Source of the DNA: Phoronis australis
Taxonomy: Eukaryota; Animalia; Phoronida
DNA: 64,000 bases
Direction of reading: 5' to 3'
Assembly (NCBI GenBank): GCA_002633005.1
Contig: NMRA01000123.1
Coordinates: forward strand, 480,553-544,552
How positions within the stretch are numbered: the stretch's first letter is position 1; every line of letters starts with the position of its first letter. Below the pieces are notes generated by a model. The model saw nothing but the letters and a program-made list of their open reading frames with translations, was not told where the DNA came from and ran no database searches. This document shows positions 1-64,000 of the stretch, in pieces. Both the position numbers and the translations under genes were made by a program.

Positions 1-117
1 TTAGCTTTTCCTCTGCGTCGACCTCAGCGTGGCACTTGAGTTCAACGGAGGCTACTTCATCCAGATATCTCAAAACAACATTCCCTCGAGGCTTATCGCT
101 TTTCCATTTTATCGGCT
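1..117 (-). CDS. Exon 12 (runs off window): N-half of 5th Ig domain
   Basis: Acceptor ataattaag|, phase 1; EPIKWKSDKPRGNVVLRYLDEVASVELKCHAEVDAEEKL. The CxAxxD motif resembles the last Ig domain of L1-family proteins. Confidence 0.8.
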
Positions 118-1508
118 CTTAATTATGAAACCAACGTAATCGTTTTCATTATATGCTGAGTTATGAGAACCCGCTTATCGGTAAGAAGACATGTTAACAA
201 TCAACGCCACCAACTTAATTTTATGTCGGATATACAAGTTTGCCTGTTCAATAATATTCTTGCACGTGCATCAGCAGATAAAGTTGAAGTAAACACATGT
301 TTTCTGTCAAAATTCAAAGTTCTACTTTTGTCACGCACCGTTTCTAAGATGAAGAATGAGTTTGGGCTGTGGAAGGACTAGAATTACATTTCCTTTTTTT
401 TCCGTCTGGCGTGAACTTCCAAGGTTATGAGATTGGACATGTGCAGGGAGATCACTTTTATACTCAGTAGGTAACGAGACACTTAACGATAAGTGGACCA
501 ATCCAAAGCTGGATTTCGACAGAAACCACGAGCAGGATTTGCACGCAAGTGGACGGGGAAGCGCGCCCTCTGTTTACTCTAAGTATGCAGCTGATTCTTT
601 GGCAAATCATGGCGCCGTCGCAGAGAAATTAGCGAATGGGCTTTCTTCAGAAATTTTCTAGTAAATTTGCAGAAGTTGCGTTAACACGTTTGTTAGTAGG
701 GTCTTTTCATCGATTTATAGCAGAGCTCAGAAACAAATGGTTACTACTTTTCGTTAGATATTGTCATATGATTTTTGAGTGAAAACATGTTGAAATACTC
801 GTGGCATGTAGTTTGGCTGCCAAAATTGGCTCTTAGACTGGAGCTTAAAAGACTATTCCGGGAATTCAGCCAGAACCTCGTGTCTGTGCGTATAAGAATA
901 ACCAGCCTAAATGTCGGGTTTATTGATTAATTTTGCCGATAAATCGTTGATTGCCTACAACCGTACCTCAACCTACTGATGAACAAACATGATGAAAATG
1001 AAGCAATGAAACAAGGATAGATTTGATACGCTATAACTACTACACTGGATCAAAACTCGGAACTTCTCGTGCAAACTCTCTTGGCTTGTCTCGGAGTCCC
1101 AAGCAGTAATAATAGAATGCATAGCAACGTGCTGGAGGGGTTTTTCAAAGGGTTAGAGCTCGATGGCAATACCGTATTGCTGCGCCATATCCGAAATAAT
1201 GCCTTTTTCTTAACCTTTACCCAAATGGTTTGCACATTGGCGCATGCGCGTAAGTTCTGCATACACATGTCCTGTTAGCGCAGTTTTGCACAGATGCCCA
1301 TAGGACTAATGGCGGCCACACGGCAATATCTAATCTGTAACAAAGTGACTACGAGTTTCTAGCTGAATCTTGCTATAATCAATCAAGTGGACGCAAATGA
1401 CCCATTAAGAGGTGATGGAAATCAGCAAAACATGGCTTAGTGCCTTTTAATGTTATGAATTCGCAACCGAAAGGTTATATGTCTAGCTTTGGAATTGGAA
1501 TAACTCAC

Positions 1509-1670
1509 CCATTGTCTTTATCGTGGCGGTGCGAATCCTATAGCCGAGAGCATTCACCAGAACACACTGTATCATCCACGATTTTTGCATGTTTAGAAAC
1601 TCTATTTTTGTTCCTAGGCTCACAATTACATTTGGTTCTCGTTCAGGTACTATGCTATTTATCCGTGGCC
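1509..1670 (-). CDS. Exon 11: C-half of Ig4
   Basis: ttttttcctacaacacag| ... G|gtgagt, 162 nt, phase 1-1; RPRINSIVPEREPNVIVSLGTKIEFLNMQKSWMIQCVLVNALGYRIRTATIKTM (QCxxxNxxGY F-G strands). Confidence 0.85.
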
Positions 1671-2442
1671 CTGTGTTGTAGGAAAAAATGTAAGTACTTT
1701 TACCTGGCAATTGACTGTTAGAGGTGCACATTCACATGTATGGAGCATACCGCCAGTCCACAACATGCTATAGACGTGGTTGGGTGTCGCCGGAAACAGT
1801 CAATTTCCCAGAGGTTCGATTTGAAGAAACTCACCTAAAAGCTAGGTGGCCACCCGGAACACCTTGTGTATTTTCGTAACTTAAAATCAATCTCGGAAGT
1901 AAACGTAATCCGCACATGAGCAGACTTCACTCACTTGACCAGTCACTGTCCATTGAAATGTCGCACGGGGTACTCTATGACTGAACTTAGTACATGCACA
2001 TTTGGAATTTGACTGAAACTTGGCAATGCTAGGACATTATTGAGAATCCTGTCTTTGATTTTGCAAAATTCACGAATTATTCTAATAACACGAGTTTAAC
2101 TGGATGATAACCCTAGAAAGATGCCGTAGGGAGCACAGGAAAAATTCCACAAGTTATCATTCCGTGAGGATAAGCGGACAACCTTAATGCAAACTGTATC
2201 AAAATAGCGCGCAAACCGGTTGACACGCTCTGTAGTTTGGTGCACCACAACGACACAGTTCAGGGACGTGTTGTAAGCGAAGCGGCATGTTAGACATTTG
2301 GTCAAATCTTGTTAAGTCTTTTAAATAGATCGTTGATGGCAAAGTCATATTAGAAGCAAGCAACTCGTACAGTGTATCACAAACACCCAAAACTACAATA
2401 TCACTTAACACTTTTAGGGGTTTGTCAAGCTCAAAATTACGG

Positions 2443-2750
2443 ATTAGCGAAGTTATTAACACTCTTTTTAAGCTTGCCTCGTGATAATGATGTGACTGAG
2501 TAGGTCCTTTCAGAGAGTTTTAGTCCCATTGGTAAATATCTGGCTAACATGATTTACACTTACCTAGCCAATGCAAAGCAGGACCTCTTGCAGAGAACGC
2601 ATTAGCAAAGTTATTAGCATTCTCTTTAAGCTTGCTTTGTTACAATGGGATATAAAATGAGCCATTTCAGAAACATACACTCTCATTGGCTAACATCTGA
2701 CTAATACCGTTTACACTAGCCAATGAAAAGCACGGTTTCATGCAGAGAAC
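2443..2750. repeat. Two diverged tandem copies of a ~155-bp unit
   Basis: attagcRaagttatta...taagcttgc...cattgg...ctagccaatg...gcagagaac occurs twice (2443-2598, 2601-2750). Confidence 0.8.
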
Positions 2751-2799
2751 AACTTCAGACACACGTGATTGATTCTATTACAATCCACTTGTGTTAAAA

Positions 2800-3010
2800 T
2801 TTCTAAAGCCTTGTTACGATACAACGTTTCCGAACTACATGTATGAAGCTGCAAATTCGTTTTTACGACTTCCTCGAGAGCCCGAAATGCTTAGGATGAG
2901 TAGCTCGGAGTAGTGAAGAATGAAAGGTACATGTACGCTGTTAATAGCACGTATGGGGCCGTGAAACATCTCCGTGTCTGTGGCCGGCATTTTGTCGACA
3001 GTGATTTTTC
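2800..3010 (+). pseudogene. Decayed THAP zinc-finger fragment (DNA transposon relic)
   Basis: FLRLPREPEM...KHLRVCGRHFVDSDF matches the THAP FxxFP...RVCxxHFxxxDF pattern; contains stops/indels. Confidence 0.55.
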
Positions 3011-5200
3011 TGACGAGTTCCGGCTTACCAAAGAACTATGCATACGTTCCGTTGCCTGTGCATGTTCACGGCGCCTCTCTAGTATTTCTTGATCAGTGTA
3101 TTACGGTTCGAACTCATAGCCTGTGAAGCTTAACGATCCGACCCGTGAAGTCTTCGTTGGATGGCGAGTTGCCATGTAGACGTTTATCATTCCGCGTTCT
3201 GTTTCAAAATGAATTATTGTCATCCTAACCAAAACTGATATGAAACCGAAACAAAGTCTGTCTCATTCGATACAATTCGTAATGCCTTTGCAGTATTCGT
3301 AAGTACAAATGTTGAGAAGCCAGCAATGAATAAACCACTGCGTTACCGGCTTTTGATGCCGGCAACAAAAGGTAATTGACCGGGCACCGAGGCCGCATGA
3401 GCGCATGCTAATTCAGTGTTTGCTGACAGAAAGCTGTTGTCAAATAATTACTCGATTTTATATGCTATGGTCACATGTTAGGGGAATCTTTATTTAGAAA
3501 CACAAATACGTTATTCAAATCATTGTTACTGTACAACCTTTGCCCTGACGGTGTGTGGAGGGGAACCCAACATCGCAGCTCCCGACAAGTAAGTAGATTT
3601 TCAGTTTCGTGGCTAATTTACATTACGTGCACATTATTTCTTTTGGCTCACTATTATAGTCTTTTCGTGGCTGGAGGTTTAGCTTCCAACTCAAGCTGGT
3701 TTATATTCTCGTCAGTCCCGGCGGCCGCGACTGGCCTGATCGGGTTCCGAGAGACTGGGCGGGGTAACAAGAGTTTTGTGTGTTTAGAACTCAAAAAATT
3801 ACAACTATAAACAACACAGATCAAGGTTTTTCTGTCTGTATTTCACGGAAGAAAACTTCGAATTTATCTCCAAACAAACCTAAACTCCTGCTACGGACCT
3901 TGGCAAATTGTCCCGCCTGACTTTGTAGGCTACGGTGTGTCCAAATACATGTACCAATAAATCAGTAACAACAAAATAACACGACGGGTTTTTATAAGAA
4001 CTCGGTGTATTTTTAAGGGTTTTACATCTAAGTATGATGATTTATTGGTGTTTAACGATGAATTCAAGAGATAAGCTGACACCAGTAACCTGTGAACTGC
4101 TGAACAGACTGCGTGTAAAACCAATAACGTCATTAGATAATTTCATCACCTCCGTCTGTCGTCAGGTGTCAGGTAACGCAACCGAACGTGGCGTTATCCA
4201 GTAGAACTACTCGATCAAAATTGATACAAAATAGGTTGTTTTTTAGGTGGCATTCTCCTTTCAGTTTGCTTTAAAATATGCTTTCTGATTTCACTGCGTC
4301 CACTAACTCATGACTCTGGTGCTCCTCAAATAATCACCTGTTACCATGCTAGGAAAGAATTTGCCGATGTCACCTCAGTTCGTGCCATTTGCATGCAGTT
4401 GACGGTATGTCTCAAAAAAGCTAGAATTGGCAGAGACAACAATGTACATTTTCCGAGTTTTAAAGTAAAACTTCATCCTGTTAGCAACGCGGAGAAAAGA
4501 AAGTGAGTCTTTTAATTAATAAGCCAATTTCCCGTTACTGTACAGACGAAATTATTTATTTTCCAGGAATATTAAAATATTCAACAATCCAGAATATACA
4601 TCTAAGGCTAAAAATCTGCTTTTCTTGGGATAGTATTTTAGTCAAGATTTTTCTTATGTTTTCTGTCAATTAGCATTTAATAAAGTACTGACTGACAAAA
4701 ACAAGCCCATGGAAATAATGGATTTAAATAAGATTGCATAGGTCGAAATAGTGCGTTTCCCGAGAAAATTTAAATTGGATGACCTCTTTCCCAATAAAAG
4801 CCTTAATGTTGGGAATTTTTGGTTATGAAATGACAATTTCTTGAATTCGCTGTGTGCGACAGGCAGCACAACTCCACTCAGCACTAGCATATAATGGTCT
4901 TGCAATTTTTACAAGGACCTTAAGAATCTGTTCTCCAGAGACTTAATATATATGTTAGAGGCAACTGACGTTAATACCAAATCCTGAAAATAAAGTACTA
5001 AATGCAAATACAAGATAACGTTTCTCATAGTTTTCTATGTAAAATAACATAGATAATCATGTTTGAGAAGAACGACAATGGGTTTGGAAATGGCAAGAGG
5101 CAATATGACTAGTTTGAGAAAGGGAAAATGGAAAAGCCTTTTATGCCAATTTGGGCTATATAGCTGAAGGGAAGTAGTTATCTACACAAAGAAGACTCTG

Positions 5201-5601
5201 GGCCCGGTCTCCTATCGTTTTACTCGAAATGGAACTCGAAATTAGGTTTGGCATTTTCTACTCTACCTTTGGGCGAACTCAAGATAAGTGTCTATTATTG
5301 TATGCTCGAGTACACAATAACTTACGTAGATAATTTATTGCCCTTAGTTCACAGTTTGTAAACCCAATATTAAAGCAATAAGTTCGAGTTTGAACTCGAA
5401 TTTTCGAGTCCTTACTCGAGTTTGTAGCACGTATATAAGGGTCTTCAAAGGCAACATTGAACTAGAAACTCCTATGCATAAACTATAATGTATTCGAGCA
5501 CAGTCTGATAACCAATTATCTTAAGTTCGCACAAAAGGAGCAGAGAAATTGCCAAAAATAGTTTCGAGTTCGTTTCGAGTACAAAGATTAGAGACCGGGC
5601 C
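5201..5601. mobile_element. MITE, PIF/Harbinger-like (CWG-flanked)
   Basis: TIRs GGCCCGGTCTC...GAGACCGGGCC, flanked by CTG and CAG; internal repeated ctcgaa/ttcgag motifs and longer imperfect subterminal inverted repeats. Confidence 0.75.
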
Positions 5602-7694
5602 CAGATCTACATATAAGCTGCACTATAAACGCACGTGCAAGACGTGAAATAACAGGTTTACTAATAACTAGCTATCGACAAATAAAGTCGCGTGCGGCGG
5701 ACTAATTTCTCTGCACTGGATTCCAGTCTTGGAAATTCCACTTATCTGGGTCAACAACTGATAGGTTGAAAAGAAATCAAATCATTAAGTTTACTGACAT
5801 AATAAAAAAACAATATCAGCTAAGATATAATTTGTAAGCATACTTCATATTGATTGTATTTAGTAAAACAACAGAGTATGAAGAAAGAATGATCCGATAC
5901 ATGTTGCTAATTAAACGGAAGTCACAAATAAAATCTACGTCACTCGTTCGTCGGGCTCGATCCTTGGAAAGGCGACGGTATTCGTTTACTAGCTTAGATA
6001 CAAACAGAAATATTGATTCTAACAAATCAAACAAGAAACTAGTAAATATATTCCAATGAAAATTCCAATGCAAACGTTGCAAATCGAGTTTTATAGTTGC
6101 CAAAAGCAGTTCGATGAGTATCTAAAATACGTTTACATTGTTGTTCACTTTTTGTGCTGGTTTAAAACTTGAGAAAAATAATCTTTTGTTTCCTTCGACC
6201 TAAATAACTTATGAGGACAGACGCTTCATAAATTGTATAAATAGTCTGGACAAAGAAACACGATGAAAAATTGTATACTTACGGGTGAAAAAAAAATTAG
6301 CCCGGACAAAGAAACACGATGAAAAATGCCAAAATGTGTGTTCAGTCTCGTGAAAATATTTCACTTTGATCATGCTACGACGAAATCCCCACGTATTGTA
6401 CATTTCTACATATTTTTACTAATAATAGCTGAACTACATAATAAGCAATAAACCTGGATATTTTGTTGCAGATTATAGTGTTTGCAATTGTAACACGGAA
6501 TTTATGGATAAATCATGAACGTCGTTTTATTATAGACCACAAAACATCATAATGTCAACAGCCTTGGCCTGACTGCTGGCAGTGAATATGTGGCATCGCT
6601 TGTCAAAGGGTTTGTAAAATTATGTTGCATGTACCACATTGCTACTAATGGCCCACATTTGATAAAGCTAATCAAAAGAATTAGTTAATTATTAATTTCA
6701 TTCTTTTGTATGCGCTTCATGTTGGGTTTATGTTGCTAAGGAAATTGAGTTGGTAGAATTGTTTCAAGAATTTGCGCTGGTAACTACTTTTGGATTTTCA
6801 AAGTAGTGCTATTCGTTTTGCCAGACTAGTCTTTATAGCTTCAATTCGTAACTTATAGTGCTATTGGTTTTGACATACTAGTCTTTGGTTTCAGTTCGTA
6901 ATTGATGCAAATTTACTGCGTGAGGCGCATGCAGGTTTTCTGTTGCTTTAAAAAGGCTATGGGAACAGGAGTTGCGCTGACCATTGATGTTTGGAGTTTC
7001 AAAAGTGTGCTATGGTTATGGCATATCTGGAAGAACATTCATTGCCAATGATATATCGCTCGTCACTGACGTGTGCAGCTCACTAGACTGCTTTAATTGC
7101 AAAACATCCGATTACCATGGCAATGGTGCACGTGCAAGGACGGTAACCGGCCAAGGTTTTTATGGAGGATCACTCAATATTTGATCACTATTTCTTTACG
7201 TGCAAACACGACTGCCACCAAGCCTAAATTGATGATCTTGAACGCGAAAATTTATTGCAACCGTGGTTTAGCATAACCTGTAAAATTCAACAGTAGGTTA
7301 ACCCAGTACTTTTGGAGAGGCTTGCTGTCTCTAACGTAAATTGCCCCCCCCCCCCCCGAAATAACTGATTAGCGACACATGTATCAGCTTAATCCCCCGC
7401 TTCAAGCGGTCCGCTTCTAACATGACTTTGCCCTTAAACGTAGACTTGCTTATGTTCGCCGGCTGAGTAGTACATTATACGATGTTGGTCAGAGTACAGT
7501 ACTCTATGTGACCCTGCTTCTAATTGGCTAGCCAGGCATTAAGGAAAAAAGTTGTCTTATATAAAGGTGGTGCTTACTACACCTAGCAAATGTGAACATT
7601 ATCACACTCCAATGCTAAGTAGCGTAATTTAAATAAAACGAAGGAAACAGAAAATACACGAATGCCTCACGCTCCTAGGTAAGTTATCACTTAC

Positions 7695-7832
7695 TGCTTT
7701 GTATCGTGTTGGTGTACCAGATTGGTAAAGAAGTCTGCGGATGTGTGGGGACGCCTTTGCAACTTACAGACCCAGTGCCACCTCTTGTGACATTGACGTC
7801 TTTGGGCTCCCCATCGAGGAACGTCGGAGGAT
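7695..7832 (-). CDS. Exon 10: N-half of Ig4
   Basis: tttttctttacag| ... A|gtaagt, 138 nt, phase 1-1; YPPTFLDGEPKDVNVTRGGTGSVSCKGVPTHPQTSLPIWYTNTIQS. Confidence 0.9.
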
Positions 7833-8439
7833 CTGTAAAGAAAAATTTGCTCGTTTGTGCAGTGGGTCACTTTTCTAACTAGCTAATTATGCACGACGTC
7901 TGTTTTACTGTCGACAAAAGCATTGCTGGATGGAATACAGCTCTTTAAGTTATTAACTTTGGTTTCAACTACAAAACAGCCCAATCAGTTGCTTTTTGTG
8001 GGTATTTACAACCCTCCTGTTCTAGCTTTTGTTTGCTAGACAATCGATGAAATCAAGGTCGCTAAAAATAGTTTACTTGTTTATTGAGTTATGTTTAAAT
8101 ACGACAGCAGAGCGTTAGACAGTGGCAACTAGTGTGGCTGATAAATTTAACTTCACAGCTGAAAATAATGTGACTTCTTCATCAAACAACGGACTGCATT
8201 TAGAAAATCAAACCATCATTATACCAAGAGCCATATCCATTTCGAAAGTACAATTGTGTGAAAATTATTCATAGACACGAATGTGACGTGCACATGTGAA
8301 CGCGCCCCACATCAGACGGTCATGTCCAGTGTCTTGGACAGGCACCTGCCATATCCGAGCTTCCCCGATGTCACATGGGAATTGAAAAGAGTCAGAGCTT
8401 GATTAAATAATAAGTCACAATGTTACAACCACAACCAAC

Positions 8440-11260
8440 ATAACGCTTCACCAATCCATATTCTACTATAAACAGGTGCAGATTAGAAACCAAGATATGC
8501 GACCTCTGTAGCAAAGAAGTGATCAAACGCTTGGTTGAGCTAGTAATATCAAGCACTCTTATCACTGAACTCCAAAAAGAACTGCTTACTAAAGAGAAAG
8601 GTTTCACCCTACGTAATGCCATCAAACGAGGCCACAGCTACGAAGACGCCCTGCAAAGGCTATGGACCCCTATGCAAGCGCATCAGTTCATGCTTTTCAA
8701 GCAGCGTACCTCGCTCGAACGTACACAAGGCCAAAACGATATTTATCTGCATGTTACAAACTCAGCGTACATAATGCTCTCGGCCGCCAACACTGCCCTG
8801 CAAATCATGACACATGCAGGCATTGCACAAAGTTAGACCGCTGACCCGAATACTGCTTCACCTCAAAAGCGACACCACCATTATCACTTGTACAATGCAG
8901 ACCCTGAGAGATAGCTTACCGTCAAGACACGTTATTAGAAACAGTTATTTCACGCACTTGTCTCTCAAGACGCAGGAATAGAAACTTTTCACCTTTAAAA
9001 GTTTTGAAGCGTCTGCTGCCAAAACACAAGAAGAGGCATATGCCACGTTGAGACAAAAGCTCAGAATCACGAAGCCGTGCACAATCTCAAGTTTAAACCA
9101 TGTAGGACATATAGAAACATGATCCCAAACCAAGTTGACAACAACGGCTACCAGAAAACGCACACAGACATACGTCGGATTAAACGCATACAACGGTATC
9201 ACAATTCAACAATTACTTGTTAATGCAAAAACAGCAAGTGGCAAGACATCCAATTCCACAGTGTAGATCTACCAGCACCAACAGTCGCGGGGTTTCCAAC
9301 TTGTGAGATACTTAAGATTGTAGACATCCTTGCCATTCAGTCACTACACAGCATCAACACGGTTGATGAAATCAAGCAATTATTCCCAACACAGTTCGAT
9401 CGAGCTGGGAGCTTCAAAATACAACTACACTAGCTGATTGTAGAATCGCATGTGCTCCCATCAAGAAAATTTGTAATCGAACAAAATGAAAGGCAACATG
9501 AATGAAACTAGGGATTAACCGGAAGTACGAATAATCAACCGACTCGAGATCCTCTCTTACATACGCACAAAATTTGATGATAGCACACGGGTCTGCCTTT
9601 ACCCCCAACCCCCTTGGCTCAGTAAAGCACTATGGTGGAAGAATCGCATAGTCCCTACTGCAGATGAAGTAAATCGCACATTAGTAGGCTTTTTCCAGCT
9701 GAGTGCAAAAGCAGGCGTGCGCTCAGTAGACGCTAGGACCTACGCTAGGACCTAGCTAAAACCTAGTAAAAGTCACGTGTTCTCATTTAAAATGCACGGC
9801 AATATCTCACGTAATCTCGCGAAGTCTTGCTTTTTAGCGAGGTCCTAGCGTTACTGAACGGGAGGCAGGTTAAGGGTCTGTAATGCTACAACAATGTATC
9901 AAAGAACACAGTTCAGACTCCCTTTGGTCGCCACAGCTTCTGCAAACTTAAGTTTGTCAGTCAAGACATGTTACAAATGGAAATGGACCGCAGATACAAA
10001 GGCGCATGGGGCATAGCAAAGGACAACATGACGATTCCGACCCGTTCTAACCTTTGACATTAGCAAGGAAGAGCTTGACGCCAACAAAGCAGATATATAC
10101 ATGTATCGAAATTGAACTGGTCGCTGTTCTTTTGGTACACAACCTTTCCACAATTACCTCTATGGAAGGCATATTTGGACCACAAATACTTTGTCGTGTT
10201 TCTCAACAAAGAAAATAGAGTTGATTTTGTCCAATTCTCCAACAACACACCAAAGACAATCCCAAATTGTTGTCTCTCCAAGATAGCATCGTCAAGGAAT
10301 GACCAGATAAAATGTCATAACACCCTGAAAGACCTTGCCAGTTCTGGCATTTGAGAGATGAACTATCAGTTGAAAATGTTCTAGTGTTGAACGAACACCG
10401 GACATCGCTGCGACTAAATTTCTTTGGTCAGCTTCATACTGTTCACTTCGGTGTGGAGAATACAAAGCTCCCAGCCAGAAGTACTGTGTACTGGATCAGC
10501 ATAAATGGCGACATTTGCAGCGTTATTTGCAACCGGTCAGTATGTCAAGAACATCAAATATCCCTGACTTCCGAGCCACTGATGAAGCATGACATATCCA
10601 GCCAACAATGGTGAACTCTGGGTACCCATATTTATGAACTATGGTAACGAGTGATTAATCACAGCAGATTACAACTGTAAATTCCCTGTCATTAAACCAC
10701 TGCCCAAACTGTCACCCAGCAACAACAAAGAATTTTTCTCTGAGCTTGCAATCCATTACAAGGTGATGAGCTGCAAAGTTCCGCAGTTCACCTGCCATCT
10801 AAATAATACGTTTGCAAGTTCAAGCATGCATGCGATGTCACCTCCACGAAGTCCACAAGGTAACGGTTTCGTCGAAACCCAAGTTCAAACAGTCAAAAAC
10901 CTCTCAAAAATGCCAAGCATTCACAAACCGATCCCCACTTGATCCTGTTGTTATGGTGCTCAATACCAGTCCCTGCTACAATACCCAGCCTGGCAGATCT
11001 TTTCTTGTGTAGCACGTTCAACTCGACAATTACTTCCAGACAATAGACACAGCGCAACCGACGACTTTTGAGAACCCTGGGTAAATCAGAGCAAAAGTTC
11101 TACTTCGATCACCGACAAGTGACCTACCGCCTCTCCACGTCGGAAAACAGGTTACAGTTCAGCCCCATGCCACTTTGGGCGACAACATCAGACACATACA
11201 TACCACAGGATGTAAATAGGCGTGCGTTCTGGCGGAACCGATAACACATTGCTATAGTTC
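8440..11260 (+). mobile_element. Highly decayed Ty3/gypsy retrotransposon (gag-pol relic)
   Basis: Gag-like LQKELLTKEKGFTL, knuckle HCPANHDTCRHC, RT-like LSAKAG.GSV, RNase H-like FHNYLYG, integrase-like RDELSVENVLVL..HFGVENTK..ARSTVYW..C; many frameshifts. Purine tract then TGTTG near 11300; no 5' LTR found. Confidence 0.75.
9715..9865. mobile_element. ~150-bp MITE inserted in the RT relic
   Basis: Inverted ends gctcagtagacgctaggacct / aggtcctagcgttactgaac; (G)CAG(G) is duplicated on both sides. Removing it restores the LxAKAG-x-x-SV RT motif. Confidence 0.7.
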
Positions 11261-12150
11261 CACCTTACATGTATTTTGTGCGTAAAGGTTGCTTTTGGAA
11301 AAAAGAATGTTGCCGTACTAAGCCTCCTCCTACCGTGTTGCCGTAAGATCTGAACTTCCGGTGGACAAATAGTAATTATAGGCTTGTTCCTTATGTGCTC
11401 TATCGATGAGGGAACACAGTTCGTTATAGTAACAAATGGACTTGAGCTGTTATGCTTACTGGCAACAAAGGAAATCGTTCCAGCGTGATTTCAAAATAGA
11501 GTTTGTTGTAACAAGAAATCTTACAAATGGTTTTCAATCAGATTTTACTCCATAAAAATGCTTAAAAATAATACTTGTTTTTTGTACTTTTTTAACCTTT
11601 CCATTATAGCTCATTGTCAGTTTTGAACTGCAGTAAAGCCAATTCGTTGAGGCAAACAGTTAAGCTTGTAGGCAACCCCCTATTTACGGTGACCCATGCG
11701 GATTTGAGTCCCTCAAATCACATAGTCGCGGAAGCTGTATTAAAGTACGCTTAGCTAAGGGCCACATCAGACGGAATGCTATCGGCTGAGCTGTCTGTTT
11801 CAAGAAAACGATTGCTGCGCTGACATTTCACGTGACGGTGAGGCAGCAATTGGATGAACCACTCGTGCCTTGTTCTAGACGAGAGCTGTCGACTGTCTTG
11901 CGCGTTTCAGCCGGTATTTCGAGGTCATGAGTGCTAGATCTGTATGTTGAGGTTAAATGGTCTCTGCATTTTAATACGGTTTGAAAGTTCACAAAACACA
12001 ACAAATAAAAAACAACTCTTTTTCTTGGGGACAAATCAATTCGGGAAGAGGACAGAAGGAAAAGGTGTTGGAAGTTTCCAAATCCCCTCAACATCAGCTG
12101 CACGTCACCATGTTCTCCACATGGTCCCCCAACCCCTCCTTGTCACTTAC

Positions 12151-12338
12151 ACCTCACTTTTACGTTGTAATGGCCACATATCTCATGCTCAAAGAAAAAC
12201 ACAGCGCAGCCCGTGTAAGTTCCCTCGTGGTCTGGGCCGGCGTCCATGAAAATTTTTGAGTTGGGAAGATGGCCATCTTTAATTTTGCTCGGATCCAATG
12301 TCGTCGGATACTCCCACCGCTTGACTTTTGGAGTAGGG
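12151..12338 (-). CDS. Exon 9: C-part of Ig3
   Basis: cctatttcag| ... T|gtaagt, 188 nt, phase 2-1; DPTPKVKRWEYPTTLDPSKIKDGHLPNSKIFMDAGPDHEGTYTGCAVFFFEHEICGHYNVKVR. Confidence 0.88.
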
Positions 12339-13436
12339 CTGAAATAGGCATCAGTAAAAGAGCGTTCTCCGTAAATATGAAAATTTAATACAGTAGACAT
12401 TCAAGGTTGTGTCTTTTCTGAAGAATCGTAGGATGTTTAACAAAAGCAACGCAAGGTGTGGCTACGCGTCCACAGTGAAGCACGAAAGGTAGGTTTCAAT
12501 GGACGCTTATCAGTTTCATGTATGGAGCAATTTGAATACGAATTTTAACTGCAAAGTGTTAAGTACCCCACGCTTTAAACTTAACTTGAAATCAAAACGT
12601 TAAAACAAAAAAAACAATGCATGGCTTACAGGCACACTGCAACAGGTATCCAAAAATAGGACGTCTAGTATATTTCTTTTCAATGAAGATTGGGCAAACA
12701 GACACATCGTGACATAAAGGGCATAACACAAAACTGAAAGGCAACAAGGAGATTTTGCGACTGTCAGACCCGCCACCAAAAATTGTCTGATATCAGGGCA
12801 TTGCCGTCTTATACACTGTCTATATGAGCCAAAGCTTCATTGATTTCCGGCAGGGCCTTTTCTATGCATCATCCGGAAATGCTCTTCTTCCGAAAAACAG
12901 ACTCTTGCTAAGACCAAGTTGTCTACCCACAAAGGGGTGATAAAGTAGGCAGGTTAGCCCAAAAACGACAATTGCCAGATCATGGTAACAAATGCCCCAG
13001 TCTCAAGTTTCGTTGAAATCGGTCAATTAGTTCTCTTGATATCATCAAAAAATGCTCATGTCCAAAATAATTGAAAACTACATCTCCTGAAGCTCAAGCA
13101 AAGGGAAATTGTGACATGCACTGCCTAAGCTTTGCTCTACTCCCTTATGGCAATGTTTTTCAAAATGCGATGAGGAGATTTTGAGACGTCGAGTATGAAA
13201 ACTAAAGACAACAGGACAACTGAACAAAATGGCCAGAAGGAACTGCGGCAGTCAAGTTTACATGGAATTGTTTGATGCCAGATATCGGGCAGCTGTCTAG
13301 TCGTGTGCCCATGCAAATTTGGAGGTCTTTCCGAGTGTACGGGAGCTTTTTGAGGATGCTCACAGCTGCAGCTAGAGTGGTACTTAATAGCACTTGCTTA
13401 AACAGTACACACCATGGATTTTTGCACATTTTGAAT

Positions 13437-14650
13437 TACCGGTGGCCACAGACTAAATGCATGACAAAAAATTTAGCTAAACCCATGTTTATTTTGTGTA
13501 ATTAGCTCGAAATTTTGATTTTTCTTTCAATTTTGCCAATTTTCACATTTCCCGCCATGTGACGTCATGGGTTGAACACAAGAGATCGGTGACAAGCATT
13601 GAACAATGGCGGAGACCAGGGAATTTGAAAGTGACGACGATTATGAGCAAGAATTGAACGAATACTATGAAGAAACGTACGGGAATGGTGGCCAGGATGA
13701 GGAAATGGGGTTGCACGAAAGCGAGAACAAGTTTATTGTGCTTCCGGCTGCGTACTTTTCTACTTTGAGCCTTATGAACTGGATCCTCCCGCGAGAGAAG
13801 CGGCCTCGGGCTCGGCGAGTCAACACAGTCATCCAACAGACTTTCCTGAATTAAGAGCTGATGTTTCCGAATGATAAATATTGTCCCGTATTGAACCAGG
13901 CCTTCATCGTAACGTATCCTGTGACTGGAGTCGAAACACGAGTCCTCAAAGTTGGCAGAACACAGAGTGGCCCCGGACCGAATCGCTTGGTCCACGATGA
14001 CGTCCCACAGTGGCCACACTCTCGTTCGGCGCACGAAGCCATGCCACTTCTGCGCAACTTTGGTGTCCTTCGGAACACCGAGACGTTTTCCGCCTGGCTG
14101 CTGTTGCTGCAGCCTCCGGAAACACATCTTTTGATCCCTCTACGAACCTTCTCGACTCTAAATGTACTTTGCTTTCTCTTCACTCTATACACTTTGTCTC
14201 TGACCCGAACAGTATTGCGAACGACTTGGGTTCAACCCATGACGTAGTACATAATTATTACTTTTTTCAGTTTTTGCGTGTTTCTTTATGAGCTGTGCAC
14301 TAAAGGCACTGAAATCAAGTAACATAAAAGAATAAAATTTATTTTGAGGTACTAGAGTCATGTTGTGTACACTTTAAACGAAAATTTGATGATGGCGTAC
14401 ACAAACCAGCACAATCTTAGGCCTACATACATGTAAGCGTGTGTTGGAAGGGGACTCAAGAACAAGTGCAGGCAACCAAATCAGTTTGAAGCTTAAATTG
14501 TCCCGTCTGTCGCTTCCTGTTGGACACGTGACCTGCCGCATGCAGGTACGTACATCATATGAGGTACGAGTGACAGGTACAGTATGTTATGTGTAAACAT
14601 ACATGTATATCCGATATTTAAATATACTCTACCTGGCCACCAGGTATAAA
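13437..14650. mobile_element. Non-autonomous DNA transposon relic with frameshifted THAP (minus) and convergent acidic ORF (plus); possibly Kolobok-related
   Basis: Minus: RCVSGGCSNS...KDTKVAQKWHGFVRRTR...LCSANFEDSCFD (THAP). Plus from 13606: MAETREFESDDDY..., and in a shifted frame FYFEPYE. Weak inverted ends (ggtggcca / tggccacc); boundaries approximate. Confidence 0.6.
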
Positions 14651-14990
14651 TGCGGCCATTGTGGAAGTTTTAAAGATTGGCTCCGTAGCATTATATTGTT
14701 TCATTTTTTCATGTAAGTACTAAATCGAAATAACTACCCCTTACTAATTTAATATGGTTTTAGTATCGTTTTAACTTAACATACCTGTCAAAAAAAATTG
14801 TTTTCAAACAAGCAAGTCAGTCTCTAATTCGTTCATTAAGTCATTGACTAACCGCAAAATAGGATACAGCTATTTTATGCAAACGAATAGAATACTGTAC
14901 GATGCACTATAATACAGGATGAAAGAGGCACTGTCACACACCAATAAAAGTAGAGTGTGAGGATTGATTAAGATCCAAGTTTGAACTTAC

Positions 14991-15099
14991 TCTCCTACAA
15001 ATATGAACTTTAATATAAACTTGTCGCCAGCGTCTACCTCCACATTGTTCTGCTGAAATCCGTCTGGATAGAATAGCCTTGGCGTGTTCGATGGCATGT
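14991..15099 (-). CDS. Exon 8: N-part of Ig3
   Basis: gctattacag| ... GA|gtaagt, 109 nt, phase 1-2; DMPSNTPRLFYPDGFQQNNVEVDAGDKFILKFIFVG (compare the L1 Ig3 pattern PRLLYP...GxxLxLECIxxG). Confidence 0.88.
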
Positions 15100-15687
15100 C
15101 TGTAATAGCATCGAACGTGAACTACATTTATCATACAAATGCAATGCACACGAGGATTACACTCGCTCTAATACGATTTGTTGTCTACACCTTTGTGGCT
15201 ACGTGACCTATTGTTTCAGGAATTGCCCTTAGACGATGCTCTCGCTGGGCGCCCACTATTAAATAAGAAGGAATAATATTTAATAATTATTTTAAATTAA
15301 GACTTACCTCAGATTGAGAACACTCATACGCTGAGATTTGTACTGCGCATGTTGTTCTTTACAATAATTAGACAGTGATATGGTAGCGGACGCTACTTTT
15401 CTAATGACCTGGCATGAATTGTCAGGCCGCATGTTGCAAAACTTCCGTGTATTGTTAAACACGTTCCCGTTCGCTCATGGAGTGGAAATCAAAACCAACA
15501 CGCAGGCCTTTTGCTGATACGACAGGCGGTATTGTTGTAAGGGGTGAAAATACAGGTTAGTAGTAATGAAGATGGATTGTCTCACCAAAGTAACCACGTA
15601 CACAGTAATGCTTCGAGACACGATATGTTACTATTTTGACTTATGACTAGAAATCCTATGATGACGGAGCCACCTCGTCATACTTAC

Positions 15688-15855
15688 CACTTTTGGATTC
15701 TTCGTACATGAAACGTTTCCCTCTGCCCATAAGAGTTACGCCTAGTACATTGTTTGTCTGACCACAATAAAGGTACGTCGATGAGTTCAGAAAGTCGTGC
15801 ATTTGAGGATTTGTAAAGACGATTGCGCCTGCTATACCTAACAGCTTTGTCTCCC
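15688..15855 (-). CDS. Exon 7: C-half of Ig2
   Basis: gaacctttcag| ... G|gtaagt, 168 nt, phase 1-1; RETKLLGIAGAIVFTNPQMHDFLNSSTYLYCGQTNNVLGVTLMGRGKRFMYEESKS. The exact acceptor is uncertain because several in-frame AGs exist. Confidence 0.82.
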
Positions 15856-16803
15856 CTGAAAGGTTCAAGAGTGCTTTCAATCAAGCAACAGCTGTGTCCA
15901 CACGAGCAATAGTGGATCTCGCTTGACGGATTTGCCCACCAGGTTTTTTGAAGGAACGTGGAAGATTATTTTCTCACTGTTGTAACGAAAAGTACAAGCA
16001 ACTGTATTTCAAAAGAATTAACCCCAGTTTCTTTGCAGATGTTAATCAACTTCCCGGTTTAAGCTTTTTGTTAGTATCCAAGTGCAAAAGTATTGGTAGA
16101 ATGAATGTTGATTTCACTGACTCGGTTAGAATATGAATAACGTAAAGTTCCCTTTTGGAGTCGTGAATTTTTTGAACCACTAGTTTTCGGTATCGCGACC
16201 TAATTCGGGTGAGATGGCGGGTATCTGGAGCCACGCCCGTGTTTGTTACGTCATCACTGTCATGTGTCATGCGATGCGACCTCTGCAGGATCGTCAGGGA
16301 TAATTTTTTGTTTGATATTGCGAAGATGGCACGATTATCCGTTCAGTCAGTGTGCCGCGAATTTGCACCCTTTTACGAATCTTTCTGCACCTAAATTTGT
16401 TCTCTCTCACTAAGATATTGGGGTTATCCGAAAAGAAGCAGTGTTCACCAATCGCTTACACAAATCAGGTAGATGTACTCGGATGTTCCTGGATCCTCGC
16501 TCGGCGCTTCCTAGCAGTAGCGAAGTCAAACTTCACACACCATCTCTTCGGATAATGCTACTGTCGAAAGAGAAAACAAGTACTGCTGCAGAAAGACACG
16601 TGAAGCGGTAGAAATCTGTTGTCACGCTCTATCACTCAAGAGAAATTCGGGCTACTATCTTCCCGCCATCTACCACAACTTATTCCCAGTGATCTGGGGT
16701 CACATAGTTACAGAGGTATGACAAAATGCATTGGTGGCGTAACAGACAAGGGCAAGTTTCCAGTTATCCTCCATTCCGTCCGACAAAGGTATCGAGATGA
16801 GAT

Positions 16804-18428
16804 CAAAATCCACTAAAATTATTCAGTTTCTTTGATCATTGTGAGACTGCTTTTATGCATGGTTCATTTTGAAAAGCATTTCCATAAAAACGGCCTCGTG
16901 GTATAAGAACCACCATGATACCTATCAAAATGGCAGTTGTAGTTAATCTATACTACCGAAAAATGAACACCAGCAAGGAAAATAGATTTCAGGATACGTG
17001 AAGCTATATTATTCGACCTTCTGTGTTGCTAGATTGTTTTTAAAACAACTCGATAATTGAAAGGGTATTATTACAATATTATTCCATTCATAATTGCGTG
17101 ACGCGAATCGGTCTAACCCATGAAGATTTGAATTTATTTTGGGTGACTGTGAGAATGATCTCAAATTCTGGGTTCATGCGTCCAACGAGTGCAATGCACT
17201 AGTTCTTAAAAGAACACGTTCGCGTTCCATATGCATCAGAGAACCCCGTCTGAAATGAAGTACCTCGTCTAGATCTAAAAAAGTAAAAAGAGTGTCAGTT
17301 CATTCCAATGTTATCGGACCACCCTCCACCAGGTGGCCTTCTTTAATGTAAAAGGAGCGTAGTAATTGTTCGATAGGACGACCTTGAAGTGAGATGTTGA
17401 TCTCATAACTTCAAATCAAGTTTTATAGAATCCAACAGACAGGTCCTGTTACCTACTTACATTTAATGTAGAAGGGCGCACCTGGAAACGTCATTCATCT
17501 GTCTGAGGACAGTACACTGTTCAGGTCAGCAGAAATTGTTAATTTTTTCACCCACTAGGTATGCAACGCTATGCATGCGTCAATTTTCAAATATTCCAAT
17601 GTCTCCACCACCGCGTAACTACGTGTATGGCAATGCTCGATTAGGCACCTTGCAGCTCGTCAATGCGACTTCGGATTGACTATCAGGAAAAATCCTCAAG
17701 TCGCGCCAAAGTCATCACAGTCAGACAACAATTTCTCTGAAAGTCGTTTTAAAATGTGTGGTGTCATTTCCGGATTTTAAATTGCCTAAATTCAATACCC
17801 TTGGTTCACAAGCGATCCATTCATTTCGTGAAATCAGTGTACATGGACTAAGTGCCGCATGGATTACAACAGGAAGTAGATGGGATTGTTCGGCAAAAAC
17901 TGGGCAAGGTCGGACCATGAAACACGCGCCTCCATTGTAACCGAAATAAGTCTGAGTTATTCGTGGGCAGGAGGAATTGAATTTAGTTCGAGGTTGAGTG
18001 GCTCATATTTACACGAAGACGCGAAAGAGATATCCGTATTTTTTGGGAATGGCACGTTTTTGTTTCTCTTTAAGTTGGAGACTGACGACGTGAGTTTTGG
18101 GGTTTGGCAGCCCGAAATATTCGCTAGGTCGAATATGGCGAATTTTCGTTAAACTAAGCGTCGAGTGCTCTATCGAGTTACTTTAATAACAATCTACCAA
18201 AACAGATGATCGAATAATATACATGTAGCTTCACGTATCCTCAAATCTAGCTTTCCTTGCTGGTGTTCATTTTTCCTTAGCATAGATTAACTACAACTGA
18301 CATTTTGATAGGTATCATGATGATTCTTACAACATGAGACCGTTTTTATGGAAATGCTTTTCAAAGTGAACCATGCATAATAGCAGTTTTACATGGCCAA
18401 AGAAACTGAATAATTTTAGTGGATTTTG
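16804..18428. mobile_element. Foldback element with ~250-bp imperfect inverted arms
   Basis: 16804-17055 is the reverse complement of 18171-18428 (caaaatccactaaaattattcagtttc... / ...gaaactgaataattttagtggattttg). No clear TSD. Confidence 0.85.
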
Positions 18429-18894
18429 CAGAGATGGGAAAAGGTTGGGTAACGTGATCCAATGGAAGCACCCAAGGGATGTTTTGCGCAAAACACCCAT
18501 GTATAAAGCTGCTGATTTCCTCGTGTGATGCATGACGTTATCCCATGAAGGATTGCGTGACGTTCATGAATGCAAGGTGTTCTTCGAAACACAGCTCTGG
18601 TGCCCGGTCCTTGGACGCAATTGGCCTACACACGCGAAATCGCAAAATCGCACAAGCCTTTCACGAAATTTCACCATCCATTACGTGCAAAGCATATGAA
18701 TCTTGCGTCTACGGAACTCATCACATTACTTTCAACGGGTCTATAACTTTGACTGGTATCAAATGCCTATGAATCAACTTTCATTTTGGGCATCCAAAAA
18801 AAAACGGATAGCATAAATTAAGCCAATAATAAAAGCGCGTCTGAATATCCAAATAGTGCACCATTTCAATGTTTTGCATATTCATACTTAATAT

Positions 18895-19590
18895 TCATGT
18901 ACAGCTTTGGGCCGAGGTTGGTAAACAGTGACCAAATAAATTCTGACACAAAATTAGTGTCAGTAAAATCGACACACTTCCTTAAGTAAACTAAATTATT
19001 CATCGGTGTTCGAGAAAAACTGGCGTTCTGTCGTTATCCTGCTCCAAAAATTATGGTGCGTTCTTTTGCGTCAGCTTTCGGCACCTAATATTGTATCAGG
19101 TGTTGATCAGTTTCTTTACCCGATTCTTCAATCAACCGTTCTTATTTCCACGAGGATTCGTACATGTTATAACAAAGTATAGGAACTAATTTCGTTTCTT
19201 TACAAAGTTGTAGTTGTTTAATGCCATCAAACCGAAGTTCGAAACCAATTTTGCCGTTTCGAAGCTGTCATCGTCCTCCGACAGACGTCGCAAAATTTTA
19301 AGAAATGGCGCATTCGTGTGTCACAAGCGCGACAGATTTTCCTTTATTACCAAAGACGGAGAATTATGCAAGAAGATGACGCTTATTAGATTGCCCTTTG
19401 CTTTTACTTACCTTCGCCATTGCAGCCGTTTAAAAACGGCTGTAATGGCGAAGGTAAGTGTCGGTTGACTCCCAGACTTTACATGCACCCCCGTCAGTCG
19501 TTTGCTTTGCATATTGATATAAGTTTCACGACGAGGTGACGAGCAGAACTACTGGAGTTCAGTAAAATTTCGGGGTCCAACAGACATTTT
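18895..19590 (+). repeat. Diverged copy of the ~750-bp dispersed repeat family also at 44-49 kb and 55 kb
   Basis: Collinear with 45830-46500 (tacagcttt..., ctgacacaaaatt, ccgattcttcaatcaac, cccagaYttt..catgcaYccc, acgagcagaactac). Confidence 0.8.
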
Positions 19591-20424
19591 GTCCGGTGGT
19601 CATGCTCAGTCTCCAGCGGTCCTTTTTTTGTGGTGGGGCGGTCATGTTTTTAGGAACGTTGGCCCAATTTTCTGATGCAGCGGTCCTGTTTGATCCCTAC
19701 AGGTCCTGTTTTGTGGTGAGTCCGTCCGATTTAGAGGACCGGCGGTCATGTTTTGGGCTCGGCAGCCATATTATTTTTACTCGTGCTACTGATGTCAATG
19801 TTTGCAGATTTGCTAAGGCGATTAAGTTTCACTAGACATGCTATTTGAAATAACCTTACTTGGTTGTCGCTAAAGTGTCTTCACTTGTACATGTATTTCC
19901 GTGTACAAAAGCTCACTATGGGCAGTGTGAAGAAATAATGACAAATTGGTACCCGACGTAATGCCGCCGCTTCCGCGAACGCTTCTCTTTCTTCCTTTCG
20001 CCAACCTATCCGAGCACACAGGCAAAAACCAACCCTGAAAGTATGCTAATTGCGAAATATCTAACAGGGTGAAATTTTCGTGGCTAATGCATCAACCATT
20101 TTGACGGCATTCCTCTGTCCAGGGTGTGACGCGGACTGTCTGCACTGTTGGGTACCCTCACTACCCAAGTACCGACCGTATAGCAATGGATATCGTGCGA
20201 AAATAAATTGTGCTGCTTGCATAGTGTAAAGACATTGCATAACAATTGATTTTGGAAAGTGTTGGGAACTGTGCTCTTTGTGAAAAATGTGGCAACCGGG
20301 ACCAGTTTTAATTTCTTGAGCCCCACAACCTTATTGCTTAATATCAATAAAATCGCGATTCCGCTATGGAATGATAATTTGAAAGATGTTGATATTTCCA
20401 AACCAGACCGTGCTGATGTCTTAC

Positions 20425-20634
20425 TTGTAACCGGGATGACCTGGACCAGGCTCGTTTCAGAAATAGGTTTTCCATCACTACAGTTGCCGTTCTCACATAA
20501 TGGTCCCAAAGTGTAAGCTATACTTTGCACCGGGTAGCTATCATGAAGGGGTTCACACGGTATTTTGATAGCTTTCCCTGGCGACGAGTAAAAATCCTGC
20601 GGAGAATCTGAGTTCAAACTCTTGGCAGCCAAAT
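20425..20634 (-). CDS. Exon 6: N-half of Ig2
   Basis: tttttcgttacag| ... A|gtaaga, 210 nt, phase 1-1; YLAAKSLNSDSPQDFYSSPGKAIKIPCEPLHDSYPVQSIAYTLGPLCENGNCSDGKPISETSLVQVIPVT (L1/contactin Ig2-like YL...G...IPCxP..SYP). Confidence 0.85.
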
Positions 20635-20686
20635 CTGTAACGAAAAATTTAATACTCCCTTTAAAAGCAATAGTTCTTATGCAGGT

Positions 20687-21826
20687 TAATAACAATAACG
20701 CAAGATTCTGTGAGACTAACTGTGACGTCACCGGAACTAGGGAAAAGCTTGTCGTTTGGCCATTTGCCCGATACGTGTACAGAGTGTATTTCTTTTCAGT
20801 TTGACTTCGAGTTTTTAAGCTTTTAGTGTGAAAAATGACAAACAAGCATTGCTGTTATGGGAAATGTAATTCAGGTTCTTGTTATAATATTTCCCATAGA
20901 GTTCGTGCTGATTTCGTCTCGTGTATTTAACGGGCGATAGCCGAAACCCACTCACCAATTACGAGTTTACACCTAGTCAAAAATACAATCTACACTTACT
21001 ATCATATAAAAAAGCGCTTACTTTCTTTAGTAATCCTTTCTGCTTCTACACATATCTTCAATGAAGCATGTTATGAGAATTAAGGTGACTTTAGCGAAGA
21101 ATTTCAACTCCACCTTTGTGGTTACTGTTAACTTACTTTTTCACCGAGCGCACGATTACCACAAAGTATTTCAACTGAGTCAGGTGAGTTAGGCAAACAC
21201 TGGCTACAGAGTGAGAGAAGCGCGTAATCTGGCACGTGACAAATGCAAAATAGCATGAGAAGATATCAATTGCAATGTACGATTTGTGTCCCTTGGACTT
21301 ATGGCTTGATTTCATGTAGCTTCCCAAAATGGCGCCCGGTGTGAGAAACTTGGGCGAACCGCGACAGATTTTTATGAATATGTTCAAGTTATTTGTAGAC
21401 TAAACTGTATACAGATCATGGTATATGTTAATTATAACTTCATGTGAATATATGCATGTTTCATTTGGTTTTATTTGCTCTGTTTTGAAATAGCTAATTT
21501 GTTTGGGAGGCTACTATCGCCCCTGTACATGTATGCCTACCAGGGTGATTTAAATGCCTAGTTCTGGTCGAGTTCCAATTTAGTCAGTCCGTTCACAGCT
21601 TCGCACAAGTCCACCTTTTCTCCGTCCATTCACAGTTATTCCACGATCCATCAACCACCTCTTAAGTAGTAGTAACACTTTAAATGTAAAATTCTCCATA
21701 AAAACTCAGAGAGATTCAGCACGTGTAGCAAAGACTCGGGTGCAAAACAAGGGCAGTGTGACAGGTTTTGGCCTACTTCCGATGACGTCACATTGACTAA
21801 CTGGAAACTCGCAAGTGAGTTATTGA
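20687..21826. mobile_element. Old TIR element with THAP N-terminus relic
   Basis: Degenerate inverted ends (tgtgacgtcaccggaactagg / cctacttccgatgacgtcaca); plus-strand MTNKHCCYGKCNS at about 20835. Confidence 0.5.
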
Positions 21827-24800
21827 CCCAAGGGTTGAGTCAACGATTACGTACAGTTGGAGAAGTTGATACCATTGATCTAATGAAAGCCAGATATTGA
21901 ATTGAAATAACGACACAGTTAGGATGCGCATTCAGCACCCCTCAAGCGTCACCCTCACCGTGATGGAAAATTGTGCTTTGCGAGTTGTAAATAATTGAGA
22001 TATTGATGGGGTGAAACAAAGATTAAATGCGGTATTGATTGCATTTTAATTTCCAGCCGTGAAAAGCACGTACTTCGGTTTGACTCGAATGTTTGATTAG
22101 AATCGCGAATCGCGGAAGCCATCGACAACGATAGGTGGGGAAACTTGACGACATAGAAAGATTCTCAAATTATGCGTTCGATGTTTGATAACGACTAGTT
22201 TTAAATTTTTTGCAATGGCACTTCTGCCTTTTTAGAAGTGCTTGCTAAGTCACTAGGAGCTTAGTGCCGCCACGAAGGGTGAATCTTCACGGTCAGTTTT
22301 CTCCTTTTTGACATTATTCACTACAAAATGGTGCTTCAATTCCAGTTCTTTCCCTTTAAAAGTGTTCACTGTGTGATTTTAAAAGTCTGAGAAATGCTTA
22401 AACATACAGAAGGCTGCTCAATTTCACCTGTCTTAAGGTTTGGTGTGGAAAAGATGTATTTATTTTAGAACAAGGTATATATTTTGGGTACAATGGGTTA
22501 AAATCAGTTGACCAAGATTTCCGACTGAAGAGTTACTTTTATGGAATTAAACCCTAAAAAAGAGTGGTGTTTTGAAACAAACCCCTACACGAAGGTATGA
22601 ACCCGCATTCCGTCACACACAAAAAATTGCCCCCTAGTCAAAGCAAGCTGCTTGTTACCTCTTGGCTTAGACAGAACCGACATTTCGTTGTTGGTTCAGG
22701 CAAGGCACTGCAAATCGAATTACTTGTTGTTTTTATATGCGTAGACTGTAGCAATAACGACACGTCAGCTCTTTGCAAGATGAAAAATCTTTTGTCACAT
22801 GAGAAATAGTCGAGGCCGATTTTTAGCGGTAATGATATGAAATACGAATTACATTTCGTCCACAGACGTGGGATTTAAAACAATGTTAATTGCAATTATC
22901 AAATGTCATATTTTTAAGGAAAAACATGACCTTTGAAATTTCGCTGTCTACGAGTCTTAAACAAGTTGGCTTGGGAATTAGGAGATCAATACATTGGAGT
23001 TACTAATAAAAAATTCTTAACAGTTTTTTGGGGATTTCATTAAAATTTGGTTTAAAAAGATGCAATGACAATAACGGCCAATTGGTATAAAACGGATGTT
23101 CATGACGCCAGTGCGTTTTTTTTTCTTTCTTTCAGAGAGTATATATTTTTACTAGTTGACGCACAGTTGTAGCATGTTTTTGATACATGAGTTAGGATGG
23201 AGGTCAGTAAATAAGGCTCGAGTAAATTCTCTCGTGGATGAAGAATGATATTTCATTGGCGCTGAGGATGAAAAAAAGACGTGAGTACATTGATGAACTT
23301 AGTCATGCGCCTGCTGACTTAACTGGTGGGAAATTCTGTGTGGGACTGGAAATGTTTGGAGGAGACGTGGAGCCAATGTAGCGTGTGTTTGCAACTGTAG
23401 CGGTCATAGCCTCTAAGATATAACATTTTTCTTTCTCAAGTTGTCAGAGACATTACTCGGGATTGCTACATTTTTGATGAGTTTCCTTGACGTGCAGTGT
23501 ATTATTTAATTTGAGACATCCCTGCACCAGGCGTAAGCGCGTTATAACCTAAATTTATAGGAGTCGCTAGTTGCATCTTTGTTGGATGTAACGACGCAGG
23601 TTGCCTGGATGTCATACCTTGGGCTCACATCAGCCACTTTCCGATAGATGCTTTTCATTATAACGAAGAAAAACAAAGTGATCAATGGACACGTCAACCT
23701 ACCGATGCATATGCGACGAGCTTGTGACCTCTTTTCCCGTGGAATTCCCTCTCAACTAAATTTCCCCAATTGGCCCAGTGACAAGACGTCTGAAATCAGT
23801 ACCACTGCACATGTTGTGACTTTGACACTTGAAATGCAACACGTTCCTTATGCCCGACCACCAACTTGAAGCAGTAAAAGCACGAGAAAATGGGTAGAAT
23901 AAAGCATGAGAAGGAGAATTCTGGTGTTTTCTCAAGATATGAAAGGCGCCCTAAGCAGCTAGGTGGGAAATACATTGGACGACTTGATAACTAAGTCTAC
24001 ACGTACAATATCAAACACCGGGAAACTTGTTTCAAAAAACTGATGACAGCGTTAAATGACGTTTTCACCCACAAAAGCATGTGACATGCATGGTACGTTT
24101 TTTGACGATGAGACCTATGGAGGCAAAAAGGACAATCACGTACATGTACGTACCGAGACTACGCGAGCTAGCTAATCAATTTCAACGTCGTTTCACAGCT
24201 TCCTTTTCTGGATTTCGTAGCAAAAGGCAAGACAGTTTTCAATAGTTCGCTCGTGACGCCCACTTTCCTAACTTTTCAATCTATTTCAGATGCTGCAATT
24301 TGGGCCAATGGACATACGAGCCTGTATATGTTCTTATATTAAGAAATAAATATTAGAAAGCAAGTGTTCTATTACTTTTTTGAATCATGCACGTTTTCAT
24401 GCTACAAACTTGGAGGCACAATTGCAATTATGGCTCAGCACCGAGAGTCGGAAATTTTTTAAATCTTATTAGTCTTTTTCATTTCTCATCTGCTCTCGCG
24501 CCGCTTTACCCTGAAGTCCGCAATTTTGGCGAGGGTCACGTGCCCCGTCCTTGCTTCCTACAGCACTAATATGAATGAAATCAACCGACAAACTACTGTA
24601 CTGTTCAGTCGAAAAATCACCAGACTACAATTATCTTTTTTCTCTTGCCCTTTACTGGAAAATTGTCAGTGTCCAATCGTTCAATAACCAGAAAGGGTCG
24701 ACGGGGTACAAAATGCATTTGCCAAAATTAAATGTAATCGAGAATAGTTCTCGAGTCTACGTACGTGTGCAAAGGTCTTGAATGGAGTTTGGGGTTTGGC

Positions 24801-25033
24801 ATTTTTCGAGTATTATTCCAATGAGTACGTCAAGTTTGAGTCCAAATCACTGAGTAAGTTAAGGGTAACCTTTAGAGATGACGGGTACTGAACATGGGTG
24901 TCGACAGTCAATCTTGGGGGAATTTTGAGCGAGTTGGAACCATTCTCTCGACATCGCCATGATCATTCTGGCGGTGATGGCGAATTCGAGAGTATACAAC
25001 ATTCACACTTGTCTCACAAAAGAGGTCGCTTAC

Positions 25034-25245
25034 AGATCACTCGAAGATGAGCGGGGCCCGACATATCTGCTCCGTGAAGATTTTTCACTTGACAATGGTA
25101 AAGGTCAGCATCGTCGGTGGGATGGACACGTGATATGATGAGCCGGCTTCCTTCATTTACTGTCCTGTACTTCTCGATGCTTGTGTTTAATTTTACTGGG
25201 TAGTGATCGTGATAGTACGAACGTTTTCCTTTCCACCAACTTATT
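25034..25245 (-). CDS. Exon 5: C-part of Ig1
   Basis: tttcccacgactcag| ... T|gtaagc, 212 nt, phase 2-1; EISWWKGKRSYYHDHYPVKLNTSIEKYRTVNEGSRLIISRVHPTDDADLYHCQVKNLHGADMSGPAHLRVI (canonical W, LxI, D-x-x-x-Y-x-C). Confidence 0.92.
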
Positions 25246-25309
25246 CTGAGTCGTGGGAAACAAAGGAGTAATTAGCATATAAGCAGGGCCTTAAAAATTG
25301 CTTTTGCAT

Positions 25310-25472
25310 GATATCCAAGCTCTCATTCACTCCCTTGCATACACGCACCAGTAAAGCCGAGCTCAGAGGAGTAAGAGGCATCTTTGCACAATGCTCGATT
25401 GTCAGCCATTAAAGTCAGGATTCGAGCTTGAGCATCCCAAACGGGAGTCCAACTCAAAGCACTGAGCCACAC
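25310..25472 (-). mobile_element. Decayed tRNA-derived SINE
   Basis: Minus strand has an A-box-like GTGGCTCAGTG and a B-box-like GCTCGAATCC, followed by a SINE-body-like segment. Confidence 0.5.
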
Positions 25473-26867
25473 TTTGTCCTTGTAAAGAGGGATTAGTGAC
25501 GCTGAAATTTACGGACTCACAAGTTCCGTGTGCTATTTCTCAGCAAGAGGTACGTGCCTATGCCTGCTGTTTGGTCTTCTAGAGAATTCGACTTCTATTT
25601 TCAGGGGCCCGTTTGATGGAGCTTTTTTCGTCTGAACTAACACCGAAATCAAGCCAACTTCAATTTTTAAACACCAAAACTATGGCCGAAATCGGTTTAA
25701 GCTAACACCGAAAGTTATTCAGCTACGGAATAGGCTGAAAACTGAACTTCTAGTCTAAATGGCCGAACTTTACAACTAATGTCACTGTGAATTGTTGAAA
25801 AACAAATGTTTTAGATATATTTCGAAGTCTAATGTCCATGAACAATGTCCAATTGAAGATGGTGTGCTTCCGATTAGAGAACCCGCAAACCAAACTGAGT
25901 CTATGTAGTGAGCTTTCACTTCACATGTAAAAAGATATCTTCCACTTAAACCAGGGAGATCTCATGCCGAATGAGGACTCGACCATATCCAAAGTCTTGC
26001 AAATAACCGCCATCGAAATTTTAAAAAGCAAGATTTTTCTTCAAACCGTAATTCACAAACTGTGTCGCTAAGTGTTGTGAATTCACAACTGACTGCAAAG
26101 ACGCAGATTGTTTGGTCACGCAGTCACAAACAGAATTATTTTCTAAGTGAGGGGCATACCCAACACCGTCCTGGAGTTCATCAAATGGTCTATTATGAAG
26201 TTTTATCTTAATTTAAACACATTTTTGGTCTAAAAAAAGTATTTCAACACTTTAAGTCTTTTAAAAGAAGCACTTTTTATGGACCGGGTTCTTGAGCTCC
26301 AGGGCACGAGATCGGGACTCTTAACACATACAGTACTTAAATACTCCACTCAACCTTGTTCAAGCTTACAAAACTATTCGCAAATCCCGAGGTATGAGGT
26401 TTTCATCGAAACCACTGCCAGAGTCCCAACGACTAAGTCGATTAGATAACTTATCTATACACGTGTAGTTTTGGTTCTCTCACAAATTAAGGGAATCACC
26501 CCCAGAGGACTTAAGTTACTTCGCTGCGTGAAGGAAAACCACACTTACTGAGTTCGTACAATGGCCATGTGTCACACAAAAGAATTTTATTAAGATATCT
26601 TAAGAGATTTAGTAGATTTTAGTATGCCTGTTGTTACGAAACTAGCGAAAATTTTAAAAATTATTATGTATATTTTTCTGTTATCGGCGTTGTACTTAAT
26701 GGGTGGATGACTGTCTCCACCGTTGTTGTTTTTACCAGTGCGATACTGAGGAGTTGCGAGGAAAGTCCGTCAGACGTGAAAAGATGCGTTTGTGGAGGCT
26801 GTAGTAACAGCAACTTTACTCAGAACGTCTATGTGTTCAAATTTTGTAAATACATGCATAGAAAAAC

Positions 26868-27023
26868 TGTTAACGTTGATGATCCCAGATTCGATTCGAG
26901 TCCGTTCTTAAAAGACACACTACAGCCATTTTTGAGGAAGTCACTTGGTATCTATTTTTCAGACAGCGGAGAGCGTACATCAAACAACACGCCATCTAGC
27001 GGTCGCAATACATAATCTTTACA
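26868..27023 (-). repeat. 3' LTR (156 bp)
   Basis: Direct repeat of 31056-31212, adjacent to the PPT. Confidence 0.95.
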
Positions 27024-27080
27024 CCCTTCCCCTCAAGCTTGGAAAACTTAACTACAGGAACAACAAACAGTTTTACAAGT

Positions 27081-29996
27081 TCAACCTGTCCGGGGGCTTA
27101 ACATTTCTGAGCGAACGTCTAAGAGCCGGTACTGGCGGAGCTTCCGGAAAACAGGCACAGATGCTGAGGGTGATTCCACGACATCCCTGTTAGATTCGGG
27201 AACAATGGGTGAACTCAACATATCATCAGGGCTTGTCGCTGAATCAGGCACATTAACATTAGGCACAGGTTCAATCATTACCAGAAGACAAATGATAGTT
27301 ACTTCTACACTTCTATCATGCAAACTGGGAGATGTACAATCTAGCTGCATCTGGTCAACATGACGTCTGTAATATTTGTCATTGACAGATTTCACCAAAT
27401 ACATGCGAGACCCTAAACTTTCCATAATGATACCTGGCAACTTATTAGGGCCAACACCAAAGTTTTGAAACAGAACCTTATCACCAATCTCAAATACACG
27501 TAATTTACCAGATTTGTGATTTTCACATTGAAAAGCTTGTTTAGTTTTGACTCGGCTAGTGAAATCAGGTTTCACTCTGTTTAAAGCAGTCATTAATCTA
27601 CGATTCATAAGCAACTCTGCGTGTGTAACTCCCGTCACAGAATGTGGTCGTGTTCTGTAGCTCAGTAAAACCCGTGACAAACGTGTTTCGAGCGACCCTT
27701 CTGCGACACGCTTCAAACCATTCTTGATAATCTGCACTGCCCTTTCTGCAGCGTCGTTCGATGCAGGCTTAAATGGCGCACTAGTGACATGCTTAATACC
27801 GTTTTTCACAAGAAAATCTTGGAATGTCCGACTAATAAATGCACTAACATTATCTGAAACAATGGTATCAGGCAAACCATGGGTTGCAAAAATACGACGT
27901 AATTTCTCAATGGTCAACTCAGCAGTAATGCTGCTCATGGTACATGACTCAATCCATTTAGAGTAGGCATCAATGACTATGAGAAAATACGTACCGAGAA
28001 ATGGTCCAGCAAAATCAATATGAAGACTTTCCCAAGGTGCGGTAGGGAGCTGCCACATGCTCAATGGTGCCTCAGCAGGTTTCTTACTCAACATTTAACA
28101 AGTTTTACATTTCCTAACAACATCACTGAATCTAAACCAGGCCACCAAACATAGTTTCTACTCAAAGATTTCATAGCACAAATACCAGGATGTGCATCAT
28201 GTAACTCATCTAAAATCTTAACACGACCTTGCGGGGGAATAATCACACGTGATCCCCACAAAACTAAGTTGTCTTGTACACTTAGTTCAAGCTTCCTGCT
28301 TACATAGGGTGTCAAATCATCAAGTAACTCAGGTGGTAACTTATCCCAACTACCTGACATAATACATGACTTAACAGTAGATAACACAGGTCACGACTTG
28401 TCCAAAGTCTCAACTGCGATGCAGATACAGGAGATTCACTATTTTGTAATGTTTGCAACAACAAAACCAGATCACCAGGGGTAGGAGTGTTTACCTCCTG
28501 AAACGGCAATGGCAATCTACTGAGAGCATCTGCAACACAATTGGGTGATCCCTTACGATAACAAATACAGTAATCATAACCTGACAACGTCAAGGCCCAA
28601 CGCTGCATTCTGGCAGACGCCATAGGAGGTATAGATTCTGTCCCATGTAAAAGGGTTAAAAGGGGTTTGTGATCTGTTTCTAGTGCTAATTTACGACCCC
28701 AAACATACTGGTGCATTTTCTTAACAGCGAAAACACAAGCTAGACCCTCCTTGTCAACCATCCCATAGTTTCGTTCGGCCTTGTTCAAAGATCTAGATGC
28801 ATATGCAATAGGCGATTCAATTCCATCAGGGTTTATGCGAGACAAAGTGCAACCTAAACCATACGAAGACGCATCACACGACAGTAGTAATGGTTTATCA
28901 GGGTCATAATGAACTAACAATGGAGATGAACACAGCAGTTCCTTCGCACCATCAAATGCCCTCTGACACTCTGCCGACCAAAACCAAGTTTGATTACGCC
29001 TCAACAACCGATGAAGAGGTTCAAGTGATGTACTCAAATCACGCAAAAAAGATCCATAATGGTTTAGCATACCCAAAAAGGCTTTGAGTTCAGAGGCATT
29101 TGATGGTACGGGAGCATTCAAGATAGCTTTAACACGATCCTGAGTAGGGCGAAGTCCTTCAGAGGTGACGCGACGACCCAAATACAACCTCTGACTGCAT
29201 CAGTGAATACTTGTCTTTACGGAGCCGAAGACCGGATTCTGAGAAACGATGCAGTACTTCACGCAGATTGTCTAAGTGTTCCCTATCATCAACGCCAGTA
29301 ACAAGCACGTCATCAAGGTACACAACTACGTGCGAGATACCTTTCAACAATGTTTCCATATGGCGTTGAAACAGACCTAATACCAAACGGACACCTGTTG
29401 TAGACAAACAATCCGGGGTGTGTGTAAATAGTGGTATACATTTTGGACTGCTCGTCCAACTCAAGTTGGTTGTAAGCGTTCGACATGTCCAACTTCGTGA
29501 ACTTCTGTCCACCGGCTAATGACGCAAACAAATCGTCCATACACGGAATCGTATAGCGGTCTAACTGAGAAACTTTGTTCACAGTTAATTTGTAGTCACC
29601 ACAGATACGCAATGACTGACCATCAGCCTTGATAACTGGCACAATGGGCGCAGCCCAATCAATGAACTCAACTGGTTTAACGATGTCAAGCCTCTGCAAA
29701 CGATGCAACTCCTCTTCTATTCTAATGCGCATAGCATGAGGCACAGAGCGAGCTTTGCAGAACAGTGGTGTGACGTCAGGGTCCACATGAATTTTAGCCT
29801 TCACATCGCGCAAAGTACCTAAAACCGGTTCGAACAAAGTTGGAAATTCATCCAACACATTTTTAGACACATCAACAGAGTTGACTGGTGTTCCTTGCAT
29901 GTTGAACTCGCGCAACCAACTGCGACCCAACAACGTTGGACCTGCACTCTCCACAATCCACAACTTCAGATCCTCGACACAACCTCGGTATTTCAC
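27081..29996 (-). pseudogene. pol: Gypsy pol (RT, RNase H, integrase) broken into several frames
   Basis: WAAPIVPVIK, LRICGDYK, YLDD, CDASSYGLG, TDHKPL, NCVADALSRL, LHDAHPG..WWPG, HIDFAGPF, DTIVSDN, AERAVQ. Confidence 0.93.
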
Positions 29997-30038
29997 AGAA
30001 ACAATGCATGAACCGGCAACCGGTATCGGTTCCTTAAT

Positions 30039-31037
30039 TTACGTACGCAATGGCAACTCTTCTGGATGCGAATCATCACTCCACGTCTCGAAAAATGTGT
30101 CACGAGACATAAGTGAACGACTGGAACCATTGTCAACCTCCATGGTAACAGGTATTCCATTAAGAGTCAATGTCAACCTGTCTGGCTCATCACCGATAGT
30201 TTCATTTATGTGATACACACCATAGGCATCCACCTCCTGTGTGTCCTCTTGAGACGTTTCTTGAGAGCCTGGAGACACAGATACATGGTGGGTTGAATGA
30301 CATACCTTTTTAATGTGCCCTATCTTACTACATTTGTAACATGTGGCATTTATGAACCGGCACTCATGAACCTTGTGCTTGCCTTTGCAACGCCAGCATG
30401 ATCCATTGAAGTTTGACGGTGTGGAGCTATTTCCACGAGTTCTACGAGGTGCAGGGTTGGGCTTGGGTTTCACCCCACCTTCAGCTCCAGCTACTTTGTG
30501 AACATCTTGCGGTGCTGGGCGGATTTCTTTAGAGTCCTTCTTCGCCGCCTCCATAGCAACCACAATGTCAACGGCATCTTGAAACTTCAAGTTTTTCTCC
30601 CGTAAGACACGTTGTTGCATTTTATCTGAGTAAAGGCCCATAACCAACTGGTCTCTTAGACGCTCCTCAAGTGTAGTTTTAAAATCACAGTGAATACTTA
30701 GGGTTTTCAACGCCGCAATATAATCACGGGTGGACTCTGTGGGCTTTTGTATCTTTTTCATGAATCGGAAACGTTCCATAATCACCACCGGTTTTGGAGA
30801 GTAATGTTCTTTCAGCGTAGCGACGCATTGTTGAAACGTTTTGTCCTTAGGGGCTGCCGGAGACACCAATGTTTTCAACAGATCATAAGCCGTTTCACCG
30901 ATAACGGCTAAAAAACAACTAACATGTTTTCCGGAGGGCAAATCATTTGCCTCGAAATACGCCTCCAATCGTTCGATGTATGACTCAAAGTTAGTTGATT
31001 CTGTTAATGGAGATATTGATCCAATTAAAGACGACAT
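30039..31037 (-). CDS. gag: Gypsy gag-protease (in-frame stop in the protease region)
   Basis: ATG after the PBS (MSSLIG); YIERLEAYFEAN, ERFRF, LRDQLV; knuckles CWRCKGKHKVHEC and CYKCSKIGHIKKVC; protease motif reads VDNG rather than DTG. Confidence 0.88.
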   Translation of the reverse strand: MSSLIGSISPLTESTNFESYIERLEAYFEANDLPSGKHVSCFLAVIGETAYDLLKTLVSPAAPKDKTFQQCVATLKEHYSPKPVVIMERFRFMKKIQKPTESTRDYIAALKTLSIHCDFKTTLEERLRDQLVMGLYSDKMQQRVLREKNLKFQDAVDIVVAMEAAKKDSKEIRPAPQDVHKVAGAEGGVKPKPNPAPRRTRGNSSTPSNFNGSCWRCKGKHKVHECRFINATCYKCSKIGHIKKVCHSTHHVSVSPGSQETSQEDTQEVDAYGVYHINETIGDEPDRLTLTLNGIPVTMEVDNGSSRSLMSRDTFFETWSDDSHPEELPLRT

Positions 31038-31055
31038 TTTTATCTCGTCGCCAAC

Positions 31056-31212
31056 TGTTAACGTTGATGATCCCAGATTCGATTCGAGTCCGTTCTTAAA
31101 AGACACACTACAGCCATTTTTGAGGAAGTCACTTGACATCTATTTTGCAGGCAGCGGAGAGCGTACATCAAACAACACGTCATCTAGCGGTCACAATACA
31201 TAATCTATTACA
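31056..31212 (-). repeat. 5' LTR (157 bp)
   Basis: Direct repeat of 26868-27023 with about 6 substitutions and 1 indel; adjacent to the PBS. Confidence 0.95.
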
Positions 31213-31917
31213 AAAACTGAACTGAAATACATGTAGAATCGGTTTGTGCGCCGCACGAGAGTGTGGAATGTCAGCCGTGCAGAGCAGGTGATTCAATCGG
31301 GAGCTACACTTATTTCAACGCGTTTAAAGGCATCGTGTTTCGACCACACACAAAAGCGGCGTTGCGATGGAAGTCTCTCCACCTTGTAAGTGTATTTGAA
31401 AGTTTTATAGAAAAACGAGCAAATCGTCCTCGTCTTCTGATCAACTGTGTTCCGCCATTGCAATTGATTGTCAAGTGGCCAAACGTCTTCCACACCTTAC
31501 ATCATTTGAGAGGAAACTTGGAAACAACTAACTTTTCTTCAAAATTAAAAAATCGCTACTGCTTGACATATAAGTGATTATTTACTTAGATTTAATGGCA
31601 TTCTTTCATTTTAGCTAACTGAAACCTCAAAAACTGAGAAAATGCACGGTGGAAAATCTTAAAAGGTGGTATCCGTTCCTTGAGGACGAACGGTTTGCGC
31701 TAAAAGTGCATATACTCAATCGTATGTTCTCTTCACCGTTTGGTCTTATTTGTCCAGCACGTGACCTTGATGTCGCCAGAACAACGTAAGCGGTTACACG
31801 CGTAGGCTGAATTTCAAATAGTACCATCTTCTTACCTTGGGTCATTATAACCAATGCGAAAACAATAGACAACGCGATTAGCAAGTTCAAAGAAGGCGAA
31901 GTACATTCAGTAATACG

Positions 31918-32013
31918 TCAACAGTGCACGTAGGCGCACGTTGTCGCACGTAGGCGCACGTAGGCGCAGCAAGCCATCTTTTGACATTTGAACGTAGCGC
32001 CTACGCACTGTTA
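31918..32013. repeat. Mini inverted-repeat element with gcacgtaggc repeats
   Basis: aacagtgcacgtaggcgc ... gcgcctacgcactgtt. Confidence 0.55.
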
Positions 32014-32478
32014 GTTAGGTTCAGTGATCAAGATGATACGGTATGCTTTCGGCCCCTACTTACCTGTAATTTCATAATTTCATCACTACAGCACTGAGCT
32101 ATTATTAAAATAATTTTCAGTCTTTCTCATTAACATAAGTAATCATTGGCGGATATTTTAAGCAAACCGGGGCATCGTCACAGTCTAGAACTGAGAGCAA
32201 TGGCCGTGTTTAGATAAGTCAGCTGGCGCAACTGCACAACAGACATGTTCGTAAAATGCAAACACTCATGTTTCCACGTGGACAATGAGTGTAATTGCCT
32301 GTATGAGACATGGGCACAGATTTCTTTGAACATGAAACAAATGCAGACCTATATCATTAGTCATTGATCCCAACTGCCGGAATTCGCTGAGAGCTGCCTA
32401 AATGCATTTACATGTATTAATGCATTGCTTCACCTTTTCTTAAGTTTTCGGATGAGCAGAAAACATTAGATTACTTAC

Positions 32479-32590
32479 TCGGGTTTCGGCATTCCAGTTA
32501 CGATACAATCGAATACAGCATTCTGGCCCTGGCGAAGGATCTGATCACGTGGGTTTTCAATAACTCTTGGACGTTTCATAACTGTTTTCT
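32479..32590 (-). CDS. Exon 4: N-part of Ig1
   Basis: ccgttgtacag| ... GA|gtaagt, 112 nt, phase 1-2; EKTVMKRPRVIENPRDQILRQGQNAVFDCIVTGMPKP (I-set A-A'-B strands). Confidence 0.92.
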
Positions 32591-32770
32591 CTGTACAACG
32601 GAAACAAAAACAGCGTTGTACAAATCATATCAAGAAGTAACAAAAGTTAAACGGTAGATGGTACAGACGTGTAAATCGAGATCCTGATATAATCCTAGCA
32701 AAGTAGGACGCGAGAACATGCAAGCACAATAATGGTCCACCACATTTGTCCTACGAAGATTGGGAGCATA

Positions 32771-34184
32771 CAGTACAGCCACTGAATTTTTAGACTTCGT
32801 CCGGGCCACCTCACGCCTGGACAGACCGGAGCGCAACCGGAACACAGGCGTGACAGAAATCAGTCACAGTCGCCTCACGCCCACTCTCCGGGTAGTCCTC
32901 ACGCTTACCTCCAGTTTAGTTAACGCCTTCCTCACGCCTCGTTCACGCTTTTTTCGCGCCTCCGTCAGGATTACCTCAAGCTTTCTTCACGCCTTCGGTA
33001 GCTGTGGTAACCATGGTAGGGCACCGGGCTAATCAGTAAAAATACATGTAACGTCTTGATTGCCTGTCGTTTCGGTCAAGTTGCAAAGATATTATAGTAT
33101 ATTATAGAGTATCTTTGCAAGCAGTCATCTATCACACTTGGGTTCCGACTAACTCTGTAACTCCACGTGTTGTTCATACAAACGTCTTCCTTCAGCTCGT
33201 CTTGTGTTACACTTACATGTACATGTTCAATTTACGACTTAAGAGCCAGTCCCATCAACGACAAACATGTACAGTAACCACTATTAGTAAATGCGAATAA
33301 ACGCGACCCTGTGCCCAGAGTCATCTTTACATGGCTGTGGACTCCTTGAAACTTGTCACGGGTGGACATAGTTAATTCGCCTTAAAAATAGCCTGCGCAT
33401 CTTGTGAAGTATTGCGTCACTCCGTAAATTTTTGCACCGCACTGGCGTACAGAAAATTTCAATAGGCCGCCCTTCTGACATACCCATCCCTTACTGCAAG
33501 CAAATGTTTTGACTTAAAAGTCCTGAATCCGTAGTGCAGTTCAATTATCTGTAGCCCACTCCCCGTAGTACATGCGTATCGGCTGAGTACACAGCATCCC
33601 CGGGGTACTTCTTCACTAAAATAATAATAGCGGTCATCTGTTTAACTCGTCAAATGCATGAGCGTGATCAGTTTTCTCCGCATGATGCCAGAACTTGGGA
33701 TCAATGTGCTCAGAATTGACATGCTATGCTCCTTCATATCGTGAAGGCAATTGAATAATTCCGCCGTGTACACGTGTGTCAAGACTCTTTATTAGTTTAT
33801 ATCAAAAACAAATAATTTTATAGACATGTAAGTGAAAAGTAAAGTCCACAGGTCTGTTTTCTGAAGTGACTTAAGATTTGAGACGGAAATTTTGGTCTTT
33901 TACTGCATCTGACGATTTCAAAAAAAAAATTAAACTTCACTTGGGCAAAAGTCTATGAGAATACACACATCACTGCTAGTTACTGATGTAATTTACTTTA
34001 TCATCTGCGATGCAGGTAAACTCACGCCTAACTCACGGTAAGCTTGGGGTACAGTCACGCTTAGGCTTACGCCAGCTGTCACGGTTGATTCACGCCTCAC
34101 TCTCCGGTCTGTCTCCGGTTACGGTCACGAGTGGCTGGACCGGAGAGACACCTGAGAGAGTCTAATAATTCAGTGGCTGTACTG
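32771..34184. mobile_element. Tc1/mariner-type non-autonomous element
   Basis: TA|CAGTACAGCCACTGAATT...AATTCAGTGGCTGTACTG|TA; ~27-bp TIRs, TA TSD, many subterminal cacgcc motifs. Confidence 0.85.
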
Positions 34185-34757
34185 TACGTAGCGTAAAAAT
34201 GATTAGATGTTGCGTTTGATGGAACTCCGATCAGTGCTACTTAAAAAAACGGAGAGAGAATGGCATTTACCTCCATAACGTTTTGCAAATGTTTCAGTAG
34301 CAATTCCTTTTACAGGTATTTGCTGTGGATTAAAGACTTTAACAGGTGGAACATAAAAGGGTGAGAACCCATTGTGACTCGCGGACACGTGACCTCGTCG
34401 GTAACACAGAATGTTTTTAATCATAACATCAGACCACTGAAAACTAAAAATAATCTTATAAGTGTATTTGGATCGAGTGAAGATAATTTCTCTTCATTGT
34501 CTACTATGTAATAGCTAACCGGTACACTGAACTGAGTGAAGTGCAAAAGGATAAAATCATGAGGTACTCGTAGGAACTGACTAGACATACGCGAATGATG
34601 CGTGACATGTCAGTAGAGAGGAATACACTTTGAATGGGTTTAAACACTTTGTATCACAAACATATTTTCAAGGATCATGCTGCAATGACTGAAATTTTCA
34701 CATCTACTTGTTCTACTGTACACTGCTTGGGTCAAGATTGTTAGATGACCCTGATTG

Positions 34758-34800
34758 CTTGTCCTGACGATTATGTTTGAGACATCGAAACATGTTGAAG
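34758..34800 (+). ncRNA. Candidate decayed minimal hammerhead ribozyme (Penelope-type)
   Basis: CTGACGA - ATGT/ACAT stem - CGAAA - palindromic (AA)CATGTT; stem I pairing is imperfect. Confidence 0.3.
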
Positions 34801-35437
34801 TTGAAAAATCTGGTTTTACTTTTGAATATTGTTAATCAAAAGTATTGACATTGTGAGGAATTCTCAATTTTCAAGTAGTACTCAAGAGAGTTAGACCACC
34901 GATGTAGCATGAGTAAAACCTCGAGGGAATGAGCAAATGTAATAAAAAATGAGACGGCTACTACTTAGCGTTCTTGAAAGTTGCCCAATACATAATGCAA
35001 CTTTTGAAGACTCCAATTCACAAATTGATACGTTATCATACATAGCTAAATTATATTTACTAAATTTCCAACCACTCTCAATGAATGAATCCTAACAATT
35101 CATAACCTGCACTAGGATGGTTTTTTCAAGTCATAATTCGCAATAATAATGACAGTAACACTTAAATTGAAACAACGCCAATATTTGCATTTTGCTTCTT
35201 ATCTAGGGCAAAGTAACATTATCGATACCAATCGTGGGATGGACGTCTTGAAAATGCGTCTGTTTGGGTGCAATTACGTAAAGTAAACTTTGTTTTTTTT
35301 TTGAAAAATGCACTGAACATTTTTGTAAGTTTTTATTCCAGTATTAGACTCAAACTTTATTTGTTTTCTCAACTGGATGTCTCAAAATGTTCATGCTTTT
35401 ATTTTCGTTTTTCATAGCACCTACTATAATTTCTCAC

Positions 35438-35581
35438 CCATGCATCGTCCGTAGACCATAACTCTTTGAGCTAAATCACGGCAAACGCACTTTCGACCAC
35501 TCCGCTGCACGTTACAACGTTGTTGGTCTTCGGGACACTTTAGGCCTCTGTCCAATGTGTTGCAAGGTACCTCGGTTGAGT
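35438..35581 (-). CDS. Exon 3: third 6-Cys module
   Basis: tttttcttaag| ... G|gtgaga, 144 nt, phase 1-1; DSTEVPCNTLDRGLKCPEDQQRCNVQRSGRKCVCRDLAQRVMVYGRCM. Confidence 0.85.
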
Positions 35582-35649
35582 CTTAAGAAAAAAACGTATG
35601 TTACGGTATCATTAGTTCACATGTTTTCTACTATCACCTGAAACGACAT

Positions 35650-35912
35650 AATCACAATCGTCATCGTCATCGTTGGCGTCACCGTCATTGTCAACCTCAT
35701 CATTAGCATGACCATCATCGTCACCATAACCATCGTCATTGTCATATCCGTCATCGTCAAAATTGCCATCGGCATTACGTAATCACCATCAGCACCATCG
35801 TTATTGACCTTACCATAGTCATGAACGCCGCTAACAACATCATCATCGTCGGCAATATCGTCATCAGCACCTTTATTATCATCGCGAATAACAGCAAAAT
35901 CATCAGCATTGA
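35650..35912. repeat. Degenerate (CAT/CGT)n trinucleotide repeat, intronic
   Basis: catcgtcatcgt...catcatcatcgtc; it explains the spurious D/M/T-rich ORF 35617-35961. Confidence 0.85.
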
Positions 35913-36035
35913 AACCATTAGAAGTGTGAAACAGTAGCGTTAAGTTGGAATAAGATAACAATTACGTTATCATTTCTTTCACACTGTTAAAACTGTTAGC
36001 ATCCATGTTTTGCTAAAAATGAACTTGATGCCTAC

Positions 36036-36155
36036 CTTTGCAGGAATTGTTGTACTCCAATTTATTTTCAGGACATGCGCATAGTCTTGAACTGCACGTC
36101 ATCAAAGGATCAGGGCACTTAAGACCGGACGATTCACACGGTACCATTCCCGGCA
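36036..36155 (-). CDS. Exon 2: second 6-Cys module
   Basis: gaccttacag| ... G|gtaggc, 120 nt, phase 1-1; MPGMVPCESSGLKCPDPLMTCSSRLCACPENKLEYNNSCK. Confidence 0.85.
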
Positions 36156-38410
36156 CTGTAAGGTCAATAGTTCATCTCGACAGAACCGGAATGCAAAGTG
36201 GCATATTGACATGGTCTTGTGCATCAAATTCGCTTCAATGTCAAAAATACAATATATGTAACGTAGCACTTAAACAACACGACAGTGTCCGCCAAGCTTG
36301 GGGAACTGTATGATGCAAAGAACAAAACAATAGGTGAAACACGTAACTTTATATTGAAAGTAATATGGCCGACTCAAATTTGACAAATGGGGGTAGGACA
36401 GGGCGAGGGATGCAGACAGGCAAACTCGGATGGAAAATTCGCAAACTCAATTAAATGACCCTCGGAGACCTTTTATCGACTAACTGTTGTCAGAAAAGTG
36501 CACACGCAGACACTGTCTGGGAACTCCTCTCGACACACATTCTCATACGCTTGCTTGCACTGAAGGTTTACTGTCTGTTAGAATGCACGTTGCCTTCGTG
36601 GATTGAATGATGTAGGCGCTAAAGGGATTCTCGGCTGCTGAATTACACAGAGCTTCGATCTCTCAGGGATCCAAGTGATTTGTGTTTTTCGTAACTAGAC
36701 ATTGAGGCACGTGTAGCCAGGTAAGAGTGGTTTGTCATGACTGTTGACGTACAAGCTTGCGGCTAGACCACACTGTTCCACAGATCCGTCGATCACTATC
36801 CTTAATTAATCGCAAAGACGGTTAATTACTATACATGTCAAAACTTCTGACTGTCTCAGTTACAGAGATCAAGATATCAATGCAGCAAACAAAAGATGGT
36901 GTCTTCTGATAAACGGCAAAGTGTGAAATGGTGCCAGACAGTATCTTGTAAGTTCAATGTAAAACCTTTTGTTTCTAATACGGTCCGTGGTAGCGTGCAA
37001 TTATCCTTGGGTCCATGACCAACCCATCACCGTAGTACTCAGTGGAACAATGGTAGTTTTGCGATCCTGTAGATGTATACCTCTCTTGTCCGTAGCCTCC
37101 GAGATTCAAAGTCCATATTGTCGAGAAGTTCAGTATATCTATTTCCTTTGTTTAGGCCACAAACAACAATAGAAGTCAGGTTATGTCTTCAGTTTAATTA
37201 TCTTGAAATTTGATTTTTCAGCCACTGCAGCCTATATAACCGTTATTGTCGATCCACCTTCGGCAAGTAAAAACAATGGCAACGCTGTAAAGAAGAACTA
37301 GTTCCTGGAACCCAGAAATCACATCTAGCATATTATCTGAGTAAGAAACTTAAGTTGATCCCAGTTTTAAGATAAACGATGGAAATCAGAATTGAATATT
37401 TTCACGGACGACTAGCTACTAACAGTTTTTAGTGTACAGCTACATTATGGATCTACAGGAGAACAAAATGTGATGGCGAGCTCCACGGTATCTTTTTACT
37501 AGTCGTCCAGGGGTCAGTTTCGTGACAAGTGGCTTTAAGAGACTGAAATAAAATGTGGACTTACGCTCTACACAACTACATGTATTTCTGACATAATGAA
37601 TCTCATGTGAGCAAAAGAACAAAGTGTTTCATGGGCGGCGCAGCACTGAAAAAGTGGGACTATAGCCTCCCCCCTATGGTGCGCCCCCCATGTGTTTGAA
37701 AGATGAAATACAAACCTGTCTTTAATTGAAATAAACTATAGGCTAATTTCAGACTGATGCAGAATGCACTCATACATGTAGTTACTTGGATTAGGTATTT
37801 GCTGAACACTTTTAAAGTTGGAAGCGTAAGATCGAATGTTTGTCTCAAGTCAAAATCCATTTTGATGAAAAGCCTCCCAGTTTTTCGAAGAGATATGAAT
37901 GATGAGTAATAATGTTCACGGACGAAGCGTTAAGAGATGGAACTTTTAATTCACATCCGCGCCATGTACAAAGAGGAGAACAATGTCATGATGGCCATCT
38001 CCAAGCTGTGGTTTTCCTGGAAACTAATGGCCAGAACTGCACAGAAGTTAGAAATAATGCTACAGATGTGCTGTATTGCAGAGGACACGTGTTTTCTGTG
38101 GAAAACAATAGATGCTTTTATGTCGGTTTTTCAACAACTTTGGTGCGCCGACGACTGTTCGTGTTCTCTGCAGTGGGAATGGTGTTCAGGTTAAATGTAG
38201 GATACATTATTAGAAGGTGCACGATAATAGTGTGGAGTTGTATAACAGCCAGCTGTTTATTCCATTATGCATATTTTAACAATATACATGTAGGATGTCT
38301 TATTCAACATTTCGAGCTGCTCAAGACATTCACATCACATTAACGGGCATCAATAGTCAAACTCAGTTACATCAAAATGGCGCTAAGGCCGTAATTCTGG
38401 ATCAACTTAC

Positions 38411-38551
38411 TTGTGCATTTGCCGTCTGGATATTCCATGGTAGGAGGTTTGCAGTAACATAATCCATTAGTCCTTCTGCATGCCATGCTGGGGTTGGAAC
38501 AGTAGCTGCCGCCGTGAGCACAGTGGAAATAACTTTTGGCTTCACTGAATC
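38411..38551 (-). CDS. Exon 1 of those found on minus: signal-peptide tail and first 6-Cys module
   Basis: cctgtcaatag| ... A|gtaagt, 141 nt, phase 1-1; GFSEAKSYFHCAHGGSYCSNPSMACRRTNGLCYCKPPTMEYPDGKCT. Confidence 0.85.
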
Positions 38552-39547
38552 CTATTGACAGGTAGGACATGTAAACAGCGTTTCGACAAAATGTAGTTCA
38601 AAACGTCCATAAGTGTGGAGGGAATGAAATCACCAAGACAACACCAGATTGAACGAAGGAAGCGAAATTGTATGTAATATCGTACGAAATATTGGTCACA
38701 TTGGCGCGATGATTTAAGTTTGCAAAGAAAACATAAGCCGATGTTTCATTTCAATTTCATTCCCATGCAGTCTGCACACTACAACAAAATTCAGGTGCTC
38801 CATAGAACTTTAGCTAGGGCTAGAGTAATATGATTTGTCCAATGAGGAAACAACAAATCAATCGCTAAATGGAGTTTTGCTCGGTGAAACCAGTAGTTGT
38901 GGGGGCGCCTTTACATATTTCTTTATAATTGGAGCTACATGTAAGCCTAAATGATGGTAAGTACGCAGCTTGGTCTCTGGCGAGTATCAAAGAAAAACTT
39001 TAAAAGAGAAAGCGTAAATTACTGGCTGAAAAGATTTAATTGAAAGGTAATTTTTCGTATGTTATCTCTATTCCCTGCTCGTACGGGAGCGCTATTTTGC
39101 CGTCACGAGTGTCAGTGTATGACATGGCATCACACACACTAGTCGCGCTTATTGCAACCAAAGTTCAACGCCTGCTGCGGGATGTGCAGTCGGGCAACTA
39201 GCATAATTAGTGAACCCACGTCTCGAGAGCTTTTGTAAAATGTCAGAAGTGAACACTTTTATTAATCAATGAAAAAATCAAGTGCTCATTGGGGATGAGC
39301 CATTGAATATACAAGTAGCACACCATGTTGTGTGTACTTTCTCTTCGTGACTACCACCATCACAATTCCGTTGGTTTGTTTAGGCGCTTATGCAGGACGT
39401 GCCACCTTTTTGTGCTCAAGTTTCACGAATACTAAATTCCTTGTGAAGGTGTTTCCCCATTAAGTGTACTGTGGAGGGGCTTCGTTTTGGGGTCTGGAAC
39501 TCAAATAGATCAACTCCATCTTTCGTGCTTACAAGCTAGGACCCAAA

Positions 39548-39599
39548 ATGGCATTCCCAGTTAAATGTGCTTGGCTTATTTTGCTGGTACTCTTAACAG
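39548..39599 (+). CDS. Orphan signal-peptide exon (MAFPVKCAWLILLVLLT-G)
   Basis: caaaATGG Kozak context, hydrophobic core, consensus CAG|GTGAGT phase-1 donor. No plus-strand partner exon was found downstream. Confidence 0.55.
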
Positions 39600-41049
39600 G
39601 TGAGTACAGGTGTATCTTAAATTCCTGGCAGCATGCCACATCAAGATTTTGGTTAGTACTCCCGAGGGTTGGTCACGTGACGTGACTGGTGACGCAAATC
39701 GTGTCAAAGTAGGAAATTCTATATTCATCAAAGTACATGCATATTACATAGTTTGTGTGGATATAGTAGAATGAAGACTAAAGTAGCACAGGAGTTGGCA
39801 CCATAGTCGTCCTCATATACAGTGTGTACATGTAGGGACCTGAAGGGTGAAATGAACGTCCACCTGTACAGTGTTTCACTAATGGTGGGAGAATTTTGAA
39901 GTAAAATATAGAACCTCATCAATGAAGTATCAGACGAATGGAAAAGATGTTTTTAATCTTGATTCGAAAATAATACGGAGGAAGGGTCAAAGTTGGCAAC
40001 ATTTTCGTGAAAACTATTTACGTTCTCGAAACTGTTCAGAAGAAAACACAAATACAAGGAATCAGTACATGTATCTAGTTTTAATTAAGTATCAGTCCAC
40101 GGATACACCGACCACTGTACAGCCAACAAGCGGCAAGGTGGGGGGGTCAACCATTCAGATCCATGTTTAGTCTGATAAATCAGATTACGGATGAGAGAAA
40201 TTGGATGAAGTATGACACCACAAGTTTGGTGGTTTAGGAGATACAAGGGAAGTGTTCTGGGGGGCAAAATGAGGCAATTTCTTGGTGTGGAATGAGTCAT
40301 ATTTGACCAAATTTTCTACTCCAGTTTCTGCTTCAAATAGAATCGTTTCTGAACAATTTCAGTAAAAACGGCACCGACACTGCAATATCGGTTACCATGG
40401 TAACACTGGAACTGTTTCCGTGGAGGTACATTTCCGTCTTGTGAAAAACCAGCAGTAAGCTGTACCCTTATAGCGAAGCTGCCCCCGCGTGAAAACTAAA
40501 AATAATAACATGGACATGTAGAGGACTCCATGCCCTTGAAATTAATACAGGCAGGCTTGATAATAGGTGTCTGAATTTCACTATTTTCAGACCGCGTATG
40601 TGTATTTGTCATGTTAAACCAGTCACTAGTTGTGCGCTGTTTCTACGCATTAATATGCCGTGGTATAATACAACAATTAAAACAATTGGTTTGCTTAAAT
40701 GTTTTTAATTAATTTTAAGGACACTAGTATTTCCCAATAAAATATGAAATTATACTAAATTTGTTCATCCAATTCGTCTGAATACCAAACTAAAGCTTAC
40801 AATGCGTTAGTTGAATGATGGCTGACATAAAGTGCGGGTTTGCGAATTTTTCTATTTATCTGGCACTGCCAGTCGCACCGAATGTGGTATTTCTAGAAAT
40901 TGCGGAGAGAAACAACTTTGGAAACTCTAGGGAAATGCACAAGGTATAGAGCGAGACATTTGAGCACCTTATAAGAGTGCGTAGAGCTGATGTGGAGGTG
41001 GAAGGTGTCCTCCTGACCTGAGTAGTCTATCTCAGTGTCTGCCTCGGAG

Positions 41050-41215
41050 GCAGGTGTGCAGAGCTACATAATCTACCGTGTTAGATTCACTTAACCGAAT
41101 CATCGTTGCAACACTCGAGATATATTGGCGTCGCCAAAGACACTTAGAACATCCACTGCACACTAGAGGAGAAATCTGATAGAGGTCTGAAAATGACCAA
41201 AGACGTTAAGTCAAG
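41050..41215 (+). pseudogene. Decayed Penelope-like GIY-YIG N-terminus followed by a hammerhead-like remnant
   Basis: SYIIYRVRF..PNHRC...YIG (frameshifted), then ctgatagaggtc...gaccaaagacgtt. Confidence 0.4.
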
Positions 41216-42499
41216 GTTCAACGTCCTGCTTCGTGTGAGCTCTGGTAGGAATCACTAAACTCCAGGGTCTGACCCTGAGGAATATTTTTAGAAGCACGTC
41301 ATTCATACAAAAATACTTTTATTGACACACCGTGATTGTTTATAACTTGGGCCTTATTGCTTAATCATATCTTATTCAAATGTTTTCTGCGATTGAAGTT
41401 AATTAAACATGCTAAAGCCGTCAAAAATATTGGTGCCTTCACTTTAGCTTGGTATTCATATTTTCTGAGCCGAAATGGCCACATTAAATTTAATATGTTT
41501 AATTTTTCATTAATACAATTTTAGGAATCGGGAAAGGCTTATGCTGAAGAAGTGGCTTCTGCTGAAGTTGGAGACTTGCCGATTATTAGTAAAGGTTGGG
41601 TATGGAAAAGTTCACAACCAGCAAGAAGGTACCCTTCTGGACAACTAAGTGAGGGGGCTAGAGAGAGGCCGAAAATTCTACTCCCAGAAGATACGTCAAA
41701 GAGAATTTGTAGCTTGAGGAACGAGTTGGGGAAAAAGTATTTGCCAAAGATTACTGGATTATACCACAACAGGTCCAAAGTAATTTGTTGAGATAGGCCA
41801 CTTTCAGAAAATGTGGGGAAACTGGGACAGAGGAAGTGGAGTATGCATTGAAAGAGGCAATCTGCGATTGTCAAGGATGTAGCGTTGTAAAAATTCAAAG
41901 GGAGGAAACAGTACAGTGGCTGGACCTGTAAATACTCTGGCTGATCTGGTAAATCCAGTGGGGGCATTATTGTGGCATCACAGCTGTGTAGGGAAGTAGG
42001 TTTGTGTGTTGTCGCAAGCTTTGTTTGCACCAGAACTGCTTGTGTGAACAGCACAAATCTAAAATTTACCTAGTCTAAGACTGAATTTTTGTCCAGGCAC
42101 GGATCATGATCCTGGGCCACATGGTAATGGTACATTGTTCATTTTTTTAACCACTGGATTTTTTGGTCTGACAGGATTTCTCAGTGTCGGCATCACATTT
42201 AGATGATTTCTGACCACTGTACTATTCTTTTTCCTTGAAGATGCGTAATTGATCTGAATTTATGTTTCCGCATTTTATTTACCATTATAGATTTTTGTTT
42301 GTAAATGGGTATATATTACTGAAATTTGAGACCCTGTTGCAGTTAGGCTGGTTTTGTTAACTTATCTTTCTGCCTGGGTTGTAAACCCATATTCTGTCCA
42401 GGAGGTAATAAGTTTTGATTTAGACCATTTACATCTATAAACTTTGCTCAGTTTACCACTAACACTAGGTCCCGAATAGTTATAGGAAGGGGCATTCAA

Positions 42500-42780
42500 A
42501 TGAGATAACGCTGGTATGAACCACAAACAAGAAAGTTAAACATCATTAGACATCAAACGTGTGACAAATCGAATCTTAAACCGCCTCTTTTATTTAGAGA
42601 GGGACTCTGAATGCGCTCATGGAGAGCTTCCTTTACACCCCTTCTGAACCAATCCTCCTCAAAGTCTAGGATAGTGACATCATCAGGATTGAAATCATGT
42701 CCAGTGGTGAACAAGTGGCTAAAAATAGCCGAATCATAAGTGTGCCCGTAACTAGGACGACGATGTTGTGACATACGCAC
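42500..42780 (-). mobile_element. Penelope-like element fragment, GIY-YIG endonuclease C-terminal part
   Basis: RMSQHRR...SAIFSHL..TGHDF..DDVTILDFEEDWFRRGVKEALH....PSLNKRGGLR..LS. Confidence 0.85.
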
Positions 42781-44049
42781 GTCAGTTGCACTGTTTTTCA
42801 ATTGTTCGGTTGTAAAAGGCAAGGTGAGTGCCGGTTAATTCCTAAATTTTGAACGCACACCGGCCGGTCCTTAGCTTTTCATAACCGGGCCGTAGGAAGC
42901 GGGTGGGGTGAGGGGCGGGGGGCACTCCCCCCAGATATTTTCAGGTGTCAGGGTTAAACCGTAGAAAGCGACATGGACGTGGGGCCGGGGAAAGTCGAGA
43001 AAAGAACGACTGCAAAGTACGGATAAGAGAGAAAGTTCAAGAGAACATTTAACAACTCTGCACCAGTGCATGGTTCACCCTTTGAGGACCCTGGCCAAAA
43101 CATTGTCATTAGGGTCTCCGCTTTTGCAGCACAGGTCGTGTAAACGTACACATATATTTTGAAAAATCGAGAAATTTATAAAACGAAAATTTTGGGGAGC
43201 GTACAAATTTACTGGGTGTTTTAATTCAACTTAAGTCAATTTTGCGAATGCAAAACTGTATTTTCCAGAGGCCCCTCTCTGGCAAGGGATAACGGAGACA
43301 ACTTTCGCTTTATTTTTTTTCTCGAAACTGCATATCACTTGAGAAAAATTGGTGACCTGACAGATAACATCAATTGCTGCGCATTTCCTGATATTTGAAA
43401 ATGTAGATATTTTCATATTTAGGGTCCCCGCCCTTGAAGGAGGCCATTGATGACATTCAAGTGGCCACCTTTTTGTGTTTTTATTGACAAACTCTTAAGG
43501 GGCCGCTCACGGAGAGAGGGCCCAATGCTGGAATCGATTACCTCTATTTTCCTGTTTTTTTATGAAATCCTGCAACCGGTTTTCATGTTGAAGGAGGTCA
43601 TTCCCTGCATCATTTAAGGACCACATGACGGTGGAATGCACTGTCACTCTTTTTTCCAAGCGTAATGATGTTTGGCCTTTCATCTTAAGATGTCCTATTT
43701 CAGAGGGTACCCTCTCTCGGTGGAGCAGTTCGGGGGATACATGTATGTCCCTTTGTCCCTCTATATATGTAAATCCGACACTGCCAAGTATTTACGAGGG
43801 AAGTTGAGATTCCAAATTCACCAAAAATCACAAAACATTCGTGCACAGCACAGCCATTCGACTCAAACAACAAAAAATGTGAAAAAATACAGGGTGGAAT
43901 TTTGAAGAACGTGAATACCTCTACTTGTGAATTACACAAAAGAACTATTTCCGATGGCTAGCTATATAATAATGTTAATGTTTCCTGTAGTATCACAAGA
44001 ATAGTGTCTCTTTTGAAGATTGTTACTATTTTGACGATAGTCTTCAGAG

Positions 44050-44520
44050 AGTTAGCTGGCCAGCTAGGAACCACTGTGTGTTGTCGTCCTTAGACCCCAA
44101 AATTTCACACAGCCCGGGTAGTTCTGTTCGTTACTTCGTCATGAAACTACTTGTAATATCAACGTGTAGAGCTAACGACTGGCATGTAAAAATTGGGAGA
44201 CAACCAACCCTCAACACGCCCGTTGCAGCTATTTAAGTGAAAAACAATCTCATAAACGCCATCCTTCTTGCATAATTCCCGCCTTTTGTAATTTAATCTG
44301 TCGTCACTTTCAAAACACTACGCTCATGTGCACGCGCCATTTCCTAAATTCTTTGCTACATCTCTAGGTATATTACAGCAGTTTCGCAGCAGGAAAGTTA
44401 GTTCTGAAATTCGGTTTCCTTAAATTAAAGTGTTGAACACTTTTAAAGAAATTAATTAAATCAGTTTTGGTAACTTGTCACAAAAATATGCCTTATACTT
44501 TAAGCCATTATGGTTTGCTA
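44050..44520 (-). repeat. Diverged partial copy of the ~750-bp repeat family
   Basis: Collinear with 48450-48800 (tagacccc.aaatt.cacacagcc.gggtagtt, tagagctaa, tttaagtgaaaaacaat). Confidence 0.75.
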
Positions 44521-44535
44521 CTTTTTTCTCTGAAA

Positions 44536-45462
44536 CTATAAAAATGTTGACCTGTAGGACTTACGAGCTGGAATCGTGCCACTGAACATCTTTGCTTTCA
44601 ACAGATGTTGTGATGCATCCGTACAGTAGGTTTGCGACAAGTAACTGAAACCACTTTCGCCGCATAAAAAGGTCGCATGTATATCTCTGCGATTTGACTC
44701 AAAATATCCGGATTCAACAAGTTTATCAATTGTCTTCTGTACATCTCTGCCCTGCAGTCCCGCCGTTTGCCAACATCGCAACGTCACGGCCCTTGCCAGC
44801 TGTTTTGGTGGCTTCCCGCGTAAGTTGTCGAAGTTCTTGGAAAGGAAAATACCACTGTACCCTACATTCTTCATATCTCGCATCATCACACTAAAATCAG
44901 ATCTTGTCCTCTCAGAGACGAGTAAAGTAAATATTGAAAATCCTGTGCTAAGGTAGGCATCTTTGATAAAGCTGATGTCATACTTCATAGGATTCCTCGT
45001 CTTCATGCTAGAAGTCTCCTGTGTAGGACCGTCCATAAGGACTACTAATACCTGTACATCCTGAGTGTTTGATGGTGAAAACATTTCTAAACGAGTTTCC
45101 GACAGGGCAAGGGCTAAGAGTCTTTTGCGGTTATTGCAATTCAACGCAAAATTTGTTGGCAGTTCTAGCCAATCTAAAGCATTATGAAAATTACTTTTGT
45201 TAACAAGATGGATTCTGACATCACTCAACACATCTGAAAACATTGCCATACTGAACAGTTCCGTGTCACCGAAATTTTCCGCAACTGAGTGAAGAAATTC
45301 TTTTATTTGTTCAAACTTTTTCCCCGAAATCCCGATGCAAGGAACCAGAAAATTAATCCTCATCGCACAGTCCTTCGGTGGTTCACTTACAGAAATGCAC
45401 TCAGTTACTGACATAATCGCAATAAAAATGATCTCTTTTCTTGAATCTGCACAACAAAGCAT
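44536..45462 (-). CDS. Intronless vWA-domain-like protein with degenerate MIDAS
   Basis: 308-aa ORF: C..RINFLV, FEQIKEFLHSVAENF, FSMAMFSD, LALALSETRLEMF, QVLVVLMDG, FSIFTLLV follow the vWA strand/helix order, but DxSxS is absent. Confidence 0.65.
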   Translation of the reverse strand: MLCCADSRKEIIFIAIMSVTECISVSEPPKDCAMRINFLVPCIGISGKKFEQIKEFLHSVAENFGDTELFSMAMFSDVLSDVRIHLVNKSNFHNALDWLELPTNFALNCNNRKRLLALALSETRLEMFSPSNTQDVQVLVVLMDGPTQETSSMKTRNPMKYDISFIKDAYLSTGFSIFTLLVSERTRSDFSVMMRDMKNVGYSGIFLSKNFDNLRGKPPKQLARAVTLRCWQTAGLQGRDVQKTIDKLVESGYFESNRRDIHATFLCGESGFSYLSQTYCTDASQHLLKAKMFSGTIPARKSYRSTFL

Positions 45463-45806
45463 CTTCGATACCTCATTCAGGAAATGGCAAAAGTTCTAAG
45501 ACAACTTCATTGCGTCGTTAATTCACTATGAACGTGCTAACTTGTTAAAACATGACGTTACTTTTGAAATGCATAAGATTTCACGTATCTAAAACTCGTA
45601 ACATATTAGTCAGTCCACCTATTGTGGGACAGACGTACCTTCCAATGGAAGGACGGATCCAAAATGGAAACGAAGGACTATGACTGGGATGGATGAGTGT
45701 TGAAAGTACCGTCATTGTCTGATAAATTATGTACACACTTAAACCTCGCAGCATACCTTTCAAAGTCTACATCTTTAGCACTGTGCCTACTACAGCAACT
45801 GTGCCG

Positions 45807-48800
45807 TTAGCCTTGGCGCCGAACTGTATAGTAGATATACAGCTTTGCGCCGATGTGGGTAAAAACATGAGCAGATAAAATCTGACACAAAATTATTGTT
45901 ATTAAAACTACATCCTTCCTTGAGTACACTAAATTATTTACCGGCGTTGGAAAAAGTGGTGTTCTACCGTTATTCTGTAGCTAAAGTTGTGGAGCTATCT
46001 TATGCGTATGCTTTCGGCGCAATGAAATATTGCGTCACCTATAGGGCCAGTTTCTTTTTTCGCCGATTCTTCAATCAACTGTTATTCTTTCACGAGGTTG
46101 CGTACACGTCGGAACCGGTTTCACTTCAATAAAAGTTTTTAGATTTTTGATACTGAAAAATCGAATTTCAGAAGAAATTTTGCTGCTGCCAAGCTATCAT
46201 CATCTCCCAATAGATGTCGCAAAAATTTGAGAAAATGGCGCGTGCGCGTGTCACGAGCGTACTGATTTCAATACGACGACATAACTTTTGTTTTTTAGAA
46301 AAGGCGGAGGATTACGCAAGGAAAGGACATTTTGTTAAATTGCTTTCTACTTAAACGGTACTAACGTGCAAGGTGAGTGTCGTTTGATTCCCAGATTTTG
46401 CATGCATCCCGTCCGGTCTTTAACTCTACAGGTTGAATCAGGCTTCACGGCGAGTTTACGAGCAGAACTACCCTGGCTGTGTGCAATTTCGGGGTGTGTG
46501 GAAGAAAAACGTACATTGGTACCTAGCCAGCCAGCTAGCTGTATGATGCCTGTCGCCAAAATACAGCTAGGTCCCACTGCGTGTATTTCGTCCGTAGACC
46601 CCGAAATTGCACATAGCCAGGGTAGTTCTGCTCGTCACCGCGCCGTGAAATTTGTATCAACATGTTAAGCTAAAGACCGGACGGGGTGCATGCAAAATCT
46701 GGGAATCAACCGATACTCACCCTGCCCGTTACAGCCGTTTAAGTGAAAAACAATGCAATAAACGTCATTTTCTTGCGTAACTCTCCGCCTTTTCTAACAA
46801 TGAAAAGTATGTCGTGGTTTCGAAAACAATACGCTCGTGTCACGCGTACGAGCCACTTCCTAAATTTTCGCGACAACTTCGGAGCACAGGCGCTTGGGTT
46901 TATCGCAAATGACGTCACAATATATATATAAGAAAACATAAAGGTTGGACACTTAAACTTTGCAAAGCCGAGGCTCCCAACTTCAACCGTCCAAAATCCA
47001 AATAAAATCTGCGTGCACCTCCCTCAGTCTGGTGTTGCATAAACCTTCGAAGCCTTATCTTTCCTAGATCCCATTAACTGTCTTCGTGAGTGGTGAATTG
47101 GCGATGGAATTTCCAAAACAATCTCAAAACTGTGAATTCAAGGACCTGAAATAGTAAACATGGCGGATTTCTGTTGTGCTTCAACTTGTACGCCTGACGT
47201 AGGTGAAACTTCAAGTTTGAGCAAGCAACCTATATTTCAAATTCAATAACTCTAATCCAAAACTCAACTAATTGAGAATGTTAAAGTTAGTATTTTAATG
47301 ATTATTTGTAACTTTATTCCACTGACGGCTCATTTTAGCCCTTAACTTAGAATTTTATTGCATAAACTGGCGTATCTTGTTTCTCATCTTGACATCACGC
47401 ACTTTTTTGATTGAAGCACAACACACACTCGGCCAGGAAACGCAGTCCGTGCAAGTATTACAATGCGCGTGGCCGACGAGTTAACTCAATGGTTTTGGCC
47501 AAAAATAAAACCTTCATAAGAAATCACAGTACACAAAAAACTTCGCATATCAATACAGTATCAGGATAATTTATATTTGACACAAATATGTGAGTAATTA
47601 CATTTATTTGGCAATAAAGTGCTCTCTGCTTCTCATGATCAAGTAGTCGATGGATTGACGGCGAAAGCCGCGCGAAATTAGACTTTCGGATTTAGCTCGG
47701 GAGCGTCGGTCAAAACCCGGATGTGCGAAGACCGTCTGCCATGACATCACGGAATCAGGTCCTTGAATTTGTGATTTTGGCATTGTTTTGGCATTTTTGT
47801 CGCCAAATCACCACTCGAAGGCAATTTGAAGAGATCAAATGAAAGAAGGTATTCTAAGAGTTGTCTGATGCTAGTTTCGTGGAGTTCCATGCACATTTGA
47901 GTAGAAAATTCTGAGCAAACAGATTTCGAGTGTCCAACCTTTATGTTTTCTTATATATGTTATTGAGTGACGTCATTTGCGATAAACCCAAGCGCCTGTG
48001 CTTCGGAGAAGCAAAATTTGAAATTTGAAATTCGGTTTTTCGGTATCGGAATTCTAAAAAATTATAATGAAGTGAAACCAGTTCCAACAATTTGTTGTGA
48101 CGTGTGCGCAAGCTCGTGAAAGAACAGCAGTTGATTGAAGAATCGGCGAAAAAAGAAACTGGCCAATAGGTGACGCAATATTTCATGGCGCCGAAAGCCG
48201 TCGCTAAAGATCGCTCCACAACTTTAGCAGCAGAATAACGGTAGAACGCCATTTTTCCAACACTGTTAAATAATTTTGTTTACTCAAGGAAGACTGTAGT
48301 TTTTAATGACACTATTTTTGTGTCAGCTTTTATCTTACCACTTTTTACCCACATCGGTGCAAAGCTGTATATTTATATACAGCTTTGTACCAAGGCTAAG
48401 TGGTACCTAGCCAGCCAGCTAGCTGCATGAAGACTATCGTCAAAAAACTAGGTACCACTGGGTGTTTTTCTTCCGTAGACCCCGAAATTGCACACAGCCA
48501 GGGTACATGTAGTTTTCTCGTCACCTCGCCGTGAAATCTGTATCAACATGTAGAGCTAAAGACCGGACGGGGTGCATGCAAAATTTGAGAGTCAACCGAC
48601 ACTCACCTTGCCCGTTACAACCGTTTAAGTGAAAAACAATCCAACAAAAGTCATTTTCTTACCTAGTCCTCCACTTTTTTCTAACAAACAAAAGTTATGT
48701 CGTCATTTTGAAAACAATACGTTCGTGACACGCGCACGCGCCATTTCCTACATTTTTGCAGCAAGATTTCTTCTGAAATTCGGTTTTTCGGTATCAAAAT

Positions 48801-49196
48801 TCTAAAAACTTGTAACTAAATGAAACCAGTTCCGATAATCTGTTGTGACATCTACGCAACCTTGTGGAAGAAGAACAGTTGATTGAAGGATCGACGAAAA
48901 AATAAACTGGCCAATAGGTGACGCAATATTTCTTGGTGTCGAATGCCGTCGCTAAAGATCGCTCCACAACTTTAGCAGCAGAATTACGGTAGAACGGCAT
49001 TTTACCAACACCGTTAAATAATTTAGTTTACTCAAGGAAGACTGCAGTTTTTAATTACACCAATTTTGTGTCAGATTTTACCTTACCAGTTTTTACCCAC
49101 ATCGGCGCAAAGCTGTATATTTAATATACAGCTTTGTAGCAAGGCTAAGTGGTACCTAGCTGTATTTTGACCATAGTATTCATACAGCTAGCTGGC
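45807..49196. mobile_element. Composite of three copies of a ~750-bp element (45807-46526 +, 46527-48411 -, 48412-49196 -)
   Basis: Clear direct and inverted homology; ~50-bp terminal motif GCCAGCTAGCTGTATGA..AAAATACAGCTAGGTACCACT; ACTGTGCCG lies on both flanks. Confidence 0.85.
46885..48000 (+). mobile_element. 1.1-kb MITE with ~70-bp TIRs and 8-bp TSD (P- or hAT-like), copy 1
   Basis: CACAGGCGCTTGGGTTTATCGCAAA...CCCAAGCGCCTGTG; TSD CTTCGGAG at 46877-46884 and 48001-48008. Confidence 0.95.
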
Positions 49197-51315
49197 ACTG
49201 TGCCGCATGACGTTCGGACTGAGCCCGTTAACATGATTAAGTAGCTGTGTATGATTCAACGTCAAGACATAGTCAGTAAACCTCCTTGAATCAAAGCAGG
49301 TTACACTGTAGGAAGTCTTCACGTTGAAAGTGTATGATTTAGTGTCATAATTTTAACATTCGAATACCACATCAAGTGTTAGCCTGCAGACGTTGAAATT
49401 ACGAACGCGTGAACACATTAATTTAACTTCTGAAATAAAAGGGCGAATATAACGGCACAGAAATCAAGCGCTTGGAAAGAGCTTATTCGCTCGAAGAATC
49501 GACATTTGGCTGTTCGCTTGTTACTCCCCATTCTTTTCCTTGCGGCAGATTCATGAGCTAAACCATTACCTTGGCTGATTGGCTATTATTCGGACGTGAC
49601 AACAATAGGTCAAAAACTGAGATTATAAGTTGGCAGACGATTTTGTTCGTAGTTGTTAGACAAAGGCAAAAAGAGGGAAAACATCAGGATAGGACTGTTA
49701 ACACTTTCCTAAATATCTCAAGGGAACTCAATTTGGTTAGTACTAATGCACACAACAAGCAATTCCAACCATTCTTTTTACTTACAACGTATGTCCATTT
49801 CACAAATTTGTGAAAAGCGTTGCGATGGTTCTTCAGCTCTGCCTTAGAGTTGACTGTAGGCTATCAGGTTCGCAGCAGCAAAATTTGTTGGTATTATAGT
49901 ACAACAAAGTTATATCGTAATAAAACTAGTTACGATAATGGGACTATTCGACAATCCGATACATTACTAGAGATCTCCCGTGTACTAGTGGTGATAGATT
50001 AAGAGGCCTCGATTTCGAGAGCCCTTAATACATGGTGAAATAGCATTCAGTAGTGCCAACTGAACCTGAGATTGCGTGAAAAGGGTGCTTCTACGAGAGG
50101 AAGTAAGCATGTTCTTATAGAAAAGTAAAGTTTGCGATTAGTTTAACTATTATTCCATGTTTACAATATTGATGCCTGTTAACAGGTACTGGCCGATGTC
50201 GACTTAGCGGAAGTCGCCAGTCGGGTTAATCATTGTTTTTTTGTGATGTGTGTCACGATACGTACTTGACGTAGCCGACTCAGAATGATTTCTTACAGGT
50301 TTATCAATGACAGTTACATGTACATCAATGCTGACTTTTTATGTTGTCTACTCGATATTCGTTAGTGAGGTAAGACTACAATCTGAACCCAAAGGTTACG
50401 TGACAAATATCCATTAGACTATTTGTTTACTCCCTATCCTTTGTCGTCCGGAAATCTAATACACGTTGACATGGAAATATATCGTGTCTGTTTTCACCTG
50501 ACCTTTGTGTTTTAGGTTTGAGGGCTCGTGCCGTGCAGAAGAGATATCCATTACTTCTGCAACCATCCCTGAATGGATAAAAAATGGTTTTAAGCAGTTG
50601 TCTGCAGCTAACCAGCAAAATCTTTCTATACAGTGCAGATCTGTTGTCAAAGCCTACTTTCTGTATCGAAGACAAAGAACAAAGCCTTTGAAAAAGGACA
50701 GCTATTTTTAAAGAAAATGTATGTACATGTAACTTGTTTTGTCCGGTTCTCTGCGGGAGGTTGGCATAAGGGGTTGGGGTTGTAAAATTTGATGCAACTG
50801 AATGGTTGGTTTGACAGGTAATAGTGAGGTAATTCTTAACCTTCATGAATTTTTTTCAAGTTTCAGGAAACTGTTTTGCTATCTGTTGTAAACCGATTAA
50901 AATTTTCAGAATTCCCAATAACTGAACAGTCTTAACTCATTCCTTGAAATGTTGCAAGTCGTTTATAAATTCATATGGCAGACATTTTTATGAAAATTGC
51001 ATTTTTGCTGTGAATATACGAATGATGTCTTACTTGAGCGTATTTATCTTTCTGCCAATACGCAAACAATGGTGCCTCGGGATTTTCAATTACTCTTAAA
51101 CAACAGAAAGATTATCAATTATTTTTAAGTGGCACAAGTCTTCATACAGTATCTTCTATTAGAAGAAAAATAAAAAATCTGAGAAACGGTTCCCTCAGCC
51201 TCAGACCAGAAATGTGCTTCACAGATCCATGAATCTTTAATCGGTGCTTAAAATTGCTGAGAGTATCAAAAATCAAAATGCTTGAAAATGCGTAACAACG
51301 GTTTAAAGTTGTCTC

Positions 51316-51711
51316 AAATGCAAATTAAGATCGCCATTATGCAAAATTCTATTATTGCTTATAATTTCCTTACCAAGCATTGCAGGCAGGTTATTTTGAT
51401 GCTTTCAACCATGTTTCCATGGTCAACGAATTAATAAATTATGCAAATTGACAATGTAATAACCTAAAAATTGCACAATTAAATTTGTTGACCATAAAAA
51501 CATAGGTAAAACGTCAAAATTATCGGGCCGCAGTGCTTGGTAAGGAAATTATAAGCAAGAATAGAATTTTGCATCATGGCGACCTAAACTTGCATATTTA
51601 GAAAAATTGCTCAAAGGTTGCGAACGGTCACCCCCTTAAATGGTTACATGAAGCAGCAAAGAAAAAACTTTATCCGGCAAAACCAGGCTCAACCCCCTGG
51701 CTCCTGGACTA
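51316..51711. repeat. ~280-bp foldback (51316-51597) near a TE-like terminus ...CCTGGACTA
   Basis: tcgccattatgcaaaattctatt..gcttataatttccttaccaagca pairs with tgcttggtaaggaaattataagc..aatagaattttgcatcatggcga. Confidence 0.8.
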
Positions 51712-52161
51712 TAAAACAACAGTTTTTGTACAGTTTTAGTTGTTCGCAGCACAATTTGAGAGCTACGAACCCTGATGCATAGCTACTGCCTCAAATGACT
51801 TTNCCCATCATTGTTTCCAACGCACAACGAGGTGAATTTACCACCAACCCGTAAACTATTGCAACAGTGATGAACAAAAAAACTTAGAACACACGCTTAC
51901 AATGAGCCTGCGAGAGTAATTTATTTTCAGGTGCTGCGCTAGTCAATTTTCACTGCCTACGCCCCCTCCCCCCTTAAATCCGCCACTGCTATGTTTTAGT
52001 AAAAGTATCCAAATATGTACCAAGTGTCACATAGCGACTTCATGGAGATCCGTGTGTATAAGCGTAATCAGAAAAAGAAACAACTTGTAAATACGTTGAA
52101 GAAAACACCATAAGTGACGCATTTAGAAACAAGTGGGGACATATACAAAACCCTAGTAAAT

Positions 52162-52321
52162 ATAGGTTATACAACGTACGTGTTTGTACCAGTGGTTATT
52201 ATATCAAGATTCGTGATATGCAAAAGTATTTGAAGCCCGAGTTCAAATACTTTTGCATATCAAAAATCGAGACATAATAACACACTGCTACAAACACGTA
52301 CATATACATTGTACAACCTAT
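52162..52321. repeat. 160-bp hairpin with gcccgag loop
   Basis: gatatgcaaaagtatttgaa-gcccgag-ttcaaatacttttgcatatc, with arms extending to ataggtt/aacctat. Confidence 0.85.
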
Positions 52322-53137
52322 TTATTCTATGCGCCAAACTGAGGATTTTTTAAAGAAGCGGGTTTACAGAGATTGCTCCTGTTGTTTTGGTGTCGTTTGT
52401 CATCTTTTATCAATGATGATTGCAGATCGCGTGACACGTATACGTGCACGCAATTTTTTTATGAATGAGTTTTTTGCAGCCTGCATGATACGGAAGTCAA
52501 GTTGTATTTTACAGCAGCTACAGGCTTTGGGTGAATATCTGCTATTTTCGGTATTTTTGAGTTTGAGCTGCATTTATTTCTAAGTTAAAGTGTGCTTACA
52601 TTTCTGACGATTTTTTCTTGACTTCGTTGAGTAATATCTTTGCAGGACACCCAGATGTTGTTGCTGATGCACGTTCAGACGCTTCTTAAAAATGCTCCTT
52701 GCGCGCGGTTCTTATCATTTTTAGGTAGAAAGTATTCCGAAATTTATGGTAAAATTGACAAAAACGCAGTGTTTACAGAAATTGCAGTTTTGCTATTGGT
52801 CTCGACGTATTTTGATTGGTTTGAGAACGAATTTAAAAATTCACTCATATTTGACCGTAGAAAACCTTAATTGGTGTACCGCAATAGGTGACCAAAAAGT
52901 GGCATGCATTTGTATTGTAAAGTGTATTGCTTTCCTAATCCCAAATATATTGTGGCAAGTTCGAGACTTTTTGTGATTTAAGTATTCTATCCAGGTGCAA
53001 AATTTTACGGTATATTAAGAAATATTGTCAGCGATATTTTCATTTCACTTTTTTGTTTTGTTTTCAGAACTCATATCATAGTATTTGCATGTGAAAATAT
53101 TGCGCACGGAGCTGAACCCAAAGTGATGCTATATATA

Positions 53138-53299
53138 TAGATTATTACACGGCGAAGTCGTTATCCCCCGTTATCTAGAGCCCGAGTGGATTTTGGAGAA
53201 TTATCGCCAGAGGGCGTTAGCCCCGAGGGTAATAATTCTACAAAATCCACGAGGGCTCTAGATAAGGGGGGATAACGACTGAGAGCATGTAATAATCTA
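53138..53299. repeat. 162-bp hairpin
   Basis: tagattattaca..agtcgttatccccc.ttatctagagccc..gtggatttt pairs with aaaatccac.agggctctagataa.ggggggataacgact..tgtaataatcta. Confidence 0.85.
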
Positions 53300-55297
53300 C
53301 TTATACCACATACTGAACGAGAAACATTGCAATGAATCGATCTACCTTTCTCGACTCGGCTCAGCTTTGTAACTACTTTCTATGTCAGAGGCCCGGGGTC
53401 GTAGGTCGTGACCTTTTAAGAAAAGCCGAGATTTTTTTGTAAAATAATGCTTTTACTCAAAACCAATTGAAAAATAAAACAAAATAGAAATAAAGTGAAT
53501 CTATAAATTAAGGTTTAGCAACTGTTATAGCTTACTACACATTTTATCACGCTAAGATTCGACCGGGAATGTCGTCTGCTAAAGTAGGTTACCACTAGTA
53601 ACTGACTATGATGCTCAAGTCAAAGGATACCGACCACACGACACCTGCATTCAAATTGGAGATCGGTGATTTGCAACGCGCGTTGAATACGGAAAAATCC
53701 ATATTCAATGCGCGTATTTCTTCCGTATCAAACCTCACTATACGACCCGTATTTCATGGACATACTATCACGCGTATAGGATAATTCCAAATATTAGGTG
53801 TAATCGTTACTTGATAGTGAAGTGTTATGTCTTTTGAGATGCTTTAGAACGATAATGCGAAAAGTGTCATATTCTTCAAATGCAGTTATTCTGCAAATGG
53901 GTAGGTATCCTGATTTTTGTGGCACTCTGCATCCAAAAAGATTCCGTTAATTGTCCCTCCGAGATCTTAGTGTGTACAGAAGCTGAATGCCATCAACAAC
54001 TCTTGCTGGTTCCCTGCCTGTCCACTTCTCACTAGTGGACACGACAGTATTATTTATCAGCACGCGTTTTATCGTTGGTTGATGTAACCTCGACGGTAAT
54101 TAGTTAGCTTTAAAACAAAGAGAGAAAATGGCGGACTGTGAACGATTTTTAGCCTTGTCATTATTTTTGCAAAACCAAATTTTCTCTCTACATGTTCAAT
54201 AAAGTCAAAAAGACAAAGTGCTTGAAACACACACAATGCACACAGATCTGGCCGATTTAACAGGTGTAACGGTGTTACTTAACGGTGAAAATACAGCACA
54301 GCAACGTAATCAATAGTCAGGGACAGCAAAAAGGCACACCGAAAAGGCACAATCACAGCTTTCCGATTCACTTTTCTTGAACATATCAAAATTAAGCATC
54401 AAGTTGTCTGTACAACAGACAACACACTACATGTATATCCATATGTATTCCCCCTCCATCAGCCATGCCCGTGTGTTTAAGTTTGACGCGCCATCTGTTG
54501 ACAATTCGACCAGCCAATCAGAAACGCCGGTGTACTAAATTTTTTGTCGACGAAAATCAAATGATACCTACGTGTCCCCTTCCACTTAGTGGACACGCAG
54601 GGAATCAGTAAGCCGACAACTGAGGTCTGACCGACACTCTTCACGGTAACCACATGGAAGCGTTCGTTCTGTAACTTCGTTTTGCCGTCTCCTTGGACAA
54701 TACTCAGTATGATGACAGTTTGCGTCCCTGCATGACGGCGACATCCCGTTGCTCCCAACTTGTTCGATTGGATAGCCCAACAACAAGTTGGGAAGTTTAC
54801 CCCCCGTAGCCAATTAACTCTATTCTGGCGTTGATGGTTGGAGGGCCTGCGCTCTTTTGTTTCATAATTGCTCTAATCTCCGATCAGATCGTATCTAAAG
54901 GTGTAGCCTGACTGGGGTGGGCTGATAAAAATGAAAGTTAAGTTAAGCCAGATATTATTGCACGTTCAGCACCCCTCACGTCTGGAAAAGTTACTGAACG
55001 ACAGGACGCTGTAATGGGTATTGCAAATTCTAGGTATTTGCTCACACTTCTCGTCCACATTTCCCAGGACGACATCCATATCTTCTTAAATAGTGCACAA
55101 TATTCTTCTTTTTATATTGAAAAATAAAGATTTGTTAGTTCCGTAAAGCCCCACTGCGAGCGATGTTTTTCGCGTCATCACTGAGTCTGCACAGCACAAA
55201 GGGATGAAGGTAATTGGCAGTGTTAGCAAAAAATCAACCTATGCATACTCGCAACCTTTTGTTTTTTCTTTTCTGTGACGTTAGTGCATCCCTGGGC

Positions 55298-55572
55298 CTA
55301 GCCAGTTAGCTAGCTGTATGGAGATTATGATAGCAAAAATAAAGCTATATTTCGTGGAGCCGAAAGCCCATGGAAAATGTCGCACCACACTTTTAGCAGC
55401 AAAAAAACGATAGAATTCCAATTTTTCCAACAACGCCAAGTAACTTTGTTTACTCAAGGAAGAGTGTAATTTTCAATGACACTAACTTTGTGTGAGATTT
55501 CATTTGATCGGTGTTTACACACATCGGTGCAAAACTGTTTAGAGGATACAGCTTTGCACCAATGCTACGCGG
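55298..55572 (-). repeat. Internally deleted copy of the ~750-bp repeat family
   Basis: ctagccagttagctagctgtatg ... tttactcaaggaaga ... cacatcggtgcaaa.ctgt ... atacagctttgcacc. Confidence 0.7.
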
Positions 55573-56665
55573 TGCCACGACACGACAGTAAACTTGTATA
55601 ATGAACTTTTGTGAGCCGAACCATCAGACGACTTATACACATAAAGTACAGCAGCAGGAATTAACATTGGAAAATTCTTTAAAAAATAAAGAAATGTGAT
55701 TTCGTATAGCGGACGACCAGTGAAAGCGTCGCCTAAGCGATATACTTGAAATAACAGGTCACGCAACGATATAGGTGTAGACAAAAAACTATTGTTGTCA
55801 TTATGAAACATGGCGGAGAGCAGTGGAAGCCGACATTATAATAGCATAGTTAACAAAATCATTACATATACTTGCAGAATTCCTCAAGCAAGGAGATACA
55901 ATATATGCTGGTCGAGCAGGGGCGTTGAAAATTATACATTCGTTTTGACAGTAGGACTGTAGACGGTCTCAAAACGAGGCATCGATTTTTCTGTCGCACT
56001 TTTGTCACATGACTATTGTACGGCTGTTATCATTAGACACCTTCCCGAGTGGTCTGAAAACATGTTGGTCGGACATTTGAAAACTCAAGCTTGGAAGTTT
56101 GGAATTGTTAATTCATTTTTTACTATTCACAAAAAGAATCCCACGTTGACACCTTAACCGGTCGAGATTGTGCAACTCGACCGGTTTGCGCACCTCAAAA
56201 TCTTCCGGTTTAGATAAAAGACACCATGTTGTGGTTAATTAAATCACTGTCTTCAGCCTGCTGATTTTATCGTTCGCTAAATAATGAGACCCATCATAAA
56301 CACCTTGAGGGCGGCATTTTTAAGTTTTGTGAAAAGCAAACGTGATAAGGTTTTGCGTGTCTGTTTAATGCTGCAATATGTTCCTCATTAATTCTGCTGG
56401 GTGTGAAACAATAATTTTGCCGATTACCAAACTACCAGCCAGTAGTGGGATTTTGAGGTAAGCCAAGTGTCACCGTAAAATTCTTAGCATGTTGAATTTT
56501 CTTGCAGAAATGTTCTGCAGTATTTGCCCAATGTTCGAGAAACTTCTTGGCTATTTACACTTTATTTTTCTACATGTATGTTGCTAGTTTATGCGCACGC
56601 GTCAGAGAAATGCACGTTGCTTAAGCTGCAAAAACTTACTCCCACGAGGGGAAGACAGCTGGAAT

Positions 56666-57792
56666 CACAGGCGCTTGGGTTTATCGCAAATGACGTCACT
56701 CAATAATATATATATATAAGAAAACATAAAGGTTGGACACTTGAAATCTGTTTCCTAAACATTTTCTACTCAAATGTGCATGGAACTCTACGAAACTAGC
56801 ATCGAACAACTCTTAGAATACCTTCTTTCATTTGATCTCTTCAAATTGCCTTCGAGTGGTGATTTGACGACAACAATGCCAAAAGAATGCCAAAATCACA
56901 AATTCAAGGACCTGATTCCGTGATGTCATGGCAGACGGTCTTCGCACATCCGGGTTTTTGACGAACGCTCCCGAGCTAAATCCGAAAGTCTAATTTCGCG
57001 CAGCTTTCATCGTCAATACCTCGACTACTTGATCATGAGAAGCAGAGAGCACTTTATTGCCAAATAAATGTAATTACTCACATATTTGTGTCAAATATAA
57101 ATTATCCTGATACTGTATTGATATGCGAAGTTTTTGTGTGCTGTGATTTCTTATGAAGGTTTTACTTTTGGCCAAAACCATTGAGTTAACTCGTCGGCCA
57201 CGCGCATTGTAATACTTGCACGGACTGCGTTTCCTGGCCGAATGTGTGTTGTGCTTCAATCAGAAAAGTGCGTGATGTCAAGATGAGAAACAAGATACGC
57301 CAGTTTATGTAATAAAATTCTAAGTTAAGGGCTAAAATGAGCCGTCAGTGGAATAAAGTTACAAATAATCATTAAAATACTAACTTTAACATTCTCAATT
57401 AGTTGAGTTTTGGATTAGAATTATTGAATTTGAAATATAGGTTGCTTGCTCAAACTCGAAGTTTCACCTACGACAGGCGTACAAGTTGAAGCACAACTGA
57501 AATCCGCCATGTTTACTATTTCAGATCCTTGAATTCAGAGTTTTGAGATTGTTTTGGAAATTTCATCGCCACTTCACCACTCACGAAGACAGTTAATGGG
57601 ATCTAGGAAAGATAAGGCTTTGAATGTTTATGCAATACCAGGCTAAGGGAGGTGCACGCAGATTTTATTTGGATTTTGGACGGTTGAAGTTGGGAGCCTC
57701 GGCTTGGCAAAGTTTAAGTGTCCAACCTTTATGTTTTCTTATATATATATATTATTGAGTGACGTCCTTTGCGATAAACCAAAGCGCCTGTG
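56666..57792 (-). mobile_element. Same 1.1-kb MITE, copy 2, inverted relative to copy 1
   Basis: Same TIRs; TSD GCTGGAAT at 56658-56665 and 57793-57800; the interior is the near-identical reverse complement of 46885-48000. Confidence 0.95.
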
Positions 57793-58388
57793 GCTGGAAT
57801 TTGGATCAGAATCTTACAAAAGGACACAGGAGAGCTCATATGTAGCTTTGAAGTCCATCATAAGGCGCAACTTTTATTGTGGTACATGAATAAGGCATGT
57901 GTTTGATTAATCAATTTTCTACTATTTTTGCATGGTCAAAAAATTGAAGCTTCGACATAATTTCAGAGCTTTCTCAAGAAATTTTCTTAAATTCTCTTAG
58001 TTACGATTTATAGTTGTCTCTGCATCTACTTGGCCACTGGTTGATTAATATCCCCAATGTGTCCGATTCCATCCATTTTGGTACACGCGGGTCCTCTTGA
58101 GTCTAAACTCACAAATAAAATGTTAATGAGTGAACATATCGTGGTGATCTAACTTGCTTCTAGTTCTCAAAATACTCGGGTCTGTCCGAATGTTCACAAT
58201 TGTAGTGCATTTCCAAAAATTACAACCTAATTGAAAAATTCAACGATAAAAACGTCAAACAATCGGCCAAAAAAGACAATTTGTAGGCAAGTGATTTTAT
58301 TTGTGATACTGTGAAACCATAAGCTGGAGAAAGCAACAAGTGATTTCACTGGCCACACTTGTGAGTCGTACGTTGAACAAACTTACAT

Positions 58389-60371
58389 TCATTCTGCGGT
58401 ACACGCACTTATCTGTTTAGTAACTGATTCCTTTCCTTTACTCTGTTGAATACATTCTACCTGTCTATCTCCTGTGGCCGCTGTCGGAGGCTCTGTGCAA
58501 CGTTTTAGGCACAATTCGCACACAGACTGCGCCCAGAAGTAAAATGCAAACGCAGCCGCCCCTGTGCTTTCAAATTTCTTCTTGCTGTGCATGTCTAGCA
58601 TTTCGTTTGCTCGTGCAGCTATTTCCGGGTGCAGATTTTTGTGTTTGAAACGCTTGACGCGTCTAAATATGTCTTCATAATCTTGAGTATTAACTGTAGA
58701 AAGCCTTTTCTTACACGATTCCCAGTCGCTTGTTTCGATTTCGGCGTCGCCTAGAATCAACAAACTTGCTCTCATAGTGTCAACCAAGTGATTCGGTGGA
58801 TCTTCAATATCGATGACTTTTGAAAGTGCGCCTTTGTTAAATTTCAATATTACTTGTTTGAGGTTGTCTGAGTATTCCAGATCCTCATTCAGCCTCTTTC
58901 CAGTGACGTATTCCGGAACAGTCGTTCTGTCAAACGACGGGTCCTCTATTTTCAACAAAACCTCTTTCAACTTTTTCTCATTTTTCTCTTCAATGGCTTC
59001 AACCAAGACTTTTCTATTCTCAAGCTGTTCAGCCAATTTCCTGGATTCGGCAATGAGATTCTTATCAGCAATTATGGCTGGTGTGTATTTTTGGATAAAT
59101 TCTTCGTATTTTTTCATCGATTTTTGGATGGCACTTAGATCCCGCATCCCCACTGCCTCGTTGAGTTTTTTCTTCCGCTCATCCAGTTTCTGGACAACTT
59201 CTATTCCCACTGGTTCGCGGATGCTCTGCCGGGTCGTCACTATGGTCTGGACATGCTCTCTGGCCTCTTTGGCTTCCTTAGCTGCCATCTCAAACATTTC
59301 ATCTGCCCAGGTGTGCACACAGTTCTTTGCAACCGCGACTAGCTCGTCGTCTGCATTGAACAACCCTGCGTTGGTTGCCATGAACTCCTCATACAGGTGC
59401 AGAGCTTCTCGTAGATTCTCAGGGTCGTGGTAAGCCACGGCGCTACGGAGGTTTTCATGAAGCACATTATGCTGTACTCTCCTGTTGTTGGCCTGCTGTT
59501 GTCTTTCCCGTATCATAGCCTCAGCTCTCTCAACCAGTTTGTCTTTGTACACCAACTTACCTTCATGCAATTTGAAAAATAAATTATATCGTATCAGTGC
59601 ACGTTCAGTGTCCTGAAGGTGACCCGACTCCAGCATTTTTTCCAAGTGCATAACCAGTTCTTCTAGTTCTTGTTTGAGCTCCAGAAACTCTTCGCCTTGC
59701 TTAGCAAGGAAATCTTTGGCGTCTGCAATCAGTTGATTATCTGGTGTAGAATGCTTGTGTTCCTTTACGAAGTCTTCGTATTCAATCAGAGTGGCTTGCA
59801 CGATCATGCTTTTCTCACTGGAAATTGCATATCTGAGTCTCTGTGACAACACCCTCTCGGTAGGCGCCATGCTTTCTTTAATAGAACGCTGCCGCCTCAT
59901 GAAGACTTCAGCCTGCAGTAAAAGTTTTTTCTGCGGTTGGACGACGACGCAATTATAATCTTCGAAAGCTTTCAAAGTCTGAAAAGCGTCTTGGACATTT
60001 TTTCGGACGCCTTTATCCAACGCCCTTTTTAAATCGTTTATCAATTTTGCATGTTCCTTCTTCAAAGCAGATTTGCTCTGTGTGTATAAATTGATATAAT
60101 TCTTTGCTTCATCGACGAGTTCTTGGTCAAAAACAAGACTGTTGGAATTGTCTTTCACAAAATTGACGTAATCAGACAAAGCCATTTCAATGTGTGTTTT
60201 TCTTTTCTTGTCCAATGCGGATCTTAGGATCAATTTAAACTTTTCTGCGTGTTCCGCTGCTTCTTCTGGCGCAAAGACGTCAACACGTCTTTTCGGCCGA
60301 GTCACACAGAGAACAATCACAAAAAGACAAATTGCCATGGCAATAGCGGCCGATATGATGACGTATTCCAT
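58389..60371 (-). CDS. Single-pass membrane protein with ~6-7 helical repeats and a C-terminal dynein-MTBD-like domain
   Basis: Uninterrupted 660-aa ORF from the first ATG (684 aa from TTG). N-terminal TM VIISAAIAMAICLFVIVLCV followed by RPKRR; repeats L..AL......L..AL..Y..F.........D..LI..AK; C-terminal PP..LV.TM.A.L.ILG.....W..C...L...F...V..F....LHPEIAARA...L......A..FY.WA. Confidence 0.85.
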   Translation of the reverse strand: MEYVIISAAIAMAICLFVIVLCVTRPKRRVDVFAPEEAAEHAEKFKLILRSALDKKRKTHIEMALSDYVNFVKDNSNSLVFDQELVDEAKNYINLYTQSKSALKKEHAKLINDLKRALDKGVRKNVQDAFQTLKAFEDYNCVVVQPQKKLLLQAEVFMRRQRSIKESMAPTERVLSQRLRYAISSEKSMIVQATLIEYEDFVKEHKHSTPDNQLIADAKDFLAKQGEEFLELKQELEELVMHLEKMLESGHLQDTERALIRYNLFFKLHEGKLVYKDKLVERAEAMIRERQQQANNRRVQHNVLHENLRSAVAYHDPENLREALHLYEEFMATNAGLFNADDELVAVAKNCVHTWADEMFEMAAKEAKEAREHVQTIVTTRQSIREPVGIEVVQKLDERKKKLNEAVGMRDLSAIQKSMKKYEEFIQKYTPAIIADKNLIAESRKLAEQLENRKVLVEAIEEKNEKKLKEVLLKIEDPSFDRTTVPEYVTGKRLNEDLEYSDNLKQVILKFNKGALSKVIDIEDPPNHLVDTMRASLLILGDAEIETSDWESCKKRLSTVNTQDYEDIFRRVKRFKHKNLHPEIAARANEMLDMHSKKKFESTGAAAFAFYFWAQSVCELCLKRCTEPPTAATGDRQVECIQQSKGKESVTKQISACTAE

Positions 60372-63077
60372 TGTGTCATGGGCTGGTATGTTCGACCCTG
60401 CAAACACATCATACGGATACTGGGCTAGAATTAGTTCAAGCAAGTGATCTAAACGTCATTTCCTGAGTGCCCGTTGTTTGAAATTGAAAAATGTGTAATA
60501 GGTGAATTACGGGTTCGCCGTACACAAGTCCGTGTATTGAGCCAAATGCCACAAGACTATGTTTCTTAGTGGAATACAGCTATTTTCTGCAAGTAGAGAA
60601 GCTGTAGAATTTGACGCTTTACTTCATACCAACCCGCCAATCTTTTGGGTCGCGTGACCATACCGTTTTAGCAAACGTAAACTTTTTAAAGGCAAGTAAA
60701 AATAAGGAAACGTTCAGCCCAAAGAAATACTTAACATGGCCAAATTTCATTTATTAAAAAAGTGCAAAAACACTGCTACAGTCCAAAAATGTTCATCAGG
60801 GCTGGGTTGCATAAAACTTCAAAATTATCCGCTTGATATGTTAGGTTGTTACATGACTTCAGGTGCATTGTTCAACAATAACAACGTGACACGTCATTGT
60901 TGCTATACGGCGTATAACGTTTATGCAACTGGGCCCTTGCTGGTAAATGTCCATTATCGTTATCAAAAGGGTTATATGAATACAAGCGGGTTGATTTGTT
61001 CATCATTGAGACTTTCACCTTTCACGCGCATGCAACAAGAACCGGTTGCAGATGCAAGGTAATTCCCAGCCTCGAGTACACACTGTAGGGGATGTGGCGC
61101 CTGATTTGTGCGACCACTCTGATCTACTCGAAACCCTACTAGTGGCACAGAGAAGAGGAAAAGCAAATGTAAGACAACGTTACAATACAACGCGATGGCG
61201 AAGGGATAATGAAGCCGTCATGACTTGTATGTGTCATAGGCCCACACAATATGTTTTGAAACTATAAAAAGCTAAATGATATATTTCACATTAGAAACTG
61301 TTCATGTTGTATGAAAGTCAAATGCACGGTAAAAATAATAGGTGTACTCGTATTATAAATGTCGTATACATCTGGTTTAGCTCATGTATGGTTGAACCAG
61401 GGAGTCGGTGATGAACAATATTTTTGTCGGAATTCAAACAAAATCTGAGAGGTGTTAACTTTCAAAGTTGGTTGTCGGTAGCAAAAAAGTGTGAATTTTA
61501 CAATAGAATCAAATCTGGGTTGTGTTGTAAAAAGTATCCGTGTGGGGAGATGACGCAGCACCAGATAATTCTTCATAGCAATTATTAGATATTCGCCAGT
61601 TCGTCGCATAGATGTCGGTAGATTGGCGTAGCCTTCTGTGGCCAGTTGCATAAAAGTTTCGAAAACCATATATTCTCGTTTTATCGTTTATGAACAATAA
61701 AAAAGTCATTTAATGAGATCACTTCAATCGAAGTAAAGCTCACGTTCCTAAATTGGTGAAAATCGCCTCCAATGACGTAACTGCATTGTGAAGTTTGCTC
61801 CCGCCTGTGCCATTGTCGCAAAACAGAGCATTGATTCGGTAAAGATACTTCTTATCATGCCATGAACAGCTTCAAGGCACACTTTTTGTGGTCAACCATG
61901 CTGTTCTACGTTGTACAGTAATTTTTCTTTAGCCAGTGAGTACGAGGAAACTAGCCTATTTAAAGAGGTCGTGTTAAAACACGATCTCTTTTATACAGCT
62001 CTTATGTTTCAAAAAAGCGATTTTTTTCATAATGTCTGAACATCACAGATAAGAATGGTCTGACCTGTAAACTGCAGTCTTAAAAACACCTTCGACAAGA
62101 TATGAAACTACATGCTAGGAGTTTTTCAAAAAGTCATTTTGAGTTTTAATGTCATGTGACCGTTTTTTTAAGGAAAGACGAGACATTTGGTTCGTTCTGC
62201 AATTACAAATGAACAGCTTAAACCCAACTAACCGGTGTGCTTACGTAACTTTTGAAAATCTAAACGTGATTGCGTGTGTGTGGGGTGACGAGTGTTTATG
62301 CATAAATAATTGCTCTTTTCAACTGTTTCTATACTAATTCACTTGTGCAATGTTTACGTGTTGCCCTGATACTTTTTTGTAAATTCGATTTCTGAGCAGT
62401 GAATGTTATCCGTAGTACTTAACTATAACCGTCAATTAAAAACTTTACCAATCCAATAATTTGTGTTGGTGACATCGTACATTTTACATATCAATTGCCC
62501 GACTCATCCCGGACTACCCAAGTTTTTATTTTTCCCGACATCCCGTCACACCACTAGAGTGTCCCGCTTTTTGGCACACGGCGACACTGACATAATATCA
62601 CATAGTATTCTAATTGCACACGCGACATAGACCTATTCTCTCGTTCGACTAAAAAGGAAAAAACGGCACGTTTCATGTGTTATCTAGTTAGCCGTAATTC
62701 CGCATTCGAGTTCAAAAACAACGAAAATTACTTGTGGCGCTTTTGGTCTCCCGTTAACGTTGTCGGGATGCGTTTGTGTGCTGCGGCGAACATTTTACCC
62801 TTTCATGGCGTACATCGAGATAACCCACTTTTTATTCGGAAGTCCCGCTTTTCAATCCGCTTTTATGATTCTCGAATGTCGACAACTGTCCAACAGGTGT
62901 TCATTTGTACCTATGTCATGAATATTGTTATTCCCCAGGTTCCACTTCTTTTAGCAGCATAACAATAAAAAATGTGCTCCAATGCTCCTTGTTTATGATA
63001 ACAAACACTGCATTTACTGATTTTTTACATTCTGAACAAATTACTTTATTTATTAGCTGCGATATACATGTAAATAA

Positions 63078-64000
63078 GGGGCCCGTTCCAAGAAACTGAC
63101 TTAAGTTCATTTTTGACTTAAGTTTAAGACTTTTCTTAAGTTTTTGACTTAAGACAAACCCTAAGATTATTTTGCGTTCCAAGAAACAATCTTAGCTAAG
63201 ACTGACTTAAGTTTTTGTCTTAACTTTAAGTCAACTCTCACCTTGTCTTAACTCGATCTTAAGTTTTTTAAAATGGCCGTATACCACATTCGTCAGCGAA
63301 GAAAGGAAAACCTAGGCAGAGTTTATCGAGAGCGTCTTCAATACGACTCGTATGTTGACCGGTACCGGAAACAAGGATGCAGTTGACTTATTATGCTCTT
63401 TTTTAAAAGACGACCTCGAGCCAGAAACTCGCAGAGGATATTCACTTACAACTGAGCAGCAAGTCTCAGTTGAGTTGCGGTTCTACGCCACTGGAAGCTT
63501 TCAAACGGTCGTAGGTGATAGCCAAGGGGTGACTAAGTCGACCGTTTCAAGAACGATCACAAAAGTAACAAATGCCATCATGCCATCAACAATTCACCCG
63601 ACTTGTCGCTCCCCAACTTGATCGACAACATCGATCTGTACCAGCGGCAATTCCATCAAGTCGCTGGCTTTCCCCGTGTTGTGGGATGCGTAGATGGGTC
63701 ACTAGTAGCGATTAGAGCACCACAGCATGATGAGCAAACATTTGTTTGCAGAAAAGGCTTCCATGCCATAAACGTTCAAGTGGTTGCAGACCCCTTTTTA
63801 AGGTAAGTATCCCAAGTTAATGTCCTTGCTAGAACAACGGAGTCGTCTTAAATAACAGTGTAGGCTACTACTCGACACTATATGAACCGTTCAGTCCACA
63901 GCGTAATTATAAACTTAAGCTGTTTGATTGACCTCACGCGCGACCAAGCAGTCTCTGTTATTGTCTTTGGATACAATGTATTACTGACTTCTGTCGCACG
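63078..64000 (+). mobile_element. PIF/Harbinger transposon, 5' part
   Basis: TAA followed by GGGGCCCGTTCCAAGAAAC terminus, dense subterminal CTTAAG repeats, then transposase sequence. Confidence 0.8.
63273..63802 (+). pseudogene. HARBI1-like (DDE_Tnp_4) transposase, frameshifted, followed by an intron
   Basis: [47 protein letters not shown]; two frame changes; gtaagt donor at 63803. Confidence 0.9.

What the first reader, a model, noticed from the sequence alone, without database searches (positions are those of the whole stretch)
1..38551. Hidden 12-exon gene: three 6-Cys modules grafted onto an L1/neuroglian/hemolin-type Ig array
Seen: twelve small exons across 38 kb splice in phase into one ~607-codon frame. 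Three symmetric phase 1-1 exons each encode C-x6-8-C-x6-C-x4-8-C-x-C-x10-13-C, and they are followed by Ig1-Ig4 and the start of a fifth Ig. Known: L1, neuroglian, hemolin and contactin begin directly with the Ig1-4 horseshoe after the signal peptide, and phase 1-1 exons are the usual units of exon shuffling. Inference: this is a lineage-specific adhesion or immune-recognition protein with a shuffled Cys-rich cap. Each Cys exon could be skipped in frame, allowing 0-3-module isoforms. The fifth Ig looks more like L1 Ig6, suggesting Ig5 was lost.
Basis: partly seen in the sequence, partly recalled or inferred. Interest (0 to 1): 0.78.

Follow-up and report, generated by a model that had tools for sequence, protein, structure and literature searches.

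The report
VWA-capped offshoot of L1 adhesion molecule
This is a real, spliced animal gene that joins a von Willebrand A domain and three small cysteine-rich modules to a chain of immunoglobulin domains likely copied from an L1/contactin-type nerve-adhesion gene, and it is likely a fast-evolving cell-surface or secreted recognition protein.

Summary
The 12 minus-strand exons are real: one stop-free frame with canonical splice sites. RNA reads join Cys1-Cys2-Cys3-Ig1 (7, 10 and 18 reads, in 2 of 4 runs). It encodes a signal-like peptide and a VWA domain whose metal-binding motif is degenerate. In-window architecture: signal-VWA-spacer-3 Cys modules-Ig1-4-start of a fifth Ig, 906 codons, running off the window. 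The Cys modules are EB/EGF-like, not a new fold. Intron phases match human L1CAM at all 7 boundaries I could document, and one intron position matches exactly, so the Ig array likely descends from an L1/contactin gene. Ig3 lacks its usual first cysteine. A second expressed copy (captured reads 88-95% identical) differs mostly at amino-acid-changing sites (rough pN/pS 0.9); paralogue versus allele is unresolved. No homologue was found. Exon skipping was not seen, and loss of Ig5 is untested. A cap on such an Ig array has a precedent in fly Contactin. Verdict: new variant of a known kind.

The parts
44565..45462 (-).
   Evidence: Pfam VWA E 1.4e-5, above gathering score; Atlas 10 of 10 top family hits VWA; joint to 38551 in 11 reads; unspliced coverage through 45446 to about 45490-45570
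38411..38551 (-). Cys module 1 (EB/EGF-like), phase 1-1
   Evidence: joints in 11 and 7 reads; similarity to module 2 z 5.3
36036..36155 (-). Cys module 2 (EB/EGF-like), phase 1-1
   Evidence: Pfam EB PF01683 E 4.5e-4, 20.7 bits, below cut-off 24.3; joints in 7 and 10 reads
35438..35581 (-). Cys module 3 (EB/EGF-like), phase 1-1
   Evidence: similarity to module 2 z 6.6; joints in 10 and 18 reads
32479..32590 (-). Ig1 first half, phase 1-2
   Evidence: Pfam I-set positions 1-30, E 1.3e-3, below cut-off; joint from Cys3 in 18 reads
25034..25245 (-). Ig1 second half, phase 2-1
   Evidence: Pfam Ig_3 positions 33-78, E 8e-4; PDB hits are contactins, Dscam, NCAM, Robo
20425..20634 (-). Ig2 first half with about 29-codon insertion carrying an extra Cys pair, phase 1-1 (predicted exon)
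   Evidence: splice sites and frame; size 210 vs 123 in L1CAM; Atlas Ig-like leads only
15688..15855 (-). Ig2 second half, phase 1-1 (predicted exon)
   Evidence: size 168 vs 171 in L1CAM
14991..15099 (-). Ig3 first half; Phe700 in place of the B-strand Cys; phase 1-2 (predicted exon)
   Evidence: size 109 vs 112; intron 5 codons after the Cys position, as in L1CAM
12151..12338 (-). Ig3 second half, Cys749 and Cys759, phase 2-1 (predicted exon)
7695..7832 (-). Ig4 first half, phase 1-1 (predicted exon)
1509..1670 (-). Ig4 second half, phase 1-1 (predicted exon)
1..117 (-). Start of a fifth Ig domain, cut by the window edge (predicted exon)
   Evidence: no Pfam or PDB hit

Best explanation
This is a spliced gene that joins a VWA exon and three cysteine-rich exons to an Ig exon array, and it is likely a lineage-specific duplicate of an L1/contactin-type adhesion gene that gained a new front end by exon shuffling and likely works as a fast-evolving extracellular recognition protein. 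Shown: the transcript links VWA, three EB/EGF-like modules and Ig1; the VWA has lost the DxSxS metal site; a second divergent copy is expressed. Inferred mechanism: the signal peptide exports the protein. The VWA head binds a partner (matrix protein, other cell surface or microbe) without a metal ion. The three disulfide-stapled modules hold it away from the Ig array, which serves as stalk and perhaps still pairs with other Ig proteins. Whether the Ig1-4 horseshoe survives is doubtful, given the lost Ig3 cysteine and the Ig2 insertion. Membrane anchoring lies outside the window and is unknown.
For: RNA joints VWA->Cys1->Cys2->Cys3->Ig1 in 11, 7, 10 and 18 reads, all from the minus strand. Coverage reads through 45446 unspliced, so ATG 45462 and the hydrophobic stretch are in the RNA. 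VWA: Pfam above cut-off, Atlas, one generic VWA hit at 25%; in that alignment DxSxS is replaced and the later Asp is kept. L1 ancestry: phases 1,2,1,1,1,2...,1 equal L1CAM at 7 of 7 documented boundaries; exon sizes 112/212/210/168/109 vs 106/203/123/171/112; Ig3 intron at Cys+5 in both. Half-domain profiles hit neural I-set proteins. Fast evolution: reads on the VWA exon are bimodal (X1 38 at 99+%, 0 at 95-99, 37 below 95; X2 44, 2, 13); 24 of 32 changed codons change the residue, rough pN/pS 0.94. No homologue found.
Against: No function was tested. Exons after Ig1a have no read support, and 7 of the 9 Ig exons have no Pfam hit alone. Pairwise similarity among Ig1-4 is weak (best z 2.8). PDB profile hits do not single out L1: Dscam, contactin-2, DCC and Robo score better than neurofascin. 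Of the 18 reads at the Cys3->Ig1 joint, the 16 whose letters are listed carry a non-reference base at 32589, so they may come from another allele or the sister copy. The pN/pS figure uses only sites in reads at 88% identity or more, and a value near 1 fits relaxed selection as well as positive selection. The signal peptide is judged from hydropathy only. Novel domain mixes are common in invertebrate genomes (general knowledge).
Confidence: 0.6

Rival explanations
1. A structural matrix or junction protein (matrilin- or hemicentin-like use of VWA plus EGF-like plus Ig repeats) with no recognition role; the second copy is a redundant paralogue under relaxed selection.
For: The top Atlas cluster for the VWA is matrilin-2-like. 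VWA followed by EGF-like repeats is the matrilin layout (recalled). pN/pS near 1 fits relaxation. The ratio of the two read classes differs between X1 and X2 (Fisher p 0.0013), as for paralogues with different expression.
Against: The MIDAS is lost. No homologue exists in 1.84 billion representatives beyond a generic VWA, unlike conserved matrix proteins. Expression is low and absent from X3.
Confidence: 0.22
2. The two read classes are alleles of one hyperpolymorphic locus used in self/non-self or gamete recognition, like sponge Aggregation Factors.
For: Variant and reference letters are near 50:50 at many sites. The indels at 45051-45064 sum to -6 nt, keeping the frame. Sponge AFs combine single-exon VWA domains, phase-1 shuffling and high polymorphism (PMC5400394 abstract and section 15).
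Against: X1 and X2 share the same variant letters at 44909-45087. The class ratio differs between runs. There is no DNA run or genome to separate allele from paralogue.
Confidence: 0.12
3. This is the species' only L1 or contactin orthologue, with an extra N-terminal cap, as fly Contactin has a C-type lectin domain.
For: Intron pattern matches L1CAM; precedent for a cap.
Against: Extreme divergence: exon 5 found no scoring relative, Ig3 has lost its first Cys, and a second copy exists. True orthologues are well conserved across phyla (PMC10084454 passages on distribution; conservation level recalled).
Confidence: 0.06

Closest known systems
L1 family (L1CAM, neurofascin, neuroglian)
   Same: Two exons per Ig domain with matching phases at 7 of 7 documented boundaries, similar exon sizes, same Ig3 intron position; I-set profile hits include neurofascin.
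   Different: VWA plus three EB-like modules precede Ig1; Ig3 lacks its B-strand Cys; Ig2 has an insertion; six Ig, five FN3, membrane span and ankyrin-binding tail are not visible in the window.
Contactins, especially Drosophila Contactin
   Same: Horseshoe-type Ig array; fly Contactin carries an extra C-type lectin-like domain (PMC8006247 Table 1; N-terminal position recalled); best PDB hits of exon 5 are contactins.
   Different: The cap is VWA plus EB-like modules, not a lectin; GPI anchor and FN3 untested; the Ig4 internal intron is phase 1 here as in L1CAM, whereas I recall phase 0 for CNTN1 (recalled, not checked).
Hemolin
   Same: Four-Ig horseshoe protein related to neural adhesion molecules and redeployed in recognition (PMC9163686 passages): a model for how this gene may work.
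   Different: Hemolin has four Ig domains only; this gene has a VWA-Cys cap and at least five Ig.
Matrilins and hemicentin
   Same: N-terminal VWA followed by EGF-like modules (matrilin) or an Ig array (hemicentin); both layouts recalled; top Atlas cluster is matrilin-2-like.
   Different: MIDAS is lost here; the Ig exons carry the L1-type intron pattern; VWA identity to any hit is only 25%.
Sponge Aggregation Factors
   Same: Single-exon VWA, phase-1 exon shuffling, high sequence variation, proposed recognition role (PMC5400394).
   Different: No Calx-beta or Wreath domain; not homologous, an analogy only.

Membership tests
L1 family | L1-type exon-intron pattern of Ig1-4 | tested here: met
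   Phases equal at 7 of 7 boundaries read from papers; two internal boundaries (c.991, c.1123) are recalled only and not counted. The pattern may be shared with contactins.
L1 family | Mature protein begins with Ig1 after the signal peptide | tested here: not met
   About 430 residues (VWA, spacer, three Cys modules) precede Ig1.
L1 family | Six Ig plus five FN3, membrane span, ankyrin-binding tail | not testable with these tools
   Gene runs off the window at position 1; no genome held.
L1 family | Canonical Cys-Cys disulfide in each Ig | tested here: not met
   Ig3 has Phe700 at the B-strand Cys position; its only Cys are 749 and 759.
L1 family | Sequence closer to L1 than to other neural I-set proteins | tested here: inconclusive
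   Exon and profile searches hit contactins, Dscam, DCC, Robo and neurofascin alike; single exons 6, 7, 8 and 12 gave no neural Ig hit.
L1/contactin/hemolin | Ig1-4 horseshoe fold | not testable with these tools
Contactin | Six Ig, four FN3, GPI anchor | not testable with these tools
   C-terminus outside the window.
VWA domain (PF00092) | Profile match above gathering score | tested here: met
   25.8 bits vs 23.8, E 1.4e-5; Atlas 10 of 10.
VWA domain (PF00092) | Intact MIDAS (DxSxS...T...D) | tested here: not met
   Aligned to P0003 and integrin alpha-M, the DxSxS positions read P-C-I-G-I; the later Asp is kept.
EB module (PF01683) / EGF-like | Profile match above gathering score | tested here: inconclusive
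   1 of 3 modules matches at 20.7 bits, below 24.3, over profile positions 22-52 only; its model's single VIA hit is NELL1 EGF at Z 2.3, rmsd 2.4, 32 aligned, Foldseek none. EB, WR1 and EGF form a continuum (PMC11257444 passage).
Sponge Aggregation Factor | Calx-beta and Wreath domains | tested here: not met
   No Calx-beta match in Pfam scans of the in-window exons; Wreath was not scanned.

The most novel reading that the evidence does not exclude
A previously undescribed hypervariable recognition locus built on an L1 scaffold: a metal-free VWA head on a three-module stalk and an L1-derived Ig array, whose expressed variants differ by over 10% mostly at residue-changing sites because they are under diversifying selection for self/non-self, gamete or pathogen recognition. 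It would be an independent, hemolin-like recruitment of a neural adhesion gene.
Probability: 0.2. Interest if true: 0.85.

Novelty: new variant of a known kind. Interest (0 to 1): 0.57.

Why it matters
L1-type genes usually keep a fixed layout. Here the ancestral intron pattern is preserved while four modules were added in front and the sequence diverged beyond database recognition, which makes a clean, RNA-verified case of exon shuffling onto a neural adhesion scaffold. If the second copy reflects diversifying selection, the gene is a concrete candidate for invertebrate self/non-self or pathogen recognition, a field with few known molecules. If it is a relaxed paralogue, it is one more lineage-specific mosaic protein.

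Tried and rejected
No genome held, so the 3' end and the second copy could not be located. No RNA holder was listed by the index; runs came by species label only. Word-based homologue searches found nothing for the VWA exon (514-2000 aa only), Ig1b or the neighbouring ORF; this is weak evidence of absence. Single-sequence AlphaFold of the VWA exon failed (pLDDT 36) and was not used. PDB searches: exons 6, 7, 8 and 12 gave only chance hits or none; the three-module profile gave none. Foldseek with the module-2 model gave none. My first idea of a splice acceptor at 45446 was rejected: reads run through it. An intron in the 5' untranslated region at 45496 is not excluded. Scans for a hidden Ig5 exon in 1508-118 and for extra phase-compatible exons in other introns found no convincing candidate. 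No DNA-level similarity among the three Cys exons or their flanks, so they are not a recent tandem duplication. Ten paper searches listed no paper describing this architecture; I saw only listings for most hits, subscription journals and supplements were not covered. Earlier-findings look-ups were empty.
Full report
Observation. The window is animal-like DNA of about 41% GC with many transposon remnants. A motif scan finds exactly three six-cysteine stretches, all on the minus strand; 100 shuffles give 0.01 on average. All have AG/GT ends and join into 1821 nt with no stop.

RNA test. Three raw RNA runs and one contig set carrying the same species label were laid on 31300-45800. Joints with minus-strand splice ends: Cys3->Ig1a 18 reads (X1 10, X2 8), Cys2->Cys3 10 (9, 1), Cys1->Cys2 7 (3, 4). 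X3 and X4 show none. Caveat: the 16 reads at the Cys3->Ig1a joint whose letters are listed differ from the reference at 32589, so they may come from another allele or copy. No exon-skipping joint appears among the 15 joints shown; 16 weaker joints were not displayed.

The missing start. An unexpected joint links 44565 to 38551 in 11 reads. The upstream exon lies in an ORF with a VWA match above Pfam's cut-off, backed by the Atlas and one generic multi-VWA hit at 25% identity among 1.84 billion representatives. A second lay on 44500-45780 shows coverage running unspliced through my candidate acceptor at 45446 and fading at about 45490-45570, with no joint or loose end listed there. The first in-frame ATG is 45462, followed by the most hydrophobic 9-residue stretch of the protein (aa 11-19), read as a signal peptide (inference). 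An out-of-frame ATG at 45476 lies just upstream in poorer context. The 13 exons give 906 codons without a stop. The VWA lacks the DxSxS part of the metal site but keeps the later Asp.

Cys modules. Module 2 matches Pfam EB below cut-off, and it resembles modules 1 and 3 (z 5.3 and 6.6; modules 1 vs 3 z 0.9). Its model (pLDDT 69) has one weak structural hit, to NELL1 EGF domains (Z 2.3). A passage in PMC11257444 treats EB, WR1 and EGF as a continuum. They are best called EB/EGF-like.

Ig array. Only the two Ig1 exons hit Pfam, as complementary halves of one I-set domain. Profiles of the half-domains hit neural I-set proteins broadly without singling out L1. The stronger evidence is gene structure. 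Human L1CAM exon ends were read from splice-variant names in passages of PMC9482388, PMC10913327 and PMC11869245: c.91, 197, 400, 523, 694, 806 and 1267. Their phases (1,2,1,1,1,2,1) equal those here at 7 of 7. Exon sizes are 106/203/123/171/112 against 112/212/210/168/109, and the next three exons total 461 against 488 nt. Phase 1 at domain edges is general for Ig genes (general knowledge), so the internal introns carry the weight. The Ig3 intron falls five codons after Cys264 in L1CAM and five codons after Phe700 here, which also shows that this Ig3 has lost its first cysteine. Contactins probably share much of this pattern (recalled), so the claim is L1/contactin descent, leaning L1.

A second copy. 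Reads on the VWA exon fall into two classes with almost nothing between: 99+% (38 of 75 in X1, 44 of 59 in X2) and below 95% (37 and 13). Of 40 listed differences, 36 are coding; 24 of 32 affected codons change the residue. Rough pN/pS is 0.94, compatible with neutrality and not with omega 0.2 (p 3e-5). This covers only reads at 88% identity or more. The listed indels sum to -6 nt, so the frame holds. The class ratio differs between runs (p 0.0013), which leans to a paralogue, but alleles are not excluded.

How it likely works. Shown: transcription, splicing of the front five exons, domain order, loss of the metal site, a divergent expressed copy. Inferred: export by the signal peptide; metal-free ligand binding by the VWA head; the Cys modules as a rigid spacer; the Ig array as stalk and possible Ig-Ig contact. 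I put 0.6 on a fast-evolving recognition or adhesion protein derived from an L1/contactin duplicate, 0.22 on a structural matrix protein with a relaxed paralogue, 0.12 on a single hyperpolymorphic locus and 0.06 on a capped orthologue.

Comparison with known systems. Fly Contactin already has a lectin-like extra domain (PMC8006247 Table 1 passage). Hemolin shows a neural-adhesion-like horseshoe used in immunity (PMC9163686 passages). Sponge Aggregation Factors show shuffled single-exon VWA domains with high variation (PMC5400394 abstract and section 15). PMC10084454 (passages) gives the standard layouts. Matrilin and hemicentin layouts are recalled. None has signal-VWA-3xEB-L1-type Ig, and ten searches listed no such paper. 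The gene fails strict L1 membership (begins with a cap, Ig3 disulfide lost) while clearly descending from that kind of gene.

Verdict. Real gene, observation confirmed and extended; new variant of a known kind; interest 0.57, with a 0.2 chance of a more striking hypervariable recognition locus.

Noticed in passing
window 26865-31212 (-): LTR retrotransposon of Ty3/Gypsy order (160-bp LTRs 95.6% alike; gag, RT, RNase H and integrase Pfam hits; frame broken in several places) inside the intron that splits Ig1.
   Followed up: partly
window 58392-60455 (-): Orphan 688-aa ORF with a hydrophobic span near its start and a long helical-looking remainder; no homologue found. A strong GTAAGT donor lies 2 nt after its stop (58386).
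   Followed up: partly
window 36947-37222 (+): Antisense spliced RNA (GT..AG on the + strand, 5 reads in X1 and 6 in X2) within the intron between Cys exons 1 and 2, with low + strand coverage across about 36100-40000.
   Followed up: no
window 63316-63803 (+): PIF/Harbinger-like transposase fragments (DDE_Tnp_4, E 2e-4, below cut-off).
   Followed up: no
window 44000-49200, 55344-57792, 18890-19580: Cluster of related non-autonomous repeats, including a 1.1-kb element in two inverted copies 95% alike (46885-48004 and 56662-57792), just upstream of the gene's start.
   Followed up: no
window 40000-42500: Highly covered transcribed repeat or element in the first intron, in all four runs, mostly opposite strand to the gene.
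   Followed up: no
window 13546-14231 (-): THAP-like ORF fragment (Pfam THAP E 0.12, weak) in the intron inside Ig3.
   Followed up: no
window 32589: Listed joint reads carry G (12) or A (4) on the + strand instead of the reference C: polymorphism, second copy or assembly error.
   Followed up: partly

Follow-up and report, generated by a model that had tools for sequence, protein, structure and literature searches.

What might a protein do that appears to combine a membrane helix, a rod of helical repeats and a C-terminal module resembling the microtubule-binding domain (MTBD) of dynein? The question is raised by a frame of 660 codons in Phoronis australis, towards the end of the 64-kb stretch of DNA analysed here (the window). 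The original prediction, made from the sequence letters and a list of their open frames, took it for an intronless gene encoding a motor-less tether or spacer between membrane and microtubule, built from a captured dynein-like MTBD. An answer depends on what the gene is, where its terminal domain comes from, and whether the residues through which dynein holds tubulin are in place.

The exon, its transcript and the encoded rod

The frame remains intact across all 660 codons, and three features define the exon in which it lies:

58389..60371, minus strand: open reading frame P0001 (660 aa), from the ATG at 60371 to the stop codon at 58391-58389; it is the coding part of the last exon
60398..60399, minus strand: splice acceptor AG; the last exon runs from 60397, in phase 1 relative to the frame
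58296..58301, minus strand: AATAAA, a probable polyadenylation signal; read depth stops near 58288

Expression data came from the raw reads of three RNA runs (X2, X3 and X4) of a single study. Reads placed on 57900-60800 number 986 in X2, 858 in X3 and 1 in X4; the gene is expressed in 2/3 runs, X2 and X3 each giving about 36 reads per kb per million. The stranded reads of these two runs cover the frame evenly (binned depth 28-120), with first mates on the plus strand, as expected for a minus-strand transcript. They contain no splice joint and no indel within the frame. At the AG at 60399-60398, reads running off the genomic sequence join two kinds of upstream sequence to the exon: loose read ends of the commoner kind fall at 60398 (22 reads in X2, 14 in X3) and those of the second kind at 60399 (13 in X2, 9 in X3). 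Neither kind was found in the 64-kb window by a search allowing up to 3 mismatches. The loose ends have median lengths of 48 and 88 for one kind and of 38 and 16 for the other; their lengths, and the existence of two kinds, seem to fit ordinary upstream exons better than trans-splicing. The gene is spliced, with the 2-kb frame as its last exon; since reads enter at 60398 from two sequences outside the window, the description of the gene as intronless has to be abandoned.

The two kinds of upstream sequence bear differently on the protein. In the second kind an in-frame stop stands directly ahead of the joint, and the 660-aa protein as first read fits this splice form. In the commoner kind the frame is open for the 10 codons shown, a length that can arise by chance. 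Because it is open, an upstream ectodomain is possible, and this form may encode a longer protein in which the N-terminal hydrophobic stretch is an internal membrane helix; exons still unseen upstream would lie beyond that predicted helix. At six coding positions, allelic differences are carried by about half of the reads, and four of them change a residue, numbers too small to measure selection. The window as a whole has about 40% GC and few long frames, and contains, besides a VWA frame, an element of Ty3/gypsy type; neither the domain nor the repeat recurs elsewhere in its 64 kb.

Ahead of the terminal domain, the encoded protein shows a predicted anchor and a rod:

60285..60362, minus strand: stretch predicted from hydropathy to be a transmembrane helix (residues 4-23), with the basic run TRPKRR (residues 24-29) behind it
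59016..60239, minus strand: six helical repeats of about 55-65 aa, from self-alignment against shuffles
58863..59015, minus strand: R7, a diverged seventh unit (residues 453-503), which matches the helical unit found ahead of the domain in its family

Residues 4-23 form the only strongly hydrophobic segment (Kyte-Doolittle 3.1; the sole later window above 1.2 reaches 1.25, at residue 604), and the positive-inside rule would place the C-terminus in the cytoplasm. The signal anchor of the original prediction survives as a hydrophobic stretch followed by basic residues, but it can be N-terminal in at most one of the two splice forms.

The repeats of about 65 aa reported at the same time hold up well, their quoted motifs falling at residues 49, 179 and 308 and self-comparison supporting six units with a diverged seventh. 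The six (R1 to R6) occupy residues 45-98, 110-163, 175-226, 238-293, 304-358 and 399-452; repeat starts are about 65, 65, 64, 65, 95 and 54 aa apart, the end of the array being irregular, and the best self-similarity lags are 130, 65 and 129 aa. Measured against shuffle controls, R1, R3, R5 and R6 match one another at z 4.4-9.0 and R4 matches R1 at z 4.5-5.1, while R2 aligns weakly, at z 3.4-3.7 with its best partner R4. For R7, comparison with the other repeats and with shuffles gives no significant match. Against the profile of the family's pre-domain unit, with bias correction off, it scores 11.0 bits (1/198 shuffles as high) and R6 scores 13.7 bits (1/200 shuffles as high); with the correction on, the whole rod scores -5.9. 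A profile of the query repeats bears a weak likeness to the family unit profile (P 30%, E 5.5e-4), and R7 is modelled at pLDDT of about 90. No tandem repeat exists at the DNA level in the frame. In a single-sequence model of the full-length protein the units appear as helices with long connecting helices, the long helices being locally confident and the overall shape unreliable (pLDDT 57, pTM 0.26). A Pfam scan of the 660 aa returned no spectrin or TPR match for the rod, Foldseek with this low-confidence model returned TPR-like rows only, at query TM-scores of <=0.11, and residues 1-500 had no usable match in the ESM Atlas.

The C-terminal domain and its family

The part of the protein on which any microtubule reading depends is the following:

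58497..58871, minus strand: domain homologous to the dynein MTBD (residues 501-625), with no long stalk or motor, from profiles and fold

Taken as a single sequence, the query has no Pfam, NCBIfam or PDB sequence match of use. A word-indexed search with residues 440-640 yielded 0/1388 candidates, and BLASTP against one dynein gave E 0.17; rows for EcoRV at E 0.09-0.24 were dismissed as chance matches. The query has no match to PF12777 and hence lies below its gathering score; 10/32 aligned family members match that model at E <=0.1, and P0018 is the only member above its cut-off. An exhaustive search with residues 498-640 recovered 52 proteins at E <=0.001, of which P0051 was dropped as a repetitive false match to leave 51, the best relatives sharing up to 38% identity with the query (best E 5e-15). 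When a profile of the query and 31 shorter relatives was searched against the PDB, dynein MTBDs came first (6kjo, E 3.4e-12), and the 60 PDB rows listed are dynein heavy chains or MTBDs, including one 4583-aa chain labelled radial-spoke. Searched with a profile that combined the query with all 51 matches, long sequences yielded 27 dynein-sized proteins, 27/27 with PF12777; hhalign against one dynein heavy chain gave P 95.5% over 112 columns, and 27/30 matches in the ESM Atlas belong to the PF12777 set.

Structural comparison points the same way. A model of residues 446-636 reaches pLDDT 93 and, because it was built on an alignment (52 rows), mirrors the family as much as the query copy. VIA-align places it closest to dynein structures, with 3err at Z 15.4 (rmsd 4.0, 143 aligned), 5ayh at Z 15.3, 3wuq at Z 14.2 (2.1, 119) and 8i3j at Z 13.4 (2.6, 122), although helical models may score Z 13-14 through arrangement alone. 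In a wide search, 7/48161 chains reach Z 8, and unrelated chains stop near Z 7; in a further comparison, one mitoribosomal chain scored Z 9.2 over the first 54 residues only. Foldseek also ranks dyneins top with the domain model, at only E 2e-3. Since unrelated folds score low and the sequence profiles agree, we regard the homology of residues 501-625 to the dynein MTBD as secure on profile and model evidence. The stalk-head pattern that the original prediction had recognised in the C-terminus is thereby confirmed by profile and fold, the two comparisons it had proposed as a check.

The protein is nevertheless not a dynein. The Pfam scan detected no AAA family in the 660 aa and no motor domain in the exon, the chain ends 35 residues past the domain, a point from which dyneins run on for about 750-1350 more, and there is no long stalk, the CC2-like helix stopping at about residue 623 in the model. 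A CC1 proline found in 26/26 dyneins occurs in 0/65 family domains and is absent from the query; Pro629 aligns near the CC2 proline, within a poorly aligned tail. As far as this exon goes, the protein was rightly called motor-less.

For site counts we used the 65 family domains and 26 dyneins that remained after removing near-duplicates and fragments; the tree has 80 rows, 13 more having been removed. P0018, which groups with dyneins, was excluded from the core profile and retained in alignments. A family profile built without the query scores the query at 101.5 bits and dyneins at 23-48 bits; 47 members scored by leave-one-out reach 58-160 bits, and the query falls below 40/47 of them. In a quick, midpoint-rooted tree (80 domains, 135 columns) with many open forks, 18 dyneins and P0018 are split off by a long branch (SH-aLRT 99), and the query sits inside the non-dynein group on a terminal branch of 1.16, against a median of 0.48. 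Because the query scores higher against the family than dyneins do, and because of its place in the tree, we infer that the loss of motor and stalk is probably old and shared and not specific to this gene. The idea of a captured dynein-like MTBD is thus upheld as to homology but not as to a fresh event: the capture from dynein is probably ancient and common to the whole family.

The family itself is varied in its partners and consistent in where it carries the domain. KY-type Ig domains occur in 18/51 matches, most of them with a transglutaminase-like core, and others have VWA, CLCA or CARD domains. Species names were available for 17 of the 30/51 proteins looked up, all of them invertebrate bilaterians: annelids (Ridgeia, Owenia, Dimorphilus), molluscs (Pinctada, Pecten, Nucella, Mercenaria), a flatworm (Macrostomum), a brachiopod (Lingula), an amphioxus (Branchiostoma) and a tunicate (Styela). 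Vertebrates, arthropods and cnidarians are absent among these 17 named matches, and an additional search found bivalve proteins named hillarin-like, LTD-1-like or kyphoscoliosis peptidase. The domain is C-terminal, with 48/51 matches ending <=130 residues beyond it, and a helical unit usually comes before it, one to five units being detected per relative. A myristoylation-type motif, recognised by a simple pattern, starts 11/51 matches, all among the 18 KY-domain proteins; a transmembrane helix lies ahead of the domain in P0036 and P0049, and hydrophobic helices lie upstream in P0036, P0049 and P0117. We found no Pfam model specific to the family domain and, in a literature search that took in accessible text and few subscription papers, no description of a dynein-MTBD-like domain in KY/hillarin-like or membrane proteins. 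These stalk-less, motor-less dynein-MTBD domains of invertebrates apparently constitute an undescribed family.

Tubulin-facing residues and competing readings

Our preferred reading, which we hold tentatively, is that this expressed, predicted single-pass membrane protein is a passive, ATP-independent link between membrane and microtubule. Its cytoplasmic part would use the helical-repeat rod as a spacer tipped by the MTBD-homologous domain, whose basic face (H1, H3-H4 and H6) would dock on tubulin. With no stalk to slide, its affinity would be fixed, without nucleotide switching.

The residues expected to make such a contact give a mixed answer. According to the accessible parts of the papers concerned, dynein H1, H3 and H6 make the main microtubule contacts (PMC6629372), K3298, K3299, R3337 and R3382 are named contacts (PMC6629372, PMC4987762), and the dynein MTBD is neutral overall, its interface being positive (PMC4987762). 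Taking mouse numbering as P0078 numbering + 2, and with E3304 and R3306 in our own numbering, the query has N, K, K, I, K and S at K3298, K3299, E3304, R3306, R3337 and R3382: 2 are kept basic and 4 are lost, the equivalents of R3306 and R3382 being I520 and S602. A helix-1 Glu present in 26/26 dyneins and 62/65 family domains is K518 in the query; it is presumably the tubulin-contacting Glu (Dictyostelium E3390) named in the accessible text of PMC4987762. A Tyr of 60/65 family domains has become I522, and a helix-6 Ser of 59/65 family domains and 26/26 dyneins has become G604. Across the 22 columns conserved in >=65% of the family, the query departs at 7, those three among them, and keeps 15, including the core W, P, L, G, F, Y and W.

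Net charge, counted over sequence segments and not on a 3D surface map, is +5 for those query segments that correspond to the tubulin-facing helices of dynein (H1, H3-H4 and H6) and -6 for the remainder. The same segments are net positive in 59/65 family domains and 24/26 dyneins, with a mean of +3.3 in both. Helix 1 of the query has a net charge of -1, and only 3/65 members have an equal or lower value. The family is mostly without K3298, K3299 and R3382, with basic residues of the H3-H4 loop and of H4 in their place. At the level of sequence, the balance is towards a basic surface facing tubulin in the family, with considerable doubt over the query copy, in which any grip is likely to be weaker, more electrostatic or differently posed than that of dynein because the helix-1 Glu and the helix-6 Arg are missing.

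Support for the proposed membrane-microtubule link comes from the homology to the MTBD, a segment charge like that of dyneins, the helix-1 Glu of the family, the recurrence of predicted anchors and the chain 9ya2_L, which has the same fold. Against it stand the lost conserved contacts, the predicted fold's matches to radial-spoke and sperm-axoneme chains, for which no direct contact with tubulin emerged from the text consulted, and the protein ICMAP2, which is not described as using dynein's site (see the comparison below). On balance we rank the passive link ahead of a scaffold for a non-tubulin partner, and that in turn ahead of a copy that has lost its binding.

A scaffold of this kind, in which the MTBD fold is an interaction module for a partner other than tubulin and the protein keeps that partner some distance off the membrane, seems to us rather unlikely. 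It would account for the fold matches to radial-spoke and sperm-axoneme chains that are non-dynein by size and numbering, and it has a precedent in the dynein MTBD, which also binds the light chain LC1 (title of entry 6l4p). The family moreover has positions of its own without a dynein counterpart (a Tyr before PP in 60/65, Gly-Lys in the H3-H4 loop, Arg-Arg in H4) and is mostly without K3298, K3299 and R3382. What speaks for tubulin is that the charge asymmetry on the tubulin-facing segments has the sign and size seen in dyneins, and that 62/65 members keep the helix-1 Glu.

We consider it less probable again that the family binds microtubules while the query is a diverged paralogue whose tip activity is largely lost, leaving its role to the rod or to an unseen ectodomain. 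The replacement of conserved E, R/K, Y and S residues, the long terminal branch, a score of about 100 bits that is under 40/47 of the leave-one-out scores, and the residue changes at 4/6 coding allelic differences would all suit such a history, the last point being drawn from too few differences to estimate selection. Yet the frame is intact over 660 codons and its transcripts are present in two runs (about 36 reads per kb per million), the core residues are kept at 15/22 columns, and the basic face exceeds the family mean. Very improbable is a reading of the exon as a fragmentary dynein heavy-chain gene, as a pseudogene or as coding for a secreted protein, with a resemblance that has no cytoskeletal meaning. 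The missing single-sequence matches, the BLASTP value against dynein and the capacity of a hydrophobic N-terminus to act as a signal peptide would speak for it. Yet the first two forms are largely refuted by a protein that ends so soon after the domain, by its separation from 18 dyneins in the tree and by a spliced transcript with a probable polyadenylation signal, and a stretch of 20 hydrophobic residues with no basic residue ahead and a basic cluster behind is unlike a cleaved signal.

Beyond the query, a broader and more speculative proposal can be made, to which we give less credence than to the passive link itself: that invertebrates ranging from flatworms to tunicates and amphioxus possess an undescribed set of cortical anchors for microtubules, with a stalk-less MTBD, lipid or transmembrane attachment and variable repeat spacing. 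The query gene would be a receptor-like member, coupling the cell surface directly to the microtubule lattice with a grip re-tuned so as to do without dynein's helix-1 Glu or helix-6 Arg. The domain is in any case more general than the original prediction saw, being family-wide, with the query a diverged and predicted membrane-spanning member. The dynein MTBD is usually studied with its affinity set by the motor via the stalk; a natural family with neither would show the solo behaviour and resting state of the domain, in small proteins amenable to direct testing. If the passive link is true, it would explain what the unannotated C-terminal region does in many "hillarin-like" or "kyphoscoliosis peptidase" proteins of mollusc and annelid omics lists, and would represent a direct membrane-microtubule link in animals of which the literature searched held no description. 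Should binding fail, the family would still illustrate how the MTBD fold can be put to new use as a general module for interactions, a use that the radial-spoke matches hint at.

Comparison with known systems

With the dynein MTBD (the middle of PF12777; 3ERR, 5AYH, 3WUQ, 6RZB, 6KJO, 8I3J) the query shares the predicted helical fold with short CC1/CC2-like flanks, the PP motif after H1, LLG after H2, the invariant Trp in H3 and in the CC2-like helix, and basic tubulin-facing segments. It differs in having no detected AAA+ ring, no long coiled-coil stalk and no CC1 proline, in the replacement of the helix-1 Glu, R3306 and R3382, and in carrying the domain C-terminally, behind a predicted anchor and repeat rod; identity in the best structural alignments is 13-15%.

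Four further chains resemble the domain model at Z 7.3-11.6 and 11-16% identity, are non-dynein by chain length and numbering, and none is shown to be membrane-anchored: 7jtk_C, from a Chlamydomonas radial spoke (Z 11.6, rmsd 4.2, 144 aligned), 9fqr_Xl, from the bovine sperm axoneme (Z 10.3), 9ya2_L, from a Toxoplasma intraconoidal-microtubule structure (Z 9.5, rmsd 3.2, 126 aligned), and 7jrj_I, likewise from the Chlamydomonas radial spoke (Z 7.3). By size and numbering, 9ya2_L is probably ICMAP2; 9fqr_Xl may be EFCAB5, a protein that the accessible text of PMC11779644 locates to the stalk of radial spoke 3. ICMAP2, as presented in the accessible part of PMC12819142, has 1678 aa, of which a globular tenth is resolved, and forms a dimer between protofilaments 3 and 4 that repeats every 8 nm; it also contacts unknown helices, and that text neither describes it as using dynein's site nor calls it dynein-like. 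The accessible parts of PMC12423330, PMC13443885 and PMC10266980 make no mention of an MTBD-like domain, and a term search of PMC13406575 found no occurrence of the terms for one. The "MTBD-like" element of TTLL11, as it appears in the accessible text of PMC12366701, is an unrelated motif.

The same domain, in the same C-terminal place and with a helical unit before it, is carried by KY/hillarin-like and LTD-1-like proteins and by unnamed VWA, CARD and CLCA-like proteins, many with predicted anchors (for example Lingula XP_013404632.1, Owenia CAH1802903.1, Styela XP_039271221.2 and Branchiostoma XP_078700756.1). Compared with the KY, hillarin and LTD-1 proteins, the query exon has neither Transglut_core (PF01841) nor Ig-like_KY (PF23265) in the Pfam scan of its 660 aa; it has 6-7 repeats where 1-5 were detected in relatives, and is more diverged at conserved sites. 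In the Branchiostoma CLCA-like protein (XP_078700756.1/XP_019614282.1; P0036, P0065), whose rod showed no similarity to that of the query, a CLCA/VWA ectodomain is combined with a transmembrane helix, cytoplasmic helical units and the same C-terminal domain, an architecture that could, by analogy, serve as the model of a possible in-frame splice form of the Phoronis gene.

Neighbouring frames and repeats

Three features of the window lie outside the gene encoding the protein with the MTBD-like domain (MTBD, dynein microtubule-binding domain), all identified by domain matches, the third by Pfam:

44536-45495, minus strand: open frame of 319 codons encoding a VWA domain (E = 1.6e-5)
13543-14247: frames that overlap and match THAP weakly (E = 0.12)
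27081-31139, minus strand: coding region of a Ty3/gypsy-type LTR retrotransposon

The VWA frame lies on the same strand as the MTBD-like gene, 13 kb downstream, and is probably an exon of a different gene. The retrotransposon coding region is divided among four distinct frames, which carry gag/zinc knuckle/protease, RT, RNase H and integrase, and its pol part is interrupted. The THAP-matching frames are probably a DNA-transposon remnant. RNA reads are stacked on both strands at 52800-58000, 60800-61200 and 62800-63600, where mismatches and loose ends are numerous, a pattern expected for dispersed repeats. By eye, a short frame at 63352-63621 resembles a transposase fragment.

Unusual family architectures

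Three oyster and pearl oyster proteins (P0003, P0097 and P0098) carry the MTBD-like domain in two or three copies each, and could be either tandem cross-linkers or merged gene models. In Branchiostoma (P0036/P0065), a CLCA-like protein has a transmembrane helix, and its cytoplasmic tail terminates in the MTBD-like domain.

The MTBD fold beyond known dynein chains

The MTBD fold is also matched by solved chains from a Toxoplasma intraconoidal microtubule (PDB 9ya2_L), the Chlamydomonas radial spoke (7jtk_C, 7jrj_I) and the bovine sperm axoneme (9fqr_Xl), which appear not to be dyneins; the accessible portions of the related papers contained no mention of this likeness. A short JGI/IMG protein (P0018, 149 aa) has an apparently free-standing dynein-type MTBD (PF12777, E = 7.6e-12), and clusters with dyneins in the tree.
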